Below, piece after piece: positions 1-29,317 of a stretch of DNA of 29,317 nt. The notes under the pieces were generated by a model, which worked only from the letters and a program-made list of their open reading frames with translations, had not been told where the DNA came from and did not search any database. Origin of the DNA: an uncultured bacterium (GTDB lineage Bacteria; Planctomycetota; PLA2). Location of the stretch: contig CBDURV010000001.1 in the NCBI GenBank assembly GCA_965369495.1, positions 1 to 29,317 of the forward strand. The letters are read 5' to 3'. Positions within the stretch are counted from its first letter, which is position 1, and each line of letters opens with the position of its first letter. The position numbers and the translations under genes were made by a program.

Positions 1-228
1 GTGCCGATCCGCGAGATAGCCGCGCGCGAGCCGGTACATCCATGCCAAAAACGGCTTCTCGCCCTCGTAGCGAAAGCTCGCCCCCCGCTTGAGCGCGCGC
101 AGGTGAACGCCCTGCACCAGATCCTCGTCCGTCTCGTAGCGCAGCACGCGCCCCGCCTGCCGGTGGACGAAGCGCACTAGGTCAGCGCGGTGCCGCACCA
201 GCAGATCGGCCAGCGTCGGCGTCCGCAT
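1..228 (-). CDS. ECF sigma-70 factor, N-terminal part (runs off the left edge; missing from the ORF track)
   Basis: ATG at 228-226 overlaps the kinase TGA by one base (TGATG). Manual translation MRTPTLADLLVRHRADLVRFVHRQAGRVLRYETDEDLVQGVHLRALKRGASFRYEGEKPFLAWMYRLARGYLADRH has no stop to the window edge. It fits sigma region 2 (DxEDLVQ-like, F.AW.YR.AR...D). Confidence 0.75.
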   Translation of the reverse strand, partial: MRTPTLADLLVRHRADLVRFVHRQAGRVLRYETDEDLVQGVHLRALKRGASFRYEGEKPFLAWMYRLARGYLADRH

Positions 229-3194
229 CAGTCGATCTCGACCACCAGCCGCAGGCCCGTCTCGCCACCCGAACTGTCCGGCTCCGCCCCCGCCGGCGCG
301 TAGACCGGGAACGACTGGGGGTCGGCCTGCGCCCACGACCCGCCGCACAGGCGGCGCAGCCCGCGCCCCTCGTCGTACCAATCCCGCACCCACTCGCGCG
401 CGCTTCCGGCGCTGTCGAAGACGCCATGGATCGATTCGTCGATGGGGTAGCGCATGACCGCCTCCAATCGCGCCTCCCGTTGCGCAAAACAGGTCTTGGC
501 CCACTTGGGCTGAAATCGGTTGCCGAACACGTAGCGGCCGTGACCGTAGGCGGCGCGCACCCATTCCCGGAACGTGGGGAGCCTGAATTTCCACGAGCGT
601 CCGGCATGGCGCGCCCGCTCGGTTCGCCACGCCGCGTATGCCTTCGCATCGATCCAGCTCACGCCCACGACCGGAAATCGTCCGGTCCACCGCTTGGGCC
701 ACGAATAGCCGTCGTCCGTCTTGTGCCAGTAGGGCTTGCCCGGCTCCCCCGAAACCCCGGGTACGCGCGTGTCCGGGTTGTCGATCGCATCGAGGAACTG
801 CTTGTACTCCGCCACGGTCACCTCGCGCTCCATCATGAGGAACGGCCTCGCGTCGAAGTCGGGAGAGACAGCCACGAATCCCGGTGGCACGCGGTCGCGA
901 AGCGGAAGCCACGCCGGGAAGCCCTCTTCTCCCTGGAACTCGCCGGTGCCGATGGCCATGCGGGTCTCCAGGCAGCCTGCCCGCCGAAACAGCAGCAGAT
1001 AACGCCCCGACGGGACGAGCGGCGCCTCGAGCGGAGTCCGCCCGAGGTAGCAGCCCGGACTCGTCGCGAGTGGAATCGCGGTCAGGCGCGCACCCACTCC
1101 GGCAGTCAGCTCCTGTTCGCGCACGTTTCCGTCGCGCACGACGCGCGCGGTGACGCGACCTCCCCCCGCCAGCGCCCGCGCGTCCCCCACGGCGGCCGGA
1201 AGCGGCGCGAGGAGTTCGAAAAGAGCTCCGGCACGCGAAATCGTGATGGGGCGCGGCGGCGCGCGAGGCATGCGTTCGATTTCGTACAGCGACCGGACCG
1301 GCTCTCCGGCGACCGCCTCGATCCGATCGCCGCGCCGCATCTCGCCCTCGTTGTCCAGAACGAATACCGCGCCCCGCAGCGGCTCGCCCGCGAGGCGATC
1401 GATCAGGTCTCCCGGCCTCAGCTGGAGCGTCGACTCCACGATGCGAAGACAGAACGTGCCCGGCGCGGGGACGCTGGTCTCGACGCCGTAGGGCATCGGG
1501 ACGCTGCGTCGTTCGCCCGTCTCCGCCAACGAGTCGCACTCCCCCAATCGAAAGATCCAGACATGCGCGCCGGGCTCGCGCGTCCGAACCGGCAGCGGGA
1601 ACAGCGCCTCCCGATCGGGTGCGACATCCGCGTCGGGGTCCGCGCGACGCGCCAGAGCGCGGAAAAAGGCGGCCTCGTCGAAGTCCTCCCGCACCTGCGC
1701 TTCCCGCACCTTTTCGAGGTAGAGACGCGCGCGCACGCGGCGCACCCCGGCAACGGCGGGGTCGATCCGTTCGGCTCGCTTCAATTCGTCGAGAACGCGG
1801 TGAAACAGTCCGTCCCGTTCTCGACGCAGTCGCGCGGCGGCCCGCTCGAGTTGTTCGAGTTGAATCTCCTCCCTCGGTTCCAGGTAGCGCTCGATGCGGG
1901 CGTTCACCAGGATCCGCAGTTCGGACTCCATGCCTCTCGCCTGTTCGCGGCGTGTCCAATAGTCGTCCACCATCTCGTCCGCGAGACACACCAGCACGCG
2001 TGCATCCTCCCGATTGCGTCGTTCGGCGGCGGCACGCCACGCGGCGAAGGCGAGCAACGACGCGATCAGGAGCACAATCGTGCCGGCCGTCATCGGATGC
2101 GCGCGCACCCACTTCACGCTGCGCTCGCGACGCGAGGGCGTCCGGGAAACGATCGGCTCTCCCCGGCCGACGCGGCCGAGTTCGTCCCGCAGAACGATGG
2201 CATCGGGCCGGCGCTCCGGATCCTTGTGCAGGGCACGCAGCAGGACGATCTCCAGGTCGCGACCCACATGCGGATTGAGCCGACGCGGCTCCACGGGATC
2301 CTCCCGCGCCACGCGCGAGATCATCTGCTCGAGCGATCCGCCGGCGAACGGAACGCGCCCTGTCACGCACTGGTAGAGCGTGACCCCGAGCCCGTAGATG
2401 TCGCTGCGTTCCGAAACCGGCGCTCCGGCAAGTTGCTCCGGAGCCGCGTACTGGGTCGAGCCGGCGAACGTCGTGGTCAGCTCGCCGGCGGTCGCGTCAT
2501 CGGCGAGCGCGACGCCGAAGTCGAGCAGCAGCGCCAATCCGTCGGGCGCAATCTGGATGTTGGACGGCTTCACGTCGCGGTGGATGACACCCGCCGCGTG
2601 GGCACACGCCAGCGCGTCCGCGATCTGGCGGCACCATTCGACGCACTCGGCAAGCCACGCCGCGCCGGGCGGGCCCTCGGCGCGCCCCAGCGTGTCGTTT
2701 AGCCGACGCGCCATGCTCTCGCCCCGGGCGTACTCCATGACGAGATACCGCTCGCCCCGCTCTTCGCCCGCGGCGATCACCTGCACGATGTGTCGGTGCC
2801 GCAACCGAGCGATCGCGAGCGCCTCGCGCCGAAAGCGCTCCACCGCCGTCCGCGATGCAAGCAGGTCGCGGCGAATCAGCTTGAGCGCCACCTTGCGCTG
2901 CAGCGTCTCCTGCTCGGCCAGGAAGACCGTGCCCATGCCGCCCTCGTCGAGTACCTCCAGCAGTCGGTACTCCCCGAGACGCTCGTACGGAAGCGCGCCC
3001 GCATCCGCCGCGGGCCGCGCCTGGCGCTCCACGAACGCCGAATAGATCGCCCGGACACGCCCGCTGACGACCGGATCGACGGCGCCATGCCGCGCCAGAT
3101 ACGCTTCGGGGAGCTCCGGGTTCCCGGCCACGCAGGCATCCAGATACCGGTCGTAGATGGTGTCTCCGGCATCGGTCGAGCGGGAACGATCCAA
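228..3194 (-). CDS. Hanks-type Ser/Thr protein kinase with one TM helix and a C-terminal formylglycine-generating-enzyme (FGE/SUMF1)-like domain
   Basis: Kinase motifs EGGMGTV, VALK, HRDVKPSNI, DFG, APEQ, SDIYGLG; TM segment TIVLLIASLLAFAAW. FGE motifs EVTVAEY, PVVGVSW.DA.AY, RLPT..EW, G...EWV.D, GGSW, GLRLV. Start uncertain: in-frame TTG at 3194 or 3203; the ORF-track start at 3320 reads through the repeat. Confidence 0.9.
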   Translation of the reverse strand: MDRSRSTDAGDTIYDRYLDACVAGNPELPEAYLARHGAVDPVVSGRVRAIYSAFVERQARPAADAGALPYERLGEYRLLEVLDEGGMGTVFLAEQETLQRKVALKLIRRDLLASRTAVERFRREALAIARLRHRHIVQVIAAGEERGERYLVMEYARGESMARRLNDTLGRAEGPPGAAWLAECVEWCRQIADALACAHAAGVIHRDVKPSNIQIAPDGLALLLDFGVALADDATAGELTTTFAGSTQYAAPEQLAGAPVSERSDIYGLGVTLYQCVTGRVPFAGGSLEQMISRVAREDPVEPRRLNPHVGRDLEIVLLRALHKDPERRPDAIVLRDELGRVGRGEPIVSRTPSRRERSVKWVRAHPMTAGTIVLLIASLLAFAAWRAAAERRNREDARVLVCLADEMVDDYWTRREQARGMESELRILVNARIERYLEPREEIQLEQLERAAARLRRERDGLFHRVLDELKRAERIDPAVAGVRRVRARLYLEKVREAQVREDFDEAAFFRALARRADPDADVAPDREALFPLPVRTREPGAHVWIFRLGECDSLAETGERRSVPMPYGVETSVPAPGTFCLRIVESTLQLRPGDLIDRLAGEPLRGAVFVLDNEGEMRRGDRIEAVAGEPVRSLYEIERMPRAPPRPITISRAGALFELLAPLPAAVGDARALAGGGRVTARVVRDGNVREQELTAGVGARLTAIPLATSPGCYLGRTPLEAPLVPSGRYLLLFRRAGCLETRMAIGTGEFQGEEGFPAWLPLRDRVPPGFVAVSPDFDARPFLMMEREVTVAEYKQFLDAIDNPDTRVPGVSGEPGKPYWHKTDDGYSWPKRWTGRFPVVGVSWIDAKAYAAWRTERARHAGRSWKFRLPTFREWVRAAYGHGRYVFGNRFQPKWAKTCFAQREARLEAVMRYPIDESIHGVFDSAGSAREWVRDWYDEGRGLRRLCGGSWAQADPQSFPVYAPAGAEPDSSGGETGLRLVVEID

Positions 3195-3232
3195 GGTACC
3201 CAATGCGCGAGCACGATAGCAGGTCGCGGATT

Positions 3233-3416
3233 CGATACGGTACCGGGTGTTTTCCTGCGAAACTCGCGAGTCAACTTGGCAGACGAGTTTCGGAGACTTA
3301 CTCCCGGTACCGGATCTCACGAGGCCGTCACGGCCCGCGACCGGGCGAGCATCGACCGGTGTCCTCTTCCGAGGGCGCGTACTCGGAAGAATCGTGCCTG
3401 GCGCAGTAGTTCCAGG
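3233..3416 (+). repeat. Full bipartite element R1: left flank CGATA + module A (3238-3312, 75 bp palindrome) + linker type alpha + module B (3349-3416)
   Basis: A = CGGTACCGGG-tgttttcctg-CGAAACTCG-17 nt-CGAGTTTCG-gagacttact-CCCGGTACCG. B = gcatcgaccggtgtcctcTTCCGAGggcgcgtaCTCGGAAgaatcgtgcctggcgcagtagttccagg. Near-identical to copies at 13323 and 18510. Confidence 0.95.
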
Positions 3417-3490
3417 GCCGAAAAACCGGCGTGGCTTTTATCCGGCTCGGTTTGCCACTGCGCCACGCGGAACGACCCTACAATCCGCGC

Positions 3491-6064
3491 GTGGGAAACC
3501 GTGCACTTGCCTTGCTCCTGATTCCGTTCCTGTTCGGCGCTTGCGATAAGAGCAGCGCGACAAAGCGGACGCCGCAGGCCGACTTCTCCGAGGACGCCGT
3601 CGCGGCGCGCGTCGAACTGCTGCGTGCCGATGTCGAAGCCGAGCTCGGCGACACGATCGGCTCCGTGGATGTGACAATTTCGACCCCGAAAGACATGGCG
3701 AAGCTGTTGCAGCCGGAGTTGGAGCGCACCTACTCTGAAATTGAGGGCGGCTTGCGCGGCGCAACCCTGAAGAAGCAGTGCGAACTCGAAGCGCAGGCAT
3801 ACTCGTCCGCCCTACTCGCCAAGGTCGCAATGACGGGAGCGGCGTTGCACGTCTGCCCCGAGAATTTCAAGCGCATCGCGGACATCACGCCGGAGTGGGC
3901 GGGGATCCAGTCGCCGGACGGGCTCGACATCATCTTGATCCATGAGCTGGTGCATGTCTGGCAGGAGCGCCGCTACAAGCTGGAGACGTTCATCGGAACG
4001 CCCAGGAGCCTGGATGCGTTGCTCGCGCGCAGCGCGGTGCTCGAGGGACATGCCCAGCTGGTGACGCGCGCGGTCGCGCAGCGGCGCGGGATCAGCGAGG
4101 CGTTCGAACTTCTGGAGAGGACCCAGACCGAGGTGCCGGATTCCACGACCGACCCGGCCGCGCGTCAGCAGATGCAGCTGACGCAAGCGGTGACGAGCTT
4201 CACCTATGCACAGGGGCTGCGTCTGTGGGACGAGGTGATTGCGGAACTGGGGCGCCCGGCTGCGGTTGAGCTGCTGTTCACGGAGCCCCCCAGCTCGACG
4301 CGGGCGGTGGAGCGCGAGGGGCAGTACCTTCACCCGACGCCGGAACCCGAGGTCGATCTGGATCGCGCGATCCGCCAGCTTCGTCGCTATCTCGGGGAGT
4401 TCGAAAAACAGCCGCCGCAGGTCGTACCGATGATGCACGGGGCGCTACGCGTCGCGCTCTCCGCCGGCGGACCCGTTGCGCAGCGCGCCATCGATGACGT
4501 CGTGCGCGGCGCCGGGGTTATTGGCGCGCGGCACATCGTCGGCGTCGTGTTGTGCCGAAGCCCGCGCGCCGCCCGCGCCCTGATGGAAGCGTCGCTGATC
4601 GACGCGCGCGCGCGGGTGAAGCTGTTCGCCGACGGCGCGACCACGTTGCGCATCGTGTCGGAAGAGGACGTGGCCGGCGTCGCGGGCAAGTTCCTGCAGC
4701 TCAGAGTCGAGTCGGGGGGCAACACGATCAAGCTCAAGCGGGGGCTGTTCGCGGACGGCTACATCTTCGTGGACGTCGTCGCGCCGGACGGGGATCGCGA
4801 GCGGATGGTGCGCATGCTTCCCCGCCTGGCCTCACTGTTGGCCAAACCGTCACCGTGGAGCGGGATGGAGCGAGCACAGGCGATCGCCGAGATGCAGACC
4901 AGCCTGTCGCACGCCGACGTGACGGTACGCTGGCGTGCAGTGCGCAACCTCGCCCGCCTGATCGAGGCGCGGCCGGACCTCGAGACGGCGCTCCTGGGTG
5001 CGGCCGCGGACGCCGATCCGGGTGTGCGCCTCGTGGTCATGCGCGCAATGGCCGCAGCGGGACACGACCTCGTTCGTTTCGCCAAGGACCACGACTGGGA
5101 GGTGCGCGAGGCGTACTGCCGGCTGCGCGCGGAAGACGACGATCCCAAGCCGAAGCGAATCGAGATGCTCAAGCCGTTCCTCACGGACGAGTCGCACCTG
5201 GTTCAGTTGGCGGCATGCGAGGCGCTTGAGGAACTCGATGCGGAAAAGGACATTTCTTTCGACGCGATTGAGACGCTCTTCGCCTCGCCGGACGGCCGCG
5301 TCCGCGAGGCTGCGCTCGGCCTGATCCACTACTCCGTAAAAGGCACGCGCATAGCGGACCTCATGCTGCGCGCACTCGATGACGAGGAGACCAACGTTCG
5401 CGCGCGCGCCGCCCGGCGCGTTGACAAATACGTCAGCGCAAGCGGTCGCGCCGTTCCGAAGCTGATAGGGCTCCTGGACGACAAGTCGGTGCGTGTACAG
5501 CTCGCCGCGTTGAACGGACTGGGGGATTACGGCGCCGGTGCCAAAGAGTCGGTTGGCCGGATCATCCCGATGCTGGACGACCCGAAGTTGCGCGACGCCG
5601 CCGCGGACGCGTTGGCGGAGATGGGTTCGGTAGCGGGAGCCGCCAAGCCGGCCCTGGTGCGTGGGCTGAACTCGGAAGATCGTCGCTTCGCGTTCAAGGC
5701 GGCGGAGGCACTCTGGAAGCTTCGCTATCCGCGGCTGAAGTTGCTGCCGGTTCTTGCGGACACACTCAAGAACGGCAGCAGGTGGGATCGCGGCGACGCG
5801 GCGACGCTGCTGGCCAAGATCGGTGAGCCTGCGCGCGGCTACATTCCGGAGATCATCGAGCTTCTGGATTCGGACCAGGAGTATGTGCGGCGTGACGCCA
5901 TACAGGCATTGGGCGAGTTCGGGCCGGCCGCCAAAGCGGCGTTGCCGAAGTTGCGCACGATGCTCAAGACGCTGCCCAACGGCGTCGATTCCGGTCTGGG
6001 CCTGGGCGGTGGCGAACTGCGGGCCACGACGGTCGAAACGGCGATCAAGAAGATCGAAGGCTAG
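3491..6064 (+). CDS. Putative lipoprotein: HEXXH zinc-metallopeptidase-like domain plus C-terminal HEAT repeats
   Basis: In-frame GTG at 3491 gives VGNRALALLLIPFLFGA-C (lipobox-like). IHELVHVWQ is followed by AVLEGHA (possible third Zn ligand). Many HEAT-like units (D....VR..A...L..). Start uncertain (ORF track 3431). Confidence 0.75.
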   Translation: MGNRALALLLIPFLFGACDKSSATKRTPQADFSEDAVAARVELLRADVEAELGDTIGSVDVTISTPKDMAKLLQPELERTYSEIEGGLRGATLKKQCELEAQAYSSALLAKVAMTGAALHVCPENFKRIADITPEWAGIQSPDGLDIILIHELVHVWQERRYKLETFIGTPRSLDALLARSAVLEGHAQLVTRAVAQRRGISEAFELLERTQTEVPDSTTDPAARQQMQLTQAVTSFTYAQGLRLWDEVIAELGRPAAVELLFTEPPSSTRAVEREGQYLHPTPEPEVDLDRAIRQLRRYLGEFEKQPPQVVPMMHGALRVALSAGGPVAQRAIDDVVRGAGVIGARHIVGVVLCRSPRAARALMEASLIDARARVKLFADGATTLRIVSEEDVAGVAGKFLQLRVESGGNTIKLKRGLFADGYIFVDVVAPDGDRERMVRMLPRLASLLAKPSPWSGMERAQAIAEMQTSLSHADVTVRWRAVRNLARLIEARPDLETALLGAAADADPGVRLVVMRAMAAAGHDLVRFAKDHDWEVREAYCRLRAEDDDPKPKRIEMLKPFLTDESHLVQLAACEALEELDAEKDISFDAIETLFASPDGRVREAALGLIHYSVKGTRIADLMLRALDDEETNVRARAARRVDKYVSASGRAVPKLIGLLDDKSVRVQLAALNGLGDYGAGAKESVGRIIPMLDDPKLRDAAADALAEMGSVAGAAKPALVRGLNSEDRRFAFKAAEALWKLRYPRLKLLPVLADTLKNGSRWDRGDAATLLAKIGEPARGYIPEIIELLDSDQEYVRRDAIQALGEFGPAAKAALPKLRTMLKTLPNGVDSGLGLGGGELRATTVETAIKKIEG

Positions 6065-6077
6065 GAAGCGCGAACGA

Positions 6078-6095
6078 CCCGGTACCGAATCTCAC
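6078..6095 (+). repeat. Remnant of the element: right end of module A plus start of linker
   Basis: CCCGGTACCGAATCTCAC versus CCCGGTACCGGATCTCAC at 3303-3320; 13 nt after the stop of 3491..6064. Confidence 0.75.
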
Positions 6096-6123
6096 AGCAA
6101 ATGAACGTGGTACGGACTCATTT

Positions 6124-6148
6124 GGGGGGAAGGGGCACGGGGAAGGGG
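6124..6148 (+). other. Canonical G-quadruplex-forming motif in intergenic DNA
   Basis: GGGGGG-AA-GGGG-CAC-GGGG-AA-GGGG: four tracts of at least 4 G with 2-3 nt loops, ~40 nt upstream of the ATG at 6187. Confidence 0.55.
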
Positions 6149-6186
6149 CGAATACCCGAACCGTAAACCGTGTATTTTCGTTCGAG

Positions 6187-9100
6187 ATGCGCATCCTGGG
6201 ACGTCTTGTGGCTCTCGGCCTCTTGGCCACGCTGTTGTGGAAAGCACGCGGTCCCGAGTACCGCGTAGTCCCGCTCGAGATTCCGTACACCGACGCGGAT
6301 GACCCGTTCACTCCCGACTCGCTTCGCGAACGGTTGGTCCGAATCGCGGGCGTACTCGGCAAAATTGTCGGCGATCCTGTGGAAGTCGCGGACATCCGGA
6401 TCGTTGTTGCCGACGACCGCGTGGAGGGAACGCGCGCAGCGCTTGAGCAGGACCCGAACTTCTTCGATCCCCGATCCGCCGACTATCACAGAATGGGCGC
6501 GAACATCGAGCTGGCCGTGCGCGCGGCGCGCTGGCTGGGGTATCTGGGACGCTACGACTCGACCACGCGGACGGTTCAGATATTCCCGGCTTGCTTTGAG
6601 GAGTTGAAGACCGCGGAGCTTAGCGCGGTGCTCGACGTCGTTATCGCACACGAGCTGGTCCACGTCTGGCAAGACCAGCAGTTCGGGCTGGCCGGAGACC
6701 ACACCACGAGCGATACGAGCGAAGCGCTCGTGGCGCGCGCCGCGATCGTCGAGGGGTCCGCGGAGTTCTTATCACGTCTCGTCGCACGTCGACTGGGAAT
6801 CGAACCCTCGTGGGAGACAATCGCAACGGGCAAGGAGGAACGGCGCGTCAACCCTGCGAATTCGCCGGGCACAGTCTCCGCCCAGCAAATTCACGAGTGG
6901 GCCTACGCGCGCGGACTCGCATTTGTTGAACGCGTTCACGAGGCCGGCGGGGGTAGGGACATCTGGCGGCGCCTCTTCGAAAATCCGCCACGTGACGTTT
7001 GGAGCATCGAGCAACCGGATCACTGGATCGCGCACCCGCGCGATGTGGCGCGCGACCTCGATTCGTGGGTCAAGCGCTTCCTGGCCAACCGCGCGCGTCC
7101 GATCCTGCACATTCCGATGTTGCGCCGCTGGGGGCATCGACCGATCGTGCGCGCCGATCTGCACAACCGGCTTGAGCACGCCGGCATCGCGCTCGATGAC
7201 GCCCCCTGGAGTGGATGTCGCGGCGGCGTATTGATCCACGGTCGGCCGTTCAGCGGACCGCTCGAACGCACCAACATCTTGTTGCGCGTATGGCGGCTCT
7301 CATCGGCGGAGCAGGCGACTCGGGCGCGCGCGCAACTGGTGGACGCCATGCGAGCGCATCAGTTTGACGGTGGTATCACGGGGCGCGCACGCATGCGGAA
7401 AGGTGAAGGGCTCGCGCTGTCCTGGACCCGTTTCGGCGCAGCGAGCACGGCGCCGACGGAGATCGTCTGGGCGGTTCGAGTCGAGCACGATCTTGTCATC
7501 GAAGGACTCACCACCGGGGCGGGTGTAGCGCCGGTCCTGCTCGCGCTCCTTGGCTCCGAATACGTTTCACGCCACGACAAGGTAGAAGACGAGCGTGCAT
7601 GGCTCCGCGAACCGCACGTTGCGAGTGAATGGCTGACCGCGCTTCGCCCCGAGAGCAAGACGGAACGAGGTCCGATGCTCGTCGCAGCACTGGACCACGA
7701 AGATTCCGACGTTCGTCGCTTCGCCCTCGGTCAGCTTGCCGTCGAAGGATGCGTGCCGCGCCCGTTCGCGGTCGAAGTTCCCGCGCTGGTGCAGTCGCGG
7801 ATGTTGTCAACCGATCCCGCGGAGCGTGCGGTGGCCATCGCCGCCGCGGACCGGTTGGAAGCCGAGATGGACCTGCCGTTCGGGACGCTCGACAAGCTCG
7901 CGACGAGTGATTCTGTCTTGGTGCGCGCCACTCTCGCAGGCTGCCGCAATCTGGATGCGCCGCGAGATGTGCTACAGCAGGATCGCGATCCCGAGGTTCG
8001 ACGCATCGCGTCGGCTCCAAAAGATACGCGGCGCGACTTGGGCGACCTCTTGATGGATCGGATCACCAAACGAGTCGATGCCACTTCAACCGAGGCTCCT
8101 GACGACGAGAGCGACACCGCCGTCCTGTTCGATGCTCTGCTCAGCAGTGTCTCGGACGGCGACAGTGCGCAACTGCACGCTCGCATTCTTCACCTTCTGC
8201 GATCGGACCAACCGACGCTGCGGCTGAATGGAGTGATGGCCGCGCGCCACTTGGACGAGATTCCCGGCGCCATCGCAGCCGAGCTCGTGCGCACATTCGG
8301 GTCCCCCATCCTGCGACGCGTCACCGTAGACGCATTGTCGGGCGAAAGCGTGAACCTCACACCGATTCGCAGCACACTCGTTGGGTATCTCGACCACCCG
8401 CGCTGGCGGGCCGCATCACTCCAAGCTCTTGCCGCAGCTGCGGATGGTCCCGCCCCGCCGGTGCTCACGCGCACGCAGGCCTGGATCAAAGATCACGATC
8501 CACAGGTGCGCTGCGCCGCTGCGGTTCTTCTCCTCCGACACGGCGACGCAGCTGTAGAGGACCTTCAACGCGTGGTGCTCGCCGCGTGGCCGCACGTCCC
8601 GCCGAACCTGCGGGCGGCTGCCATCAAGGTCTCGCCCAAGCTCGTGCGCGCGGCGCTGTCCTCCCCGATTCACGACGAGTGCAAGGCGGCCGCAAAGGCT
8701 GCAATCGAAGCTGGGCGCGGGGCCGAAATCCTCGAAGTACTGCCGACCATGGGACCGATGGTGGCCACGGAGCTCTGGGGCGCGTACCTGGACGGAGCGG
8801 ACGAATCGGAGGAGCGAATCCTCACACTGATTGAGTATCTCGACCGTTGGAGCACCGAAACACTGCCGGAGCTCGCCCTCGACGACATTTACGTGCCGTA
8901 CCTGGGCATCGATAACACTGCGCTGGCTCGCAAGCTGATTGCCGCGCTCGACCGCTGCATCGTCCTGGACTCCGCGCCCGCTACTCGAATGGTGCTAACC
9001 ATGGTCCGTCTGGAGCTCGAACCGGACGGCGAGTCGGAATCTGCCGCCGTTCGAGATGCCATCCACGATCTAATCTCGTTGCGAGGTGCGCCAGACTACG

Positions 9101-9417
9101 TGGATTGGACTGTCGAGCAAACCGTCGAGAAGTTCCTGCGGGAGCGCGACGGAATGAGCGAGTCGCAATTCTCGGCATACCTCATGCGGCGAGCCCGGCA
9201 GGCGTTCGAGGGCTACGGCGAGAATGGCGGCATCGAGCGGTACGTGCGCGAAGTCCCTGCCCGGCGTCGCGCTGCGCAGGCGCTCCTCCCCGAGCTCATC
9301 CGTATGAACACACGATCGAGCGTCGAACTGGCGTCACAGATCCTCGAGCTCTTCCCGGAATCCACAGTCAAGATTCCGGACACACTGCCGAGCTGGGAAC
9401 CGTGGCTCTACCGGTAA
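6187..9417 (+). CDS. Secreted/membrane-anchored HEXXH metallopeptidase-like protein with HEAT-like repeats (paralog of the upstream gene)
   Basis: Hydrophobic N-terminus MRILGRLVALGLLATLLW. AHELVHVWQDQQFGL and AIVEGSAE match HELVHVWQ...AVLEGHAQ of the upstream gene. Degenerate HEAT units (DHEDSDVRRFAL, DRDPEVRRIA, DHDPQVRCAAA). Confidence 0.75.
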   Translation: MRILGRLVALGLLATLLWKARGPEYRVVPLEIPYTDADDPFTPDSLRERLVRIAGVLGKIVGDPVEVADIRIVVADDRVEGTRAALEQDPNFFDPRSADYHRMGANIELAVRAARWLGYLGRYDSTTRTVQIFPACFEELKTAELSAVLDVVIAHELVHVWQDQQFGLAGDHTTSDTSEALVARAAIVEGSAEFLSRLVARRLGIEPSWETIATGKEERRVNPANSPGTVSAQQIHEWAYARGLAFVERVHEAGGGRDIWRRLFENPPRDVWSIEQPDHWIAHPRDVARDLDSWVKRFLANRARPILHIPMLRRWGHRPIVRADLHNRLEHAGIALDDAPWSGCRGGVLIHGRPFSGPLERTNILLRVWRLSSAEQATRARAQLVDAMRAHQFDGGITGRARMRKGEGLALSWTRFGAASTAPTEIVWAVRVEHDLVIEGLTTGAGVAPVLLALLGSEYVSRHDKVEDERAWLREPHVASEWLTALRPESKTERGPMLVAALDHEDSDVRRFALGQLAVEGCVPRPFAVEVPALVQSRMLSTDPAERAVAIAAADRLEAEMDLPFGTLDKLATSDSVLVRATLAGCRNLDAPRDVLQQDRDPEVRRIASAPKDTRRDLGDLLMDRITKRVDATSTEAPDDESDTAVLFDALLSSVSDGDSAQLHARILHLLRSDQPTLRLNGVMAARHLDEIPGAIAAELVRTFGSPILRRVTVDALSGESVNLTPIRSTLVGYLDHPRWRAASLQALAAAADGPAPPVLTRTQAWIKDHDPQVRCAAAVLLLRHGDAAVEDLQRVVLAAWPHVPPNLRAAAIKVSPKLVRAALSSPIHDECKAAAKAAIEAGRGAEILEVLPTMGPMVATELWGAYLDGADESEERILTLIEYLDRWSTETLPELALDDIYVPYLGIDNTALARKLIAALDRCIVLDSAPATRMVLTMVRLELEPDGESESAAVRDAIHDLISLRGAPDYVDWTVEQTVEKFLRERDGMSESQFSAYLMRRARQAFEGYGENGGIERYVREVPARRRAAQALLPELIRMNTRSSVELASQILELFPESTVKIPDTLPSWEPWLYR

Positions 9418-9420
9418 CAT

Positions 9421-9443
9421 CGATACGGTACCGAATCTCGGGT
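9421..9443 (+). repeat. Single-core ('empty') site of the element
   Basis: CGATA-CGGTACCG-AATCTCGGGT: the left flank of R1/R4 joined through one core directly to the type-beta right flank of R3/R4, with no module A interior. Confidence 0.8.
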
Positions 9444-9452
9444 GATTGGCAG

Positions 9453-11414
9453 TCAACGGGGAGGTGCTGCTTGCGCGCGCGCAAGAGCCGCCTCCAGCGC
9501 CCGCCGCTCTTCCGCGCTCCACGCCGTCCCCAGCTTCGGATTCCAGTCCACGAGCGCCGCGCCGATTGCCGCACCGTCACGGGCGTGCTGGCGCGCAAGC
9601 GCCCGGACCGCTCGGTCGCGCGACTCGGCCCGCGTGTTGCGGTCCCGGAACAGCCGCAGACCCGCGGCGATCGCGGCGGTTAGTGCGAAGCCCTGCGCCG
9701 TGCACTGCTCGACGGCGTAGGACGCGACGCGGTCATCGGAGTCGGATAGCGCCTCGCGAAGCGCGCTCCGCGCGTCCGGCCGCATAACGAATCGCCGCAT
9801 GAGAAGTTCGCATGCAGCCAGGCGCACCAAGGGGGCGTCGTCTTTCGTCGATTCGAGCGCGACATCGCGCACTCCCTCATGGATTCCCGGCTGGCGGCCG
9901 AGCGCACGCAGGAGCGCGAGGTGGAATCGCTCGTCCGCACGCCGCATCAGTGCCAGCATTGCGACCTTCCGGGAGGCCGGACGCTGCTCAAGATCCATGA
10001 GGAAGTTAAGAGCGACGTACTGCTCCATCCGTGAGCCCGTCTCCACCCATCGCTCGAGGTGTCGAGCCGCCTCCACGGCGGGCGCGCCGCGTTGATGCAA
10101 GGCGCGCACACATGCCAATCGCACCGCTTCTTCGGGGTCCTCCAACCCCGCGAGCAATCCGTCGCGCCACGGCGACCCCGGTCGCGCGGCGTGGTAGCCG
10201 AGCGCGGAGGCTCCCGCCGCCCGCACGCGCGCGTCGGGATCCGTCAGCGCGGCGCCGAAGAGTTGCGCCAGTGACGCATCCGGAGGCGCCGCGCGCTGAT
10301 GGACACCAATCCCGGCCATTGCTGCCGCGCGAACCGCGGCTGGCTCGTCGTTCGCGAACGGCAGCAGATCCCGGATTGCGTCCGCAGGAACACTCGCGCG
10401 TGTCGCAGCCGCAGCCGCGCGCACCTGATCATCCTCGTCGCGATCGGCCAAGCGATCGAGAACGGCCCGCATCGGAACCGGGATCTCATCGCCTGCCAAG
10501 TACCGCAGTTCATGCAGTGCTCCGGCACGGACGCGCGCGTCATCGTCTGCCAAGAGGGGCAGAAGATCCGCAACCAGCCCATCACCCCGCGCGCGTCGGT
10601 ATTGGTCGCTCGCGTCCGGGTCGTCGGGCGGGGCGCCGGACCCGAACCAGCTATAGACGACCAGGAGCGCCCCGGCTTGAACGTCGGGATCCGGATCGCG
10701 TAGCAGCGTGCGTAGGTCGTGCCCCTCGACGTCGAGCGTACTGTTGAGCGCGTCCCAGATGATGCCCGCGGTAGACGACGGACCCCAAAGCTGCACACCG
10801 GGCGGAAGCCGCTGTGGAGTGTCTTCCTCGTCGGGATTCGCGACCGCGCGACAGAGCGCACGCCGAAGCGGCATGTCGGCCGAGAAATCGTGCGGCGCAT
10901 TGGCCGCGATGTGGTCCGCGGCGTCATTGCGCAGCCCTGCATCCCGATGGTGGATGCAACGCGCCAGGAATTCGCATTCGACCGCCCCCTCCGCGACCGC
11001 GATGACCAAGTTGAAAGCCGCCTCCCGCCGCTCTTGGTCCAGCTTCTCCAAAAGCGCGAGGGCGACTAGCGCATCCAGCGCGCACGGTCCCAACGCGCGA
11101 TAGAGCGCTTCTTCACCCCACTCAGCCTTCTCGACGGACTGAAGCAGGTCGTCTATCAGGCTGTCGGCCTGGCTGCCCGCCGCGACGATCTCCGCGACCA
11201 TCCGTCTCCGCCGCTCCTCGCCCGCAGCGGCCCACAAGGTGCGAAAGGCCTTCGCATCGCGCGCCAAGACTCGCTTCCCGTCCGTAGGCGAATCCGCGAC
11301 CGTGCGCGCGCCGCCGGACCGTCTGGAGCCCGACTCGCGCCCCGCGCCGATCCACCTGGCGGCGACGGCGGCGACGACGCCGATCAACACAACCCCAACG
11401 ACGCGGCGCGACAT
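9453..11414 (-). CDS. HEAT-repeat protein with N-terminal membrane anchor/signal
   Basis: ATG at 11414 gives MSRRVVGVVLIGVVAAVAARWIG. Repeated units such as DPDPDVQAGAL, DDDARVRAGAL, DPDARVRAAGA, DPEEAVRLAC, DSDDRVASYA. Confidence 0.8.
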   Translation of the reverse strand: MSRRVVGVVLIGVVAAVAARWIGAGRESGSRRSGGARTVADSPTDGKRVLARDAKAFRTLWAAAGEERRRRMVAEIVAAGSQADSLIDDLLQSVEKAEWGEEALYRALGPCALDALVALALLEKLDQERREAAFNLVIAVAEGAVECEFLARCIHHRDAGLRNDAADHIAANAPHDFSADMPLRRALCRAVANPDEEDTPQRLPPGVQLWGPSSTAGIIWDALNSTLDVEGHDLRTLLRDPDPDVQAGALLVVYSWFGSGAPPDDPDASDQYRRARGDGLVADLLPLLADDDARVRAGALHELRYLAGDEIPVPMRAVLDRLADRDEDDQVRAAAAATRASVPADAIRDLLPFANDEPAAVRAAAMAGIGVHQRAAPPDASLAQLFGAALTDPDARVRAAGASALGYHAARPGSPWRDGLLAGLEDPEEAVRLACVRALHQRGAPAVEAARHLERWVETGSRMEQYVALNFLMDLEQRPASRKVAMLALMRRADERFHLALLRALGRQPGIHEGVRDVALESTKDDAPLVRLAACELLMRRFVMRPDARSALREALSDSDDRVASYAVEQCTAQGFALTAAIAAGLRLFRDRNTRAESRDRAVRALARQHARDGAAIGAALVDWNPKLGTAWSAEERRALEAALARAQAAPPR

Positions 11415-11441
11415 GGTTTTCGAGAATACCCGACGAACCGC

Positions 11442-11468
11442 GATTGGCCGGGAGCGCACTGGCCAATC
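11442..11468. promoter_or_regulatory. Perfect 8-bp inverted repeat in a divergent intergenic region (possible operator)
   Basis: GATTGGCC-11 nt-GGCCAATC between the divergent starts at 11414 (-) and 11570 (+). Confidence 0.3.
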
Positions 11469-11569
11469 CCTCCGGGGTGAACGCACCACCATCCGCTACC
11501 GCTTGGTGACGGCGGCGCTTGAAAACTCAGCGGATTTGCCGCGGCACGGGATTCGCCTTCGGGAGATGT

Positions 11570-12430
11570 ATGCGCTCTCTCACGCTTGCTCTCCTCGCAT
11601 TGTTGACCGTGCCTGGTGTGGTGTTTGCCCACGGGGGAGGATTCCGCGGGCCAAACGGCGGGGTGCCGCCGGGGTTGCGACCGCGGGGGTTGTTTTGCTT
11701 CTGTGCGCTGGTGAAGTGCAGCCATTGCGCGAACGACGCATTGCGCACGGGGAAGAACTACGTGCGCGGGGACGTGCGTACGACCGTGCTGCGTCATTGG
11801 GGGGACATCGAGCTCGTGCGGGTGACGCTGACGTTCCGGACGGAACAGGACGTGGGCGCCGTCGAGGGCTTCGCAAGGCTGCGTCTCGCGCCGGTGTTTG
11901 CCGCGGTCGGCGGCCAGGTGCAAGCGCATGGGACGGCGTCGCCGTTGATCGCCCGCCTGCGCGATTCCGAACCCGCGCGGCGCACCTATCTCTGGATCCG
12001 GCAGACAAAGTTGATCGATCCGCTGCTGGTCATGCGTCGGGAGCCCGGCGTCGTGGATGTGCGCGCGTTTCCCGTGACTAGCGAGGCGCCCTTGCGGGTC
12101 GCCATCGAGGGCTATCGGCTGATCCCTCGCAAGGGCGTGCCCGGCATGCGCATCTACCGCACTGGGGAGCGCTACCTGACGGTCGCGGCCGATGGGAAGC
12201 ACGAGTTCCTCTCCCGCGACGATTGCCGCCGACGCCACGGCACCGCAGCGGCGATCATCGTGCCCTGCGTGCCCGCGCTTGAAACCGCGGCGACCGACCG
12301 CGGCAATGCGGCGGCCGGCGCCAAACGCGTGCTCGCGGCCTATCCGAACGGCTCGAAGCCCGGTCCCATGGCCGCCGCAGACGCGTCGCCGCCCCCTCCG
12401 CCGCCGCCCAGCACCACTCCGCAGCCCTAA
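11570..12430 (+). CDS. Secreted protein with a VIT (vault protein inter-alpha-trypsin)-like domain
   Basis: GGGAG then ATG at 11570. Signal peptide MRSLTLALLALLTVPGVVFA, then HGGGFRGPNGGVPPG and a Cys cluster. VIT-like pattern V.LTF...EG..RL...ARRTY..I.....DPLL......V.AFPV......V.IEGY. Pro-rich tail. Confidence 0.6.
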   Translation: MRSLTLALLALLTVPGVVFAHGGGFRGPNGGVPPGLRPRGLFCFCALVKCSHCANDALRTGKNYVRGDVRTTVLRHWGDIELVRVTLTFRTEQDVGAVEGFARLRLAPVFAAVGGQVQAHGTASPLIARLRDSEPARRTYLWIRQTKLIDPLLVMRREPGVVDVRAFPVTSEAPLRVAIEGYRLIPRKGVPGMRIYRTGERYLTVAADGKHEFLSRDDCRRRHGTAAAIIVPCVPALETAATDRGNAAAGAKRVLAAYPNGSKPGPMAAADASPPPPPPPSTTPQP

Positions 12431-12469
12431 AACTCGGTGCCACGTCCGTTCGCTGCAGTTGTGGAGCGC

Positions 12470-12571
12470 CACGAGACCGTCACTGCCCGCGACGACCGGG
12501 TAAGCATCGACCGGTGTCCTCTTCCGAGGGCGCTTACTTGGAAAAATTGTGCCTGGCGCCGTACTTCCAGG
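12470..12571 (+). repeat. Partial element R2: linker type alpha plus module B, without module A
   Basis: cacgagaccgtcactgcccgcgacgaccgggtaagcatcgaccggtgtcctcttccgagggcgcttacttggaaaaattgtgcctggcgccgtacttccagg aligns over ~100 nt with 3318-3416. Confidence 0.9.
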
Positions 12572-12578
12572 TTTTTTT
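12551..12578 (+). terminator. Possible weak intrinsic terminator at the end of module B
   Basis: CCTGG-10 nt-CCAGG followed by T7 (12572-12578), downstream of the VIT-like gene. The stem is short. Confidence 0.35.
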
Positions 12579-12680
12579 GCCCGTCCCCTGTGGATGTCCG
12601 CGCGCCAATCGCAGTGCTGTATGTACGGCCCCGTCGTGGATGGGGTAATGGTCGGATACTGCCATCGGGAGTTCTTCTTC

Positions 12681-13313
12681 ATGCCCAAGTTCGGAACGCT
12701 GGCAACAGCGCTGTTGATCCTTGCCGGATCCGCGTTCGCGGATCCCTTTTCCGGTCGGTACGAGCTGGTTGCAGCCCCCGACTTCAACGTACCCGCCGCT
12801 CGGCTCGTCGGGGTCATTGAGGTCACGAACGCGCCGATGGGCACGACTTCGTTCAGTCTGCACGACGCGTTTGTTTCGGACTTCGAGTTCAAGCTCGACG
12901 GCTACCCGCTCAACTCCCAGTTCATCTATGACACGGGCTCGGACTTCGTATGGGACTTCTCGATGCAGTTCGGCAGCGCTCTCGGCACGGCTGAACTTCA
13001 CGCTAGCGCGACGGGTGGGCGATGGGTGGCTTCGGATCCCGCAGAGCTCGCCAAACCGGGCCTGCGCCACTATCTCCCGATTCAGCTCACGCCGGGACAT
13101 TGGAGGTTCTTCGACTCCGTCGATGACGCGACCACGAGTGGCAATGTCCTGAGTTTTGGCTCTGCGGGGTTGATCGGACAGGCGTGGCACCTCGAGTTGG
13201 CGAGCACGCCGGCACCCGCTCCGGACCCGGTGCCTGAGCCCGGAACTCTCGTTCTGTCCGGTCTCGCCGTCGCGGGCGCGCTAGTCTGGCGCCGCCGCAA
13301 GCGCGCGGCGTAG
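12681..13313 (+). CDS. PEP-CTERM sorting-domain protein
   Basis: GGGAG then ATG at 12681. Signal peptide MPKFGTLATALLILAGSAFA; C-terminus PVPEPGTLVLSGLAVAGALVWRRRKRAA. Confidence 0.9.
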   Translation: MPKFGTLATALLILAGSAFADPFSGRYELVAAPDFNVPAARLVGVIEVTNAPMGTTSFSLHDAFVSDFEFKLDGYPLNSQFIYDTGSDFVWDFSMQFGSALGTAELHASATGGRWVASDPAELAKPGLRHYLPIQLTPGHWRFFDSVDDATTSGNVLSFGSAGLIGQAWHLELASTPAPAPDPVPEPGTLVLSGLAVAGALVWRRRKRAA

Positions 13314-13322
13314 TCGCGCGCG

Positions 13323-13500
13323 CGGTACCGGGTGTTTTCCTGCGAAACTCGCGAGTCAATTTGGCAGACGAGTCTCGGAGAATTACTCCCGGTACCGAAT
13401 CTCGGGTCGATCCGGACCGGGATTAGATGCACGGCATCGACCGGTGTCCTCTTCCGAGGGCGCTTACTCGGAAAAATTGTGTCTGACGCCGTATTCCCGT
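13323..13500 (+). repeat. Full bipartite element R3: module A (13323-13397) + linker type beta + module B (13434-~13497)
   Basis: Module A differs from R1 at 3 of 75 positions. Linker aatctcgggtcgatccggaccgggattagatgcacg. Begins 9 nt after the PEP-CTERM stop. Confidence 0.95.
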
Positions 13501-13565
13501 TGCTGCGCTGACCACGTAGATCCTGGTCAACCGAAGGAGGCGCGAAATTCCGGAACGAGCCGTCC

Positions 13566-14723
13566 TCAGTCGCGAGGTGGGATCTCGCGGAGCGTCCACG
13601 GTCCGGCTCGGTTGTCGCGGTTCGCCAGCTCCGGCACCGCGATGTACGGCAACTCCAGCGTGGCGGCCACGTGGGACAACCGGCTTCCGAGTGACGGATC
13701 CACGACCCCCACGCACCCGTTCCACAGCGGACTGTTCGGCTGGGGCAGGTCGCCCCTCTTGGTCTCGCTGACCAGGAAGAACGGCTCCGACGGCTGTTCG
13801 GATCCCGGCGCGAACAGCACGCCGCTCGCCGGTGAATCGAACACTGCCACGCCGCTCGCGAAGCGTTGGCCGTCCTCTTCGCGAACGAGCTCACCGGACT
13901 TGCGGTAGGTGCCGAAGGAGTGCTGCACCGGTCGAAGTTGATGGCAGTAGAGGCGGTCGGTGGCCACCCACTCGACATCGATGTCGAAGCCGGCCACGTC
14001 ACGGATGCGCCAGCCCTGTTCAACCACTCTGCGGACCGTGTCGAGGTGGCGCTGGGCGTGCAACTGCCCGGAGCCCGAGGATGCTTGAAGGTTGATCTCA
14101 CCCCAGTAGGGAGCCTTCCTTTCGCCGACTTTCGCGATCGGGTTGTCGCGCTCGACGTCGAGGCACCACGAAACGTGGCCGCCGACCGTGCCGTTCCACC
14201 ACTTGTGCGCGAGCATCAGGTCTTCCGCGTCGCAGAATTCTATTACCAGCTCGTTGCCGGATGTGGCGAGATTGCCCGTCAGGGTCTGGGGCGAGAGTTG
14301 TTCGAGGTGGAAGGTCGGTACCTGAAGCACCAGCGCGACGCTGTCGTTTCCCTCGAACGGCGGTTGTGCCTCGAGGAACGCGGCGTACACGCGGCGCGCG
14401 ACCTCGACAGCTTCTTTCGCTGACGTGACCATGTGCGAGTACGTCTGGCCGCAGGACGGGCGGCGCGTGAAGAGGGAGCCGCGCACGAGTACGCGCGTGT
14501 GACCATGCGTCAGCGCCGCGTACTCCGCCGCCACGGTCTTGGCGAGATCTTCGGGAAGCGCCTGGCAACCGTTCTGAGTCAGTGCGTCCCGGTGTTGTTC
14601 GAACGCGGCGGTCGGGACCACACGGTAGGGAGCGACGTTTGCGCCGGGGATGCCGGACAGGACGAACAGGCCCGCGCCCTTGTCGCCCTGCTCGTGGGCG
14701 CGATCGCCGAAATCCGCGCGCAT
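13566..14723 (-). CDS. Minimal PEP-synthase/PPDK-like enzyme (ATP-grasp PEP/pyruvate-binding-type domain plus phospho-His swivel domain)
   Basis: GDKGAGL, VLVRGS, SCGQ, ALVLQ and DIDVEWV...LYCHQLRPV parallel PEP synthase GGKGASL, AVRSS, SFAGQ, VQ and DIEWA...LFIVQARP. GSRLSHVAATLELPYIAV parallels [21 protein letters not shown] with the His kept. Only 385 aa. Confidence 0.75.
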   Translation of the reverse strand: MRADFGDRAHEQGDKGAGLFVLSGIPGANVAPYRVVPTAAFEQHRDALTQNGCQALPEDLAKTVAAEYAALTHGHTRVLVRGSLFTRRPSCGQTYSHMVTSAKEAVEVARRVYAAFLEAQPPFEGNDSVALVLQVPTFHLEQLSPQTLTGNLATSGNELVIEFCDAEDLMLAHKWWNGTVGGHVSWCLDVERDNPIAKVGERKAPYWGEINLQASSGSGQLHAQRHLDTVRRVVEQGWRIRDVAGFDIDVEWVATDRLYCHQLRPVQHSFGTYRKSGELVREEDGQRFASGVAVFDSPASGVLFAPGSEQPSEPFFLVSETKRGDLPQPNSPLWNGCVGVVDPSLGSRLSHVAATLELPYIAVPELANRDNRAGPWTLREIPPRD

Positions 14724-14733
14724 GGCCGTTCGA

Positions 14734-16119
14734 TCACGTCTTGTGTTGCTGCAAGAAGTTCGAGAGCTTCTCGTACACGTCCTCCGAGGAGTCGTACTCG
14801 ATCATCTCCATGCCTTTCAGGTCCGTGGGAACCGCCTCGCTCCGTTTCCTGAGCAGGACCGTCGTCTTCCCGCGCCCGTACACGAGCCCCAGCTCCATCA
14901 TCACGCTCGGACTCCAATGGGTGATGTCGACTACAGCGCAGTCCGCTTCCTGCATCATCTGGCACACCTTGCACATGATGTCGACGTTGGAGACCTCTTC
15001 GTCCGCACGCTGAGGCTTGTAACCGCAAGCATCACCCGCGCGTTTGATGCCGTACTTGTAGATGTCGTTCATTTCCGGCTTGTACGACATAGCAACGAAC
15101 ATGTTTCTTGAGCTGTACGCGATCTCCTTCGGACACGGTTGCCCCCCGCCGAGCTTCCAGCAGGTCATCGTCGACACTTCTGTCACTTCGAGGAACCGGC
15201 GGACCTCCGGGTGCTTGTCAAGCCCCGTGAGAACCGCGACGCATTCGCCGCTTTCGACCGCGGGGGTCTTAACGACGAGCGTGTCGGTCGCCAGCGCCGC
15301 CTCGGAGTCATCCGCGTCCACGCTCTTGAGGACGCCCGTCATGCGCGCGTACGGCCAGTACCGGTCGAACAGCGGGGTGTGCCGTGTTTCGATGTCCTGC
15401 GGCTCCCGTGAATCCGAATCGAGACGACAGGAGCCGAGAGTGCAGATACCCGGGCTGAGTCGCTCGCGCTCTTCCGGCGTGCAGGCGACAAGGCCTTGGA
15501 GATACGCGTTGATCGTGCTTCGCGCGCGCTCGCGATACTCCGCTTGGTTTCCCGGATACGCGGGGTTGCGGAGTTGGGGTTCGCTCAGGAGGACGGCGCT
15601 GTCGAACACCCTCTTCTCCAGGGCCTGCTCGAGTTCGCGGAAGTAGACCGCGGAGTTCTTCGTGATGACGTCCACGAAGTTCGAGTTGTACGTGGGTACG
15701 ATCGCGAGCAAGGTCAAATAGGGTGCCGTGGCCCCGCGAAAGGCGTTGCGAACGTCGCGCGCCATCTCGAACGTGAGCCCGTTGCTGATTCCGCCCCGTG
15801 GCGAAGAACTGAGCGCGACCACCGCGGGGACGGCGCCATCCTCCTCCATGCTGCGCCGGAGCCGGTCCAGCTCGTCCAGAATCCGGCTCTTCGAATCGTC
15901 GTAGATCCGGCGCGCGTGCGAAATGTCGCGATCCGCGCTTACCTCCGCGCGAAGGACGACCCGGCAAGCGACATCCGGAAGTTCGGCCTCGTGGAGCGCG
16001 GGATCGCTGTCCACGCACATCACGTACCCGGAAGACTGAACGAGATCCGGACCGACAATGGAGGTCAGCAGGGTTCCACGTCCCCCGATTCCAATCATGC
16101 AAATCGCGTCTCTGCTCAT
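14734..16119 (-). CDS. Tubulin/FtsZ(CetZ)-like GTPase-fold domain fused to a C-terminal nucleoside 2-deoxyribosyltransferase/TIR-like domain
   Basis: GAGGAG then ATG at 16119. IGIGGRG (T1), VDSD, SSSPRGGISNGLTFEMA (degenerate GGGTGSG loop), LTLLAIVP and FDSAVLLSE occur in FtsZ order. The C-terminus FVAMSY...RADE...IMCKV...EADCAVVDIT..SPSVMMELG....K..VLL...VPTDL.G...IEY matches NDT-like domains (NPNV.YELG). Confidence 0.7.
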   Translation of the reverse strand: MSRDAICMIGIGGRGTLLTSIVGPDLVQSSGYVMCVDSDPALHEAELPDVACRVVLRAEVSADRDISHARRIYDDSKSRILDELDRLRRSMEEDGAVPAVVALSSSPRGGISNGLTFEMARDVRNAFRGATAPYLTLLAIVPTYNSNFVDVITKNSAVYFRELEQALEKRVFDSAVLLSEPQLRNPAYPGNQAEYRERARSTINAYLQGLVACTPEERERLSPGICTLGSCRLDSDSREPQDIETRHTPLFDRYWPYARMTGVLKSVDADDSEAALATDTLVVKTPAVESGECVAVLTGLDKHPEVRRFLEVTEVSTMTCWKLGGGQPCPKEIAYSSRNMFVAMSYKPEMNDIYKYGIKRAGDACGYKPQRADEEVSNVDIMCKVCQMMQEADCAVVDITHWSPSVMMELGLVYGRGKTTVLLRKRSEAVPTDLKGMEMIEYDSSEDVYEKLSNFLQQHKT

Positions 16120-16168
16120 CTCCTCGTCCTCCGCGGTTGACCGTTCGCCCTTGTAGCATGAACCTCCC

Positions 16169-17104
16169 GTGAACCCGGGCGCCGCACCGCAACCGACCCT
16201 CGTTTTCCCGTCCACCAACCCCGATCTCGACGGGGTTGCGTGTGCGTGGGCCTATGCCGAGTTGCTGCGCAGCTCGGGCGAGGACGCGCTGGCGTGGGTG
16301 GCCGGCGAGCCCGACGGGGAGGCGCGCTGGGTGCTGCAGGAACGCGACGTGGAGATCTCGCGCGACCCGGAGGCGATCGGTACGGCGGGTCGGTTCGTCT
16401 ACGTCGACGGGAGCGAGTTGCCCGGGCTGCCGGAAGGCATCGATCCCATTGCAGTCGTCGAGGTCATCGACCACCGTCGCCAGCATCGCGCGGCGACGGA
16501 CTTTCCGAACGCACGCCTTCAGATCGAAGCCGTGGGCGCAGCCGCGACCCTGGTGCTCGAGCGCTTCCGGGAGACGTGGGCCGACCCATCCCCCGAATCG
16601 GCGATCCTTCTCTACGCGGCGATTCAATCGAACACGCAACGCCTCAATGGATCGGTCACCACGGAGCGCGATCGGCGGGCCGCCGCCTACCTCGAGACCG
16701 TCTGCGAACCGCCGCGCGACCTGATTGCCCGCCAGATGGCGGCGCGCCGGTCCGAGATCCTCGCGGACCTGCGCGCTGCCGTGAAGGCGCAGAGCAAGAC
16801 GTTCACGGCTGCCACGGGCGCGTTCGTCGTCGCGCAACTCGAGCTGCCGGGTGTTGAGGTGCTGCTACGCGAGCGCGACTTCAAGGAGACTCTCGCGGCC
16901 AGCCTGGATGGCCCCCGCGCCATGGTCAACATTGTCGACTCCGCGCTCGGCAGGTCGTTCCTGTTGGTACCGAATGCGGAGTTCCGGGACGAAGTCGCCG
17001 CGGGAGTGGGGCGCGAGTTCAACGGGCAGATCGCGACGATGCAGTCCGCGATGCTTCGAAAACAGATCGTGCACGCTCTCGGCGCCCGGGCCGGCACCGA
17101 GTGA
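16169..17104 (+). CDS. DHH-family phosphoesterase, family II (Mn-dependent) inorganic pyrophosphatase-like, with variant metal ligands
   Basis: NPDLDGVACAWAYAELL, VYVD, EVIDHRR, IEAVGAAATLV, LLYAAIQSNT and TTERD align with PpaC NPDTDTICSAIAYADL, ILVD, EVIDHHR, EPVGCTATIL, LMLSAIISDS and TCTDQD. Confidence 0.8.
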   Translation: MNPGAAPQPTLVFPSTNPDLDGVACAWAYAELLRSSGEDALAWVAGEPDGEARWVLQERDVEISRDPEAIGTAGRFVYVDGSELPGLPEGIDPIAVVEVIDHRRQHRAATDFPNARLQIEAVGAAATLVLERFRETWADPSPESAILLYAAIQSNTQRLNGSVTTERDRRAAAYLETVCEPPRDLIARQMAARRSEILADLRAAVKAQSKTFTAATGAFVVAQLELPGVEVLLRERDFKETLAASLDGPRAMVNIVDSALGRSFLLVPNAEFRDEVAAGVGREFNGQIATMQSAMLRKQIVHALGARAGTE

Positions 17105-17150
17105 CGAAACTCGGATCCCTTGTCCGGGATCGAAACCCTGTGCTTCCCGT

Positions 17151-17162
17151 CGATACGGTACC
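17151..17162 (+). repeat. Left end of element R4 (CGATA-CGGTACC), split by the IS
   Basis: Joining 17151-17162 to 18512 onward rebuilds CGATACGGTACCGGGTGTTTTCC exactly as at 3233, and a 75-bp module A. Confidence 0.9.
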
Positions 17163-17195
17163 CCTTTAGAAAAGTGCAAGGGCCGATCTCATCCT

Positions 17196-17410
17196 GACAG
17201 TTCTGGCATTGGATTTCGTTCCTGTGGGCCCGTCCGCGTCGGTCTTGTCCAGTCGCCTTGTCGAGCTGGGCGGAGCCCGCTCAGGAAAGTAGTCGGCGGG
17301 GCCTTCATCCGAGGTGACGGCCTCTGTGAGGCCAGTAGCGCATCGAAGTGCCTCGCCGTTGAGTTCCGACTTGGTCGGGTAGTCTGTTTTGATGTCGAAG
17401 AGCGTGCGCG
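17196..17410 (-). ncRNA. Candidate seek/bridge RNA region (3' non-coding end of the IS1111-like element)
   Basis: Position downstream of the transposase and inside the subterminal IR matches where IS1111-type elements encode guide RNA (established knowledge). Local hairpins include CCGAC-CAA-GTCGG and GGCCTC-ACA-GAGGCC. Guide segments were not identified by eye. Confidence 0.5.
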
Positions 17411-18438
17411 CTACGCCTTGCCGAGGCAGCGCTCCATGCTGAATACTTCGCCGCGCGACAGCACGATGTAGATGCCGACCAGCAGGCGCCGCGCGAGAGT
17501 CGTCCGCACGTTGTTGGCATGCATCCGGCGCCGGTAGGGCTCGGCCCACTTGCGCACCAGCGGATGCGTGCTCATCAGCCGCACCGCGGTCTGGTTGAGG
17601 ATCCAGCGCAGCTCCTTGTTGCCCTTCTTGGTGATCCGGCCGTGGTGGCTCGTATCTGCCGAGTTGGCGACCCGTGGCACAAGCCCACTGTAGGACGCCG
17701 CCGCGCGCGCGTTGCGAAAGCGGCTCACGTCACCGAGCTCGGCCACCAGCGTCAACGCGGTCTGCGCGCCGACCTGCGGGATCATCGCCTGCAGCGCGGC
17801 AACCTTGCTCGCTTTGGCGCGTTCGACGATCCGCTTGTGCAGTCGTCGGATCGACTCCTCCATCTGCTCCAGCGCAAACACCAGCGCGTCCATGCAGCAG
17901 TCGAGATCCAGCACCGCTAGGCAGATCGCCCGCAGGCGCGCTAGCTGGCGGGGTGCGTAGAGCAGCCCTCTGGGCGGGGCGACCTTGAACGCGTCCAGCA
18001 GCGCGCGGATGCGATTGCTCAGGTGCGTGCGCTGCCCGACGAGGTCGTGCCGGATCCGCTCGAGCTGACGCAGTGCATACACCTCGTCGGACGGATAGTG
18101 GTCTTCGCAAAGCGATCGAGATCACCGAGACGCAGGCGCCGCGCGATCTCGTGCGCGTCGCGACGATCGTTCTTCTTGCCGCAGGACCGCAGATTGAGCC
18201 GCGCCGCATCGACGACAACGATGTCGTAGCCGCGTTCTTGGCAGGCGTTGACAAACCAGCGGTTCAAGCCGACCGCCTCCACGGCGAATCGAGCGGGGCT
18301 CCACTGGCTCAGATGGGCGACGAGGGCGAGCCCCAGATCGAGCGTCTCGACCCGATGGCGCTCCTCCGCGTCGAGCACACGAATCTGAATCACACTCTTG
18401 TGCAAATCGACTACAACGAAATACTGGGTATGGGGCAT
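17411..18438 (-). pseudogene. IS110-family transposase with a one-base deletion near 18100
   Basis: N-part: VDLHK, AVEAVG, KKNDRRDA (DEDD RuvC-like). C-part: IPQVGAQTA..LVAELGD..RF.NAR...SYSGLVP....SAD....GRITKKGN..LR. The frames join at AAG ACC AC TAT CCG TCC GAC GAG; adding one base gives a ~342-aa protein. AAGGA RBS upstream of the ATG at 18438. Confidence 0.9.
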
Positions 18439-18509
18439 GGTCGGTTGTTCCTTTCCGTCTTGTGGGAAGACTTCAGAAAGGATGCGATCGGCCTACCCCG
18501 CTATACCTT

Positions 18510-18681
18510 CCGGGTGTTTTCCTGCGAAACTCGCGAGTCAATTTGGCAGACGAGTTTCGGAGAATTACTCCCGGTACCGAATCTCGGGTCGATCCGGACC
18601 GGGATTGGATGCACGGCATCGACCGGCGTCCTCTTCCGAGGGCGCTTACTCGGAAAAACTGTGTCTGACGCCGTACTTCCT
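18510..18681 (+). repeat. Remainder of full element R4: module A (to 18579) + linker type beta + module B (18616-~18681)
   Basis: ccgggtgttttcctgcgaaactcgcgagtcaatttggcagacgagtttcggagaattactcccggtaccgaatctcgggtcgatccggaccgggattggatgcacggcatcgaccggcgtcctcttccgagggcgcttactcggaaaaactgtgtctgacgccgtacttcc, nearly identical to R3. Confidence 0.95.
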
Positions 18682-18734
18682 AGTACTTCCTCTCGAACGA
18701 GCATCCGCGGCGCGCGGCGAGTACCCTGACTCGC

Positions 18735-21416
18735 ATGGCCGCCGATGCCCCCGCCCTCATCCTGCGCGACGGAACGACCGTGCGTGTGCGGCTGTGTACG
18801 CCCGAAGACGTTCCGGCGATGCGGGAGTTTCTGGCCCGCGTCGAACAGCGCGCCGGTAGCGACAGCACCCTGCGCGAGCGAGCCATGGGGCACGTTACCG
18901 TGGAGGAGCTTTGCGACTGCGAGCGGCCGGATGACCGATTGACAGTGCTTGCGCTGCGCACGATCGACGGCGTGGAGCGCGTCGTCGGATCGGCGAGCTA
19001 TGTCGCCACTGACGACGGCGCAGCCGAGATCGCCCTGGGCGTCGATGCGGACTTCCGCGGGCTTGGTCTCGCGACGGCGCTGGTCGAGCGGATCGCACCG
19101 GCCGCCGCACACCATGGCCATCGACGGCTGATCGTGCGCGTGGCAGAGGGCAACGAGCGCCTGCTCGAGTTGCTGCGGCGCAGCGGTTACCCCCTCGCGG
19201 AGGACCAGGCGCGTGGCCTCGTCGTCGTGGACATCTCTGCCATGCCGCAGGGCGAGGCCCGCGAACGCGGAGAACTGCGCGATCGCCTGGCAGCCGCCGC
19301 GTCGATGCGCCCCTTCTTCCATCCGCGCGCCGTCGCCGTAGTGGGAGCGTCCCGCAACGAGGACAGCCTCGGCTTCCGCACGCTGCACGCCCTCGTGCTG
19401 AATCGCTTCCACGGTCCCGTCTATGCGGTGAACCCGAAGGCGGCCAGCGTCGGCGCGATCCCCTGCTACCCCTCTGTAAGCGAATTGCCGGGGCCCGTCG
19501 ATCTCGCCATCGTCCTCGTCCCCAAGCAGCATGTCGATGCCGTCGTGGACGACTGCGCGGCGGCGGGCGTCCGCGCGCTGGTCGTCATCACCGCAGGCTA
19601 CGCGGAGACGGGCGAAGAGGGACGGGCGCGCCAGGATCGCCTGCGGGATCGCGTGCGCGGCCATGGCATGCGCATGGTCGGGCCGAACTGCATGGGGCTC
19701 ATCAACGCCGACCCCGAGGTGCGCTTGGCAGCCACGTTCGCTCCCGCGTTCCCGCCGGCCGGCAACGTCGCCATGAGTTCGCAGAGCGGTGCGCTCGGCC
19801 TGGCCATTCTCGCGACCGCGGAGGAGATCGGCATGGGCCTCTCCACGTTCGTGAGCGTGGGCAACAAGGCTGACGTCTCGGCGAACGATCTGTTGCTCTA
19901 CTGGGAAGGCGACGAGCACACGGACGTGATCCTGCTCTACGTCGAGTCCTTCGGCAACCCGCGCTGCTTCGCGCGCATCGCTCGGCGCATCGGCCGCGAG
20001 AAACCCATCGTCGCAGTGAAGAGCGGCCGCACGCGCGCAGGCAAGCGGGCCGCGGGGAGTCACACGGCCGCCCTCGCCGAGAGCGACGTCGCGGTCGATG
20101 CGCTCTTCAGCCAGACGGGCGTGCTGCGGGCGGAGACGCTGGAGGAAATGTTCGACATCGCGTTGGTGCTGTCGAGCCAGCCTCTGCCGCGAGGCAACCG
20201 GGTGGCCATCCTCACCAACGCCGGCGGGCCCGGCATCCTGGCCGCGGACGCCCTTGAGTCCCGCGGCATGCAGATCGCGGAACTGAGCGCGGACGTGCGG
20301 GCGCGGCTCGCGGAGTTCCTCCCGGAGGAGGCCAGCACCACGAACCCCGTCGACATGATCGCCGGGGCCGGTGCGCAGGAGTACGCGCGCGCGGTGCAGG
20401 TGCTGCTCGAGGCAGACGAAGTGGATGCGCTGATTCTGATTCACGCGCCGATCGAGGCTTCGCATCTCGTCTCCGTGGAAGATGCCCTGCACGATGTGCT
20501 CGCGAAGATCGACGCAGACGATCACAAGCCGGTGCTGACTTGTTTGATGGGGGCCGGGGGAAGGGGGCCGGCACGGCGCCTGCGTCGCGGGGTGCCGTCC
20601 TACGCGTTTCCGGAGGCGGCCGCGCGTGTGCTTGGGCGAGTCGCCGAATACGCGGCGTGGCGTCGTGAACCCCTGGGCGTCGAGCCTGAGTTCGAGGATT
20701 TCAACGCGGATGCCGCGCGCGGCGTGTGCGATCGCGTGCTGGCCGAGCGCGGAGACGGCTGGTTGCTGCCCGACGAGGTGGCGGCACTCGGTGCGGCCTG
20801 CGGACTGCCGCTCGTGGAGGGGCGTGTCGCGACGTCGGCCGACGAGGCGGCCGACGTCGCGGAGTCGCTCGGGATGCCGGTCGTCGCGAAGCTCGTCAGC
20901 CGCACCCTGGTTCACAAGACCGACCTTGGCGGCGTGCAGCTGAATCTGCGTGACGCCGCGGCAGTGCGGAACGCGTTCGACACCATCCGCGGAGCGCTCG
21001 AGACGGCGGGCCACGAAGACGCGTTCGAGGGCGTGCTGGTGCAACCCATGCTCTCGGGCGGCGTCGAGATCATGGCCGGCATGACCGAGGATCCGGTCTT
21101 CGGGCCCTTGATTGCCTTCGGTCTCGGCGGAATTCACGTCGAGGTGTTGGGGGACGTGGTGTTCCGCGTGGCGCCCCTGACCGACAAGGACGCACACGAG
21201 ATGGTGCAGGGCATTCGCGGTCGCAAGCTCTTGGAGGGCTACCGGGGCCATCCGCCGGCGGACGAGCCGGCGCTCGAGGAAATGTTGCTGCGCCTGTCGC
21301 GACTGGTGGACGAGGTCGACGAGATCGACGACCTCGACATCAATCCGGCGTTCGCCCTGCCGCCCGGCGAAGGTTGCCGGATCGTGGATCTACGCGTGCA
21401 CGTGCGGCGCGGTTGA
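18735..21416 (+). CDS. GNAT acetyltransferase (N-terminal) fused to an NDP-forming acyl-CoA synthetase-like region (Pat-type protein lysine acetyltransferase, GNAT-first architecture)
   Basis: LRDGTTVRVR...ED, AEIALGVDADFRGLGLATAL (GNAT). FFHPRAVAVVGASR, GPVYAVNP, GPNCMG, SQSGALG, VSVGNKADVS, YVESFGNP, KSGRT, SHTAALA, TNAGGPG, NPVD. ATP-grasp HKTDLGGV, VLVQPM, DPVFGP, DINP. Confidence 0.9.
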   Translation: MAADAPALILRDGTTVRVRLCTPEDVPAMREFLARVEQRAGSDSTLRERAMGHVTVEELCDCERPDDRLTVLALRTIDGVERVVGSASYVATDDGAAEIALGVDADFRGLGLATALVERIAPAAAHHGHRRLIVRVAEGNERLLELLRRSGYPLAEDQARGLVVVDISAMPQGEARERGELRDRLAAAASMRPFFHPRAVAVVGASRNEDSLGFRTLHALVLNRFHGPVYAVNPKAASVGAIPCYPSVSELPGPVDLAIVLVPKQHVDAVVDDCAAAGVRALVVITAGYAETGEEGRARQDRLRDRVRGHGMRMVGPNCMGLINADPEVRLAATFAPAFPPAGNVAMSSQSGALGLAILATAEEIGMGLSTFVSVGNKADVSANDLLLYWEGDEHTDVILLYVESFGNPRCFARIARRIGREKPIVAVKSGRTRAGKRAAGSHTAALAESDVAVDALFSQTGVLRAETLEEMFDIALVLSSQPLPRGNRVAILTNAGGPGILAADALESRGMQIAELSADVRARLAEFLPEEASTTNPVDMIAGAGAQEYARAVQVLLEADEVDALILIHAPIEASHLVSVEDALHDVLAKIDADDHKPVLTCLMGAGGRGPARRLRRGVPSYAFPEAAARVLGRVAEYAAWRREPLGVEPEFEDFNADAARGVCDRVLAERGDGWLLPDEVAALGAACGLPLVEGRVATSADEAADVAESLGMPVVAKLVSRTLVHKTDLGGVQLNLRDAAAVRNAFDTIRGALETAGHEDAFEGVLVQPMLSGGVEIMAGMTEDPVFGPLIAFGLGGIHVEVLGDVVFRVAPLTDKDAHEMVQGIRGRKLLEGYRGHPPADEPALEEMLLRLSRLVDEVDEIDDLDINPAFALPPGEGCRIVDLRVHVRRG

Positions 21417-21431
21417 TCACGCTCGCGAGTA

Positions 21432-21556
21432 CGGTTCCGGGAGTCTTCTTGCGAAACTCGCGGGAAGACCGATCTGGCCTCCCGCACCGGGGCCAACAGC
21501 TCCGGCAAGCCGCGCCAATTCGACAGACGAGTTTCGACGAGTTCTTCCCGGTACCG
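21432..21556 (+). repeat. Diverged module A (R5, 125 bp) with a 50-nt central insertion
   Basis: First 30 nt match the consensus 26/30 and last 45 nt match 36/45. The insert (21462-21511) sits at the hairpin apex. CGAAACTCG/CGAGTTTCG inner boxes are intact. Confidence 0.85.
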
Positions 21557-21585
21557 TATTCGGGCGCAGTTGCTCCGGGACGCGA

Positions 21586-24159
21586 TCAGCGACTGGCGCT
21601 CGCGGCGGCGGCGGCGACCATCGGCTGCCTGCTCTTGGCCGCCTTCTCGATCACCTTGCGCAGCTTATCGATTTCGGTCTTCCCATGGTCGACGTAGATA
21701 GGTGCGAGCAGCGCCATGAGACCGGCGCCGACGGTGTAAACCTTGCCGCCGTACGGGCCCCACGCTCCGATAGGCTCCCAGCCGGGCGTCTTGACCGACG
21801 TAAGCATCGTGTTGAGTTGGAGCAGCCACCTTTGGGCCATTTTGCTGGGCTCAGCCTGGCAAAGCAGGCGCGCGCCGAACGCCCAGTAGAGATAGTCGAC
21901 CTCGTCGCGTTTCTCGGTGTCCCAGCCGGGCTCCCGATCCTGTACGACCGCGCGCCCGAGCTTGTACGTCGAGCCGACCTTCGTAACTTCCGGCTCGACC
22001 AGGGCGCGGCACCAACAGGCGATGGCGGTCGTGGAATACACGCTTCGGTCGCGACCTATGATCGTGCGTCCGCGGATTTCGATCGTGTCCGTGCCAAGTT
22101 GTTTCTTGAACATGGGGAACGCCGGGCTGCCGCCAGCGACGTTGTAGCCGACCTGCCCGAATTCGGGATCGGTCATCTTGGTGAACCAGTCGATGCCGCC
22201 CTGGAGAGCGATCGCCGAGCGTATTCCTGTCGCGTGCTCCGCGGCGACGAGCGCGTAGATACACCAGCCGGTGCAGAAGGTGTCATTGTCGCCCGGTCGC
22301 GCCCGGTAGCGCCACGCGAGGGACGGGTTGCGCGCCTTCCGCAGGTACTTGATGGCGTGTTCAAGCGTGCGGTTCATCGACTTGCCGCCGCTCAAGATCG
22401 CGTGTTCGGCCAGCGCGGCGGTCGAGATGGCGTGCAACAGCACGTGGTGCGTGTGCTTGCGTTCACCGATGAGGCCGTCCTTCTGCTGCCAGCGCTGCAG
22501 GTAGCGGCAGGCGGCCAAGACTGTCGAGCCGTGCCGGGGATGCTGCTCGGTCACACCTGCCGCCGCGTATCCGAGCAGCGCCATCGCCGTCACGCCGAGA
22601 TCGCAATCGGGGTTGCCGCCGTACTTGTCGCAGTCCCACGCCGCCCAGTCCTCGGTGCGCTCCACAGACCGTGTGAGCCAGTCGAGAGCGCCCTCCGCTT
22701 TCTTGCGGGTCTTGGTGTCGAGTTTCGCGAATCGAGCCGTGCGCAACTCCGGCACGCCGGGCACCGCCTCGCGCACGATGCGGGCGATTGCGCGCACCGC
22801 CACGCTGGCGACGCGCGGATCCTTGTCGCGCGCGACATCGGTGAGCAGTTCGAGCAGGTCGGGGTGGAGCGGCCGCACAAGCCCGGCGAGTTCGATGACG
22901 CCGGGAGTGCGCGCTTGGCTCGCGGCCGCAGCGAACACGTCAATGTGCGGTCGCGGTTTGCCGACCTGGAAGAGCCGATACCAGCAGTACGCGCGGACGG
23001 CGGGGTTTTCGTCCTTTAGACCTCGCCGAAGGTCCGCCTCCTGCGCATCGGACCAGCGAAAGCGCGTCACGACAACCCGATACACTGCGGCGCGCACGCC
23101 CTCGTCGGCATCCTTGGTCGCGGCGGGCACGCCCCCGAGGACATCCTTCGGAACCTTCGAGTATGTGGAGGCGAGCAGCCCGAAGAACGCGCGCCGCACG
23201 GCAGGATCCTTGTGCGTCGCAAGCGAACCGAGTTTGTCGAACGGGAGGCCCTGCTGCTTGGTGTTGGCCCAGTCCACGCGCGCGAGCGCTTCGAGCAGCG
23301 GCGCGTTGCCCTTGGCCGCTTCGGTGGCGATGGTGCCGTGCAATTTGGGGGCGAGGAAAGAAATGGCATCGATCGTGGTCGGGAGTCGCGCCAATAACTC
23401 GGGCCAAATCTCATCGCTCACGGGTGTCACCGACTCGGCCGCGGCCGCGCGCACCACCGGCGCCGGATCCTCCAGCGCCTTGAGCAGGACGCGAACGACC
23501 ATCTGCTTGTCTGGCAGAACCTGCGCCGCCGCCCGCACAGCGTTTCCACGCACGCTGGCTTCAGGATCGGCGCAAGCCGCCTGGATCCTCGCGGAATAGC
23601 GTCCCGCCTTCGGCCCGAATGCGACCAGCGCACCATATCCCGCGGCGCGACGCGTCTTGCTCTTGGAGTCGAGGTACTTCTCCAGCGCGGCAAAGCTGGG
23701 CGGCCCCACTTTCGCAAGGGCTGCCGCCGCAGCGGCGCGGGTGTCCGCGTGTCGTGAGATCAGCAGGCGGCAGAGTGCGGAAACGTGTTTTGATCGCGCG
23801 TAGAGGAGTGCGGGCGCGAGCGTGCGGCGAACGGTGGGATCGTCGTCGCCGGCTACGCGAATGATGCTCGTTCCATGCTTCGTGAAGGTGGCCGCATCCT
23901 TGCTCCACTCGGCCAGTAACGCGGCCGCGGAGCGGCGTCCGGGAACCGAAATCTTCTTCCACGCCTTGAGCACGTCCTTGGTCGCCCGCGGGCCGTACGA
24001 GCGCAACACATCGCTGGCCTCTTGCGCCCTGTCCGCACGGCGCGAGCCGAGCGCGATGGCCCACTTGCCCGTATCCACTTGCCCGTGCGCCACCCCCGCG
24101 AGCAACATCAGAGTCACGCAGATCGAACCGCAGATCGAACCACTTTCCATCGGGGGCAT
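21586..24159 (-). CDS. Secreted HEAT-repeat protein with a C-terminal prenyltransferase/squalene-cyclase-repeat (alpha-alpha toroid) domain
   Basis: Signal-like VTLMLLAGVAHG-Q; HEAT units (DDDPTVRR, DPEASVRGNAV, DADEGVRAAV). GVTAMALLGY..AG, YLQRWQQKDG, HAISTAAL, AWRYRARPGDND..CTGW..AL, FGQVGY. Exact start uncertain (24159, 24150 or a later codon). Confidence 0.75.
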   Translation of the reverse strand: MPPMESGSICGSICVTLMLLAGVAHGQVDTGKWAIALGSRRADRAQEASDVLRSYGPRATKDVLKAWKKISVPGRRSAAALLAEWSKDAATFTKHGTSIIRVAGDDDPTVRRTLAPALLYARSKHVSALCRLLISRHADTRAAAAAALAKVGPPSFAALEKYLDSKSKTRRAAGYGALVAFGPKAGRYSARIQAACADPEASVRGNAVRAAAQVLPDKQMVVRVLLKALEDPAPVVRAAAAESVTPVSDEIWPELLARLPTTIDAISFLAPKLHGTIATEAAKGNAPLLEALARVDWANTKQQGLPFDKLGSLATHKDPAVRRAFFGLLASTYSKVPKDVLGGVPAATKDADEGVRAAVYRVVVTRFRWSDAQEADLRRGLKDENPAVRAYCWYRLFQVGKPRPHIDVFAAAASQARTPGVIELAGLVRPLHPDLLELLTDVARDKDPRVASVAVRAIARIVREAVPGVPELRTARFAKLDTKTRKKAEGALDWLTRSVERTEDWAAWDCDKYGGNPDCDLGVTAMALLGYAAAGVTEQHPRHGSTVLAACRYLQRWQQKDGLIGERKHTHHVLLHAISTAALAEHAILSGGKSMNRTLEHAIKYLRKARNPSLAWRYRARPGDNDTFCTGWCIYALVAAEHATGIRSAIALQGGIDWFTKMTDPEFGQVGYNVAGGSPAFPMFKKQLGTDTIEIRGRTIIGRDRSVYSTTAIACWCRALVEPEVTKVGSTYKLGRAVVQDREPGWDTEKRDEVDYLYWAFGARLLCQAEPSKMAQRWLLQLNTMLTSVKTPGWEPIGAWGPYGGKVYTVGAGLMALLAPIYVDHGKTEIDKLRKVIEKAAKSRQPMVAAAAASASR

Positions 24160-24219
24160 CGTAACAGGCTGGAAGATCTGGGCTTAGGGCGGTGGAGCGC
24201 GGAACGCGGTCCGCGGTAC

Positions 24220-24402
24220 CGATCACGCGAGTCTCGAATTGAGTCCGTTCGGCGCAGCGCCGAGCGATAGCGGGCGGAACGCGTGTCGCGCCCGTAGCTC
24301 ACGGATTCGGACCGCGCTTTCTGGACGATGGCGTGCGAGTTCCTGGAGAACTGGAGAGAACACCTCGTCATCGTGAACCCCGAGACGGTGATTCGCTGGC
24401 AT
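24220..24402 (+). pseudogene. Decayed N-terminal fragment of a DDE 'integrase core domain' (IS3/IS481-like) transposase
   Basis: Translates as ...RP*LTDSDRAFWTMACEFLENWREHLVIVNPETVIRWH, matching the recognisable RPRLT..DR.FW......W...LVIV.PETV.RWH motif. In-frame stops and a frameshift upstream. Bracketed by CGGTACCG at 24214-24221 and 24404-24411. Confidence 0.7.
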
Positions 24403-24416
24403 CCGGTACCGTATCG

Positions 24417-24487
24417 CGGTACCGGGTGTTTTCCAAACTCGCGGGTCAAATTGGCAGACGAGTTTCGGAGAATTACTCCCGGTACCG
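24417..24487 (+). repeat. Module A copy R6 (71 bp; 4-nt deletion of TGCG), preceded by an inverted left-end motif CGGTACCGTATCG (24404-24416)
   Basis: cggtaccgggtgttttcc----aaactcgcgggtcaaattggcagacgagtttcggagaattactcccggtaccg; ends 4 nt from the stop of the next gene. Confidence 0.92.
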
Positions 24488-24491
24488 GGCC

Positions 24492-27065
24492 TCAGTTCGC
24501 GCTGAGTTCGCTCCACTTCACGTCCGGCTTGTCGGCGCCGGGAGGCACGTCATCGAGGAATCCGAGTTCGGCCGCGCGAGTGCGGAACTGGAGCTTGTAG
24601 GGCGTTCGATCGTCGGCGGCGACGAGCAACCGGAACTCCCCCGCGGTGTTGGTAACAGCGGTCGCGTTCCTCTCTCCTGCGCGGTACGCGGTCACCGTCA
24701 CGCCCTGCGCCGGGCGCCCGTCGCGCATCAACCGTCCGGTAATCGGGTCGGCAATGCGAAAGCGCACTTCGACCGTCTGGCCATTCGGGACAAACGAACT
24801 CACCTTGGGCGCCGCGAGGTCTCCGCCTTCCCACTTCACGACCAGTGGGCACGGGTGGCTGGGAAGTCCATGCGTGGTCACCTCGCCCTTGGCGTTCGTC
24901 CGCCCAAACAGACTCACCATGGCGCCACGGATCGGCGTGCCATCGGGGCGCAGGACGCGGATCGTCACCGTTGACTTGCGGCGCTTGGGAGCTGTAACCA
25001 CAAGATTGACCGGCGCACCGCCGGGTACCGCTCCACCGACGCTCCCCTGCCAGCGGCCGCTTGTTCTGCCCCCGCTCACAGATCCCTCCCCCAGAAAGTC
25101 GATGCGGCACGGACCGCCGGGCGCGACGTAGAGCGTGAACTCTCCGTTTGCGTTTCCAGTCACCTCGGCGATCTTCTTGCCTCCCCGACTCGCGCGCACC
25201 ACGGGGCGTTCGATGCGCGTTCCTTTCGCCGTGACGACGGTGCCGCGAATTGGAACCCCTCGCGCCATGACGAGGTGCACCTCGGTCTCGTCGCCGTCGA
25301 GATCGCGGCTGACCGTCAGATAGCCTTCAGCCGCGGTCCGCACCGACACGCTCGAAGGCGGTTCCGGCAACTGGAACAGCGCCCGTCCCTGCGCGTCAAA
25401 CTGCGCGAACGCAGTCTCGTTCTCCATGGTTACCCATGCGTACGCGCCCGGGACGGGCTTTCCGTTTTCGTCCGCCACCGTGACCACGAACGGCCGTCCC
25501 GGCGGTAGCTCCACCAGCACCTCGACGTCCACGGCGCCCACGACGATGCGCTTCACGAAGCGTGGCGCACCGGGCCGCGGCACACGCAGGTGATAGGTCC
25601 CGGGGGCAAGTCCACCGACCTCGAAACGACCAAGATCATCGGTGCGCGCGTAGGCGTACATGCCCGCGACGATCGCACTCGCGCGGCCACTGCCCAGCAG
25701 ACGGCCGCGGTCGGCATTGGCCCCGGACAGTCCCAAGCGCTGCTCGCCGACCGGTTGTCCGCCCTGCACAACCCGCCCGCGAATGGAAAGCGCCAGCGGA
25801 AGCTCGATCTGCCCGAGGTCCACCTCCGGCGGTTGACCGCGCTTGGGCGGGTGGAACTCGAGCAGCGTCCGGCCATACCCGGCGGCGACGATAATGACCG
25901 TATGCGGCGTCGCCGCGCGCAGGTCGGCGATTTCGAACGCCCCATCCGCGCCGGTCCGGCCGACGCAACTCGTGCTGAGTCCGATTGGTCCCGTCACGCT
26001 CCTGCGCGTGCTGCGGCCGCGGCCCACCGCGGTCACCTGCTCCCCGGCGATCGATCGGCCGTCGGCCCCGACAACCACTCCGCGCACCGTGAACCCCCGC
26101 CGAAGCTTGAAGTTGACCTCGCCACTCGCGCCGATCGTGGACGCCTCGGCGCCGTAGCCCTGCGCGGTAACGAGCACGATCTGGTGGTCGGGCAAATTCC
26201 AGATCAGGTCATAGCGACCATTGTTGTCGGTCCGCGCGTGAAGCTTCCGCCACGCTTCTGTTCGCCCCACGCGCGCCCCGGGAATCGGATTGCCCGTGAC
26301 CTCTTCGATGACCCGCCCGAAGACGCGCTTGCCCGGCTTGAAGCGCGCCTCGAAGACGCTTGCGCCCGACGCCGGCAGCTCCAGCTTGCGTTCGGCGAAG
26401 GCGCCATGGCGCGCATGCTCGACGTGAAGTTGCGCAACGATGCCCGGCGGCAGATCGGTCAGGCGCCAGTTGCCGGCCGCATCGGTCGTGCCGCGACGGT
26501 CGATGTGCGGTGCCTCGCGAACCGTGTGGCGCACCAACTGCACGTCGGCGCCCGCGACCACCTCGCCCGAAGCGCCGACGACATGCACGGTCAAGATGAC
26601 CGGTGCGCCGAGTTCAACGCGCACGCGCCCGCCCGCCCGGCGCATGGCCATCGTCACCGGTGCGAACCCCGCGGCGCGAACGAAGAGGGTCACGACGGCG
26701 TCCTGCTCCAGCGTGAGGGAAAAGGAACCATCGACAGCACTGATCGTCGCGGGACCCTCAAACGACGGGCCGACGTCATCGGCCAGCGGCAGGGGCACCG
26801 ACCGGCGCGGAAAAAACCGCACCCGCACGTCGGCGCCCGGAACCGGCTTGCCATCGGCGGCGCGCACGATGATGCCGTGCAGGTCACGCTCCCGATCGAC
26901 CACCGCCAGGTCAATCGGCTCAGGATAGGCGGGATGCCGTGGCGGCTCCGTGATGTGCTCGACCGGCGCAGAAGCCCGGCGCGTCCGCCGAACGGGGTCT
27001 TCAGCCCCGAGCAGCCATAGTCCAAGCCCGCACCCCAGAACGAGCAACCCCACCATCCATCGCAT
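24492..27065 (-). CDS. Membrane-anchored protein with carboxypeptidase-regulatory-like (prealbumin-fold) repeats
   Basis: ATG at 27065 gives MRWMVGLLVLGCGLGLWLLGA. Repeats G.V....G.P..GA.V and TD..G.F....L..G.Y.L (GRVIEEVTGNPIPGARV, TDDLGRFEVGGLAPGTYHL, VADENGKPVPGAYA). Confidence 0.8.
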   Translation of the reverse strand: MRWMVGLLVLGCGLGLWLLGAEDPVRRTRRASAPVEHITEPPRHPAYPEPIDLAVVDRERDLHGIIVRAADGKPVPGADVRVRFFPRRSVPLPLADDVGPSFEGPATISAVDGSFSLTLEQDAVVTLFVRAAGFAPVTMAMRRAGGRVRVELGAPVILTVHVVGASGEVVAGADVQLVRHTVREAPHIDRRGTTDAAGNWRLTDLPPGIVAQLHVEHARHGAFAERKLELPASGASVFEARFKPGKRVFGRVIEEVTGNPIPGARVGRTEAWRKLHARTDNNGRYDLIWNLPDHQIVLVTAQGYGAEASTIGASGEVNFKLRRGFTVRGVVVGADGRSIAGEQVTAVGRGRSTRRSVTGPIGLSTSCVGRTGADGAFEIADLRAATPHTVIIVAAGYGRTLLEFHPPKRGQPPEVDLGQIELPLALSIRGRVVQGGQPVGEQRLGLSGANADRGRLLGSGRASAIVAGMYAYARTDDLGRFEVGGLAPGTYHLRVPRPGAPRFVKRIVVGAVDVEVLVELPPGRPFVVTVADENGKPVPGAYAWVTMENETAFAQFDAQGRALFQLPEPPSSVSVRTAAEGYLTVSRDLDGDETEVHLVMARGVPIRGTVVTAKGTRIERPVVRASRGGKKIAEVTGNANGEFTLYVAPGGPCRIDFLGEGSVSGGRTSGRWQGSVGGAVPGGAPVNLVVTAPKRRKSTVTIRVLRPDGTPIRGAMVSLFGRTNAKGEVTTHGLPSHPCPLVVKWEGGDLAAPKVSSFVPNGQTVEVRFRIADPITGRLMRDGRPAQGVTVTAYRAGERNATAVTNTAGEFRLLVAADDRTPYKLQFRTRAAELGFLDDVPPGADKPDVKWSELSAN

Positions 27066-27173
27066 GCGCCCATTCTGCCTCACGTTTTGAAACAATGGAG
27101 GGCTATGCAGCGCATTGCAGCTGCAGCGCCGCCGCACTGAGACCGCCGCCGGTGGCCGCGGTCCCCGGGTGGA

Positions 27174-28451
27174 CTATTCGGGATCGTCGGGTTGGCAGAC
27201 GCGGATCGAGTCTCCACGCCCGGCGGTGGAGGCTATCTCCTCGCCCGAGCCCAGCGCCACAATCTGGTAGTTGCCGGCGTTCTCCGGCGCGATGGGCGGT
27301 ACCGTTACCGTCGCCTTGCGGAGGCTCAGGATGATCGCCGTCAGCGGGAGGACTTCGTCGCCCCGGCGGAGATGAAACGTCGTTCCCGTCACGAACCGGA
27401 AGCCCTCGACCTCGAGGGTCTGCGTCGCTCCCGACGTGAATACCGCGGGGTCCGTGGCGGTGATCTGGGGGCGATCACTGTCGACCCGTAGCGCGATGCG
27501 GTCACCGTCTCCGGCGCCCGCATCCACGCGCTTGTAGAGCAGAGCGTCGCCTTCGACCAACGCCGAACTCAACTCGATCTCCACTTCGTTGGTGGCGTCA
27601 ATCGTGCCAGAACCGAGCGAGTCGCCTACGTTTCCCTCGGCATCGACATGCCGGATCTCGATCGTCCAGCCCTCGAGGCCCAAGACGAACACCGACGTCT
27701 GCCCGTCGTAGGGCTTGCCGACGGGGATGGGTGTGCCAATGACGGGGCGGGTGACGCTCTCCGCATCCGCACTCTCATTTCCGTCCGAATCCTCGTAGTG
27801 CGTCCGCGTGATCAGGCCACCGAGCATTCCGGAAGCGTTTGTCACTCTCGTGGTGGAGACCTTCGAAATGCTGCTGGCCGAAACGGAGCGCGCTTCGAGC
27901 AGCGCCGCGAAGTTGTCCGACATGGCGAACGGTGCGGTCGCGACCGAGTCGGGCCATCCGTCCCCGCCCGTATCCGTCGCCAACAATACGTCCTGGCAGC
28001 GGCGGTCGAGCAGGAACGCGCGGCCGTTCTCGAGGATGGACGCCGAGGTGATGTAGCACGGCTCCGAGAAACTCAGGAGCACGGTCGCCGTATCGAAGTC
28101 CGGACGGCCGTCCTCGGTGGAATCGTGGAGACGGTAGATCGTGTACCGGTCGTCGCCGTCGAGGACCCCCACGACGAGGTACTCGATTTCGCCCAGGGTC
28201 CGATGATGCACGAGCAGGATCGACTCGCCCTCAAGCTCCACGTCCGCGTCGTCCCCCGGTCCATAGAAGTGGATGCGGGGACTCTCGCTGTCCGCGCTCC
28301 AGTGCCAACCGTTGACGCGGCCCGTCATGTGCCGCGTGGGAGGCTCGGTGAGGACGACCTGGCTCTGCGTTCGCACGGCGTCCACGGGATCGCCGCTCGA
28401 ACCGCACGCCACGCTCATGGTTACGGCCGCAATGGAGATGATGTTGCGCAT
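27174..28451 (-). CDS. Putative lipoprotein with C-terminal Ig-like/IPT-TIG-like domains
   Basis: MRNIISIAAVTMSVA-CGSSG (lipoprotein-like, non-canonical -3 residue). C-terminal PQITATDPAVFTSGATQTLEVEGFRF...ATVTVPP....GNYQIVA resembles IPT/TIG. Alternative start is GTG 28466, overlapping the upstream TGA. Confidence 0.55.
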   Translation of the reverse strand: MRNIISIAAVTMSVACGSSGDPVDAVRTQSQVVLTEPPTRHMTGRVNGWHWSADSESPRIHFYGPGDDADVELEGESILLVHHRTLGEIEYLVVGVLDGDDRYTIYRLHDSTEDGRPDFDTATVLLSFSEPCYITSASILENGRAFLLDRRCQDVLLATDTGGDGWPDSVATAPFAMSDNFAALLEARSVSASSISKVSTTRVTNASGMLGGLITRTHYEDSDGNESADAESVTRPVIGTPIPVGKPYDGQTSVFVLGLEGWTIEIRHVDAEGNVGDSLGSGTIDATNEVEIELSSALVEGDALLYKRVDAGAGDGDRIALRVDSDRPQITATDPAVFTSGATQTLEVEGFRFVTGTTFHLRRGDEVLPLTAIILSLRKATVTVPPIAPENAGNYQIVALGSGEEIASTAGRGDSIRVCQPDDPE

Positions 28452-28462
28452 ACGTCCCGCCC

Positions 28463-29317
28463 TCACTTCACTTTGTACTTGTTCAGCTCGTCGCAGAGCT
28501 TTTTATAGTCCTTCTCGCCCCGCTTCTTGCAGTCCTTGAGCTTCTTCAGCCAATCGCGCTTCCACCGGTCGTAACCCGCGTTGCCGGTCCCGCCGCCGGG
28601 CTTGACCTGCAGGGCTGGACAGAGATCCTCAAGGTTCTGCTTCATGTACTTCTTGATCGCCTCCAGCGTTGCCTTCTTCTCCTTCTTCTCCTTTTCATCC
28701 TCCGGCACTCCGGTCTCGACTACGAACAGACCCGTCTTCGCGTTCGCATCGACCTCGTGGTAGGCGAGTATGTAGGAGAGGATCTTGTCGAATTCCGGGT
28801 CGTTCTCAGGCCCCGCGAGAATGACGAGTAGGTCCAAGGGTTTGAACGTGTGATTGAGGCTGTGATAGATCTCCTCGTAGATGACGGTCTTCTTGCGCCA
28901 GTGGTTCGTCCACATGATGTCGTTGACCGACTTGTTGAATGTGACGTGCCCGACGTAGCTCAAGGGGTCCGAGAATGCCGGGGCACTGGTGGATTTCTTC
29001 TTGTCTTCGACAGTCTGATGCTTGTGGATCGGATGCCCGTCGATGTACGCGACAATCTCCTCAGTCGACGCCAGCCCCATGTGGCAGTTCTTCTTCAGCT
29101 CCTTGCCGTGATCGACGATGTCTTTCGGCAGACATCCGCCTTCGGCCTCCGTCTTGAGCTCGTCGCAGATGCACTTCGCCTTTTTCTGGTCCTCCTCCGA
29201 GGCCTTGTCGTCGATCTTCTTGAGCGGGGTGCCCGGAGGCGTGTTGGGATTCTTTTGCCCCTCCTGTTTCTTGAGTGGGTCGTCCGCCACCGCGAATGCC
29301 GCGATGCATCCGATCAG
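28463..29317 (-). CDS. Secreted Lys/Cys-rich protein with an EExxH zincin-like motif (5' end outside the window)
   Basis: The frame stays open to the right edge (LIGCIAAFAVADDPLKK..., tail of a signal peptide). VIYEEIYHSLNH motif; several Cys; acidic/basic tracts. Confidence 0.6.
   Translation of the reverse strand: MIGCIAAFAVADDPLKKQEGQKNPNTPPGTPLKKIDDKASEEDQKKAKCICDELKTEAEGGCLPKDIVDHGKELKKNCHMGLASTEEIVAYIDGHPIHKHQTVEDKKKSTSAPAFSDPLSYVGHVTFNKSVNDIMWTNHWRKKTVIYEEIYHSLNHTFKPLDLLVILAGPENDPEFDKILSYILAYHEVDANAKTGLFVVETGVPEDEKEKKEKKATLEAIKKYMKQNLEDLCPALQVKPGGGTGNAGYDRWKRDWLKKLKDCKKRGEKDYKKLCDELNKYKVK

What the first reader, a model, noticed from the sequence alone, without database searches (positions are those of the whole stretch)
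3233..24487. Co-oriented palindromic element that partitions unrelated genes into cassette-like units: candidate non-integron gene-cassette array
Seen: the same element or its parts occupies 8 of 13 intergenic regions (3233, 6078, 9421, 12470, 13323, 17151/18510, 21432, 24417). All eight are in the same orientation; the chance under independent random orientation is 1/128. They hug stop codons (3, 4, 9, 9, 13 and 15 nt away) and are absent inside coupled or divergent gene groups (14724-14733, 16120-16168, 11415-11569, 28452-28462). The DNA between sites is mostly 2.7-3.7 kb (plus one 0.75 kb and one 0.18 kb unit) and carries functionally unrelated genes in both orientations. I count 13 intact CGGTACCG octamers, 12 intergenic, against roughly 1 expected at ~68% GC (GC estimated). 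Knowledge: integron arrays have co-oriented attC sites next to stop codons, but with RYYYAAC/GTTRRRY ends and usually smaller, co-oriented cassettes. Inference: a cassette-capture/shuffling system with a new recombination site acted on by an enzyme outside the window, or a very abundant REP/MITE-like family.
Basis: partly seen in the sequence, partly recalled or inferred. Interest (0 to 1): 0.9.

Follow-up and report, generated by a model that had tools for sequence, protein, structure and literature searches.

The report
REP/REPIN repeats with their RAYT transposase
The repeated palindromic element is an ordinary kind of bacterial "junk" repeat (REP/REPIN) spread through the whole genome of a marine-sediment Planctomycetota bacterium by a dedicated single-copy transposase found on another contig. 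It is not a new gene-cassette system, although the repeats do mark places where gene order differs between close strains.

Summary
There are 13 CGGTACCG octamers against about 0.5 expected, repeat modules sit in 8 of about 13 intergenic regions, and all copies whose orientation can be scored point the same way.

- Both modules are dispersed in the 726-contig genome: A in about 25 contigs, B in about 40, almost always intergenic.
- Module A is an inverted doublet of about 35-nt arms whose head is GATACGGWWCCGGG, i.e. a REPIN.
- Module B, read on the other strand, is a single REP with a related head (GTACGGCGYCAGR) followed by a hairpin.
- A single-copy HUH/Y1 transposase (RAYT; motifs HLH and Y---NP) lies on contigs C121/C182 between two inverted arms of the same family.
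- Homologous RAYT genes in relatives are flanked the same way in 9 of 10 loci plus L126, all with an RTACGG-type head.
- No integron integrase was found.
- An IS110/IS1111-type element sits inside one REP head, and its homologue in a same-genus genome abuts a similar head.

Two points remain open. Copies are locally clustered and co-oriented. In a sister strain 98% identical across the gene, the acs block (18691-21561) has different neighbours on both sides, with the breaks at REP heads.

Verdict: a new member of a known kind; moderate interest.

The parts
3234..3316 (+). REPIN 1 (module A): arm 3234-3270 (+) and inverted arm 3280-3316 (-). Lies between divergently transcribed genes.
   Evidence: folds to -45 kcal/mol, z -6.0
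3340..3415 (-). REP of type B (module B). Its head is at the right end when read on the - strand. Joined to REPIN 1 by the 'alpha' linker.
6065..6125 (-). Degenerate single REP arm (head TTCGGTACCGGG at 6078-6089 on the - strand) plus a second decayed head. Resembles a second arm subfamily (GGGTTCGTTTGCTGC) seen on other contigs.
9421..9443 (.). Single palindromic head carrying both outer flanks of a REPIN. Read as the footprint left when the central part of a REPIN is excised, or as a precursor.
   Evidence: model of long palindromic REP singlets in PMC3337134
12470..12570 (-). REP of type B with the alpha linker but no module A.
13322..13499 (+). Composite: REPIN 2 (13322-13401), the 'beta' linker, and type-B REP (13424-13499). 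Lies between convergent genes.
17151..17162 (+). Left head fragment of REPIN 3, cut off by the insertion sequence. The core CC is at 17161-17162.
17163..18509 (-). IS110/IS1111-type insertion sequence, 1347 bp. The transposase is in two frames (18438-18019 and 18082-17411), with about 248 nt of non-coding DNA after the gene. It is inserted in the REP head with CC on both sides.
   Evidence: a contig in run X3 has one extra base at 18099
18510..18682 (+). Rest of REPIN 3 (to 18583), the beta linker and type-B REP (18607-18682). It is 96% identical to 13328-13498.
21430..21559 (+). REPIN 4, a variant with about 50 extra nt at the apex. Present at the same place in the sister strain.
24214..24491 (+). 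Cluster: a lone octamer (24214), a fragment of a DDE-transposase N-terminus (about 24290-24400, with copies on C71 and C446), an inverted head (24402-24413) and REPIN 5 (24414-24491).

Best explanation
The elements are the REP sequences of a REP-RAYT system (a 'REPtron') in an uncultured marine-sediment Planctomycetota bacterium.

The basic unit is a roughly 35-nt arm whose head reads GATACGG(T/A)(A/T)CCGGG. Two slightly different arms in inverted orientation form an approximately 85-nt hairpin. This is module A, a REPIN. Module B is a second REP type. Read on the opposite strand it begins with a related head (GTACGGCG(C/T)CAG(G/A)) and continues into a 7-10-bp hairpin. A and B join through short linkers into mosaics like the BIMEs of E. 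coli.

Inferred mechanism: the single-copy HUH/Y1 transposase on C121/C182 cuts and rejoins these hairpins as single-stranded DNA and so spreads them into intergenic DNA. Spread is often over short distances, which would give local clusters of like-oriented copies such as this window. Central excision leaves one-head footprints (9421). The heads are also the target of an IS110/IS1111-type insertion sequence (17163-18509). The repeat clusters are places where gene order breaks between strains.

Shown here: the repeat anatomy, the dispersal, the RAYT gene with flanking arms in this genome and in relatives, the insertion of the IS into the head, and the strain differences.

Inferred only: that this RAYT moves these repeats, and how.
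For: Dispersal and placement
- A occurs in about 25 contigs and B in about 40, nearly all intergenic.
- 35 of 44 strict heads are intergenic in a genome that is 90% coding.
- Copies are enriched between convergent genes: 15 of 44 placed units, against 16% of intergenic spaces overall. There is no link to transcription direction in tandem gene contexts (12 same, 11 opposite).

Structure
- A folds to about -40 to -45 kcal/mol on either strand, z -4 to -6.
- 37 arms were found, as doublets and singlets.
- B read on the other strand begins with RTAC[CG]G in 20 of 27 copies and folds better on that strand (z -4.1 against -1.4).

Transposase
- A Y1_Tnp match is at C121:3-905, equivalent to L031:1988-3031 (347 aa), with motifs HLH and RYIDDNP.
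- Pfam PF01797 scores 37.8 bits against a cut-off of 23. The best NCBIfam model is REP_Tyr_transpos (60.7 bits, whole-model alignment).
- JGI names its homologues RayT.
- Inverted arms of the same family lie about 50 nt upstream and about 120 nt downstream.

Comparative test
- RAYT homologues occur in 33 of 41 relatives.
- In 9 of 10 loci and in L126, the gene is flanked by 22-48-nt inverted arms sharing an RTACGG-type head.
- Those arms are repeated 33 times in G027 and 105 times in G032, with 0 hits for the control pattern.

Species specificity and turnover
- The A+B sequence was not found in 40 relatives.
- Copies differ in structure between strains that are 90-95% identical around the site, while the flanking genes stay in place.

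Literature
- REPINs, RAYT genes flanked by REPs, and excision footprints: PMC3337134, PMC6006769.
- REPs as targets of IS110-family elements: PMC1525189, PMC12288879, PMC11208160.
Against: - The canonical 5' GT[AG]G tetranucleotide of most described REPs is absent; the head is ATAC/GTAC-GG.
- The NCBIfam RAYT equivalog score is below its cut-off (60.7 against 80), and no solved structure was matched by sequence.
- Copy number is tens, not hundreds, in a 78%-complete, fragmented assembly.
- No B copy lies next to the RAYT gene, so the link between B and this enzyme rests only on the similarity of its head.
- Local co-orientation (13 same, 2 opposite neighbour pairs) is not a described REP property. 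In relative G032, neighbouring arms show none (about 29 same, 35 opposite, my count).
- No activity has been shown.
Confidence: 0.85

Rival explanations
1. A cassette-like exchange system: gene-sized blocks bounded by like-oriented REP heads are excised and reinserted as units, by the RAYT acting at two heads on one strand or by an unknown recombinase. The window would then be an array of such blocks.
For: - All scorable copies in the window are co-oriented. Neighbour pairs genome-wide are 13 same and 2 opposite; outside the window, 8 and 2.
- The acs block 18691-21561 is 98% identical across the gene in sister-strain contigs L142/L143 but has different neighbours on both sides. Identity drops just outside a --strand head at each end.
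- More distant relatives have MrpD next to acs, whereas the own MrpD is on C693.
- A 260-bp copy of the acs 3' end lies between two B copies on C63.
- In G027, inverted arms flank 0.35-1.3-kb segments.
Against: - Only one block could be compared between strains. The five window proteins found in the collection are singletons in their 90% clusters; the other five sequences queried were not in it.
- Ordinary homologous recombination between dispersed 70-180-bp repeats gives the same picture.
- No integron integrase was found, and no recombinase other than the broken IS transposase is in the window.
- Blocks hold one to three genes in both orientations.
- Other loci keep gene order across repeat sites (L031 against C121/C182, L032 against C267).
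- No circular or empty-site forms were seen in the contig-level read data.
Confidence: 0.08
2. Miniature inverted-repeat elements (MITEs) derived from a DDE transposon and moved by its transposase, unrelated to the RAYT.
For: Module A has 35-nt terminal inverted repeats. The lineage does carry a true MITE: 235 bp, with TIRs and a CTAG duplication, present in L031 but absent at the same site in C182.
Against: No target-site duplication flanks the A copies. Single arms are common. The same arms flank the RAYT gene here, and arms sharing the head flank its homologues in relatives. No DDE transposase with matching ends was found.
Confidence: 0.04
3. Host-selected structural or regulatory sites (terminators, mRNA-stabilising hairpins, protein-binding sites) whose repetition reflects function, not mobility.
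For: Copies are enriched between convergent genes. The hairpins are stable. In B, paired changes on the + strand keep G-U pairs.
Against: Rfam gave no match. There is no U-tract after the hairpins. There is no fixed relation to gene direction. The sequence is species-specific and structure varies between strains. This reading is compatible with co-option of REPs rather than being an alternative origin.
Confidence: 0.03

Closest known systems
REP/REPIN-RAYT systems (REPtrons), e.g. E. coli REP/BIME with TnpA-REP and Pseudomonas fluorescens SBW25 REPINs
   Same: - Short intergenic repeats that form hairpins.
- Inverted doublets and singlets.
- Mosaics of several REP types.
- A single-copy HUH/Y1 transposase with the Y---NP motif, flanked by its own REPs.
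- Species-specific sequence alongside a vertically widespread enzyme.
- One-head footprints.
   Different: - The head is (A/G)TACGG..CC.GG, not GT[AG]G.
- The arms themselves are only weakly palindromic.
- The RAYT is long (about 340 aa) with an uncharacterised C-terminal half.
- There are tens of copies, strongly clustered and locally co-oriented.
- The host phylum is Planctomycetota.
Integron cassette arrays (attC sites with IntI)
   Same: Co-oriented imperfect hairpin sites next to gene ends. Single-stranded folded DNA is the likely substrate.
   Different: - No IntI.
- No attC consensus.
- Sites are dispersed genome-wide.
- Blocks are large, some multi-gene, and in both orientations.
- Some sites lie in promoter regions.
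REP-targeting IS110-family elements (IS621, ISPpu9, ISPpu10)
   Same: An IS110/IS1111-type element is inserted at a fixed dinucleotide inside a REP head. A homologue in a same-genus genome abuts a similar head.
   Different: The long non-coding end follows the transposase gene (IS1111-like layout). No guide complementarity to the target was found with simple 9-12-mer scans. The copy is frameshifted.

Membership tests
REP/REPIN-RAYT system | Short repeats, many copies, overwhelmingly intergenic | tested here: met
   A in about 25 contigs and B in about 40. 35 of 44 strict heads are intergenic in a 90%-coding genome.
REP/REPIN-RAYT system | Hairpin-forming; inverted doublets (REPINs) as well as singlets | tested here: met
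   Folds of -39 to -45 kcal/mol, z -4 to -6. 37 arms found as doublets and singlets.
REP/REPIN-RAYT system | Cognate low-copy Y1/HUH transposase gene flanked by the same REPs | tested here: met
   C121:3-905 / L031:1988-3031, with arms at L031 1894-1937 (+) and 3152-3187 (-). The same layout is seen in 9 of 10 loci from relatives and in L126.
REP/REPIN-RAYT system | HUH motif and class-2 tyrosine motif Y---NP in the enzyme | tested here: met
   THLHMLV and RYIDDNP in the translation. PF01797 is above its cut-off. The motif definition is from PMC6006769.
REP/REPIN-RAYT system | NCBIfam equivalog REP_Tyr_transpos above its curated cut-off | tested here: not met
   It is the best model and aligns over its whole length, but scores 60.7 bits against a cut-off of 80.
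REP/REPIN-RAYT system | Conserved 5' GT[AG]G tetranucleotide at the foot of the hairpin (canonical classes) | tested here: not met
   Heads read GATACGG.., GTACGG... The literature notes non-canonical classes that lack GT[AG]G.
REP/REPIN-RAYT system | Repeat sequence specific to the species while the enzyme family is shared by relatives | tested here: met
   The A+B sequence was not found in 40 relatives. RAYT homologues are in 33 of 41.
REP/REPIN-RAYT system | Cleavage and rejoining of REP single strands by the enzyme; mobility | not testable with these tools
   Only indirect evidence: a full hairpin against a lone head at one site in two strains, and a one-head junction at 9421.
Integron cassette array | IntI-type integrase at the array edge or elsewhere in the genome | tested here: not met
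   TIGR02249 gives at best 84.9 and 58.2 bits on one gene against a cut-off of 265. There is no tyrosine recombinase in the window. The assembly is 78% complete.
Integron cassette array | attC sites with RYYYAAC / GTTRRRY ends | tested here: not met
   The element ends are the CGGTACCG-type heads. IntegronFinder could not be run.
Integron cassette array | One localised array of mostly single, co-oriented, promoterless genes | tested here: not met
   Elements are dispersed over dozens of contigs. Blocks are 0.2-3.7 kb with genes on both strands.
MITE of a DDE transposon | Terminal inverted repeats plus a target-site duplication | tested here: not met
   Inverted repeats are present, but no direct duplication flanks the copies read. 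Contrast the true MITE with CTAG duplication in L031.

The most novel reading that the evidence does not exclude
REP heads lying on the same strand act as joints at which gene-sized blocks are cut out and rejoined by the HUH transposase. REP clusters such as this window would then be slowly shuffling arrays of gene blocks: a single-strand, RAYT-driven analogue of cassette exchange. The acs block (18691-21561), bounded by a --strand head at each end and found in three different neighbourhoods (this genome, the sister strain, and the more distant relatives L141/L144, which share one), would be its first example.
Probability: 0.1. Interest if true: 0.75.

Novelty: new member of a known kind. Interest (0 to 1): 0.35.

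Why it matters
It removes a false lead: this is not a new cassette-capture system.

It documents a REP-RAYT family in Planctomycetota MAGs with a non-canonical (A/G)TACGG head that is conserved across an order while the arms diverge. That makes it a convenient case for studying how these enzymes recognise their hairpins.

It adds one more natural pairing of an IS110/IS1111-type element with a REP head as target.

If the link between repeat heads and strain-specific gene order holds up in closed genomes, REP clusters would be shown to shape gene order in this lineage.

Tried and rejected
- Rfam scan of the window, permissive threshold: no match.
- tRNA scan: one call (tRNA-Ala, 13733-13818) lying inside a coding region, taken as false.
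- Exact-pattern scan of species-representative genomes for module B: nothing.
- Promoter or 5'-leader role for B: rejected. The downstream gene is co-oriented in 9 strong copies and opposite in 16.
- Link of orientation to replication strand, by contig-level GC3 skew: no signal, 5 of 14 contigs agree. Orientation opposes the gene-strand majority in 11 of 14 contigs, which is weak. Relative G032 shows no neighbour co-orientation.
- Guide-RNA complementarity between the IS non-coding ends and its target: only 6-7-nt matches and no 9-12-mer within 1-2 mismatches. The fold is not better than shuffles, z -1.2.
- Second Y1_Tnp gene (C255) as the enzyme for B: its flanks are not repeated in the genome.
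- Synteny with relatives at DNA level and around acs in species representatives: too distant to inform.
- Laying four sediment runs on 4700-24650: only short, low-depth contigs. No empty sites or circles could be called.
- Cluster look-up of ten window proteins: five are singletons and five were not in the collection, so no further strain comparison was possible.
- Sequence search of the RAYT against solved structures: no hit.
Full report
**The observation**

The window is the whole of contig C1 of a 726-contig, 4.36-Mb, 66% G+C assembly that is 78% complete. CGGTACCG occurs 13 times, against 0.54 expected from shuffles. Repeat finding and profile searches give two modules.
- Module A is about 85 nt. 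Copies are at 3234-3316, 13322-13401, 18509-18583, 21430-21559 and 24414-24491.
- Module B is about 65-75 nt. Copies are at 3340-3415, 12494-12570, 13424-13499 and 18607-18682.

There are also remnants at 6078 and 9421 and a head fragment at 17151-17162.

The gene map comes from codon-position G+C, a simple codon-usage caller and Pfam. It places these features in 8 of about 13-14 intergenic regions. Every copy that can be scored lies on the + strand: A scores 96-104 bits on + against 34-38 on -.
- Six units, not eight, are robustly oriented.
- Two composites (3233, 18510) lie upstream of start codons, not beside stops.
- The octamer varies between copies elsewhere in the genome.

**Dispersal**

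The modules are not confined to this contig. nhmmer finds A in about 25 contigs and B in about 40, almost all between genes. Of 44 strict heads (ACGGWWCCGGG), 35 are intergenic in a genome that is 90% coding.

Copies are enriched between convergent genes: 15 of 44 placed units, against 16% of intergenic spaces overall. In tandem gene contexts they show no preference for the direction of transcription (12 against 11). B is not a promoter or leader element: its downstream gene is co-oriented in 9 strong copies and opposite in 16.

**Anatomy**

Module A is an inverted pair of approximately 35-nt arms. Each begins GATACGG(T/A)(A/T)CCGGG. The left arm continues TGTTTTCCTGCGAAACTCG and the right arm AGTAATTCTCCGAAACTCG. 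The octamer therefore belongs to the inverted-repeat head and is not a duplicated target. In several copies the left and right versions are reverse complements of each other, for example CGGTTCCG and CGGAACCG.

The doublet folds to -39 to -45 kcal/mol on either strand. Arms also occur singly.

Read on the opposite strand, B starts with (A/G)TAC(C/G)G in 20 of 27 strong copies, typically GGAAGTACGGCG(C/T)CAG(G/A). It then forms a 7-10-bp hairpin and folds better on that strand (z -4.1 against -1.4). So B is a second REP type with a related head.

In five composites (three on C1, one each on C63 and C693) the order and orientation A-linker-B are the same. This resembles the mosaic BIMEs of E. 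coli described in PMC6006769 and PMC8266576.

**The enzyme**

A Pfam Y1_Tnp match lies at C121:3-905, cut by the contig end. A metagenome contig from a strain 94-96% identical (L031) joins C121 to C182 and gives the full gene, 1988-3031, 347 aa.

The protein has THLHMLV (the HUH motif) and RYIDDNP, which fits the Y---NP signature of class-2 TnpA-REP proteins (PMC6006769).
- PF01797 scores above its cut-off.
- The best NCBIfam model is REP_Tyr_transpos, aligned over its whole length but below the equivalog cut-off.
- JGI annotates its homologues as RayT.

One arm lies about 50 nt upstream of the gene (L031 1894-1937, +). An inverted arm lies about 120 nt downstream (3152-3187, -). In the own genome these are C121:964-997 and C182:7485-7518. 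A RAYT gene flanked by its own REPs is the defining layout of a REPtron (PMC6006769).

**Comparative test**

Homologues of this RAYT occur in 33 of 41 relatives of the same order. In 9 of 10 loci taken, the gene is flanked by inverted arms of 22-48 nt and 86-100% identity; L126, from another Planctomycetota metagenome contig, shows the same layout. The arm sequences differ between genomes, but the heads share an RTACGG-type core followed by a CC.GG-like motif.

The arm of relative G027 is repeated 33 times and that of G032 105 times, with no hits for the control pattern. The A+B sequence itself was not found in 40 relatives, including one of the same genus.

A species-specific repeat with a conserved head, next to a widely inherited enzyme, is what REP-RAYT systems show.

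**Turnover between strains**

At one site, contig L032 of the related strain has a full hairpin where C267 has only a lone head plus unrelated bases, while the flanking genes stay aligned.

The junction at 9421-9443 carries the left flank, one head and the right flank of a REPIN. This matches the 'long palindromic singlet' that Bertels and Rainey derive from excision of the central part of a REPIN (PMC3337134).

**The insertion sequence**

An IS110-family element occupies 17163-18509 (Transposase_20 and DEDD_Tnp_IS110). It interrupts the head of REPIN 3 between GGTA and GGGTG, with CC on both sides.

Its transposase is split by a frameshift between 18019 and 18121, and a contig in run X3 carries one extra base at 18099. 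In a same-genus genome, the homologous IS end abuts GGGGATACGGTGCC.

REPs are known targets of IS110-family elements (PMC1525189, PMC12288879, PMC11208160). I found no convincing guide complementarity.

**Against a cassette array**

- No integron integrase is detectable.
- The window holds no recombinase other than the broken IS transposase.
- The heads bear no attC consensus.
- The blocks hold one to three genes on both strands.
- The sites are genome-wide.

**What remains unexplained**

1. Clustering. The window holds 6 of 49 units where 0.33 are expected (Poisson 1.3e-6; about 1e-3 after allowing for 726 contigs). C63 holds 4 where 0.13 are expected. G027 also shows tight clusters, one around its RAYT gene.

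2. Co-orientation. Neighbouring units on one contig are co-oriented 13 times and opposed twice; outside the window the counts are 8 and 2. A link to replication direction could not be tested in this fragmented assembly. Neighbouring arms in G032 show no such bias (about 29 against 35 by my count). Short-range copying is my inference; it fits the 96% identity between the composites at 13328-13498 and 18510-18680.

3. Rearrangement at the acs block.
   - In sister-strain contigs L142 and L143, the region 18691-21561 (acs plus REPIN 4) is 98% identical across the gene.
   - Upstream they carry the homologue of the own gene C118:5707-6879 followed by a B copy only about 80% identical. Downstream they carry a protein-kinase gene.
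   - Relatives at 86-89% protein identity have MrpD next to acs. The own MrpD is on C693, followed by another gene and then B and A.
   - A 260-bp copy of the acs 3' end lies between two B copies on C63.
   - The repeats therefore mark rearrangement breakpoints. Homologous recombination between dispersed copies is the simplest cause. Enzyme-made joints at heads are not excluded. No other block could be compared.

**Verdict**

This is a REP/REPIN family with its RAYT in a marine-sediment Planctomycetota MAG. It is a new member of a known kind, with a non-canonical head. The cassette-array reading is not supported.

Noticed in passing
L031:6264-6497 (absent at own C182 ~4416): A 235-bp MITE with 17-nt terminal inverted repeats (CCTGCATTATTCACGAG) and a CTAG duplication. 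It is present in the related strain but not at this site in the own genome. Copies at 80-86% identity lie on C196, C514, C36, C202, C95, C27 and C608.
   Followed up: partly
window 17163-18509; L021:330-370: The IS110/IS1111-type element is frameshifted between 18019 and 18121, and a contig in run X3 has one more base at 18099. Its depth in sediment runs is several-fold that of flanking genes. Its homologue in a same-genus genome abuts a similar REP head.
   Followed up: partly
own C63:7716-8131 (L145): A 260-bp copy of the last 83 codons of the acs gene (96% identical to the sister strain's) sits between two B copies, with a new ATG directly after the first B.
   Followed up: partly
L142/L143 against window 18455-21760: The sister strain has the acs block between different neighbours on both sides. 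The B copy at the junction is only about 80% identical while the gene is 98% identical.
   Followed up: yes
own C255:2330-3064: A second Y1_Tnp gene (244 aa; the best NCBIfam model is also REP_Tyr_transpos, below its cut-off). Its flanks, including a 22-nt perfect palindrome, are not repeated elsewhere in the assembly.
   Followed up: partly
G027:C5:74800-102500: In this relative, 19 of 33 arm copies lie within 28 kb around the RAYT gene. Runs of + arms and - arms enclose segments of 0.35-1.3 kb.
   Followed up: no
window 13733-13818: ARAGORN calls a tRNA-Ala (CGC) inside the coding region of the minus-strand gene 13566-14723. This is probably a false positive.
   Followed up: no
window 13566-17104: The three-gene group (a 385-aa protein, a 461-494-aa protein with a weak nucleoside deoxyribosyltransferase match, and a DHH phosphoesterase) has no close relatives. 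The best DHH homologue is 51% identical, and depth in the sediment runs is low here. It may be strain-specific.
   Followed up: no
window 24290-24400: Fragment of a transposase N-terminus (..IVNPETVIRWH) with 80-84% identical copies on C71 and C446, lying between two REP heads.
   Followed up: partly

Follow-up and report, generated by a model that had tools for sequence, protein, structure and literature searches.

The three-gene block (genes A, B and C) found in the window, the whole 29,317-nt stretch of DNA that was analysed, is a real, undescribed module, probably of the defence type. The leading explanation, held at about even confidence, is that gene B followed by gene A forms a two-gene operon for a rare module that acts against phage or in another kind of conflict, with gene C as a probable third, accessory component. 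Taken separately, a role in defence or conflict is slightly favoured for the module and the membership of C in the B-A unit is a tentative assignment, a little short of even. Since relatives of C travel with antiviral genes, the block was regarded most likely as a putative new anti-phage module. The features of the locus are as follows.

13328-13498, strand not applicable: repeat R3, left boundary of the three-gene block (171 nt, repeat family D1)
13566-14723, minus strand: gene A, 385 aa, a divergent PPDK_N-type ATP-grasp followed by a C-terminal His region
14734-16119, minus strand: gene B, 461 aa when started at the ATG in line with its homologues
15160-16119, minus strand: N-terminal part of gene B (residues 1-320), predicted complete FtsZ/tubulin fold with GTPase and C-terminal domains
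14734-15114, minus strand: C-terminal part of gene B (residues 336-461 plus the stop codon), predicted NDT/MilB/TIR-like N-glycosidase domain
16120-16168, strand not applicable: divergent B/C spacer, 49 nt separating the two gene starts
16169-17104, plus strand: gene C, 311 aa, DHH + DHHA2 family II (Mn) pyrophosphatase homologue
17151-18680, strand not applicable: repeat R4, right boundary, split by an IS110-family element (repeat copy at 18510-18680)
17411-18082 and 18019-18438, both minus strand: IS110-family transposase in two overlapping ORFs (PF02371, 1.3e-21; PF01548)

The positions and spacings of the three genes are those of the original prediction, with a gap of 10 nt between the stop of B and the start of A. 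The open reading frame of B extends upstream of the chosen ATG to a TTG at 16218, and a consensus scan of the B/C spacer returned no sigma-70-like promoter. The boundaries that had been proposed were likewise confirmed, the three genes filling the space between two 97%-identical repeats: R3 matches 18510-18680 at 96-97% identity and the copy at 3243-3413 at 83%, and R3 and R4 are mutual nearest relatives among the repeat copies. Because this repeat family has 31 matches in the 4.36-Mb assembly and fills most intergenic regions of the contig, the repeat-bounded arrangement was taken as weak evidence of a unit.

An AF2 model of B (pLDDT 70, built on a four-sequence alignment) was used for structural comparison, and in this model the N-terminal part is a full FtsZ/tubulin fold. 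Foldseek against the PDB matched residues 3-320 to FtsZ, CetZ and TubZ (E 3e-10 to 1e-8, about 330 columns), and VIA-align gave Z scores of 23.3 and 22.0 for CetZ, 21.6 for BtubA, about 21 for tubulins, 19.0 for TubZ, 18.7 for FtsZ and 17.4 for PhuZ, over about 254-307 aligned residues at 9-17% identity. Comparison with the phage/bacterial tubulin cluster of the Atlas gave TM values of 0.54/0.63. No FtsZ sequence signature was found in B, which has no match to PF00091 (Pfam Tubulin) at E <= 0.1, and a profile search among 1.84 billion proteins recovered only four representatives of the N-domain family and no FtsZ or tubulin. The nucleotide-loop motifs are divergent, with GIGGRG occupying T1 and SSPRGGISN occupying T4, the latter in all B homologues, and the model places an invariant acidic residue, E217, after a predicted core helix near the T7/H8 position. 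As this nucleotide-binding signature differs from that of tubulin/FtsZ, GTP binding and polymerisation of B are considered putative.

The C-terminal part of B is, in the same model, a flavodoxin-like N-glycosidase fold with a catalytic-type Glu ending the central strand, for which VIA-align gave Z scores of 13.7 for MilB, 13.5 and 13.1 for NDT, 12.5 for RCL and 11-12 for TIR domains. Its Pfam matches lie under the respective gathering scores (NDT PF05014, 2.9e-5, 24.6 bits against 28.8; CAP12-PCTIR_TIR PF10137, 0.098, 13.1 bits against 24.7); another member of the effector subfamily, L029, passes both with 30.5 and 43.7 bits. The best PADLOC match was the TIR effector PDLC00733 (1.9e-7). The Glu of the MELG-type motif is catalytic in the NDT, MilB and TIR families; Glu409 of B, which lies in MELG, is invariant in 12 sequences, and a profile search of the PDB placed the Glu of this ELG motif on the equivalent motif in NDT, CAP12 and MilB. 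Four Cys residues (C320, C329, C383 and C386) are also invariant. The tubulin/FtsZ-NDT fusion that had been read from the DNA was thus recovered, with the fold matched by Foldseek, VIA-align and the Atlas and the NDT/TIR-like domain C-terminal to it; no description of an FtsZ/tubulin fold fused to such an effector was found in the literature. Eight GTDB genomes carry this effector subfamily joined to other N-domains (AAA_35, CDC48_N, HEAT, TPR-like and PUA-like), in keeping with the earlier view of NDT/TIR-like domains as conflict effectors. Fusion of one effector to varied AAA/HEAT/TPR-type domains is a pattern typical of conflict systems.

Gene A is a PPDK/rifampin-phosphotransferase-type ATP-grasp joined to a His region. 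PPDK, PEP synthase and rifampin phosphotransferase work through a pyrophosphoryl-His and then a phospho-His intermediate. Foldseek against the PDB returned rifampin phosphotransferase (3.3e-10), PEP synthase (3.8e-7), PPDK (1e-5) and HpeI (1e-5), Atlas features assigned A to PPDK_N and PEP-utilizers clusters at 0.93, and hhalign placed its D-x-EW...Q-x-RP residues on the PPDK_N motif. These results indicate a PPDK_N-type ATP-grasp, as expected from the PPDK/PEP-synthase-like assignment made originally. PF01326 matched one of five A-family members (3.3e-5), and protein A of the window had no Pfam match. The ATP-grasp occupies approximately residues 1-265 and the His region the rest of the 385 aa, a third (substrate/acceptor-binding) domain being absent. 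An invariant His351 in GSRLSH-x-AA was aligned with the swivel His of PEP-utilizers by pairwise profile comparison at an E value of 0.046 only, in a region with model pLDDT < 50, and PF00391 (the swivelling phospho-His domain) matched neither A nor the A-family members. The C-terminal region is a candidate phospho-His domain whose identity rests on one sequence motif.

B is directly followed by A in four other metagenomic contigs (L001, L002, L003 and L024), the two genes overlapping by 4 nt at one extreme and lying 83 nt apart at the other, at 37-45% identity. The pair has no exception wherever flanking sequence exists, and B and A are regarded with high confidence as one functional unit. Of the trio proposed originally, the pair was confirmed; the full A-B-C arrangement was seen only in the window, the other B-A contigs ending short of the position expected for C.

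By its sequence, gene C is a member of a conserved 'DHR' variant of the family II pyrophosphatases. It matched Pfam DHH (8.4e-7), NCBIfam Mn-PPase (3.8e-29; 102 bits against a cut-off of 283) and PDB 1i74 (1.7e-15 over residues 10-300, the full DHH + DHHA2 length). Three catalytic or metal-binding sites are replaced (Ser15 for His9, Arg103 for His98 and Asn155 for Asp149) and Asp13, Asp15, Asp75, His97, Lys205, Arg295 and Lys296 (PPase numbering) are kept. This substitution pattern is common to all 73 relatives examined, and of the 48 close relatives 46-48 retain the PPi-binding residues K210, R297 and K298. The variant DHH pyrophosphatase that had been predicted was therefore verified as a DHH/DHHA2 homologue with changed catalytic residues.

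C is accessory in its lineage, being present in none of 10 genomes of its family and in 3 of 401 of its phylum. Within its 48-member clade, five of the six contexts sampled hold a viperin (pVip) cassette with a PPDK_N enzyme, made up of the DHH variant, pVip, PPDK_N (~600 aa) and a 291-aa gene (G309, P0013, P0027, P0043 and P0031); no paper on this cassette was found in the literature. The PPDK_N proteins of these cassettes are not close relatives of A. Moreover, the pVip-linked members form a subclade of their own (30 members), to which the subclade of C (18 members, with only one other context known) is sister and within which it does not fall. Elsewhere, relatives of C accompany an effector-like PNP_UDP protein on an ICE or overlap SIR2, further ones adjoin a cytidylyltransferase-like gene, and a distant clade is in housekeeping context.

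That B-A is self-contained and C an independent accessory gene merely adjoining it in this genome is the less likely reading of these neighbourhoods. It is consistent with the variety of partners of the C relatives, with the trio being seen once, with L003, in which the 193 nt upstream of B hold no DHH start, and with the eight loci that carry the effector subfamily of B and neither A nor C. Against it, a gene as rare in the phylum as C nevertheless lies 49 nt from B within near-identical repeats, and its clade recurs beside PPDK_N-type enzymes.

The association with defence that had been suggested stood for the clade of C, which adjoins viperin with PPDK_N, PNP_UDP on an ICE, and SIR2, and not for the window, which is not a defence island: its neighbouring genes encode HEAT-repeat proteins, a Pat-like acetyltransferase and a PEP-CTERM protein. 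The PADLOC-DB v2 models recognised no system in the window, giving only weak TIR-effector matches for B and none for A or C, and domain annotation of the window found no viperin, cyclase or other defence-system gene. The AT-richer stretch described originally is real but trivial, because it stems from the TIR-like domain, in which amino-acid composition lowers GC1 and GC2. The three genes do not differ from the flanking genes in GC3 (0.81-0.84 against 0.74-0.85), and there is thus no compositional sign of recent transfer; the proposed horizontal acquisition is left with the patchy distribution as its sole basis.

A metabolic role for the module was judged improbable; on that reading the N-glycosidase, dikinase and phosphohydrolase would serve to synthesise or salvage a small molecule derived from a nucleoside, for instance a nucleoside antibiotic or cofactor precursor. 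Structurally, the effector domain comes closest to MilB, nucleoside deoxyribosyltransferases and RCL, and MilB is the CMP N-glycosidase of mildiomycin biosynthesis. The ATP-grasp dikinases RPH and HpeHI phosphorylate small molecules (PMC12167813). The lack of defence-island context in the window also fits a metabolic role. However, the fusions of the effector subfamily to AAA_35, CDC48_N, HEAT and TPR-type domains are a conflict-system signature, annotation of the window found no biosynthetic genes adjoining the block, the distribution is extremely sparse and patchy, and the FtsZ-fold fusion has no obvious pathway role. A role of B in the cytoskeleton or in cell division, in a lineage that has lost FtsZ, is highly improbable. 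B has the full predicted fold, and PF00091 was not found in G000, in 8 relatives or in 58 of 61 phylum genomes, against 13 of 14 control genomes that have it. B is itself absent from the same genus and family, however, and so fails the conservation expected among relatives; across 400 genomes of the phylum the effector domain is the one part of B with any match, and its family has four representatives in 1.84e9 proteins. B also carries a domain for nucleotide cleavage, and its gene is flanked by mobile repeats and adjoins an IS.

In the preferred reading as a defence or conflict module, the FtsZ-fold domain of B would take the place of the STAND/AAA or SAVED domains present in other effector fusions. 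B would assemble head to tail in a nucleotide-dependent way, which would gather the effector domains and switch on N-glycosidic cleavage, the target of which may be the N-glycosidic bond in NAD+ or a (d)NMP, leading to shutdown of the infected cell. A would load its His from ATP, giving pyrophosphoryl-His and then phospho-His, and, since it has no acceptor domain of its own, would act in trans on B or a B-held nucleotide, setting or resetting the switch. Precedents are VadK (Rv1127c) of M. tuberculosis, a truncated PPDK that is an autophosphorylating His kinase without a substrate domain (PMC13400623), and HpeHI, a two-component (split) dikinase whose parts work in trans (PMC12167813). The task of C would be to clear PPi, or a product of the A/B reactions that bears (pyro)phosphate.

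No paper describing a system of this composition was found in the literature, in agreement with the original prediction. Part by part, the block compares with known systems as follows. With FtsZ, CetZ, TubZ, PhuZ and BtubAB, B shares a predicted complete two-domain fold, a Gly-rich loop after strand 1 and E217 near T7/H8, whereas the GGGTG(S/T)G signature of the superfamily is replaced by SSPRGGISN and a C-terminal enzyme domain is present. With CBASS CAP12, Pycsar PycTIR and NTPase- or repeat-fused TIR-like proteins, B shares the predicted N-glycosidase fold, the Glu in an E-L/I/F-G motif and a fused domain with a putative part in nucleotide-dependent assembly or sensing. It differs from them in that the partner domain is an FtsZ/tubulin fold, in the conserved four-Cys set of its subfamily and in scores nearer to MilB/NDT than to TIR, and, unlike in CBASS/Pycsar, there is no cyclase or second-messenger gene near B-A. 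A has the architecture reported for VadK, an ATP-grasp and a His region with the pyruvate/substrate domain absent (PMC13400623), but is far more divergent than VadK, HpeHI or rifampin phosphotransferase, is shorter (385 aa) and is strictly coupled to the FtsZ-fold fusion.

C aligns over its full length with PpaC, the family II Mn PPase, keeping the metal-binding Asp residues, His97 and Lys205/Arg295/Lys296. It differs in that His9 is replaced by S/K/R, His98 by R and Asp149 by N across its clade, which numbers at least 73 proteins, and in being an accessory gene linked to defence-type neighbours. The four-gene viperin cassette, which is often beside restriction or helicase-type defence genes, differs from the block in that the window lacks viperin and the 291-aa gene, A has no middle domain and is not closely related to the cassette dikinase, and the DHH gene of the window belongs to the sister subclade. 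The likeness lies in the pairing of the same DHH-variant clade with a PPDK_N-class dikinase in one compact unit.

The block of interest lies on contig C1 of a metagenome-assembled genome (4.36-Mb, 78%-complete), a contig that the window spans in full, and the coordinates and spacings proposed for its three genes were found to be correct. The stop codon of gene B, which encodes an FtsZ/tubulin fold joined to an NDT/TIR-like effector domain, is separated by 10 nt from the start of gene A, encoding a PPDK-like dikinase, and a spacer of 49 nt parts the start of B from that of gene C, which encodes a DHH pyrophosphatase variant on the other strand. What the locus combines is genuine and undescribed: a putative nucleotide-switch domain fused to an N-glycosidase effector, an atypical dikinase as its partner and, as a probable accessory, the phosphohydrolase homologue C. 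In the literature, no description was found of an FtsZ- or tubulin-effector fusion or of a PPDK-like partner for TIR-type effectors, in agreement with the original prediction, which knew of no described system of such composition.

Features of the window:
13566-14723, reverse strand: gene A, 385 aa
14734-16119, reverse strand: gene B, 461 aa from the ATG matching homologues
16169-17104, forward strand: gene C, 311 aa
13328-13498 and 18510-18680: 171-nt repeat pair flanking the block, 96-97% identical to each other
3243-3413, 12493-12571, 13328-13498, 18510-18680, 21423-21568 and 24435-24499: copies of a modular intergenic repeat family
17411-18438, reverse strand: IS110-family transposase, two overlapping ORFs of 223 aa and 139 aa
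18735-21416, forward strand: Pat-type protein directly right of the block, 893 aa, with GNAT, CoA-binding and ATP-grasp domains

The repeat family, with 31 matches in the assembly clustered on few contigs (including C63, C29, C31, C124 and C141 of the host genome), fills most intergenic regions of the window's contig, and the near-identity of the two copies flanking the block is the sole notable feature, no other copies being near-identical. The right-hand copy (18510-18680) is split by the IS110-family element; two overlapping ORFs make up its transposase, so that either a frameshift is present or frame shifting is programmed. An empty-site comparison with a same-genus genome (G415) was rejected as too diverged: an IS end (17152-17503) was the sole part of the block region with a DNA match. 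The Pat-type protein has the architecture of a protein acetyltransferase / ADP-forming acyl-CoA synthetase, and four large HEAT-repeat proteins are encoded elsewhere in the window. GC3 values of A, B and C (0.82, 0.81 and 0.84) equal those of the flanks (neighbours 0.74-0.85), so that composition carries no hint of recent transfer and lends nothing to the horizontal acquisition once proposed; the AT-richer patch cited for it is present, in the effector domain of B, but reflects amino-acid composition. A consensus scan of the 49-nt spacer between B and C yielded no divergent promoter site, and among sequencing runs one only, a marine sediment metagenome, contained a small share of the block.

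The structure of B was modelled with AlphaFold2 from four homologues (pLDDT 70). Residues 3-320 of the model match the complete FtsZ/tubulin fold, with Foldseek matches in the PDB to M. tuberculosis FtsZ, CetZ, TubZ and BtubAB (E 3e-10 to 1e-8 over ~330 columns). A Foldseek-independent aligner gave Z scores of 23.3 and 22.0 for CetZ, 21.6 for BtubA, ~21 for eukaryotic and Asgard tubulins, 19.0 for TubZ, 18.7 for FtsZ and 17.4 for PhuZ, and in the ESM Atlas the domain fell with a phage/bacterial tubulin cluster (TM 0.54/0.63); all three comparisons uphold the proposed tubulin/FtsZ-like character of this part. However, B had no match to PF00091, the T4 signature position reads SSPRGGISN in place of the GGGTG(S/T)G of FtsZ and tubulin, and an exhaustive profile search of 1.84 billion representative proteins with the N-domain recovered four proteins in all, among which were no FtsZ, no tubulin and no alternative effector fusion. 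As modelled, the N-domain is FtsZ/tubulin by fold and not recognisably FtsZ by sequence. The AlphaFold DB entry A0A7G1HSL1 (507-aa, annotated 'Tubulin/FtsZ GTPase domain-containing') aligns with B residues 1-459 at E 8.9e-16 and may join a canonical tubulin/FtsZ domain to a C-terminal domain similar to that of B; searching the Atlas by features of B yielded nothing usable.

Sequence libraries matched B weakly and in the C-terminal domain only, the Pfam matches to nucleoside 2-deoxyribosyltransferase (2.9e-5) and CAP12/Pycsar TIR (0.098) both falling under cut-off and the PADLOC TIR effector model PDLC00733 matching at 1.9e-7. Residues 336-461 aligned structurally with the MilB CMP N-glycosidase (Z 13.7), nucleoside deoxyribosyltransferases (13.5 and 13.1) and RCL (12.5), and slightly less well with TIR domains, including that of SfSTING (Z 11-12). 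Pfam, PADLOC and structural alignment are thus at one with an NDT/TIR-like domain, as first suggested. Glu409 (motif MELG) does not vary among 12 sequences and was placed by a profile search of the PDB on the E-x-G motif of NDT, CAP12 and MilB, which in these families bears the catalytic Glu. Residues C320, C329, C383 and C386, invariant in the B family and the wider effector subfamily, may constitute a metal site, and these four Cys together with SN-x-D-x-MCK-x-C and P-N-V-x-x-E-L-G-L are the hallmarks of the subfamily. In eight GTDB genomes the subfamily is fused to an AAA_35 ATPase, CDC48_N, HEAT repeats, a TPR-like region or a PUA-like domain. One compared locus (L029, 2047-4311) encodes a 614-aa protein with a TPR-like region followed by two tandem four-Cys effector domains, after which a reading frame weakly resembles viperin-type radical SAM enzymes (32%, 113 aa).

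Gene A gave no match in Pfam, and PF01326 was matched by one of its five relatives (3.3e-5). The confident part of its model, residues 1-265, matches the ATP-grasp structures of rifampin phosphotransferase (3.3e-10), PEP synthase (3.8e-7), PPDK (1e-5) and HpeI (1e-5); language-model features group A with 355-419-aa PPDK_N plus PEP-utilizers proteins (0.93), and hhalign aligned the family hallmark D-x-EW...Q-x-RP. Structure match, features and motif together sustain the ATP-grasp portion of the PEP-synthase/PPDK-like identity. The C-terminal 90 residues are poorly modelled, their sole strong feature being an invariant GSRLSH-x-AA, and profile comparison placed His351 on the swivel-domain phospho-His at E 0.046 only; a swivel domain is therefore graded as probable. 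No room is left in A for an acceptor-binding domain.

Over its whole length, gene C aligns with family II Mn-pyrophosphatases (1i74, 1.7e-15); against the NCBIfam Mn-pyrophosphatase model, for which the cut-off is 283, it scored 102 bits (3.8e-29). The catalytic residues His9, His98 and Asp149 of family II are replaced by Ser15, Arg103 and Asn155, whereas Asp13, Asp15, Asp75 and His97 are retained, as are the PPi-binding residues Lys205, Arg295 and Lys296. The assignment of C as a variant pyrophosphatase homologue stands. Among 73 relatives, Arg occupies the position of His98 in 66, Asn that of Asp149 in 72, and His is found at position 9 in none (0/73); since the replacements are shared so widely, the alignments indicate a family trait rather than decay. 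Homologues of C were found in 0/10 genomes of its family and in 3/401 genomes of its phylum.

Six further contexts, all of genes with >=42% identity to C, were inspected within its 48-member clade. In five of them (G309, P0013, P0027, P0043 and P0031) the DHH variant heads a compact cassette. Its other genes encode a prokaryotic viperin (261 bits with NCBIfam viperin_w_prok, 256 bits with PADLOC pVip), a PPDK_N/PEP-utilizers protein of ~600 aa in convergent orientation and a conserved protein of 291 aa. The last has no Pfam match; its AGRDS and CLGCH motifs recall those of PP-loop ATPases. The cassettes often adjoin restriction/helicase-type genes (SNF2/MmeI- or PLD-type).

Viperin cassettes in the compared loci:
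L020, 7001-11453
L022, 7001-11432
L023, 7001-11429
L019, 4892-10304

The sixth context (L021, 7001-10548) is a conjugative element on a Desulfobacter-like chromosome, beside T4SS and relaxase genes, where the DHH variant precedes a cytidylyltransferase-like gene and a gene for a 633-aa PNP_UDP_1 protein matching PADLOC effector models (PDC-M60C, PN-superfamily), one of CBASS type among them. In a maximum-likelihood tree of the 48 close relatives, a subclade of 30 members holds all five viperin-linked genes and one of 18 members holds C and the conjugative-element gene. Further afield, a 38%-identical variant in G116, a genome of the same phylum (L033, 5352-6997), shares 4 nt with a 246-aa SIR2-family gene, and a 34%-identical variant on a Halorussus plasmid (L042, 6177-7933) lies beside a cytidylyltransferase-like gene; a distant clade of relatives has a housekeeping context. 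Upstream of the DHH/SIR2 pair, a Ser/Thr kinase carrying beta-propeller repeats is encoded, and a SelD-like identity for a 445-aa neighbour of the Halorussus homologue was discarded for want of Pfam backing. Members of the C clade recurrently accompany conflict genes that act on nucleotides, and most often a PPDK-class enzyme. Close kinship of A with the PPDK_N proteins of the viperin cassettes was considered and rejected, as the shared family motif alone aligns.

B and A very likely form one functional unit. In four other metagenomic contigs from independent samples (L001, L002, L003 and L024), every A homologue with upstream sequence is directly preceded by B and every B homologue with downstream sequence is followed by A, the two overlapping by 4 nt at one extreme and lying 83 nt apart at the other, with identities of 37-45%. 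The contigs derive from SRR26421365 (L001), SRR22198340 (L002), SRR20217174 (L003) and JGI 3300012231/3300012232 (L004/L024). The pair is extremely rare: no further B-A locus was found with the patterns used in 185,579 GTDB species genomes, JGI metagenome contigs, IMG/VR or plasmids, and A had no match in plasmids. The GTDB scan with B recovered the effector domain alone, in other architectures, 400 genomes of the host phylum likewise matched only this domain, and a word-indexed search with B returned B itself only. Membership of C in the unit is a nearly even call, leaning slightly against. Of the three-gene unit originally predicted, the B-A pair recurs but the trio was observed once, in the window, the other contigs ending short of the position of C, and the cassette dikinases are not close to A; in L003, the 193 nt upstream of B, read on the opposite strand, lack a DHH-like start. 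Indirect support comes from the recurrence of the C clade with conflict genes, mostly including a PPDK-class enzyme. That B-A is self-contained and C an unrelated neighbour appears somewhat unlikely.

A role of B-A in conflict or defence is modestly favoured. The effector subfamily is fused to varied sensor-type domains, and this kind of 'one effector, many sensors' arrangement is characteristic of conflict systems; the company kept by the C clade counts in the same direction. Against it count the HEAT-repeat, Pat-type and PEP-CTERM proteins that neighbour the block and the failure of PADLOC to recognise any system in the window. Proximity to defence-type genes is seen for relatives of C, which adjoin viperin, SIR2 and CBASS-type effector genes, but not for the window itself. 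The effector fold is also marginally nearer to metabolic N-glycosidases than to TIR; a nucleoside-metabolite pathway is nonetheless judged improbable. That B is a cytoskeletal protein in a lineage without FtsZ is very improbable: PF00091 was not found in the host genome (G000), in 8 relatives or in 58/61 phylum genomes >=90% complete, and was present in 13/14 controls, the host lineage apparently lacking FtsZ as in Planctomycetota, but B is not conserved among relatives of the host and therefore cannot be their division protein. The three PF00091 matches in the phylum were rejected as canonical FtsZ-effector fusions, two being short FtsZ-like proteins and one FHA-FtsZ-like, with no effector domain. 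The observation underlying the original prediction was thus confirmed and its overall interpretation partly supported.

For the defence reading, a mechanism can be sketched on the model of effector fusions triggered by oligomerisation. The FtsZ-fold domain of B would assemble head-to-tail in a nucleotide-dependent manner, clustering the effector domains and switching on cleavage of NAD+ or (d)NMP. The His of A would be loaded from ATP and, as A has no acceptor domain, A would act on B or on its bound nucleotide, arming or resetting it, and C, with PPi-binding residues kept and its metal site changed, would hydrolyse PPi or some related product that bears phosphate. This assembly switch is doubtful as specified, and equally tentative is the broader proposal of a new immune switch, in which an FtsZ/tubulin-fold polymer fires a fused effector, a PPDK-derived His-phosphotransfer enzyme charges or resets it and a re-tooled pyrophosphatase clears the by-product. 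The three proteins are small and soluble-looking and offer obvious mutation targets (E409 of B, H351 of A, D19/D21 of C), so that these ideas are directly testable; even should the reading prove wrong, the locus remains the sole long-context example of an orphan FtsZ-fold family.

If the reading is true, filament-triggered immunity would have arisen independently of STAND, SAVED and TIR-only assemblies, and the FtsZ/tubulin fold would join the few nucleotide-driven assembly modules by which bacteria fire suicide effectors. The locus would also be tied to a recurrent, unpublished theme in which the 'DHR' pyrophosphatase variant (His9, His98 and Asp149 replaced) accompanies dikinases and antiviral enzymes of nucleotide chemistry, viperin among them, pointing to unexplored phosphate chemistry in nucleotide-based immunity. 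In the two-component dikinase HpeHI, the ATP-grasp and His/acceptor parts function as separate proteins (PMC12167813). M. tuberculosis VadK (Rv1127c), an experimentally studied PPDK that has lost the pyruvate/PEP domain, autophosphorylates and regulates partner enzymes (PMC13400623). A resembles it in having an ATP-grasp domain and a putative phospho-His region with the acceptor domain absent, and if the reading is true would provide a second biological role, after VadK, for PPDK-derived enzymes without a substrate domain.

Follow-up and report, generated by a model that had tools for sequence, protein, structure and literature searches.

The window, a stretch of 29,317 nucleotides from an uncultured planctomycete, carries at positions 13566-14723 a gene (P0001) of 385 amino acids, which is read on the minus strand from an ATG at 14723 to a stop codon at 13566-13568 that is included in these coordinates. 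The GC content at its third codon position (GC3) is 0.80 and GC1 exceeds GC2, the same pattern as that of the other genes of the window, whose overall GC content is about 66%. Four homologous clusters with a matching N-terminus and length agree with this gene call. A plus-strand reading of 13566-14723 was rejected because of its many stops. The preliminary description of a real open reading frame of 385 amino acids at this place is borne out on the minus strand by the list of open reading frames, the translation and the codon-position GC.

P0001 lies directly downstream of a gene on the same strand (P0013; 14734-16119, 461 amino acids), and a spacer of only 10 nt (14724-14733, minus strand), read directly from the sequence, separates the stop codon of this partner from the ATG of the dikinase, an operon-like coupling. 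Divergent to the pair, positions 16169-17104 of the plus strand encode a DHH/DHHA2 protein of 311 amino acids, which resembles family II pyrophosphatase from end to end, although by reading of the alignment several of its metal ligands are replaced (GH to ST, DHH to DHR and SD to SN). On the other side, a PEP-CTERM gene (12549-13313; PF07589 above its cut-off) is convergent to P0001, and the gap of about 250 nt between its end and the stop codon of P0001 is mostly taken up by a 171-nt repeat of family D1 (13328-13498, no strand assigned), which stands directly downstream of the dikinase gene. A second direct copy of this repeat, 96% identical, is present at 18510-18680, so that the two copies bracket the dikinase, partner and DHH genes together with an IS110 remnant. 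Like the dikinase and its partner, the DHH/DHHA2 gene was not found in relatives, of which 12 were covered, and the GC content of the P0013 gene is 0.62 as compared to 0.69 in the core genes. The flanking direct repeats, the IS110 remnant, the absence of the DHH gene from relatives and the low GC of the partner hint at an accessory cassette, and the DHH/DHHA2 gene is possibly a third member of the dikinase/partner system. A flanking gene is only 36% identical in a genome of the same genus, which is too diverged for a synteny test of insertion. No other defence genes were detected with PADLOC among the large open reading frames of the window.

Residues 1-268 of P0001 (13920-14723, minus strand) are assigned as an ATP-grasp domain of PPDK_N type, on the combined indication of VIA-align, Foldseek, hhalign and hmmsearch and with the individual residues checked. 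The single sequence gives zero matches to Pfam, NCBIfam and PADLOC even at an E value of 10, and hence does not reach the gathering scores of PF01326 and PF00391; a single-sequence search of the PDB returned a chance match only. Within the family, P0004 alone displays a PF01326 match, which scores 23.8 bits and so stays below the cut-off of 27. When a profile of five family members was used, weak matches to chains of PEP synthase (8a8e, 2ols) and PPDK (1vbg) were recorded at the expected places: where PPDK_N begins (GGKGANL), at its VRSS strand and where it ends (DIEW...LQxRP). The family alignment also aligns with P0006, a canonical comparison protein with strong PF01326 and PF00391 matches, at an hhalign probability of 95.8% (E 7.7e-9) over 328 collinear columns, which run through both domains and place His on His.

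The AF2 model of P0001 has a mean pLDDT of 59, being good at residues 1-170 and 220-265 and poor beyond residue 285, and Foldseek matches it to rifampin phosphotransferase (RPH) with an E value of 3e-10. VIA-align of residues 3-268 yields the best structural match with RPH-Lm (PDB 5hv1, 5fbs; Z 15.8 over 237 residues), followed by the isolated ATP domain of RPH (Z 14.3), HpeI (Z 13.4) and maize PPDK (Z 11.4), while generic ATP-grasp enzymes score a Z of about 10, clearly below these. Amino acid residues equivalent to the catalytic residues of the family are Lys15 (in GDKGAGL), Arg81 (VRGS), Glu251 (DVEW), and Gln262 and Arg264 (HQLRP), and all five are identical in every family member that covers the position; P0005 lacks the N-terminal part and is uninformative for Lys15 and Arg81. 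The Asp two residues ahead of Glu251 is not invariant, and is replaced by Cys in P0003 and P0004. A family-invariant KWWNG block occupies the ATP-grasp position of the canonical GLGE.

The C-terminal part, a linker followed by about 114 residues (residues 272-385 in all; 13569-13910, minus strand), is predicted to be a very diverged phosphohistidine swivel domain, as suggested by the hhalign of this domain, the collinear alignment and the look-alikes in the ESM Atlas. Its motif GSRLSHVAATLELPYIAV spans residues 346-363, and GSRLSH, which ends in the predicted phospho-acceptor His351, is encoded at 13671-13688 of the minus strand. The block VDPxxGSRLSH is the best conserved of the family, with GSRLSH invariant in five of five members, and hhalign of the full length places it on GGTTSH of the canonical PEP-utilizers mobile domain. 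When the C-terminal part alone was compared with 31 aligned swivel domains of canonical type, taken from PPDK and PtsI of relatives, an hhalign score of 22.1 was obtained, again with His on His; none of 200 column shuffles exceeded it (mean 11.6, sd 2.3, maximum 19.8). Among the 30 nearest look-alike clusters in the ESM Atlas, 27 are PPDK_N+PEP-utilizers proteins (PF01326+PF00391). PF00391 misses this domain, and its search of the own genome finds only the canonical PPDK (in a 909-aa frame) and PtsI, both of which the genome encodes besides P0001. As AF2 models the His domain unreliably (pLDDT below 50), the swivel fold is deduced from sequence profiles only. These observations substantiate the preliminary description of an ATP-grasp of PEP-synthase/PPDK/RPH type running directly into a His swivel domain, on the basis of VIA-align, Foldseek, hhalign and the shuffle test.

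After His351 the protein runs for 34 residues more and then ends, and an acceptor-binding third domain, either a PEP/pyruvate barrel or a rifampin-binding domain, is absent. Truncation by a frameshift was rejected, as the space downstream is too short and the homologs share this end point. The homologs measure 401, 413, 413 and 407 amino acids, besides one N-terminally cut fragment of 310 amino acids. A profile search, run exhaustively over 1.84 billion representative proteins and unrestricted in length, revealed no longer or fused homologs; it returned just four family clusters at E<1e-10 and six weak matches, all of them PPDK_N proteins of 304-459 amino acids. A word search for longer relatives also found none. 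It had been anticipated that the homologs might prove consistently longer, which would make P0001 a truncated copy; the full-length homologs, at 401-413 amino acids and without fused forms, are not. The end of P0001, the nearby convergent gene and the lengths of the homologs likewise uphold the earlier claim that it has neither a PEP/pyruvate barrel nor another acceptor domain.

The partner P0013 was modelled from an alignment of three sequences (pLDDT 65), and Foldseek and VIA-align of this model confirm the prediction of a tubulin/FtsZ-fold domain fused to an NDT/MilB/Cap12-TIR-like domain, in keeping with the original view of the neighbour as a tubulin-NDT protein. Residues 3-315 (15175-16119, minus strand) are matched by Foldseek to TubZ, CetZ and FtsZ with E values of about 1e-9, and by VIA-align to both domains of CetZ, tubulins, BtubA, TubZ and FtsZ (Z 17-23; the next fold class reaches about 12), a similarity to tubulin that was undetected by any sequence profile tried. 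The stretches GIGGRG and SSPRGGISN, which we take from our own reading of the tubulin signature to be a T1-like and a degenerate T4-like motif, are invariant in the three orthologs. Residues 336-461 (14737-15114, minus strand), which contain the Glu of an 'MELG' motif, resemble 2'-deoxyribosyltransferase and MilB (Z 11.0, rmsd about 3 Å). This domain matches PF05014 at 24.8 bits, below the cut-off, and PF10137 (Cap12/PycTIR TIR) is above the cut-off in the orthologs P0014 and P0015; P0013 also aligns with Cap12 chains around the catalytic-Glu motif. In the PADLOC catalogue of anti-phage systems, neither P0001 nor the gene set matches any system, the sole match being that of this C-terminal domain to TIR effector models (E 1.9e-7). 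The NDT/TIR-like module occurs in other architectures, with HEAT repeats in P0016 and in a 249-aa protein (L039) without a dikinase, and is therefore considered a mobile effector-type module.

The pairing of the two genes also appears to be conserved in two further metagenome lineages at about 40% protein identity, as inferred from matching contig sizes. Single Logan contigs of 2860 and 2936 nt encode the P0013 orthologs P0015 and P0014, respectively (452 amino acids, 38-41% identity to P0013). Precisely these two lengths, 2860 and 2936 nt, are also those of the single contigs that encode the dikinase orthologs P0004 (407 amino acids) and P0017 (413 amino acids; differing from P0003 at one residue), and each contig is just big enough for both genes. 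Outside the source DNA, about two independent lineages are informative for the pairing. Between these two sister lineages the dikinase is 60% identical as compared to 78% for the partner, which indicates a faster evolution of the dikinase.

P0001 is a very rare, pared-down relative of PEP synthase and rifampin phosphotransferase, with the ATP-binding and phosphohistidine domains alone. Its family comprises four further clusters among about 15 billion proteins, 38-45% identical to P0001, across which 64 columns are invariant, the catalytic positions and the His motif included. No orthologs were found in 40 relatives or in a sample of 400 genomes from across the phylum, in which weak matches to long canonical enzymes were the only ones recorded. 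Neither GTDB genome contigs nor JGI metagenomes gave an ortholog in pattern scans with the dikinase and partner alignments, which yielded L039 alone, and searches of plasmids and phages for the family gave no match.

Comparison with the known dikinases shows what P0001 has retained and what it lacks. RPH consists of three domains, its large rifampin-binding domain being inserted between the ATP and His domains (PMC4844700). The domain order with a C-terminal His swivel is shared by P0001, in which the same conversion of ATP to AMP, Pi and phospho-His would be expected; however, a mere linker of about 15-20 residues takes the place of the rifampin domain, and the identity is about 17%. PPDK and PEP synthase (PF01326 + PF00391 + PF02896) likewise have homologous ATP-grasp and His domains, with equivalents of their Lys, Arg, Glu, Gln, Arg and His in P0001, whereas P0001 has no PEP/pyruvate TIM barrel, its ATP-grasp is about 70 residues shorter and it falls below all Pfam thresholds.

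VadK (Rv1127c) of M. tuberculosis, described in 2026, is a two-domain PPDK derivative which autophosphorylates its swivel His and binds methylcitrate-cycle enzymes; phospho-dependent binding is its proposed mode of action, and phosphotransfer to the partners has not been demonstrated (PMC13400623). Short PPDK_N+PEP-utilizers clusters of Actinomycetota (355-419 amino acids) are also present in the ESM Atlas. Like P0001, VadK and these clusters have two domains and no acceptor domain, and because they exist an acceptor-less ATP-grasp+His protein is a known kind; this architecture is less exceptional than the preliminary description supposed. In contrast to P0001, they are readily recognised by Pfam, and P0001 forms a far more diverged, separate family. 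The partners differ as well, being methylcitrate-cycle enzymes for VadK and a tubulin-fold/NDT-TIR fusion for P0001. That P0001 acts on another protein, as VadK does, is only suggested by the operon arrangement. What is new here is a separate, extremely diverged family with an unprecedented partner, and not the two-domain architecture by itself. A search of the literature for combinations of tubulin with TIR or of PPDK_N with defence found nothing relevant.

Phosphate transfer between polypeptides is also known from other systems. In PTS Enzyme I, acting on HPr, and in DhaM, acting on DhaL-ADP, phospho-His carriers pass their phosphate in trans to a protein or a protein-held nucleotide; unlike P0001, they are charged by PEP and not by an ATP-grasp, and have no tubulin or NDT partner. 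HpeHI is a two-component dikinase split across polypeptides (PMC12167813). In HpeHI and phenylphosphate synthase the ATP site and the acceptor site are on separate proteins, a likeness to the arrangement considered here; the ATP-grasp of these enzymes, however, stands alone and the His domain stays with the acceptor, whereas P0001 combines ATP-grasp and His domain in one chain and lacks the acceptor.

P0001 has the fold and the retained catalytic residues of a dikinase, no third domain, a length kept throughout its family and a tight, apparently conserved pairing with P0013. With this background, phosphotransfer in trans from P0001 to P0013 is plausible, though not the necessity that the preliminary description saw in a transfer in trans, and the reading tentatively preferred, which could well be correct, is that P0001 represents the phosphodonor half of a split dikinase that may hand its phosphate over to P0013, the tubulin-NDT/TIR partner, or to a nucleotide bound by it. 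By homology with PPDK, PEP synthase and RPH, the ATP-grasp would bind Mg-ATP and His351 would attack the β-phosphate; AMP would leave, the γ-phosphate would pass to water or Pi, and phospho-His351 would stay on P0001. Because P0001 has no acceptor domain, its charged His domain would presumably dock on the co-transcribed P0013, which would supply the acceptor site in trans. The acceptor may be a nucleotide in one of the two nucleotide pockets of P0013 or a side chain of P0013; for example, NDP might be converted to NTP in the tubulin-type pocket, like the phospho-His reactions of NDK or DhaM-DhaL. The assembly state and N-glycosidase activity of P0013 could thereby be coupled to the ATP supply.

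In weighing the split dikinase, the two nucleotide-binding modules of the partner (a tubulin/FtsZ fold and an NDT/MilB/TIR-like fold) were counted in its favour, together with the precedents of HpeHI (PMC12167813) and of VadK autophosphorylation on the equivalent His (PMC13400623), and with the ATP-site residues, the conserved His motif, the look-alike clusters of the ESM Atlas, the missing acceptor domain, the 10-nt spacing and the equal-sized ortholog contigs. Counted against it were a swivel domain too diverged for PF00391 and modelled at a pLDDT below 50, the Cys ahead of Glu251 in two homologs, a pairing elsewhere that rests on equal contig sizes in about two lineages, the proposal that VadK regulates via binding, and a pair without recognised defence neighbours.

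Regulation without transfer is an unlikely but serious alternative, in which P0001 would be a VadK-like autokinase that phosphorylates its own His351 as a sensor of ATP or energy and, through phospho-dependent binding, controls P0013 or a different target, in effect keeping a nucleotide glycosidase in check like an antitoxin. VadK offers the model in its two-domain architecture, the autophosphorylation of the equivalent His and the undemonstrated transfer to partners (PMC13400623). P0001 stands in the same tight operon arrangement, and its evolution at a faster pace than that of its partner is frequent in regulators and antitoxins. However, P0001 itself, with its zero Pfam matches, is no close relative of VadK, and the keeping of a mobile swivel domain is easier to explain by shuttling between two sites. 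A self-contained small-molecule kinase appears improbable; here a metabolite would be phosphorylated in the cleft between the P0001 domains or in a homo-oligomer, the neighbour being unrelated or only metabolically linked. The characterised dikinases of the PPDK/RPH family have a separate acceptor domain or subunit, and the conserved pairing with the tubulin-NDT protein would be a coincidence, even if the substrates of the dikinase family are very diverse (rifampin, phenol, hydroxyphenylethanones) and invariant blocks like KWWNG, at the canonical GLGE position, could line a new pocket.

About equally improbable is an ATP consumer without an acceptor, in which water would be the final acceptor, ATP would be converted to AMP + 2 Pi and the NDT/MilB-like domain of the partner would cleave NMP, destroying the adenylate pool as in an abortive-infection-type pair. 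Such a reaction would explain the missing acceptor domain without a step in trans, and it agrees with the presence of MilB, a nucleoside-monophosphate N-glycosidase (Z 11.0), among the best structural matches of the partner C-terminus and of Cap12/PycTIR effector TIR domains among its sequence matches. Simple hydrolysis, however, needs no swivel His domain, yet no part of the protein is better conserved than the His motif; the locus has no defence-island context, and the role of the tubulin domain would be left unexplained. The intact frame, the conserved length and the 64 invariant columns with all catalytic positions and the His motif make it very improbable that P0001 is a decayed remnant or a pseudo-enzyme without a catalytic role, as might be supposed from its extreme divergence, zero Pfam matches and very narrow distribution.

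A further reading, rather doubtful, is that the two genes, perhaps together with that of the variant DHH phosphoesterase, may constitute a new conflict or signalling module, in which a phospho-His carrier charged by ATP would load the nucleotide of a polymerising tubulin-fold switch or regenerate it, and assembly of the switch would activate the fused NDT/TIR N-glycosidase effector. If true, dikinase chemistry would for the first time be linked with a cytoskeletal fold and with nucleotide-degrading immunity. The extreme rarity of the family limits its general importance. The dikinases PPDK, PEP synthase and RPH are textbook three-site swivel enzymes, and P0001 shows the unit of ATP-grasp and phospho-His reused independently. 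If the phosphate goes to P0013 or its nucleotide, the pair would represent a new phosphorelay logic and would open a way to study the tubulin-effector protein, which is otherwise opaque.

The dikinase gene, its tubulin-NDT partner gene, a DHH/DHHA2 protein gene and an IS110-family remnant are flanked by 171-nt direct repeats of 96% identity (13328-13498 and 18510-18680), a further copy of which lies at 3243-3413. Related, shorter repeat modules are also found in the window at 12493, 21504 and 24435. The remnant (17411-18082, minus strand) encodes a 223-aa IS110/IS1111-family transposase fragment in which the C-terminal Transposase_20 domain is whole; the gene is truncated, as evident from the N-terminal DEDD domain, of which just the last ~30 residues are left. 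The GC content of the tubulin-NDT gene (14734-16119, minus strand) is 0.62, noticeably under the 0.69 of the flanking core-like genes, and that of the dikinase gene is intermediate (0.664).

The DHH/DHHA2 gene (16169-17104, plus strand) diverges from the tubulin-NDT gene, with a start-to-start gap of about 50 nt. Its product aligns over the full length to family II (Mn-dependent) inorganic pyrophosphatases; its NCBIfam score of 102 bits falls far under the cut-off of 283, and residues taken to be metal ligands are replaced (GH to ST, DHH to DHR and SD to SN). The protein was not found in the 12 relatives searched for it. The locus is surrounded by a Ser/Thr kinase-FGE-sulfatase domain fusion and three large HEAT-repeat proteins (228-3320, minus; 3431-6064, plus; 9453-11492, minus; 21586-24159, minus), and ORFs of 1076 aa (6187-9417) and 303 aa (11519-12430) gave no family matches.

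The NDT/TIR-like module of the partner also occurs in other architectures. In the JGI metagenome protein P0016 it lies on the N-terminal side of HEAT repeats, and in L039:152-901 (plus strand), a locus of a low-GC organism, it follows an unrelated region of ~110 aa at the C-terminal end. In both, the module is likewise preceded by the Cys-containing lead-in (CWK/CFK-x-G-x-x-C).

The Logan protein P0006 (457 aa), which carries canonical PPDK_N and PEP-utilizers domains, terminates directly behind the mobile domain, and its contig, at 3640 nt, leaves room enough for the protein to be complete. P0006, which is not related at close range to the family of the dikinase (P0001), is apparently a further acceptor-less two-domain form.

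Follow-up and report, generated by a model that had tools for sequence, protein, structure and literature searches.

What does a protein do that joins the motifs of a tubulin/FtsZ GTPase to a domain resembling NDT/TIR-type hydrolases, and which genes act with it? The question is raised by gene A, which lies within the window analysed here (the whole 29,317-nucleotide stretch, from an uncultured planctomycete of the PLA2 lineage). A first-pass annotation had read it as a degenerate tubulin/FtsZ-fold domain fused to an NDT/TIR-like hydrolase domain, and had proposed that polymerisation or nucleotide sensing by the former could gate the latter. The features discussed below are collected in Table 1.

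Table 1. Features of the gene A locus, with positions in the window.
Feature	Position	Strand	Description and basis
Gene A (P0001)	14734..16119	-	461 aa; tubulin/FtsZ-fold region and Cys4 NDT/TIR-like domain; ORF and translation
Shine-Dalgarno-like GGAGGACGAGGAG	16120..16132	-	immediately 5' of the gene A ATG; read from the sequence
Nucleotide-binding (GTPase-type) domain, gene A residues 1-225	15445..16119	-	order of strands and helices in the AF2 model, pLDDT 70-90
Region at the position of the tubulin C-terminal (activation) domain, gene A residues 226-312	15184..15444	-	VIA alignments to CetZ, TubZ and tubulins
Cys4 NDT/TIR-like domain, gene A residues 313-461	14737..15183	-	profile and fold matches, conserved residues
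Gene B (P0002)	13566..14723	-	385 aa; PPDK_N-type ATP-grasp domain followed by the GSRLSH motif
DHH-family gene (P0003)	16169..17104	+	divergent from gene A; variant, family-II pyrophosphatase-like; DHH match 8.4e-7

The ORF of gene A, counted with its TGA stop codon (14734-14736), begins with an ATG at 16119 just downstream of the strong Shine-Dalgarno-like element GGAGGACGAGGAG. Because of this element, and because the relatives of gene A share the same start point, we take the 461-aa form to be right and rejected a 494-aa form starting at a TTG. All the motifs singled out by the first-pass annotation were recovered in the translation, namely IGIGGRG (residues 9-15), VDSD (36-39), ARRIYDDSKSRI (69-80), RGGISNG (108-114), LAIVP (138-142), NSAVYFREL (155-163) and FDSAVLLSE (172-180) in the N-terminal region, followed by CWKLGGGQPCPKEI (320-333) and the Glu of MELG (residue 409) in the C-terminal region.

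The predicted tubulin/FtsZ fold of gene A

All four members of the gene A family, whose overall identity is 35-42%, share GIGGRG, CVDSDP and SSPRGGISN without variation, which argues that these motifs are not due to chance. In the AF2 model of gene A (mean pLDDT 75, the tubulin part being built from only three sequences there), they fall where the tubulin/FtsZ fold has its T1 loop, S2/T2 segment and T4 loop, and residues 1-225 follow the element order S1-T1(GIGGRG)-H1-S2(CVDSDP)-S3-H3-S4-T4(SSPRGGISN)-H4-S5-H5-S6-H6-H7. The first-pass annotation had staked its reading on a profile or structure search placing this region in the tubulin/FtsZ GTPase fold, and the structure searches did so: by VIA-align and Foldseek of the AF2 model, residues 3-331 fall in the two-domain tubulin/FtsZ fold. 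The VIA-align Z scores were 21.6 for CetZ (3zid_B, 267 residues aligned), 20.5 for CetZ2, 19.6 for both TubZ and BtubA, 19.5 for gamma-tubulin and 16.8 for FtsZ, while generic Rossmann/SDR matches, at Z of about 12, stayed well under the tubulin-family scores. The top 50 Foldseek matches in the PDB were all tubulin-family chains (E 1.8e-7 to 1.4e-5). An AFDB entry, A0A7G1HSL1 (507 aa, named 'Tubulin/FtsZ GTPase domain-containing protein'), aligned over residues 1-458 and may be a canonical tubulin with a similar C-terminal domain. The alignments to CetZ, TubZ and tubulins extend to model residues 315-331 and thus cover residues 226-312, a stretch of low conservation (24-27% identity within the family) in which pLDDT falls below 50 over residues 229-293.

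Sequence comparison recognised next to nothing of this. For residues 1-312 there was no profile match in Pfam, NCBIfam, PADLOC or PHROGs; on the whole protein neither PF00091 nor PF13809 was matched at E<=1, nor any tubulin family of PHROGs at E<=10. Phmmer and profile searches of the PDB with the N-terminal region returned no match, and a whole-protein Atlas feature search no usable one. With hhalign, residues 6-40 aligned weakly (E 0.056) to residues 13-46 of E. coli FtsZ (IKVIGVGGGG...AVNTDA), with GIGGRG (10-15) opposite G17-G22 and D39 opposite D45 of FtsZ. Since sequence profiles recognise nothing in the tubulin part, its fold rests on a single AF2 model. Judged by this model, gene A clearly is a true tubulin/FtsZ superfamily member in structure, if an extremely diverged one.

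The divergence is concentrated in the loops. The T1 loop reads GIGGRG at residues 10-15 in all four members and so conforms to GxGGxG. The signature loop, in contrast, is degenerate, as the first-pass annotation had it: T4 reads S-S-P-R-G-G-I-S-N in all four members as against GGGTG(S/T)G, retaining only the GG pair and the position of the loop, and it carries a conserved Arg. T3 has no Gly in this family. After H7, the members read GICTLGSCRLD or GICTLALGDW in a poorly modelled region that can be aligned by topology only, and in this alignment we found no acidic residue common to all members at the position of T7. In tubulin and FtsZ, acidic residues of T7 activate GTP hydrolysis in the neighbouring subunit, and it is residues 229-293, comprising the T7 loop and the activation domain on which canonical polymerisation-coupled hydrolysis depends, that are modelled at pLDDT <50. 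Given the degenerate T3, T4 and T7 loops, the domain may bind a ligand other than GTP or may fail to polymerise.

Relative to CetZ, TubZ, FtsZ and tubulin (PF00091), gene A thus shares the two-domain fold over about 270 residues, the GxGGxG of T1, the equivalent of FtsZ D45 and the GG of T4. It differs in escaping the profile, in its SSPRGGISN loop, in the loss of the T3 glycines and in its degenerate C-terminal domain, as well as in bearing a fused N-glycosidase-type domain and being encoded with a dikinase. Diverged and sporadic prokaryotic relatives of tubulin in multi-gene accessory modules have been described before as FtsZl1 (Tubulin_2, PF13809) and FtsZl2 (Makarova and Koonin 2010, PMC2875224), whose conserved GGGTG(S/T)G loop led to their discovery. 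FtsZl1 has no recognisable T6-H7 region or C-terminal domain, and has coiled-coil and alpha-helical tails and vWA, GTPase and OmpA neighbours (PMC2875224). Gene A is likewise highly diverged, sporadic and part of a multi-gene accessory module; unlike FtsZl1 and FtsZl2, however, it has lost the GGGTG(S/T)G loop, and it has an NDT/TIR domain and a dikinase neighbour.

Could the tubulin-like domain be inert? It might then serve as bait, co-assembling with an invader's tubulin or cytoskeleton-targeting protein (phage PhuZ/TubZ, for example) or being bound by it, and so turn the effector on, with gene B as an independent regulator. Phage tubulins are indeed found among the fold matches (PhuZ of Goslar, Z 17.8; TubZ of phiKZ, Z 17.5; also matches in BFVD), and the language-model neighbours of residues 1-320 all belong to tubulin/TubZ clusters, mostly phage TubZ/PhuZ-like (score 0.88, a lead only). 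Moreover, the passages on tubulins in Kaur, Burroughs, Iyer and Aravind (2020, eLife, PMC7159879) describe tubulin homologues as multimerising components of predicted NTP-dependent immune systems, where they are paired with GAP1-N2/DO GTPases, HSP70, vWA and FNIII proteins; these passages list rare FtsZ/tubulin domains at the effector position of GTPase-centric and ternary conflict systems, and include them together with inactive cell-division ATPases among effector- or bait-type domains. The NDT/TIR-like fusion and the PPDK-like pairing of gene A are not described there. PF00091 matched nothing in the host genome or in 20 relatives, which makes a target within the host unlikely. CetZ, TubZ and eukaryotic-type tubulins, however, score equal to or above the phage tubulins, and the invariance of T1, the T2 Asp and the T4 GG suggests a ligand site that has been kept, not a dead bait. 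We regard the bait reading as quite improbable.

The C-terminal Cys4 domain and its family

The fold of the C-terminal domain was likewise as first proposed, since VIA-align of the AF2 model places residues 336-461 in the NDT/TIR fold. MilB (4ohr) gave a Z of 13.8 (rmsd 2.7 over 125 residues), the NDTs 7o62 and 6evs 13.7 and 13.5, DNPH1/RCL 12.7 and TIR domains about 12, with the TIR filaments of SfSTING among the matches. Profile scores were low for gene A itself: PF05014 aligned to residues 373-429 at 2.5e-5 (24.8 bits, below the cutoff of 28.8), and PF10137 (CAP12-PCTIR_TIR) gave E 0.085 (13.3 bits, below the cutoff of 24.7), whereas the PADLOC profile PDLC00733, a CBASS TIR effector, matched the effector domain at 1.7e-7. 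Close relatives pass where gene A does not, with P0004 (31.6 bits) and P0011 (39.3 bits) over the PF10137 cutoff and P0011 just over that of the NDT family (29.0 against 28.8). Altogether the domain has 11,075 relatives at E<=1e-3, and PF10137 matches 62 of a set of 147 at E<=1e-4.

One element of the first-pass annotation had to be revised. CWKLGGG..CP, taken there for a linker, is the conserved N-terminal element of this domain family and bears two of its four conserved Cys. In gene A these are C320 and C329 in CWKLGGGQPCP, joined by C383 and C386 in MCKVC, and by loose regular expressions and a family alignment all four are near-invariant across the family (CxKxGx2-3CP and CKxC). They probably form a zinc site that stabilises the domain. 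Glu409, the predicted catalytic residue within MELG, recurs in 90% or more of the sequences in two family alignments and sits where the catalytic Glu is expected, at the point where the helix following strand 3 begins. From its conserved residues and modelled fold, we predict the domain to be an effector-type N-glycosidase.

Among known enzymes, NDT, MilB and DNPH1 (RCL) (PF05014) provide the best fold matches of residues 336-461, and NxxVxxELG resembles the NDT nucleophile motif; unlike them, gene A stays below the Pfam cutoff and has the domain fused to a tubulin-fold region. The four-Cys element is not known from NDT/MilB/DNPH1 enzymes. The TIR domains of CAP12/Pycsar PycTIR (PF10137) and of CBASS effectors form the nearest curated sequence family and have the Glu at the same point of the fold. 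Gene A differs from these systems in that its N-terminus is a tubulin fold, with no cyclic-nucleotide sensor (SAVED, STING or cNMP-binding), and its family differs from the CAP12 TIR in the added four-Cys clasp. Nor does a CD-NTase or pyrimidine cyclase lie beside gene A, whose neighbours are gene B, the DHH gene, a PEP-CTERM gene and a broken IS110 element, and none of the large ORFs in the window showed a CD-NTase or cyclase domain.

The company that the Cys4 domain keeps is informative. Of the 147 relatives, 16 carry a Response_reg domain, and further fusions join the domain to nSTAND1/2, AAA_35, EAD11, PAS, GAF, Mrr_cat and HD-CE. P0013 joins GAF and the N-terminal half of Enzyme I, with its phospho-His domain, to a Cys4 domain that is present twice. 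Some relatives have surroundings of the defence-island type: P0013 is part of an integrase island, P0160 directly follows an MmeI-like restriction-modification enzyme with ImmA/IrrE and PIN genes nearby, and P0023 adjoins an IS110 transposase and MazE. Because many of the fusion partners (receiver, PAS and GAF) are ordinary signalling domains, the family need not act in defence. The closest parallel in architecture is provided by the STAND NTPase-TIR and TIR-STING proteins, in which, as predicted for gene A, a module that oligomerises in dependence on nucleotide is joined to a TIR-like hydrolase. Indeed, the same Cys4 domain stands behind nSTAND1/2 and AAA_35 NTPases; in gene A, by contrast, the oligomerising module would be a tubulin fold and not a P-loop STAND or a STING.

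Gene B and the distribution of the pair

Gene B starts 10 nt past the gene A stop in the window. Relatives of the pair lie on three Logan contigs (runs SRR22198272, SRR20217174 and SRR26421365): on two independent contigs a gene B homologue follows gene A with a 4-nt overlap, and on a third a partial gene precedes gene B. Present wherever the neighbour can be seen, gene B, which the first-pass annotation left out, is an obligatory partner of gene A and is to be counted in any mechanism. Along the protein, the gene B profile weakly matched PEP synthase (0.0071) and PPDK (0.25) of the PDB in the correct order, and PPDK_N (PF01326) was matched at 3.3e-5 by one of five members. Foldseek of a low-confidence model returned rifampin phosphotransferase (3.3e-10), PEP synthase, HpeI and PPDK as top matches. 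The family conserves Lys15 in GDKGAG, a DxEW...HQLRP block and GSRLSH, from which gene B looks active. The invariant G-S-R-L-S-H-x-A followed by xPYIAV resembles the PEP-utilizers motif (as a motif only), making this C-terminal region a putative phospho-His swivel domain. The PF00391 swivel profile did not match gene B, hhalign of the family against the swivel domain of P0013 gave no match, and the C-terminal half of the model, where the swivel domain would lie, is poor (pLDDT <50).

Gene B therefore resembles rifampin phosphotransferase, PEP synthase, PPDK, HpeI and enzymes of the phenylphosphate-synthase type in having a PPDK_N ATP-grasp followed by [G]-S-x-x-S-H-x-A. Unlike rifampin phosphotransferase, PEP synthase and PPDK, it has neither a PEP/pyruvate barrel nor a rifampin-binding domain; members of the family are 385-413 aa long and end just past the His motif, with no such acceptor domain. 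Any acceptor site must thus come in trans, presumably from gene A.

Dikinases that are split from a separate acceptor-binding subunit do exist, and HpeI is among the gene B matches. This lends some weight to a nucleotide-metabolite cassette, in which the C-terminal domain of gene A would be a MilB/DNPH1-like nucleotide N-glycosidase or base-exchange enzyme, gene B would phosphorylate its substrate or product, the DHH protein would remove pyrophosphate or phosphate, and the tubulin-like region would be a non-polymerising domain that binds nucleotide or holds the substrate. Each of the three adjacent genes encodes an enzyme that acts on nucleotides or transfers phosphoryl groups, the T3, T4 and T7 loops are degenerate, MilB and the NDTs (13.8, 13.7 and 13.5) score slightly over the TIRs (about 12) on residues 336-461, and P0001 does better on PF05014 than on PF10137. 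However, these differences in Z are below 2, the Cys4 family mainly provides the output of proteins with sensors, receivers or STAND NTPases in front and has its genes in islands of restriction-modification, toxin-antitoxin and integrase type, and the block contains no further biosynthetic genes. The DHH gene, whose product reached 102 bits on NF003877 against a cutoff of 283, is possibly a third member of the module; neither it nor gene B was found in 20 relatives, one of them of the same genus, and a metagenome scan with the DHH protein returned no match. We consider such a cassette unlikely, if worth keeping in mind.

The pair is rare wherever it was sought. Only three full-length relatives of gene A were found among about 15 billion proteins searched, P0004 and P0005 having 40% and 37% identity; a word-indexed search with the N-terminal profile returned the four known members and none new, and a scan of the JGI metagenomes with that profile no match. 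Two marine-sediment metagenome runs contain only small shares of the words of the stretch, for which no RNA holder is listed.

This distribution bears on whether gene A could be a lineage-specific tubulin relative with a housekeeping role in cell organisation, its C-terminal domain serving nucleotide salvage or being inactive. In its favour, neither the host genome nor 20 relatives gave a match to PF00091, PF13809 had none in the host genome at E<=0.001, and in a lineage with no FtsZ match a tubulin-fold protein would be unusual and potentially useful. Yet the gene A profile matches only one of 40 genomes of the order and gave no match in the 39 others, one of them of the same genus. Across 185,579 species genomes a pattern scan had a single match, in Thalassoglobus, which we rejected as spurious, its SSPRGGISN being a chance string in another reading frame of a low-complexity gene rich in Ser and Asp. 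Gene A further has a broken IS110 element beside it and copies of an intergenic repeat on both sides, and it is fused to an effector-type domain with a conserved catalytic Glu. A housekeeping role is hardly credible on this evidence. The distribution is sporadic; that genes A and B are accessory and horizontally spread is part of the module reading given next, and we hold it with the same reserve.

A candidate tubulin-dikinase module

Our reading is that genes A and B, perhaps together with the divergent DHH gene, make up a two-gene module of conflict or signalling that is rare and has spread horizontally. Its mechanism we infer, and the chances that this reading is right seem to us evenly balanced. 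Literature searches for tubulin fusions with TIR/NDT in defence, or for a dikinase or phospho-His with TIR, turned up no account of the pair, and no known defence-system model covers it, PADLOC matching the effector domain only.

In the module so read, the tubulin-like domain would bind nucleotide in a remodelled pocket that keeps GIGGRG of T1 and the T2 Asp, has a conserved Arg in T4, lacks the T3 glycines and shows no conserved T7 acidic pair. The nucleotide state, or a trigger, would then lead gene A to self-assemble head to tail, and the assembly would gather the C-terminal domains and switch on cleavage of NAD+ or a nucleotide. TIR and NDT enzymes are switched on by oligomerisation. Gating of the hydrolase by assembly or nucleotide sensing, as first proposed, would also fit the census of the C-terminal family with its STAND NTPases, receivers and PAS/GAF sensors. 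Gene B, for its part, would move a phosphate of ATP onto its His351 and, having no acceptor domain of its own, would hand it on to gene A itself or a ligand that gene A holds, setting or resetting the switch.

A bolder version, which we think very improbable, is a tubulin-fold switch charged by a dedicated dikinase and not by GTP exchange. Here the ATP-loaded His351 of gene B would phosphorylate a nucleotide or a residue in the gene A pocket, and this phosphorylation would drive or reset filament assembly and so turn on the zinc-clasped NDT/TIR-like N-glycosidase. If true, a dikinase-charged switch would power a polymer of cytoskeletal type in a new way and represent a new class of switch in immunity or signalling. 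At 461 and 385 aa the two proteins of the A-B pair are small, and they are directly amenable to work in vitro.

The gene A family illustrates the reach of the tubulin/FtsZ superfamily, the signature loop being lost and profiles blind where structure prediction is clear, and it occurs in a lineage in which no FtsZ profile match was found. With it, the tubulin fold would join STAND, STING and SAVED as NTP-dependent assembly modules ahead of TIR-like effectors. The TIR-like effector is moreover linked to phospho-His chemistry twice independently, once through an operon shared with a minimal PPDK-like enzyme, once through the Enzyme-I-like fusion P0013. Together with the 16 receiver fusions, these links suggest that phosphoryl transfer controls the widespread Cys4 TIR/NDT domain family, which has more than 11,000 relatives.

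Genes A and B and their setting

Gene A (protein P0001) was read as 461 residues, although the ORF list also holds a 494-residue form starting at a TTG at 16218. Initiation at the ATG at 16119 is preferred, since GGAGGACGAGGAG lies upstream of it and the relatives start at the same point, and all strings quoted by the first-pass annotation were found in this translation. A search of about 5.8 billion cluster representatives gave just two full-length relatives, P0004 (40% identity) and P0005 (37%); two fragments, one N-terminal (P0040) and one C-terminal (P0012), came in addition from an exhaustive HMMER search that covered 1.84 billion representatives. Identity to P0004 and P0005, respectively, is 39% and 36% over residues 1-225, 27% and 24% over residues 226-312, and 52% and 50% over residues 313-461. 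On the contigs of both relatives a gene of 407-413 residues lies downstream with an overlap of 4 nt, and these downstream genes are homologues of gene B (PPDK-like protein P0002) that were recovered in an independent search; a third gene B homologue, P0007, has a partial 264-residue gene in front of it. Thus, genes A and B form a conserved pair, and both the genes and their linkage are established.

Features of the module and of loci encoding related proteins (positions refer to the window unless a locus, denoted by L numbers, is given)
Feature	Position	Strand	Remarks
Gene A	14734-16119	minus	461 aa; ATG at 16119, TGA stop
Gene B	13566-14723	minus	385 aa; begins 10 nt past the gene A stop
DHH-family gene (P0003)	16169-17104	plus	family-II pyrophosphatase-like; divergent from gene A
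IS110/IS1111-family transposase	17411-18438	minus	broken into two ORFs (139 and 223 aa); adjoins the module
171-nt intergenic repeat	13328-13498 and 18510-18680		copies 96% identical
Further copies of the 171-nt repeat	3243-3413; partial at 12493, 21504, 24435
Ser/Thr kinase + FGE-sulfatase fusion and three large HEAT-repeat proteins	228-3320, 3431-6064, 9453-11492, 21586-24159	minus, plus, minus, minus	surround the module
P0013	L003/L004 6001-8187		728 aa; GAF, Enzyme-I N-terminal half, two tandem Cys4 domains
P0160	L014/L015 5001-6026		Aminicenantes; annotated 'nucleotide-binding protein'
Two Cys4 paralogues	L016/L017 5001-11172		about 600 aa each

The gene A profile matched only one of 40 genomes of the order, the source genome itself, and neither gene B nor the DHH gene was found in 20 relatives, the same genus included. 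Since the DHH gene shares this pattern of absence with genes A and B, it may belong to the module as a third gene. A rival, less likely explanation is that of a nucleotide-metabolite cassette. The DHH protein scored 102 bits against NF003877 (cutoff 283); it has DHR in place of the DHH motif, and another residue replaces the His that normally precedes NPDxD. Two copies of the 171-nt repeat bracket the block formed by gene B, gene A, the DHH gene and the broken IS110-family element. Given its sporadic presence in the order, the broken element and the flanking repeats, the module is accessory and was probably acquired horizontally. The window has a high GC content (63-70%) and also encodes Ser/Thr kinase, HEAT-repeat, PEP-CTERM and carboxypeptidase-regulatory-like proteins.

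A housekeeping cytoskeletal role for gene A is a rival but very improbable explanation. Gene A is the sole tubulin-fold protein found in the 78%-complete assembly of its genome: PF00091 matched neither this assembly nor any of 20 relatives, of which 14 have a completeness of 90% or more, in a search that did find matches in 13 of 14 control genomes, and PF13809 was not found in the source genome.

The N-terminal region of gene A

The first 312 residues of gene A had no match in any profile library or PDB sequence search used. An AF2 model, for which the three full-length members were aligned with relatives of the C-terminal domain, reached a mean pLDDT of 75 (70-90 over residues 1-225, below 50 over residues 229-293). 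With this model, the best 50 Foldseek matches in the PDB were all tubulin-family chains, headed by CetZ (1.8e-7) and followed by TubZ, FtsZ and gamma-, alpha- and beta-tubulin. A Foldseek-independent VIA-align search of 48,161 representatives also ranked CetZ first (3zid_B, Z 21.6, 267 residues aligned, model residues 3-331), followed by CetZ2 (20.5), TubZ and BtubA (both 19.6), gamma-tubulin (19.5), Asgard/Odin tubulins (17.5-18.7), PhuZ (17.2-17.8) and FtsZ (16.8), with generic Rossmann/SDR folds next at a Z of only about 12. Structure matches in AFDB clusters, the ESM Atlas and BFVD concur with a tubulin-type fold, and in a language-model feature search with residues 1-320 the Pfam-carrying clusters were all tubulin, TubZ or CetZ (score 0.88, a lead only). 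By hhalign, residues 6-40 aligned with residues 13-46 of E. coli FtsZ (E 0.056, weak but congruent), so that GIGGRG coincides with the T1 loop and D37-S38-D39 is paired with N43-T44-D45. The secondary-structure order of the model is S1-H1-S2-S3-H3-S4-H4-S5-H5-S6-H6-H7, as in tubulin/FtsZ. We conclude that the N-terminal region very probably has the tubulin/FtsZ fold proposed in the first-pass annotation, as predicted from a shallow alignment. One AFDB cluster match, A0A7G1HSL1 (507 residues, 'Tubulin/FtsZ GTPase domain-containing protein', model residues 1-458, E 2.7e-13, 14% identity), may be a canonical tubulin with a C-terminal domain like that of gene A.

Loops were assigned from the topology of the predicted model. 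On this assignment the T1 loop (GIGGRG) is canonical and the T2 Asp is retained, T3, after S3, is without glycine and carries the invariant S61, R64 and I66 instead, and T4 reads SSPRGGISN in all four members rather than the GGGTG(S/T)G of the superfamily, with the GG pair retained and a conserved Arg inserted. The altered signature loop had been noted at first reading. GGGTG(S/T)G, lost in the gene A family, is still present in FtsZl1 and FtsZl2, which had been the most divergent families on record (Makarova and Koonin 2010, PMC2875224). The sequence after H7 (GICTLGSCRLD or GICTLALGDW) has no conserved acidic pair, and the C-terminal (activation) domain is the part of gene A with the lowest conservation and the lowest model confidence. 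Because a large number of polar positions do not vary among the three or four members compared (D37, S38, D39, S61, R64, R108, N113, N145, D150, T153, N155, E162 and E180), the modelled nucleotide pocket looks functional but remodelled; its ligand may not be GTP, or binding may occur without hydrolysis that the polymer stimulates in the canonical way.

The Cys4 domain and its partners

Residues 313-461 belong to a family of 11,075 representatives at E<=1e-3 (1,643 at E<=1e-10). P0001 itself falls below the Pfam cutoffs (NDT 24.8 vs 28.8; CAP12-PCTIR_TIR 13.3 vs 24.7). In PADLOC, it matches a CBASS TIR-effector model (1.7e-7). Of its close relatives, P0004 and P0011 score above the PF10137 cutoff, P0011 also above that of PF05014. 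Among 147 relatives of this domain, PF10137 matched 62 and PF05014 matched 22 at E<=1e-4. Structure searches gave MilB (Z 13.8, rmsd 2.7, 125 residues), NDTs (13.7 and 13.5), DNPH1/RCL (12.7) and TIR domains including SfSTING-TIR, MAL and SARM1 (11-12), Z scores that agree with the NDT/TIR-like fold first suggested and cannot separate NDT-like from TIR-like for the modelled domain. Both folds of gene A, tubulin-type and NDT/TIR-type, are thus read from a predicted model.

The family signature is C-[FW]-K-x-G-x(2-3)-C-P ... VFVxMPF ... W(K/R)AD ... NIDIMCKIC ... WNPNVxFELGL ... DLKGxEYIxY. Near-invariant across the family are a Glu (E409 in gene A), the residue of ELG that the earlier reading had seen kept, and the Cys residues C320, C329, C383 and C386. 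The stretch taken earlier for a linker carries C320 and C329; since four near-invariant Cys stand in the signature, it belongs to the effector domain and, judging from the sequence pattern, is probably the first half of its zinc clasp. P0011 has two tandem domain copies with a CxKxGxxxCP element in each.

These conserved residues are established, as are the fusion partners of the family. A response-regulator receiver precedes the Cys4 domain in 16 of the 147 aligned relatives; such fusions are a largely unstudied class of two-component output. Other proteins join the domain to nSTAND1/2 and nSTAND6 NTPases (P0022), an AAA_35 NTPase (P0029), or PAS or PAS+GAF with two Cys4 copies (P0015, P0032), and further partners are EAD11, Mrr_cat, HD-CE, HEAT, CDC48_N, Prok-RING and YukD. 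HEAT repeats, which also occur in proteins encoded around the module, are found among these partners (e.g. P0006). P0160 starts 2 nt past a gene for a 931-residue MmeI-like restriction-modification enzyme, with ImmA/IrrE-type and PIN genes nearby, and one Cys4-family gene adjoins an IS110 transposase and MazE. Elsewhere, a radical-SAM gene and an AlaX-like (tRNA_SAD + DHHA1) gene lie between two paralogues that both combine tandem Cys4 domains, two per protein, with a helical N-terminal region. From these partners and contexts we conclude that the Cys4 domain, often found in defence islands, is an output or effector module under NTP-dependent oligomerisers, small-molecule sensors or phosphoryl transfer.

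Gene B and a proposed mechanism

A five-member gene B profile matched PEP synthase (0.0071) and PPDK (0.25), with the matches correctly ordered from N to C, and one family member matched PPDK_N (3.3e-5). The gene B model is of low confidence (pLDDT 59, below 50 in the C-terminal half), and among its structure matches rifampin phosphotransferase (3.3e-10), PEP synthase, HpeI and PPDK rank above other ATP-grasp enzymes. Conserved in the family are GDKGAG, DxEW...HQLRP and G-S-R-L-S-H-x-A...PYIAV, which correspond to the Lys of the ATP site, the E/Q block that binds Mg and a putative phospho-His motif; no profile confirms the putative swivel domain, and the protein ends just past the His motif, without an acceptor domain. 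P0013 is an independent tie between a phospho-His domain and the Cys4 effector domain: its Enzyme-I half comprises the HPr-binding and phospho-His domains without the PEP-binding barrel, and its gene lies in an integrase-rich island adjoining nrdD, nrdG and dcd.

Predicted conflict systems that contain tubulin homologues are already known (Kaur et al. 2020, PMC7159879), so the general idea of one in such a system is not new. In the literature we found no description of a family of the gene A type, with its signature loop lost and no sequence-profile match, of a direct fusion of such a fold to a Cys4 NDT/TIR domain, or of obligatory pairing with a minimal PPDK-like enzyme. A further rival, less likely explanation is that gene A senses tubulin-type proteins of an invader or acts as a decoy for them. 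The tubulin fold of gene A stands where the controlling module sits in Cys4-family proteins. We infer the following on nucleotide binding and polymerisation, on the substrate, on the direction in which phosphate is transferred and on the biological role: in the best-supported reading, gene A would be a nucleotide-binding, self-assembling tubulin-type scaffold that gates a C-terminal N-glycosidase acting on NAD+ or a nucleotide, and gene B, a minimal dikinase, would pass a phosphate from ATP via His351 to gene A or to a ligand bound by it.

What the first reader, a model, noticed from the sequence alone, without database searches (positions are those of the whole stretch)
17151..18579. IS1111-like element inserted exactly into the core of the repeat; its circle junction would rebuild a sigma70-like promoter
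Seen: removing 17163-18511 restores CGATACGGTA-CC-GGGTGTTTTCC and a 75-bp module A. On the minus strand the circle junction reads TTGCAC-ttttctaaagg-GG-aagg-TATAGC, a -35/-10 pair with a 17-nt spacer pointing at the transposase (the -10 lacks the final T). Knowledge: IS110/IS1111 elements excise as circles, form junction promoters, are RNA-guided, and several target multicopy palindromes (IS621 and ISPa11 at REPs, the IS1111-attC group at attC sites). Inference: this IS specialises on the new repeat, independent evidence that the repeat is a conserved multicopy target; insertion would disable that site.
Basis: partly seen in the sequence, partly recalled or inferred. Interest (0 to 1): 0.8.

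Follow-up and report, generated by a model that had tools for sequence, protein, structure and literature searches.

The report
Broken RNA-guided IS in a repeat
A 1.35-kb IS1111-type (IS110-family) insertion sequence sits exactly inside one copy of a species-specific palindromic repeat in a Planctomycetota genome; it carries a guide RNA whose loop matches both flanks, but its transposase gene is broken, so it is a well-documented ordinary case, not a new kind of element.

Summary
Removing window 17163-18511 restores an uninterrupted repeat copy. A 2-nt core (CC on +, GG on the transposase strand) lies at both junctions. Joining the two IS ends gives TTGCAC-17 nt-TATAGC.

The element belongs to the IS110 family and has IS1111-type architecture. 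The transposase lies on the minus strand, followed by a 248-nt 3' non-coding region holding a conserved structured RNA (17238-17372).

Across 34 relatives that RNA fold is supported by compensatory changes. The two strands of its large internal loop track the flanks: the 5' strand is complementary to core plus right flank, and the 3' strand equals the 5 nt left of the core. Both exceed every permutation. Guide and target co-vary between relatives.

The junction promoter is a clade feature: TTGAC sits 11 nt from the right end in 14 of 20 distinct junctions, and NATAG sits 4 nt into the left end in 19 of 20. This copy's -35 is degenerate.

It is the only copy in the assembly. The repeat motif has about 30 hits in this genome and near-background counts in three relatives.

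Verdict: a new member of a known kind, of moderate-to-low interest.

The parts
17151..17162 (+). Left edge of the interrupted repeat (CGATACGGTA plus core CC at 17161-17162). On the transposase strand this is core GG plus right target TACCGTATCG.
   Evidence: The same 10-12 nt flank the right end of relatives L031 and L032.
17163..18509 (-). IS body, 1347 bp (1349 with one core copy). Right end at 17163, left end at 18509.
   Evidence: Empty-site reconstruction. 91.6% nt identity to L031 over 1312 nt. 75% to G008:C35.
18510..18511 (+). Second copy of the 2-nt core (CC; GG on the minus strand).
18512..18583 (+). Remainder of the interrupted repeat module A (GGGTGTTTTCC...CCCGGTACCG). On the transposase strand its first bases are the left target ...AAAACACCC.
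18100..18438 (-). Transposase N-terminal part (DEDD/RuvC-like). It carries a 15-nt in-frame deletion near 18363/18364, between two GCGGAG repeats, that removes residues GEIVA including an invariant Gly. The reading frame is lost between 18100 and 18099 by a 1-nt deletion.
   Evidence: In one search, contigs of relatives run on with an extra base at 18099.
17411..18099 (-). Transposase C-terminal part in the other frame (coiled coil plus the PF02371 domain, motif GLVPRVANSA). Stop codon TAG at 17413-17411.
   Evidence: Transposase_20, E 1.3e-21; full-length homologues of 348 aa.
17238..17372 (-). Conserved structured RNA in the 3' non-coding region (candidate seekRNA): two stem-loops enclosed by an outer helix.
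   Evidence: Alignment A2 of 34 distinct relatives. 89.8% of cells paired against 33-43% when slid. 144 compensatory cells against 48 in shuffles, 0/500. MFE -53 kcal/mol, z = -2.5.
17334..17343 (-). 5' strand of the internal loop, AUGCGCUACU: guide complementary to the top strand of core plus right target (GGTACCGTAT). 7 Watson-Crick pairs, 2 G-U pairs, 1 C-C mismatch.
17312..17316 (-). 3' strand of the internal loop, CACCU: same sense as the 5 nt left of the core (CACCC), so it pairs with the bottom strand.
17174..17179 (-). -35-like hexamer TTGCAC, 11 nt from the right end. Relatives have TTGACN here.
18500..18505 (-). -10-like hexamer TATAGC, 4 nt inside the left end.
18479..18493 (-). Inner inverted repeat, left arm GGCCGATCGCATCCT, 16 nt from the left end.
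   Evidence: 14/15 complementary to 17181-17195. Also present in relatives L032 and L037.
17181..17195 (-). Inner inverted repeat, right arm AGGATGAGATCGGCC, 18 nt from the right end.
18494..18503 (-). Position of the clade's canonical subterminal inverted repeat (TAG plus 7 nt). Here TAGCGGGGTA against TAGAAAAGTG at 17167-17176, only 5/10 matching.
   Evidence: The repeat is intact in relatives, for example TAGATGAAGT at both ends of L039-type elements.

Best explanation
This is an insertion sequence of the IS110 family with IS1111-type architecture, 1347 bp plus a 2-nt core, in a Planctomycetota metagenome-assembled genome. It integrated by RNA-guided, site-specific recombination into one copy of a species-specific palindromic repeat.

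Shown: the 3' non-coding region encodes a conserved two-stem-loop RNA. The 5' strand of its internal loop (AUGCGCUACU) is complementary to core plus right flank (GGTACCGTAT). The 3' strand (CACCU) matches the 5 nt left of the core (CACCC). The same relationship holds in relatives that have different flanks.

Inferred, by analogy with ISEc11, ISPa11 and ISKpn4: the DEDD transposase binds this RNA. The element excises as a circle in which the abutted ends create a -35/17 nt/-10 promoter that drives the transposase gene and the RNA. The circle is then inserted at the GG core of a matching site.

This copy is a decayed one. It has a 1-nt frameshift and a 15-nt deletion in the transposase gene, a degenerate -35 and a degenerate subterminal repeat. 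It is probably immobile unless complemented in trans.
For: - Domains and family model.
- Full-length homologues are 348 aa.
- Exact empty-site restoration.
- RNA structure with compensatory changes.
- Guide-flank matches at a fixed register exceed all 5000 permutations. The 5' guide scores 5.67 against 3.80 +/- 0.26 (n = 24 distinct guides). The 3' guide scores 4.02 against 2.50 +/- 0.18 (n = 21). Both.
- Perfect 8-10 nt matches in L049, L053, L059, L061, L067, L075, L064 and L097.
- Covariation inside the closest subgroup. CUACU pairs with GGTAC in the window, L031 and L032. CUGC[U/C] pairs with GGCAC in G001/L005, L036, L116 and L037. CGACU pairs with GGTCC in L119, whose left flank TTCCC equals its 3' guide UUCCC..
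- The order (top-strand complement 5' of the bottom-strand match) and the 3' position of the non-coding region are those reported for IS1111-type seekRNAs: PMC11187229.
- Junction promoter conservation.
- Lesions in the transposase gene.
- Unoccupied matching repeat sites.
Against: - No RNA, circle junction or transposition was observed.
- No sequencing run held more than a quarter of the stretch's sampled words, and all four runs laid were kept only as assembled contigs.
- All members of the closest subgroup keep one C-C mismatch in the middle of the 5' guide.
- Some subgroups fit only with a 1-2 nt register shift, because their ends are not fixed by empty sites.
- Relative L032 has a left flank (GAGCT) that matches its 3' guide in only 3/5 positions.
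- No consistent donor-end guide of 6 nt or more was found in the RNA.
- The frameshift could be an assembly error.
- The transposase was not placed on a tree with IS1111 and IS110 reference proteins.
Confidence: 0.85

Rival explanations
1. The element is intact and active. On this view the frameshift is an assembly or sequencing error, or a programmed frameshift, and the element still transposes autonomously.
For: The genome is a fragmented short-read MAG of 726 contigs. The guide RNA and the left end are well preserved. Intact relatives exist in marine sediment samples.
Against: - There are two independent lesions. One is a 1-nt deletion outside any homopolymer. The other is a 15-nt deletion between GCGGAG direct repeats that removes a Gly invariant in 24 homologues.
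- All 348-aa homologues read through in one frame, so a programmed shift has no support.
- The -35 and the subterminal repeat are also degenerate.
- There is one copy in the assembly, while 8 or more good target sites are empty.
Confidence: 0.1
2. The conserved TTGAC (right end) and TATAG (left end) are recombination-site or transposase-binding determinants. The promoter-like look of the junction is then incidental.
For: Both hexamers overlap the subterminal inverted repeat of the clade. No expression data exist. Promoter consensus in Planctomycetota is poorly known (my own knowledge).
Against: - The conserved TTG lies outside the inverted repeat and has no mirror (CAA) at the left end.
- The left terminal extension is 2 nt longer than the right, which is what produces TATAG.
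- The spacing with a 2-nt core is 17 nt in 14/20 distinct junctions and 16-18 nt in 17/20.
- Active junction promoters are documented for family members (PMC11187229).
Confidence: 0.2
3. The position in the repeat reflects chance, or homologous exchange between repeat copies, not RNA-guided choice. The flank-loop similarity would then be coincidental.
For: Only one copy can be inspected in this genome. The target is partly palindromic, so short matches arise easily.
Against: Permutation tests over 21-24 independent guide types. Compensated changes of guide and flank among close relatives. The same architecture has been shown experimentally for IS1111-type elements (PMC11187229).
Confidence: 0.03

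Closest known systems
ISPa11 (IS1111 group; targets REP sequences of Pseudomonas aeruginosa; its seekRNA was characterised in Siddiquee et al. 2024, PMC11187229)
   Same: DEDD transposase of about 340-350 aa. Non-coding region 3' of the gene encoding a guide RNA, with the top-strand complement 5' of the bottom-strand match. Orientation-specific insertion into a multicopy extragenic palindrome.
   Different: Host phylum is Planctomycetota. The target repeat is unrelated. Transposase identity to enterobacterial IS1111-group members (IS4321/IS5075) is only about 26%. Terminal extensions beyond the subterminal repeat are 6 and 4 nt (plus the 2-nt core), not the usual 7 and 3. The motif is GL-P----SA, not SG/TG. 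I did not compare ISPa11 itself.
ISEc11 / ISKpn4 / ISPst6 (IS1111 group, experimentally shown seekRNA; an active junction promoter is cited for ISEc11)
   Same: Inferred circle intermediate with abutted ends that form a promoter. A short guide RNA with two target-matching segments in one loop. The donor flanks are recognised by the same guides.
   Different: The targets differ (a short chromosomal site, and attC sites). Nothing has been tested experimentally here. This copy is defective.
IS621 / ISCro4 bridge recombinases (IS110 group, solved structures 8WT6 and 9T56)
   Same: The same superfamily and the same general principle: an RNA loop pairs with both strands around a 2-nt core.
   Different: Only a weak sequence match, confined to the C-terminal domain (E 4e-9 and 1e-7). 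In IS621 the RNA lies 5' of the gene, the guide order is reversed, and a separate donor-binding loop exists. No donor guide could be found here.
ISPpu9 of Pseudomonas putida (IS110 family, inserted in REP sequences, small RNA gene downstream of the transposase gene; PMC12288879, abstract seen)
   Same: Targets REP sequences and has an RNA gene downstream of the transposase gene. Solo RNA copies occur elsewhere in that genome. Compare the solo remnant on contig C155 of this genome.
   Different: I did not compare the sequences. The host and the repeat differ.

Membership tests
IS110 family (DEDD transposase insertion sequences) | Transposase with an N-terminal DEDD/RuvC-like domain (PF01548) and a C-terminal PF02371 domain | tested here: met
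   PF02371 at E 1.3e-21. PF01548 gives weak hits on both fragments because the gene is split; the intact relative P0001 (94% identical) scores 200 bits on NF033542 (cutoff 140). The window fragments score 48 and 124 bits.
IS110 family (DEDD transposase insertion sequences) | Site-specific insertion with no, or a very short, target duplication and no terminal inverted repeats | tested here: met
   The empty site is restored exactly with a 2-nt core. The termini AAGG.../...AAAGG are not inverted repeats.
IS1111 group | The longer non-coding region lies downstream of the transposase gene | tested here: met
   248 nt 3' (17163-17410) against 71 nt 5'. The same holds in all relatives inspected.
IS1111 group | Subterminal inverted repeats of about 11-13 bp with terminal extensions of 7 (or 6) and 3 bp | tested here: inconclusive
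   The clade has a subterminal repeat of about 10 bp (TAG plus 7 nt) with extensions of 6 and 4 nt, not counting the core. In the window copy it matches at only 5/10 positions. A second 15-bp repeat (14/15) lies 16 and 18 nt from the ends.
IS1111 group | Transposase of 330-350 aa with the C-terminal motif GL-P----S(t)G | tested here: inconclusive
   The length criterion is met: homologues are 347-350 aa. The motif reads GLVPRVANSA, so Ser-Ala replaces Ser/Thr-Gly. The source paper mentions TA as an occasional variant.
IS1111 group | Guide RNA from the 3' non-coding region, with the top-strand complement 5' of the bottom-strand match | tested here: met
   at the sequence and covariation level. 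The RNA itself was not observed.
IS1111 group | Transposase clusters with IS1111 relatives across its full length in a phylogeny | not tested
   No reference set of named IS1111- and IS110-group proteins was available as usable sequences. The only data are about 26% identity to IS4321/IS5075 over residues 7-291 and weak C-terminal matches to IS621 and ISCro4.
IS1111 group | Circular intermediate with abutted ends that create an active promoter | not testable with these tools
   At the sequence level, -35/17 nt/-10 is conserved in 14/20 distinct junctions. No joint between the two IS ends was listed in the four runs laid as contigs, which drop rare forms.
REP-targeting insertion sequences | The target is a multicopy extragenic palindromic repeat of the host | tested here: met
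   The motif GGAAAACACCCGGTACCG, allowing up to 3 mismatches, occurs 30 times in the genome against 1 for the reversed control. Blast copies of the modules.

The most novel reading that the evidence does not exclude
The IS and the repeat may form a co-evolving pair. The repeat (module A) is bounded by two inverted CGGTACCG cores, and both score as candidate sites for the element's guides (right-edge sites such as 18573 score 3.5/7.5; left-edge sites score 4.5/8). A seekRNA-loaded recombinase from such elements could then also catalyse core-to-core exchange between repeat copies (deletions, inversions, solo cores). That would make it a driver of the repeat's spread and rearrangement and not only a parasite of it. 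The species-specific abundance of the repeat and the locally tuned guides of relatives are compatible with this but do not show it.
Probability: 0.08. Interest if true: 0.6.

Novelty: new member of a known kind. Interest (0 to 1): 0.3.

Why it matters
The finding annotates an unannotated stretch correctly. It explains why one repeat copy is split.

It also gives a natural data set for a recently discovered mechanism. About 24 distinct guide types, from an uncultured, largely marine-sediment clade of IS1111-like elements, change together with their insertion sites. This suggests a layout of 5 nt on the left plus roughly 8-10 nt on the right, including the core.

Such natural reprogramming series are useful for people engineering seekRNA or bridge recombinases. 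Here the series also extends the family to Planctomycetota.

The finding does not change how the family is understood. The copy in the window is a dead one.

Tried and rejected
- Rfam scan of the region gave nothing relevant.
- I looked for further copies in the window's own genome. There are none, only a solo right end plus partial RNA remnant on contig C155.
- An unbiased search for donor-end guides (exact 6-mers shared between the RNA and the abutted ends) found no consistent position. I therefore do not claim a donor-binding loop.
- Public runs. No run holds more than 26% of the words, and all are contigs. No circle junction or empty-site allele could be looked for properly.
- A genome-contig scan with the 94% relative found only one close locus, G008.
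- One contig look-up (P0012) returned no DNA.
- L117 has an atypical or truncated right end and was not used.
- A tree against named IS1111 and IS110 references was not built, for lack of usable reference sequences.
- I first took the 15-bp inner repeat as the subterminal repeat. Comparison with relatives showed that the clade's canonical one lies nearer the ends and is degenerate in this copy.

Full report
OBSERVATION

On the + strand the window reads CGATACGGTA-CC (17151-17162). A 1347-bp insert follows (17163-18509), then a second CC (18510-18511) and GGGTGTTTTCC.

I removed 17163-18511 and compared the result with the whole assembly. It aligns without gaps across the junction to uninterrupted repeat copies: 13323-13497 (97%), 3232-3413 (84%), 24417-24487 (92%), and two copies on contig C63. 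The boundaries are therefore fixed to within the duplicated 2-nt core.

The repeat is real and multicopy. The motif GGAAAACACCCGGTACCG, with up to 3 mismatches, occurs 30 times in this 4.36-Mb, 78%-complete assembly, against 1 for the reversed control. In a genome of the same genus it occurs 4 times against 0. In two genomes of the same family it is at background level.

WHAT THE INSERT IS

The minus strand carries a transposase gene in two frames. ORF 18438..18019 gives a weak PF01548 hit. ORF 18082..17411 hits PF02371 at E 1.3e-21.

Homologues in public data are uniformly 347-350 aa. The closest, P0001 (94% identical over the C-terminal part), scores 200 bits on NCBIfam NF033542, 'IS110 family RNA-guided transposase', whose cutoff is 140.

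Compared with P0001's contig (L031) and with G008:C35 (L004, the same place as L032), the window copy lacks one base between 18100 and 18099 (aagacc[t]actat). It also lacks 15 nt between two GCGGAG repeats near 18364. That removes GEIVA, including a Gly that is invariant in 24 homologues. Contigs of relatives from marine sediment runs break off their alignment exactly at 18099 and continue with the extra base.

tblastn finds no other copy in the assembly. This copy is very probably non-autonomous.

The genome is a Planctomycetota MAG, judged from the titles of the related records.

ARCHITECTURE

- The 5' untranslated part is 71 nt and the 3' non-coding region is 248 nt.
- Across 80 metagenomic loci and several genome loci encoding relatives (45-94% aa identity), the left end is GG|A[A/C]GG[T/C]ATAG. 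The right end is TTGACN followed by 11 nt, then |GG.
- The clade has a subterminal inverted repeat beginning with TAG, 6 nt from the left end and 4 nt from the right end. An example is TAGATGAAGT in L039-type elements.
- In the window copy that repeat has decayed to 5/10 matches. A second 15-bp repeat (14/15) lies further in.

These are the features listed for the IS1111 group in Siddiquee et al. 2024 (PMC11187229). The extension lengths and the motif GL-P----SA differ slightly from the canonical ones.

THE GUIDE RNA

I aligned a 135-nt core of the non-coding region (window 17238-17372, minus strand) with 33 other distinct sequences (alignment A2).

RNAalifold found the main stems, and 9 of its 21 pairs showed compensatory change.

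I then tested a manually completed structure: an outer helix; stem-loop 1 with a large internal loop and a distal hairpin; and stem-loop 2. Results:
- 89.8% of cells are paired, against 33-43% when the 3' partners are slid.
- 144 cells carry double changes, against 48 +/- 5 in shuffles (0/500).
- 18 pairs change on both sides.

The window sequence alone folds to -53 kcal/mol, z = -2.5.

The two strands of the internal loop are hypervariable between subgroups, and they follow the flanks.
- The 5' strand is AUGCGCUACU (17343-17334). It is the reverse complement of core plus right flank, GGTACCGTAT: 7 Watson-Crick pairs, 2 G-U pairs and 1 C-C mismatch.
- The 3' strand is CACCU (17316-17312). It equals the 5 nt left of the core, CACCC, with U opposite G.

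At a fixed register, over distinct guide types, the mean match is 5.67 of 10 against 3.80 +/- 0.26 for permuted flanks (maximum 4.83, n = 24). For the 3' strand it is 4.02 of 5 against 2.50 +/- 0.18 (maximum 3.26, n = 21).

Many elements show perfect runs of 8-10 nt (L049, L053, L059, L061, L064, L067, L075, L097). Several show perfect 5-mers on the left (L040, L047, L048, L053, L075, L077).

Within the window's own subgroup the changes are compensated:
- CUACU with GGTAC: window, L031, L032.
- CUGC[U/C] with GGCAC: G001/L005 (same genus), L036, L116, L037/L038.
- CGACU with GGTCC: L119, whose left flank TTCCC equals its 3' strand UUCCC.

The order, with the top-strand complement first, is the one reported for IS1111-type seekRNAs. 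I found no consistent donor-end guide. That agrees with the published picture, in which the same guides read the flanks of the donor copy.

TARGET CHOICE IN THIS GENOME

I scanned the assembly with the two guides. Sites as good as or better than the occupied one are at C1:3244, C41:4549, C61:9982, C87:8099, C182:7495 and C693:16. The slightly weaker C1:13329 and C1:24423 follow. All carry the same GAAAACACCC|GGTACCG repeat edge.

The guide pairs best with the variant GGTACCGCAT. The IS is therefore matched to this repeat family, yet occupies only one of at least nine good sites. That fits a dead or nearly dead element.

Relative L032, in a genome without the repeat, keeps the right half-site GGTACCGTAC but has an unrelated left flank. 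Contigs from other samples that begin at 17151-17153 with different upstream sequence show that the ATACGGTACC flank recurs next to the right end at several loci.

JUNCTION PROMOTER

With one GG core the abutted ends read TTGCAC-17 nt-TATAGC in the window.

In 20 distinct junctions, 14 have TTGAC at exactly this position, 3 more at 16 or 18 nt, and 19 have NATAG at the -10 position.

The TTG lies outside the inverted repeat and has no mirror at the left end. The left extension is 2 nt longer than the right one. This asymmetry argues for a promoter and not merely a recombination-site constraint.

Junction promoters are already documented for the family. The window's -35 (3/6) is weaker than in relatives, which is another sign of decay.

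COMPARISON AND VERDICT

The mechanism, the architecture, the habit of targeting repeats and the junction promoter are all known for IS1111 and IS110 elements such as ISPa11, ISEc11, ISKpn4, IS621 and ISPpu9.

What is new is the host phylum, the particular repeat, a large uncharacterised clade with clear natural guide-target covariation, and small deviations in the end structure.

I rate this a new member of a known kind, with interest about 0.3.

My covariation analysis confirms it independently.

Noticed in passing
G000 contig C155, about 985-1110 (locus L002 about 985-1110): A solo remnant of a related element: a right end (...CTGAAGG|GG|TACCGTCATGC on the element's strand) plus part of the second stem-loop of the guide RNA, next to ACGGTACC, with no transposase gene.
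   Followed up: partly
L037 and L038 (metagenome contigs Ga0255054_10048908 and Ga0255052_10020691): Identical IS copies with the same right flank for more than 100 nt but different left flanks (GTAGCCGG|G against GTGCCC|GG). This could be a rearrangement at the IS, two insertions into a longer repeat, or an assembly chimera.
   Followed up: no
L062, L067, L072, L075, L077, L082, L091, L111 (right flanks): A subgroup of relatives from different metagenomes is always followed by TCAGCTGCAGCGCCTTGTTAGGCGG-like sequence and preceded by GCGCGGTGGCC-like sequence. Their target is itself a widespread conserved multicopy sequence of unknown nature.
   Followed up: no
L039, L043, L045, L048, L050, L056-L058: Another subgroup sits between CTAGCCC|GG and [GG/GA/GC][AT/CC]TATTCATGA. 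The right-hand core copy is not always GG, which suggests core mismatches between donor and target are tolerated, or that my ends are off by 1-2 nt.
   Followed up: no
G000 genome-wide; window 3238, 13323, 24417: The repeat's central hexamer varies between copies: GGTACC about 11, GGAACC about 6, GGTTCC about 6, GGTGCC 2, GGGACC 1. Only the GGTACC subtype fits the IS guide.
   Followed up: partly
L006 (G003:C118, about 11954-12096 of the contig): A guide-RNA region plus right end (…CCCTAAAGG|GG|CACCTTCACGG) was found by DNA similarity without a matching transposase segment. I did not check whether a diverged gene lies upstream.
   Followed up: no
window 16169-17104 and 18735-21416: The interrupted repeat lies in the intergenic region between a 311-aa ORF and an 893-aa ORF, both on the + strand. 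The IS transposase gene points away from the downstream gene. I did not annotate either ORF.
   Followed up: no
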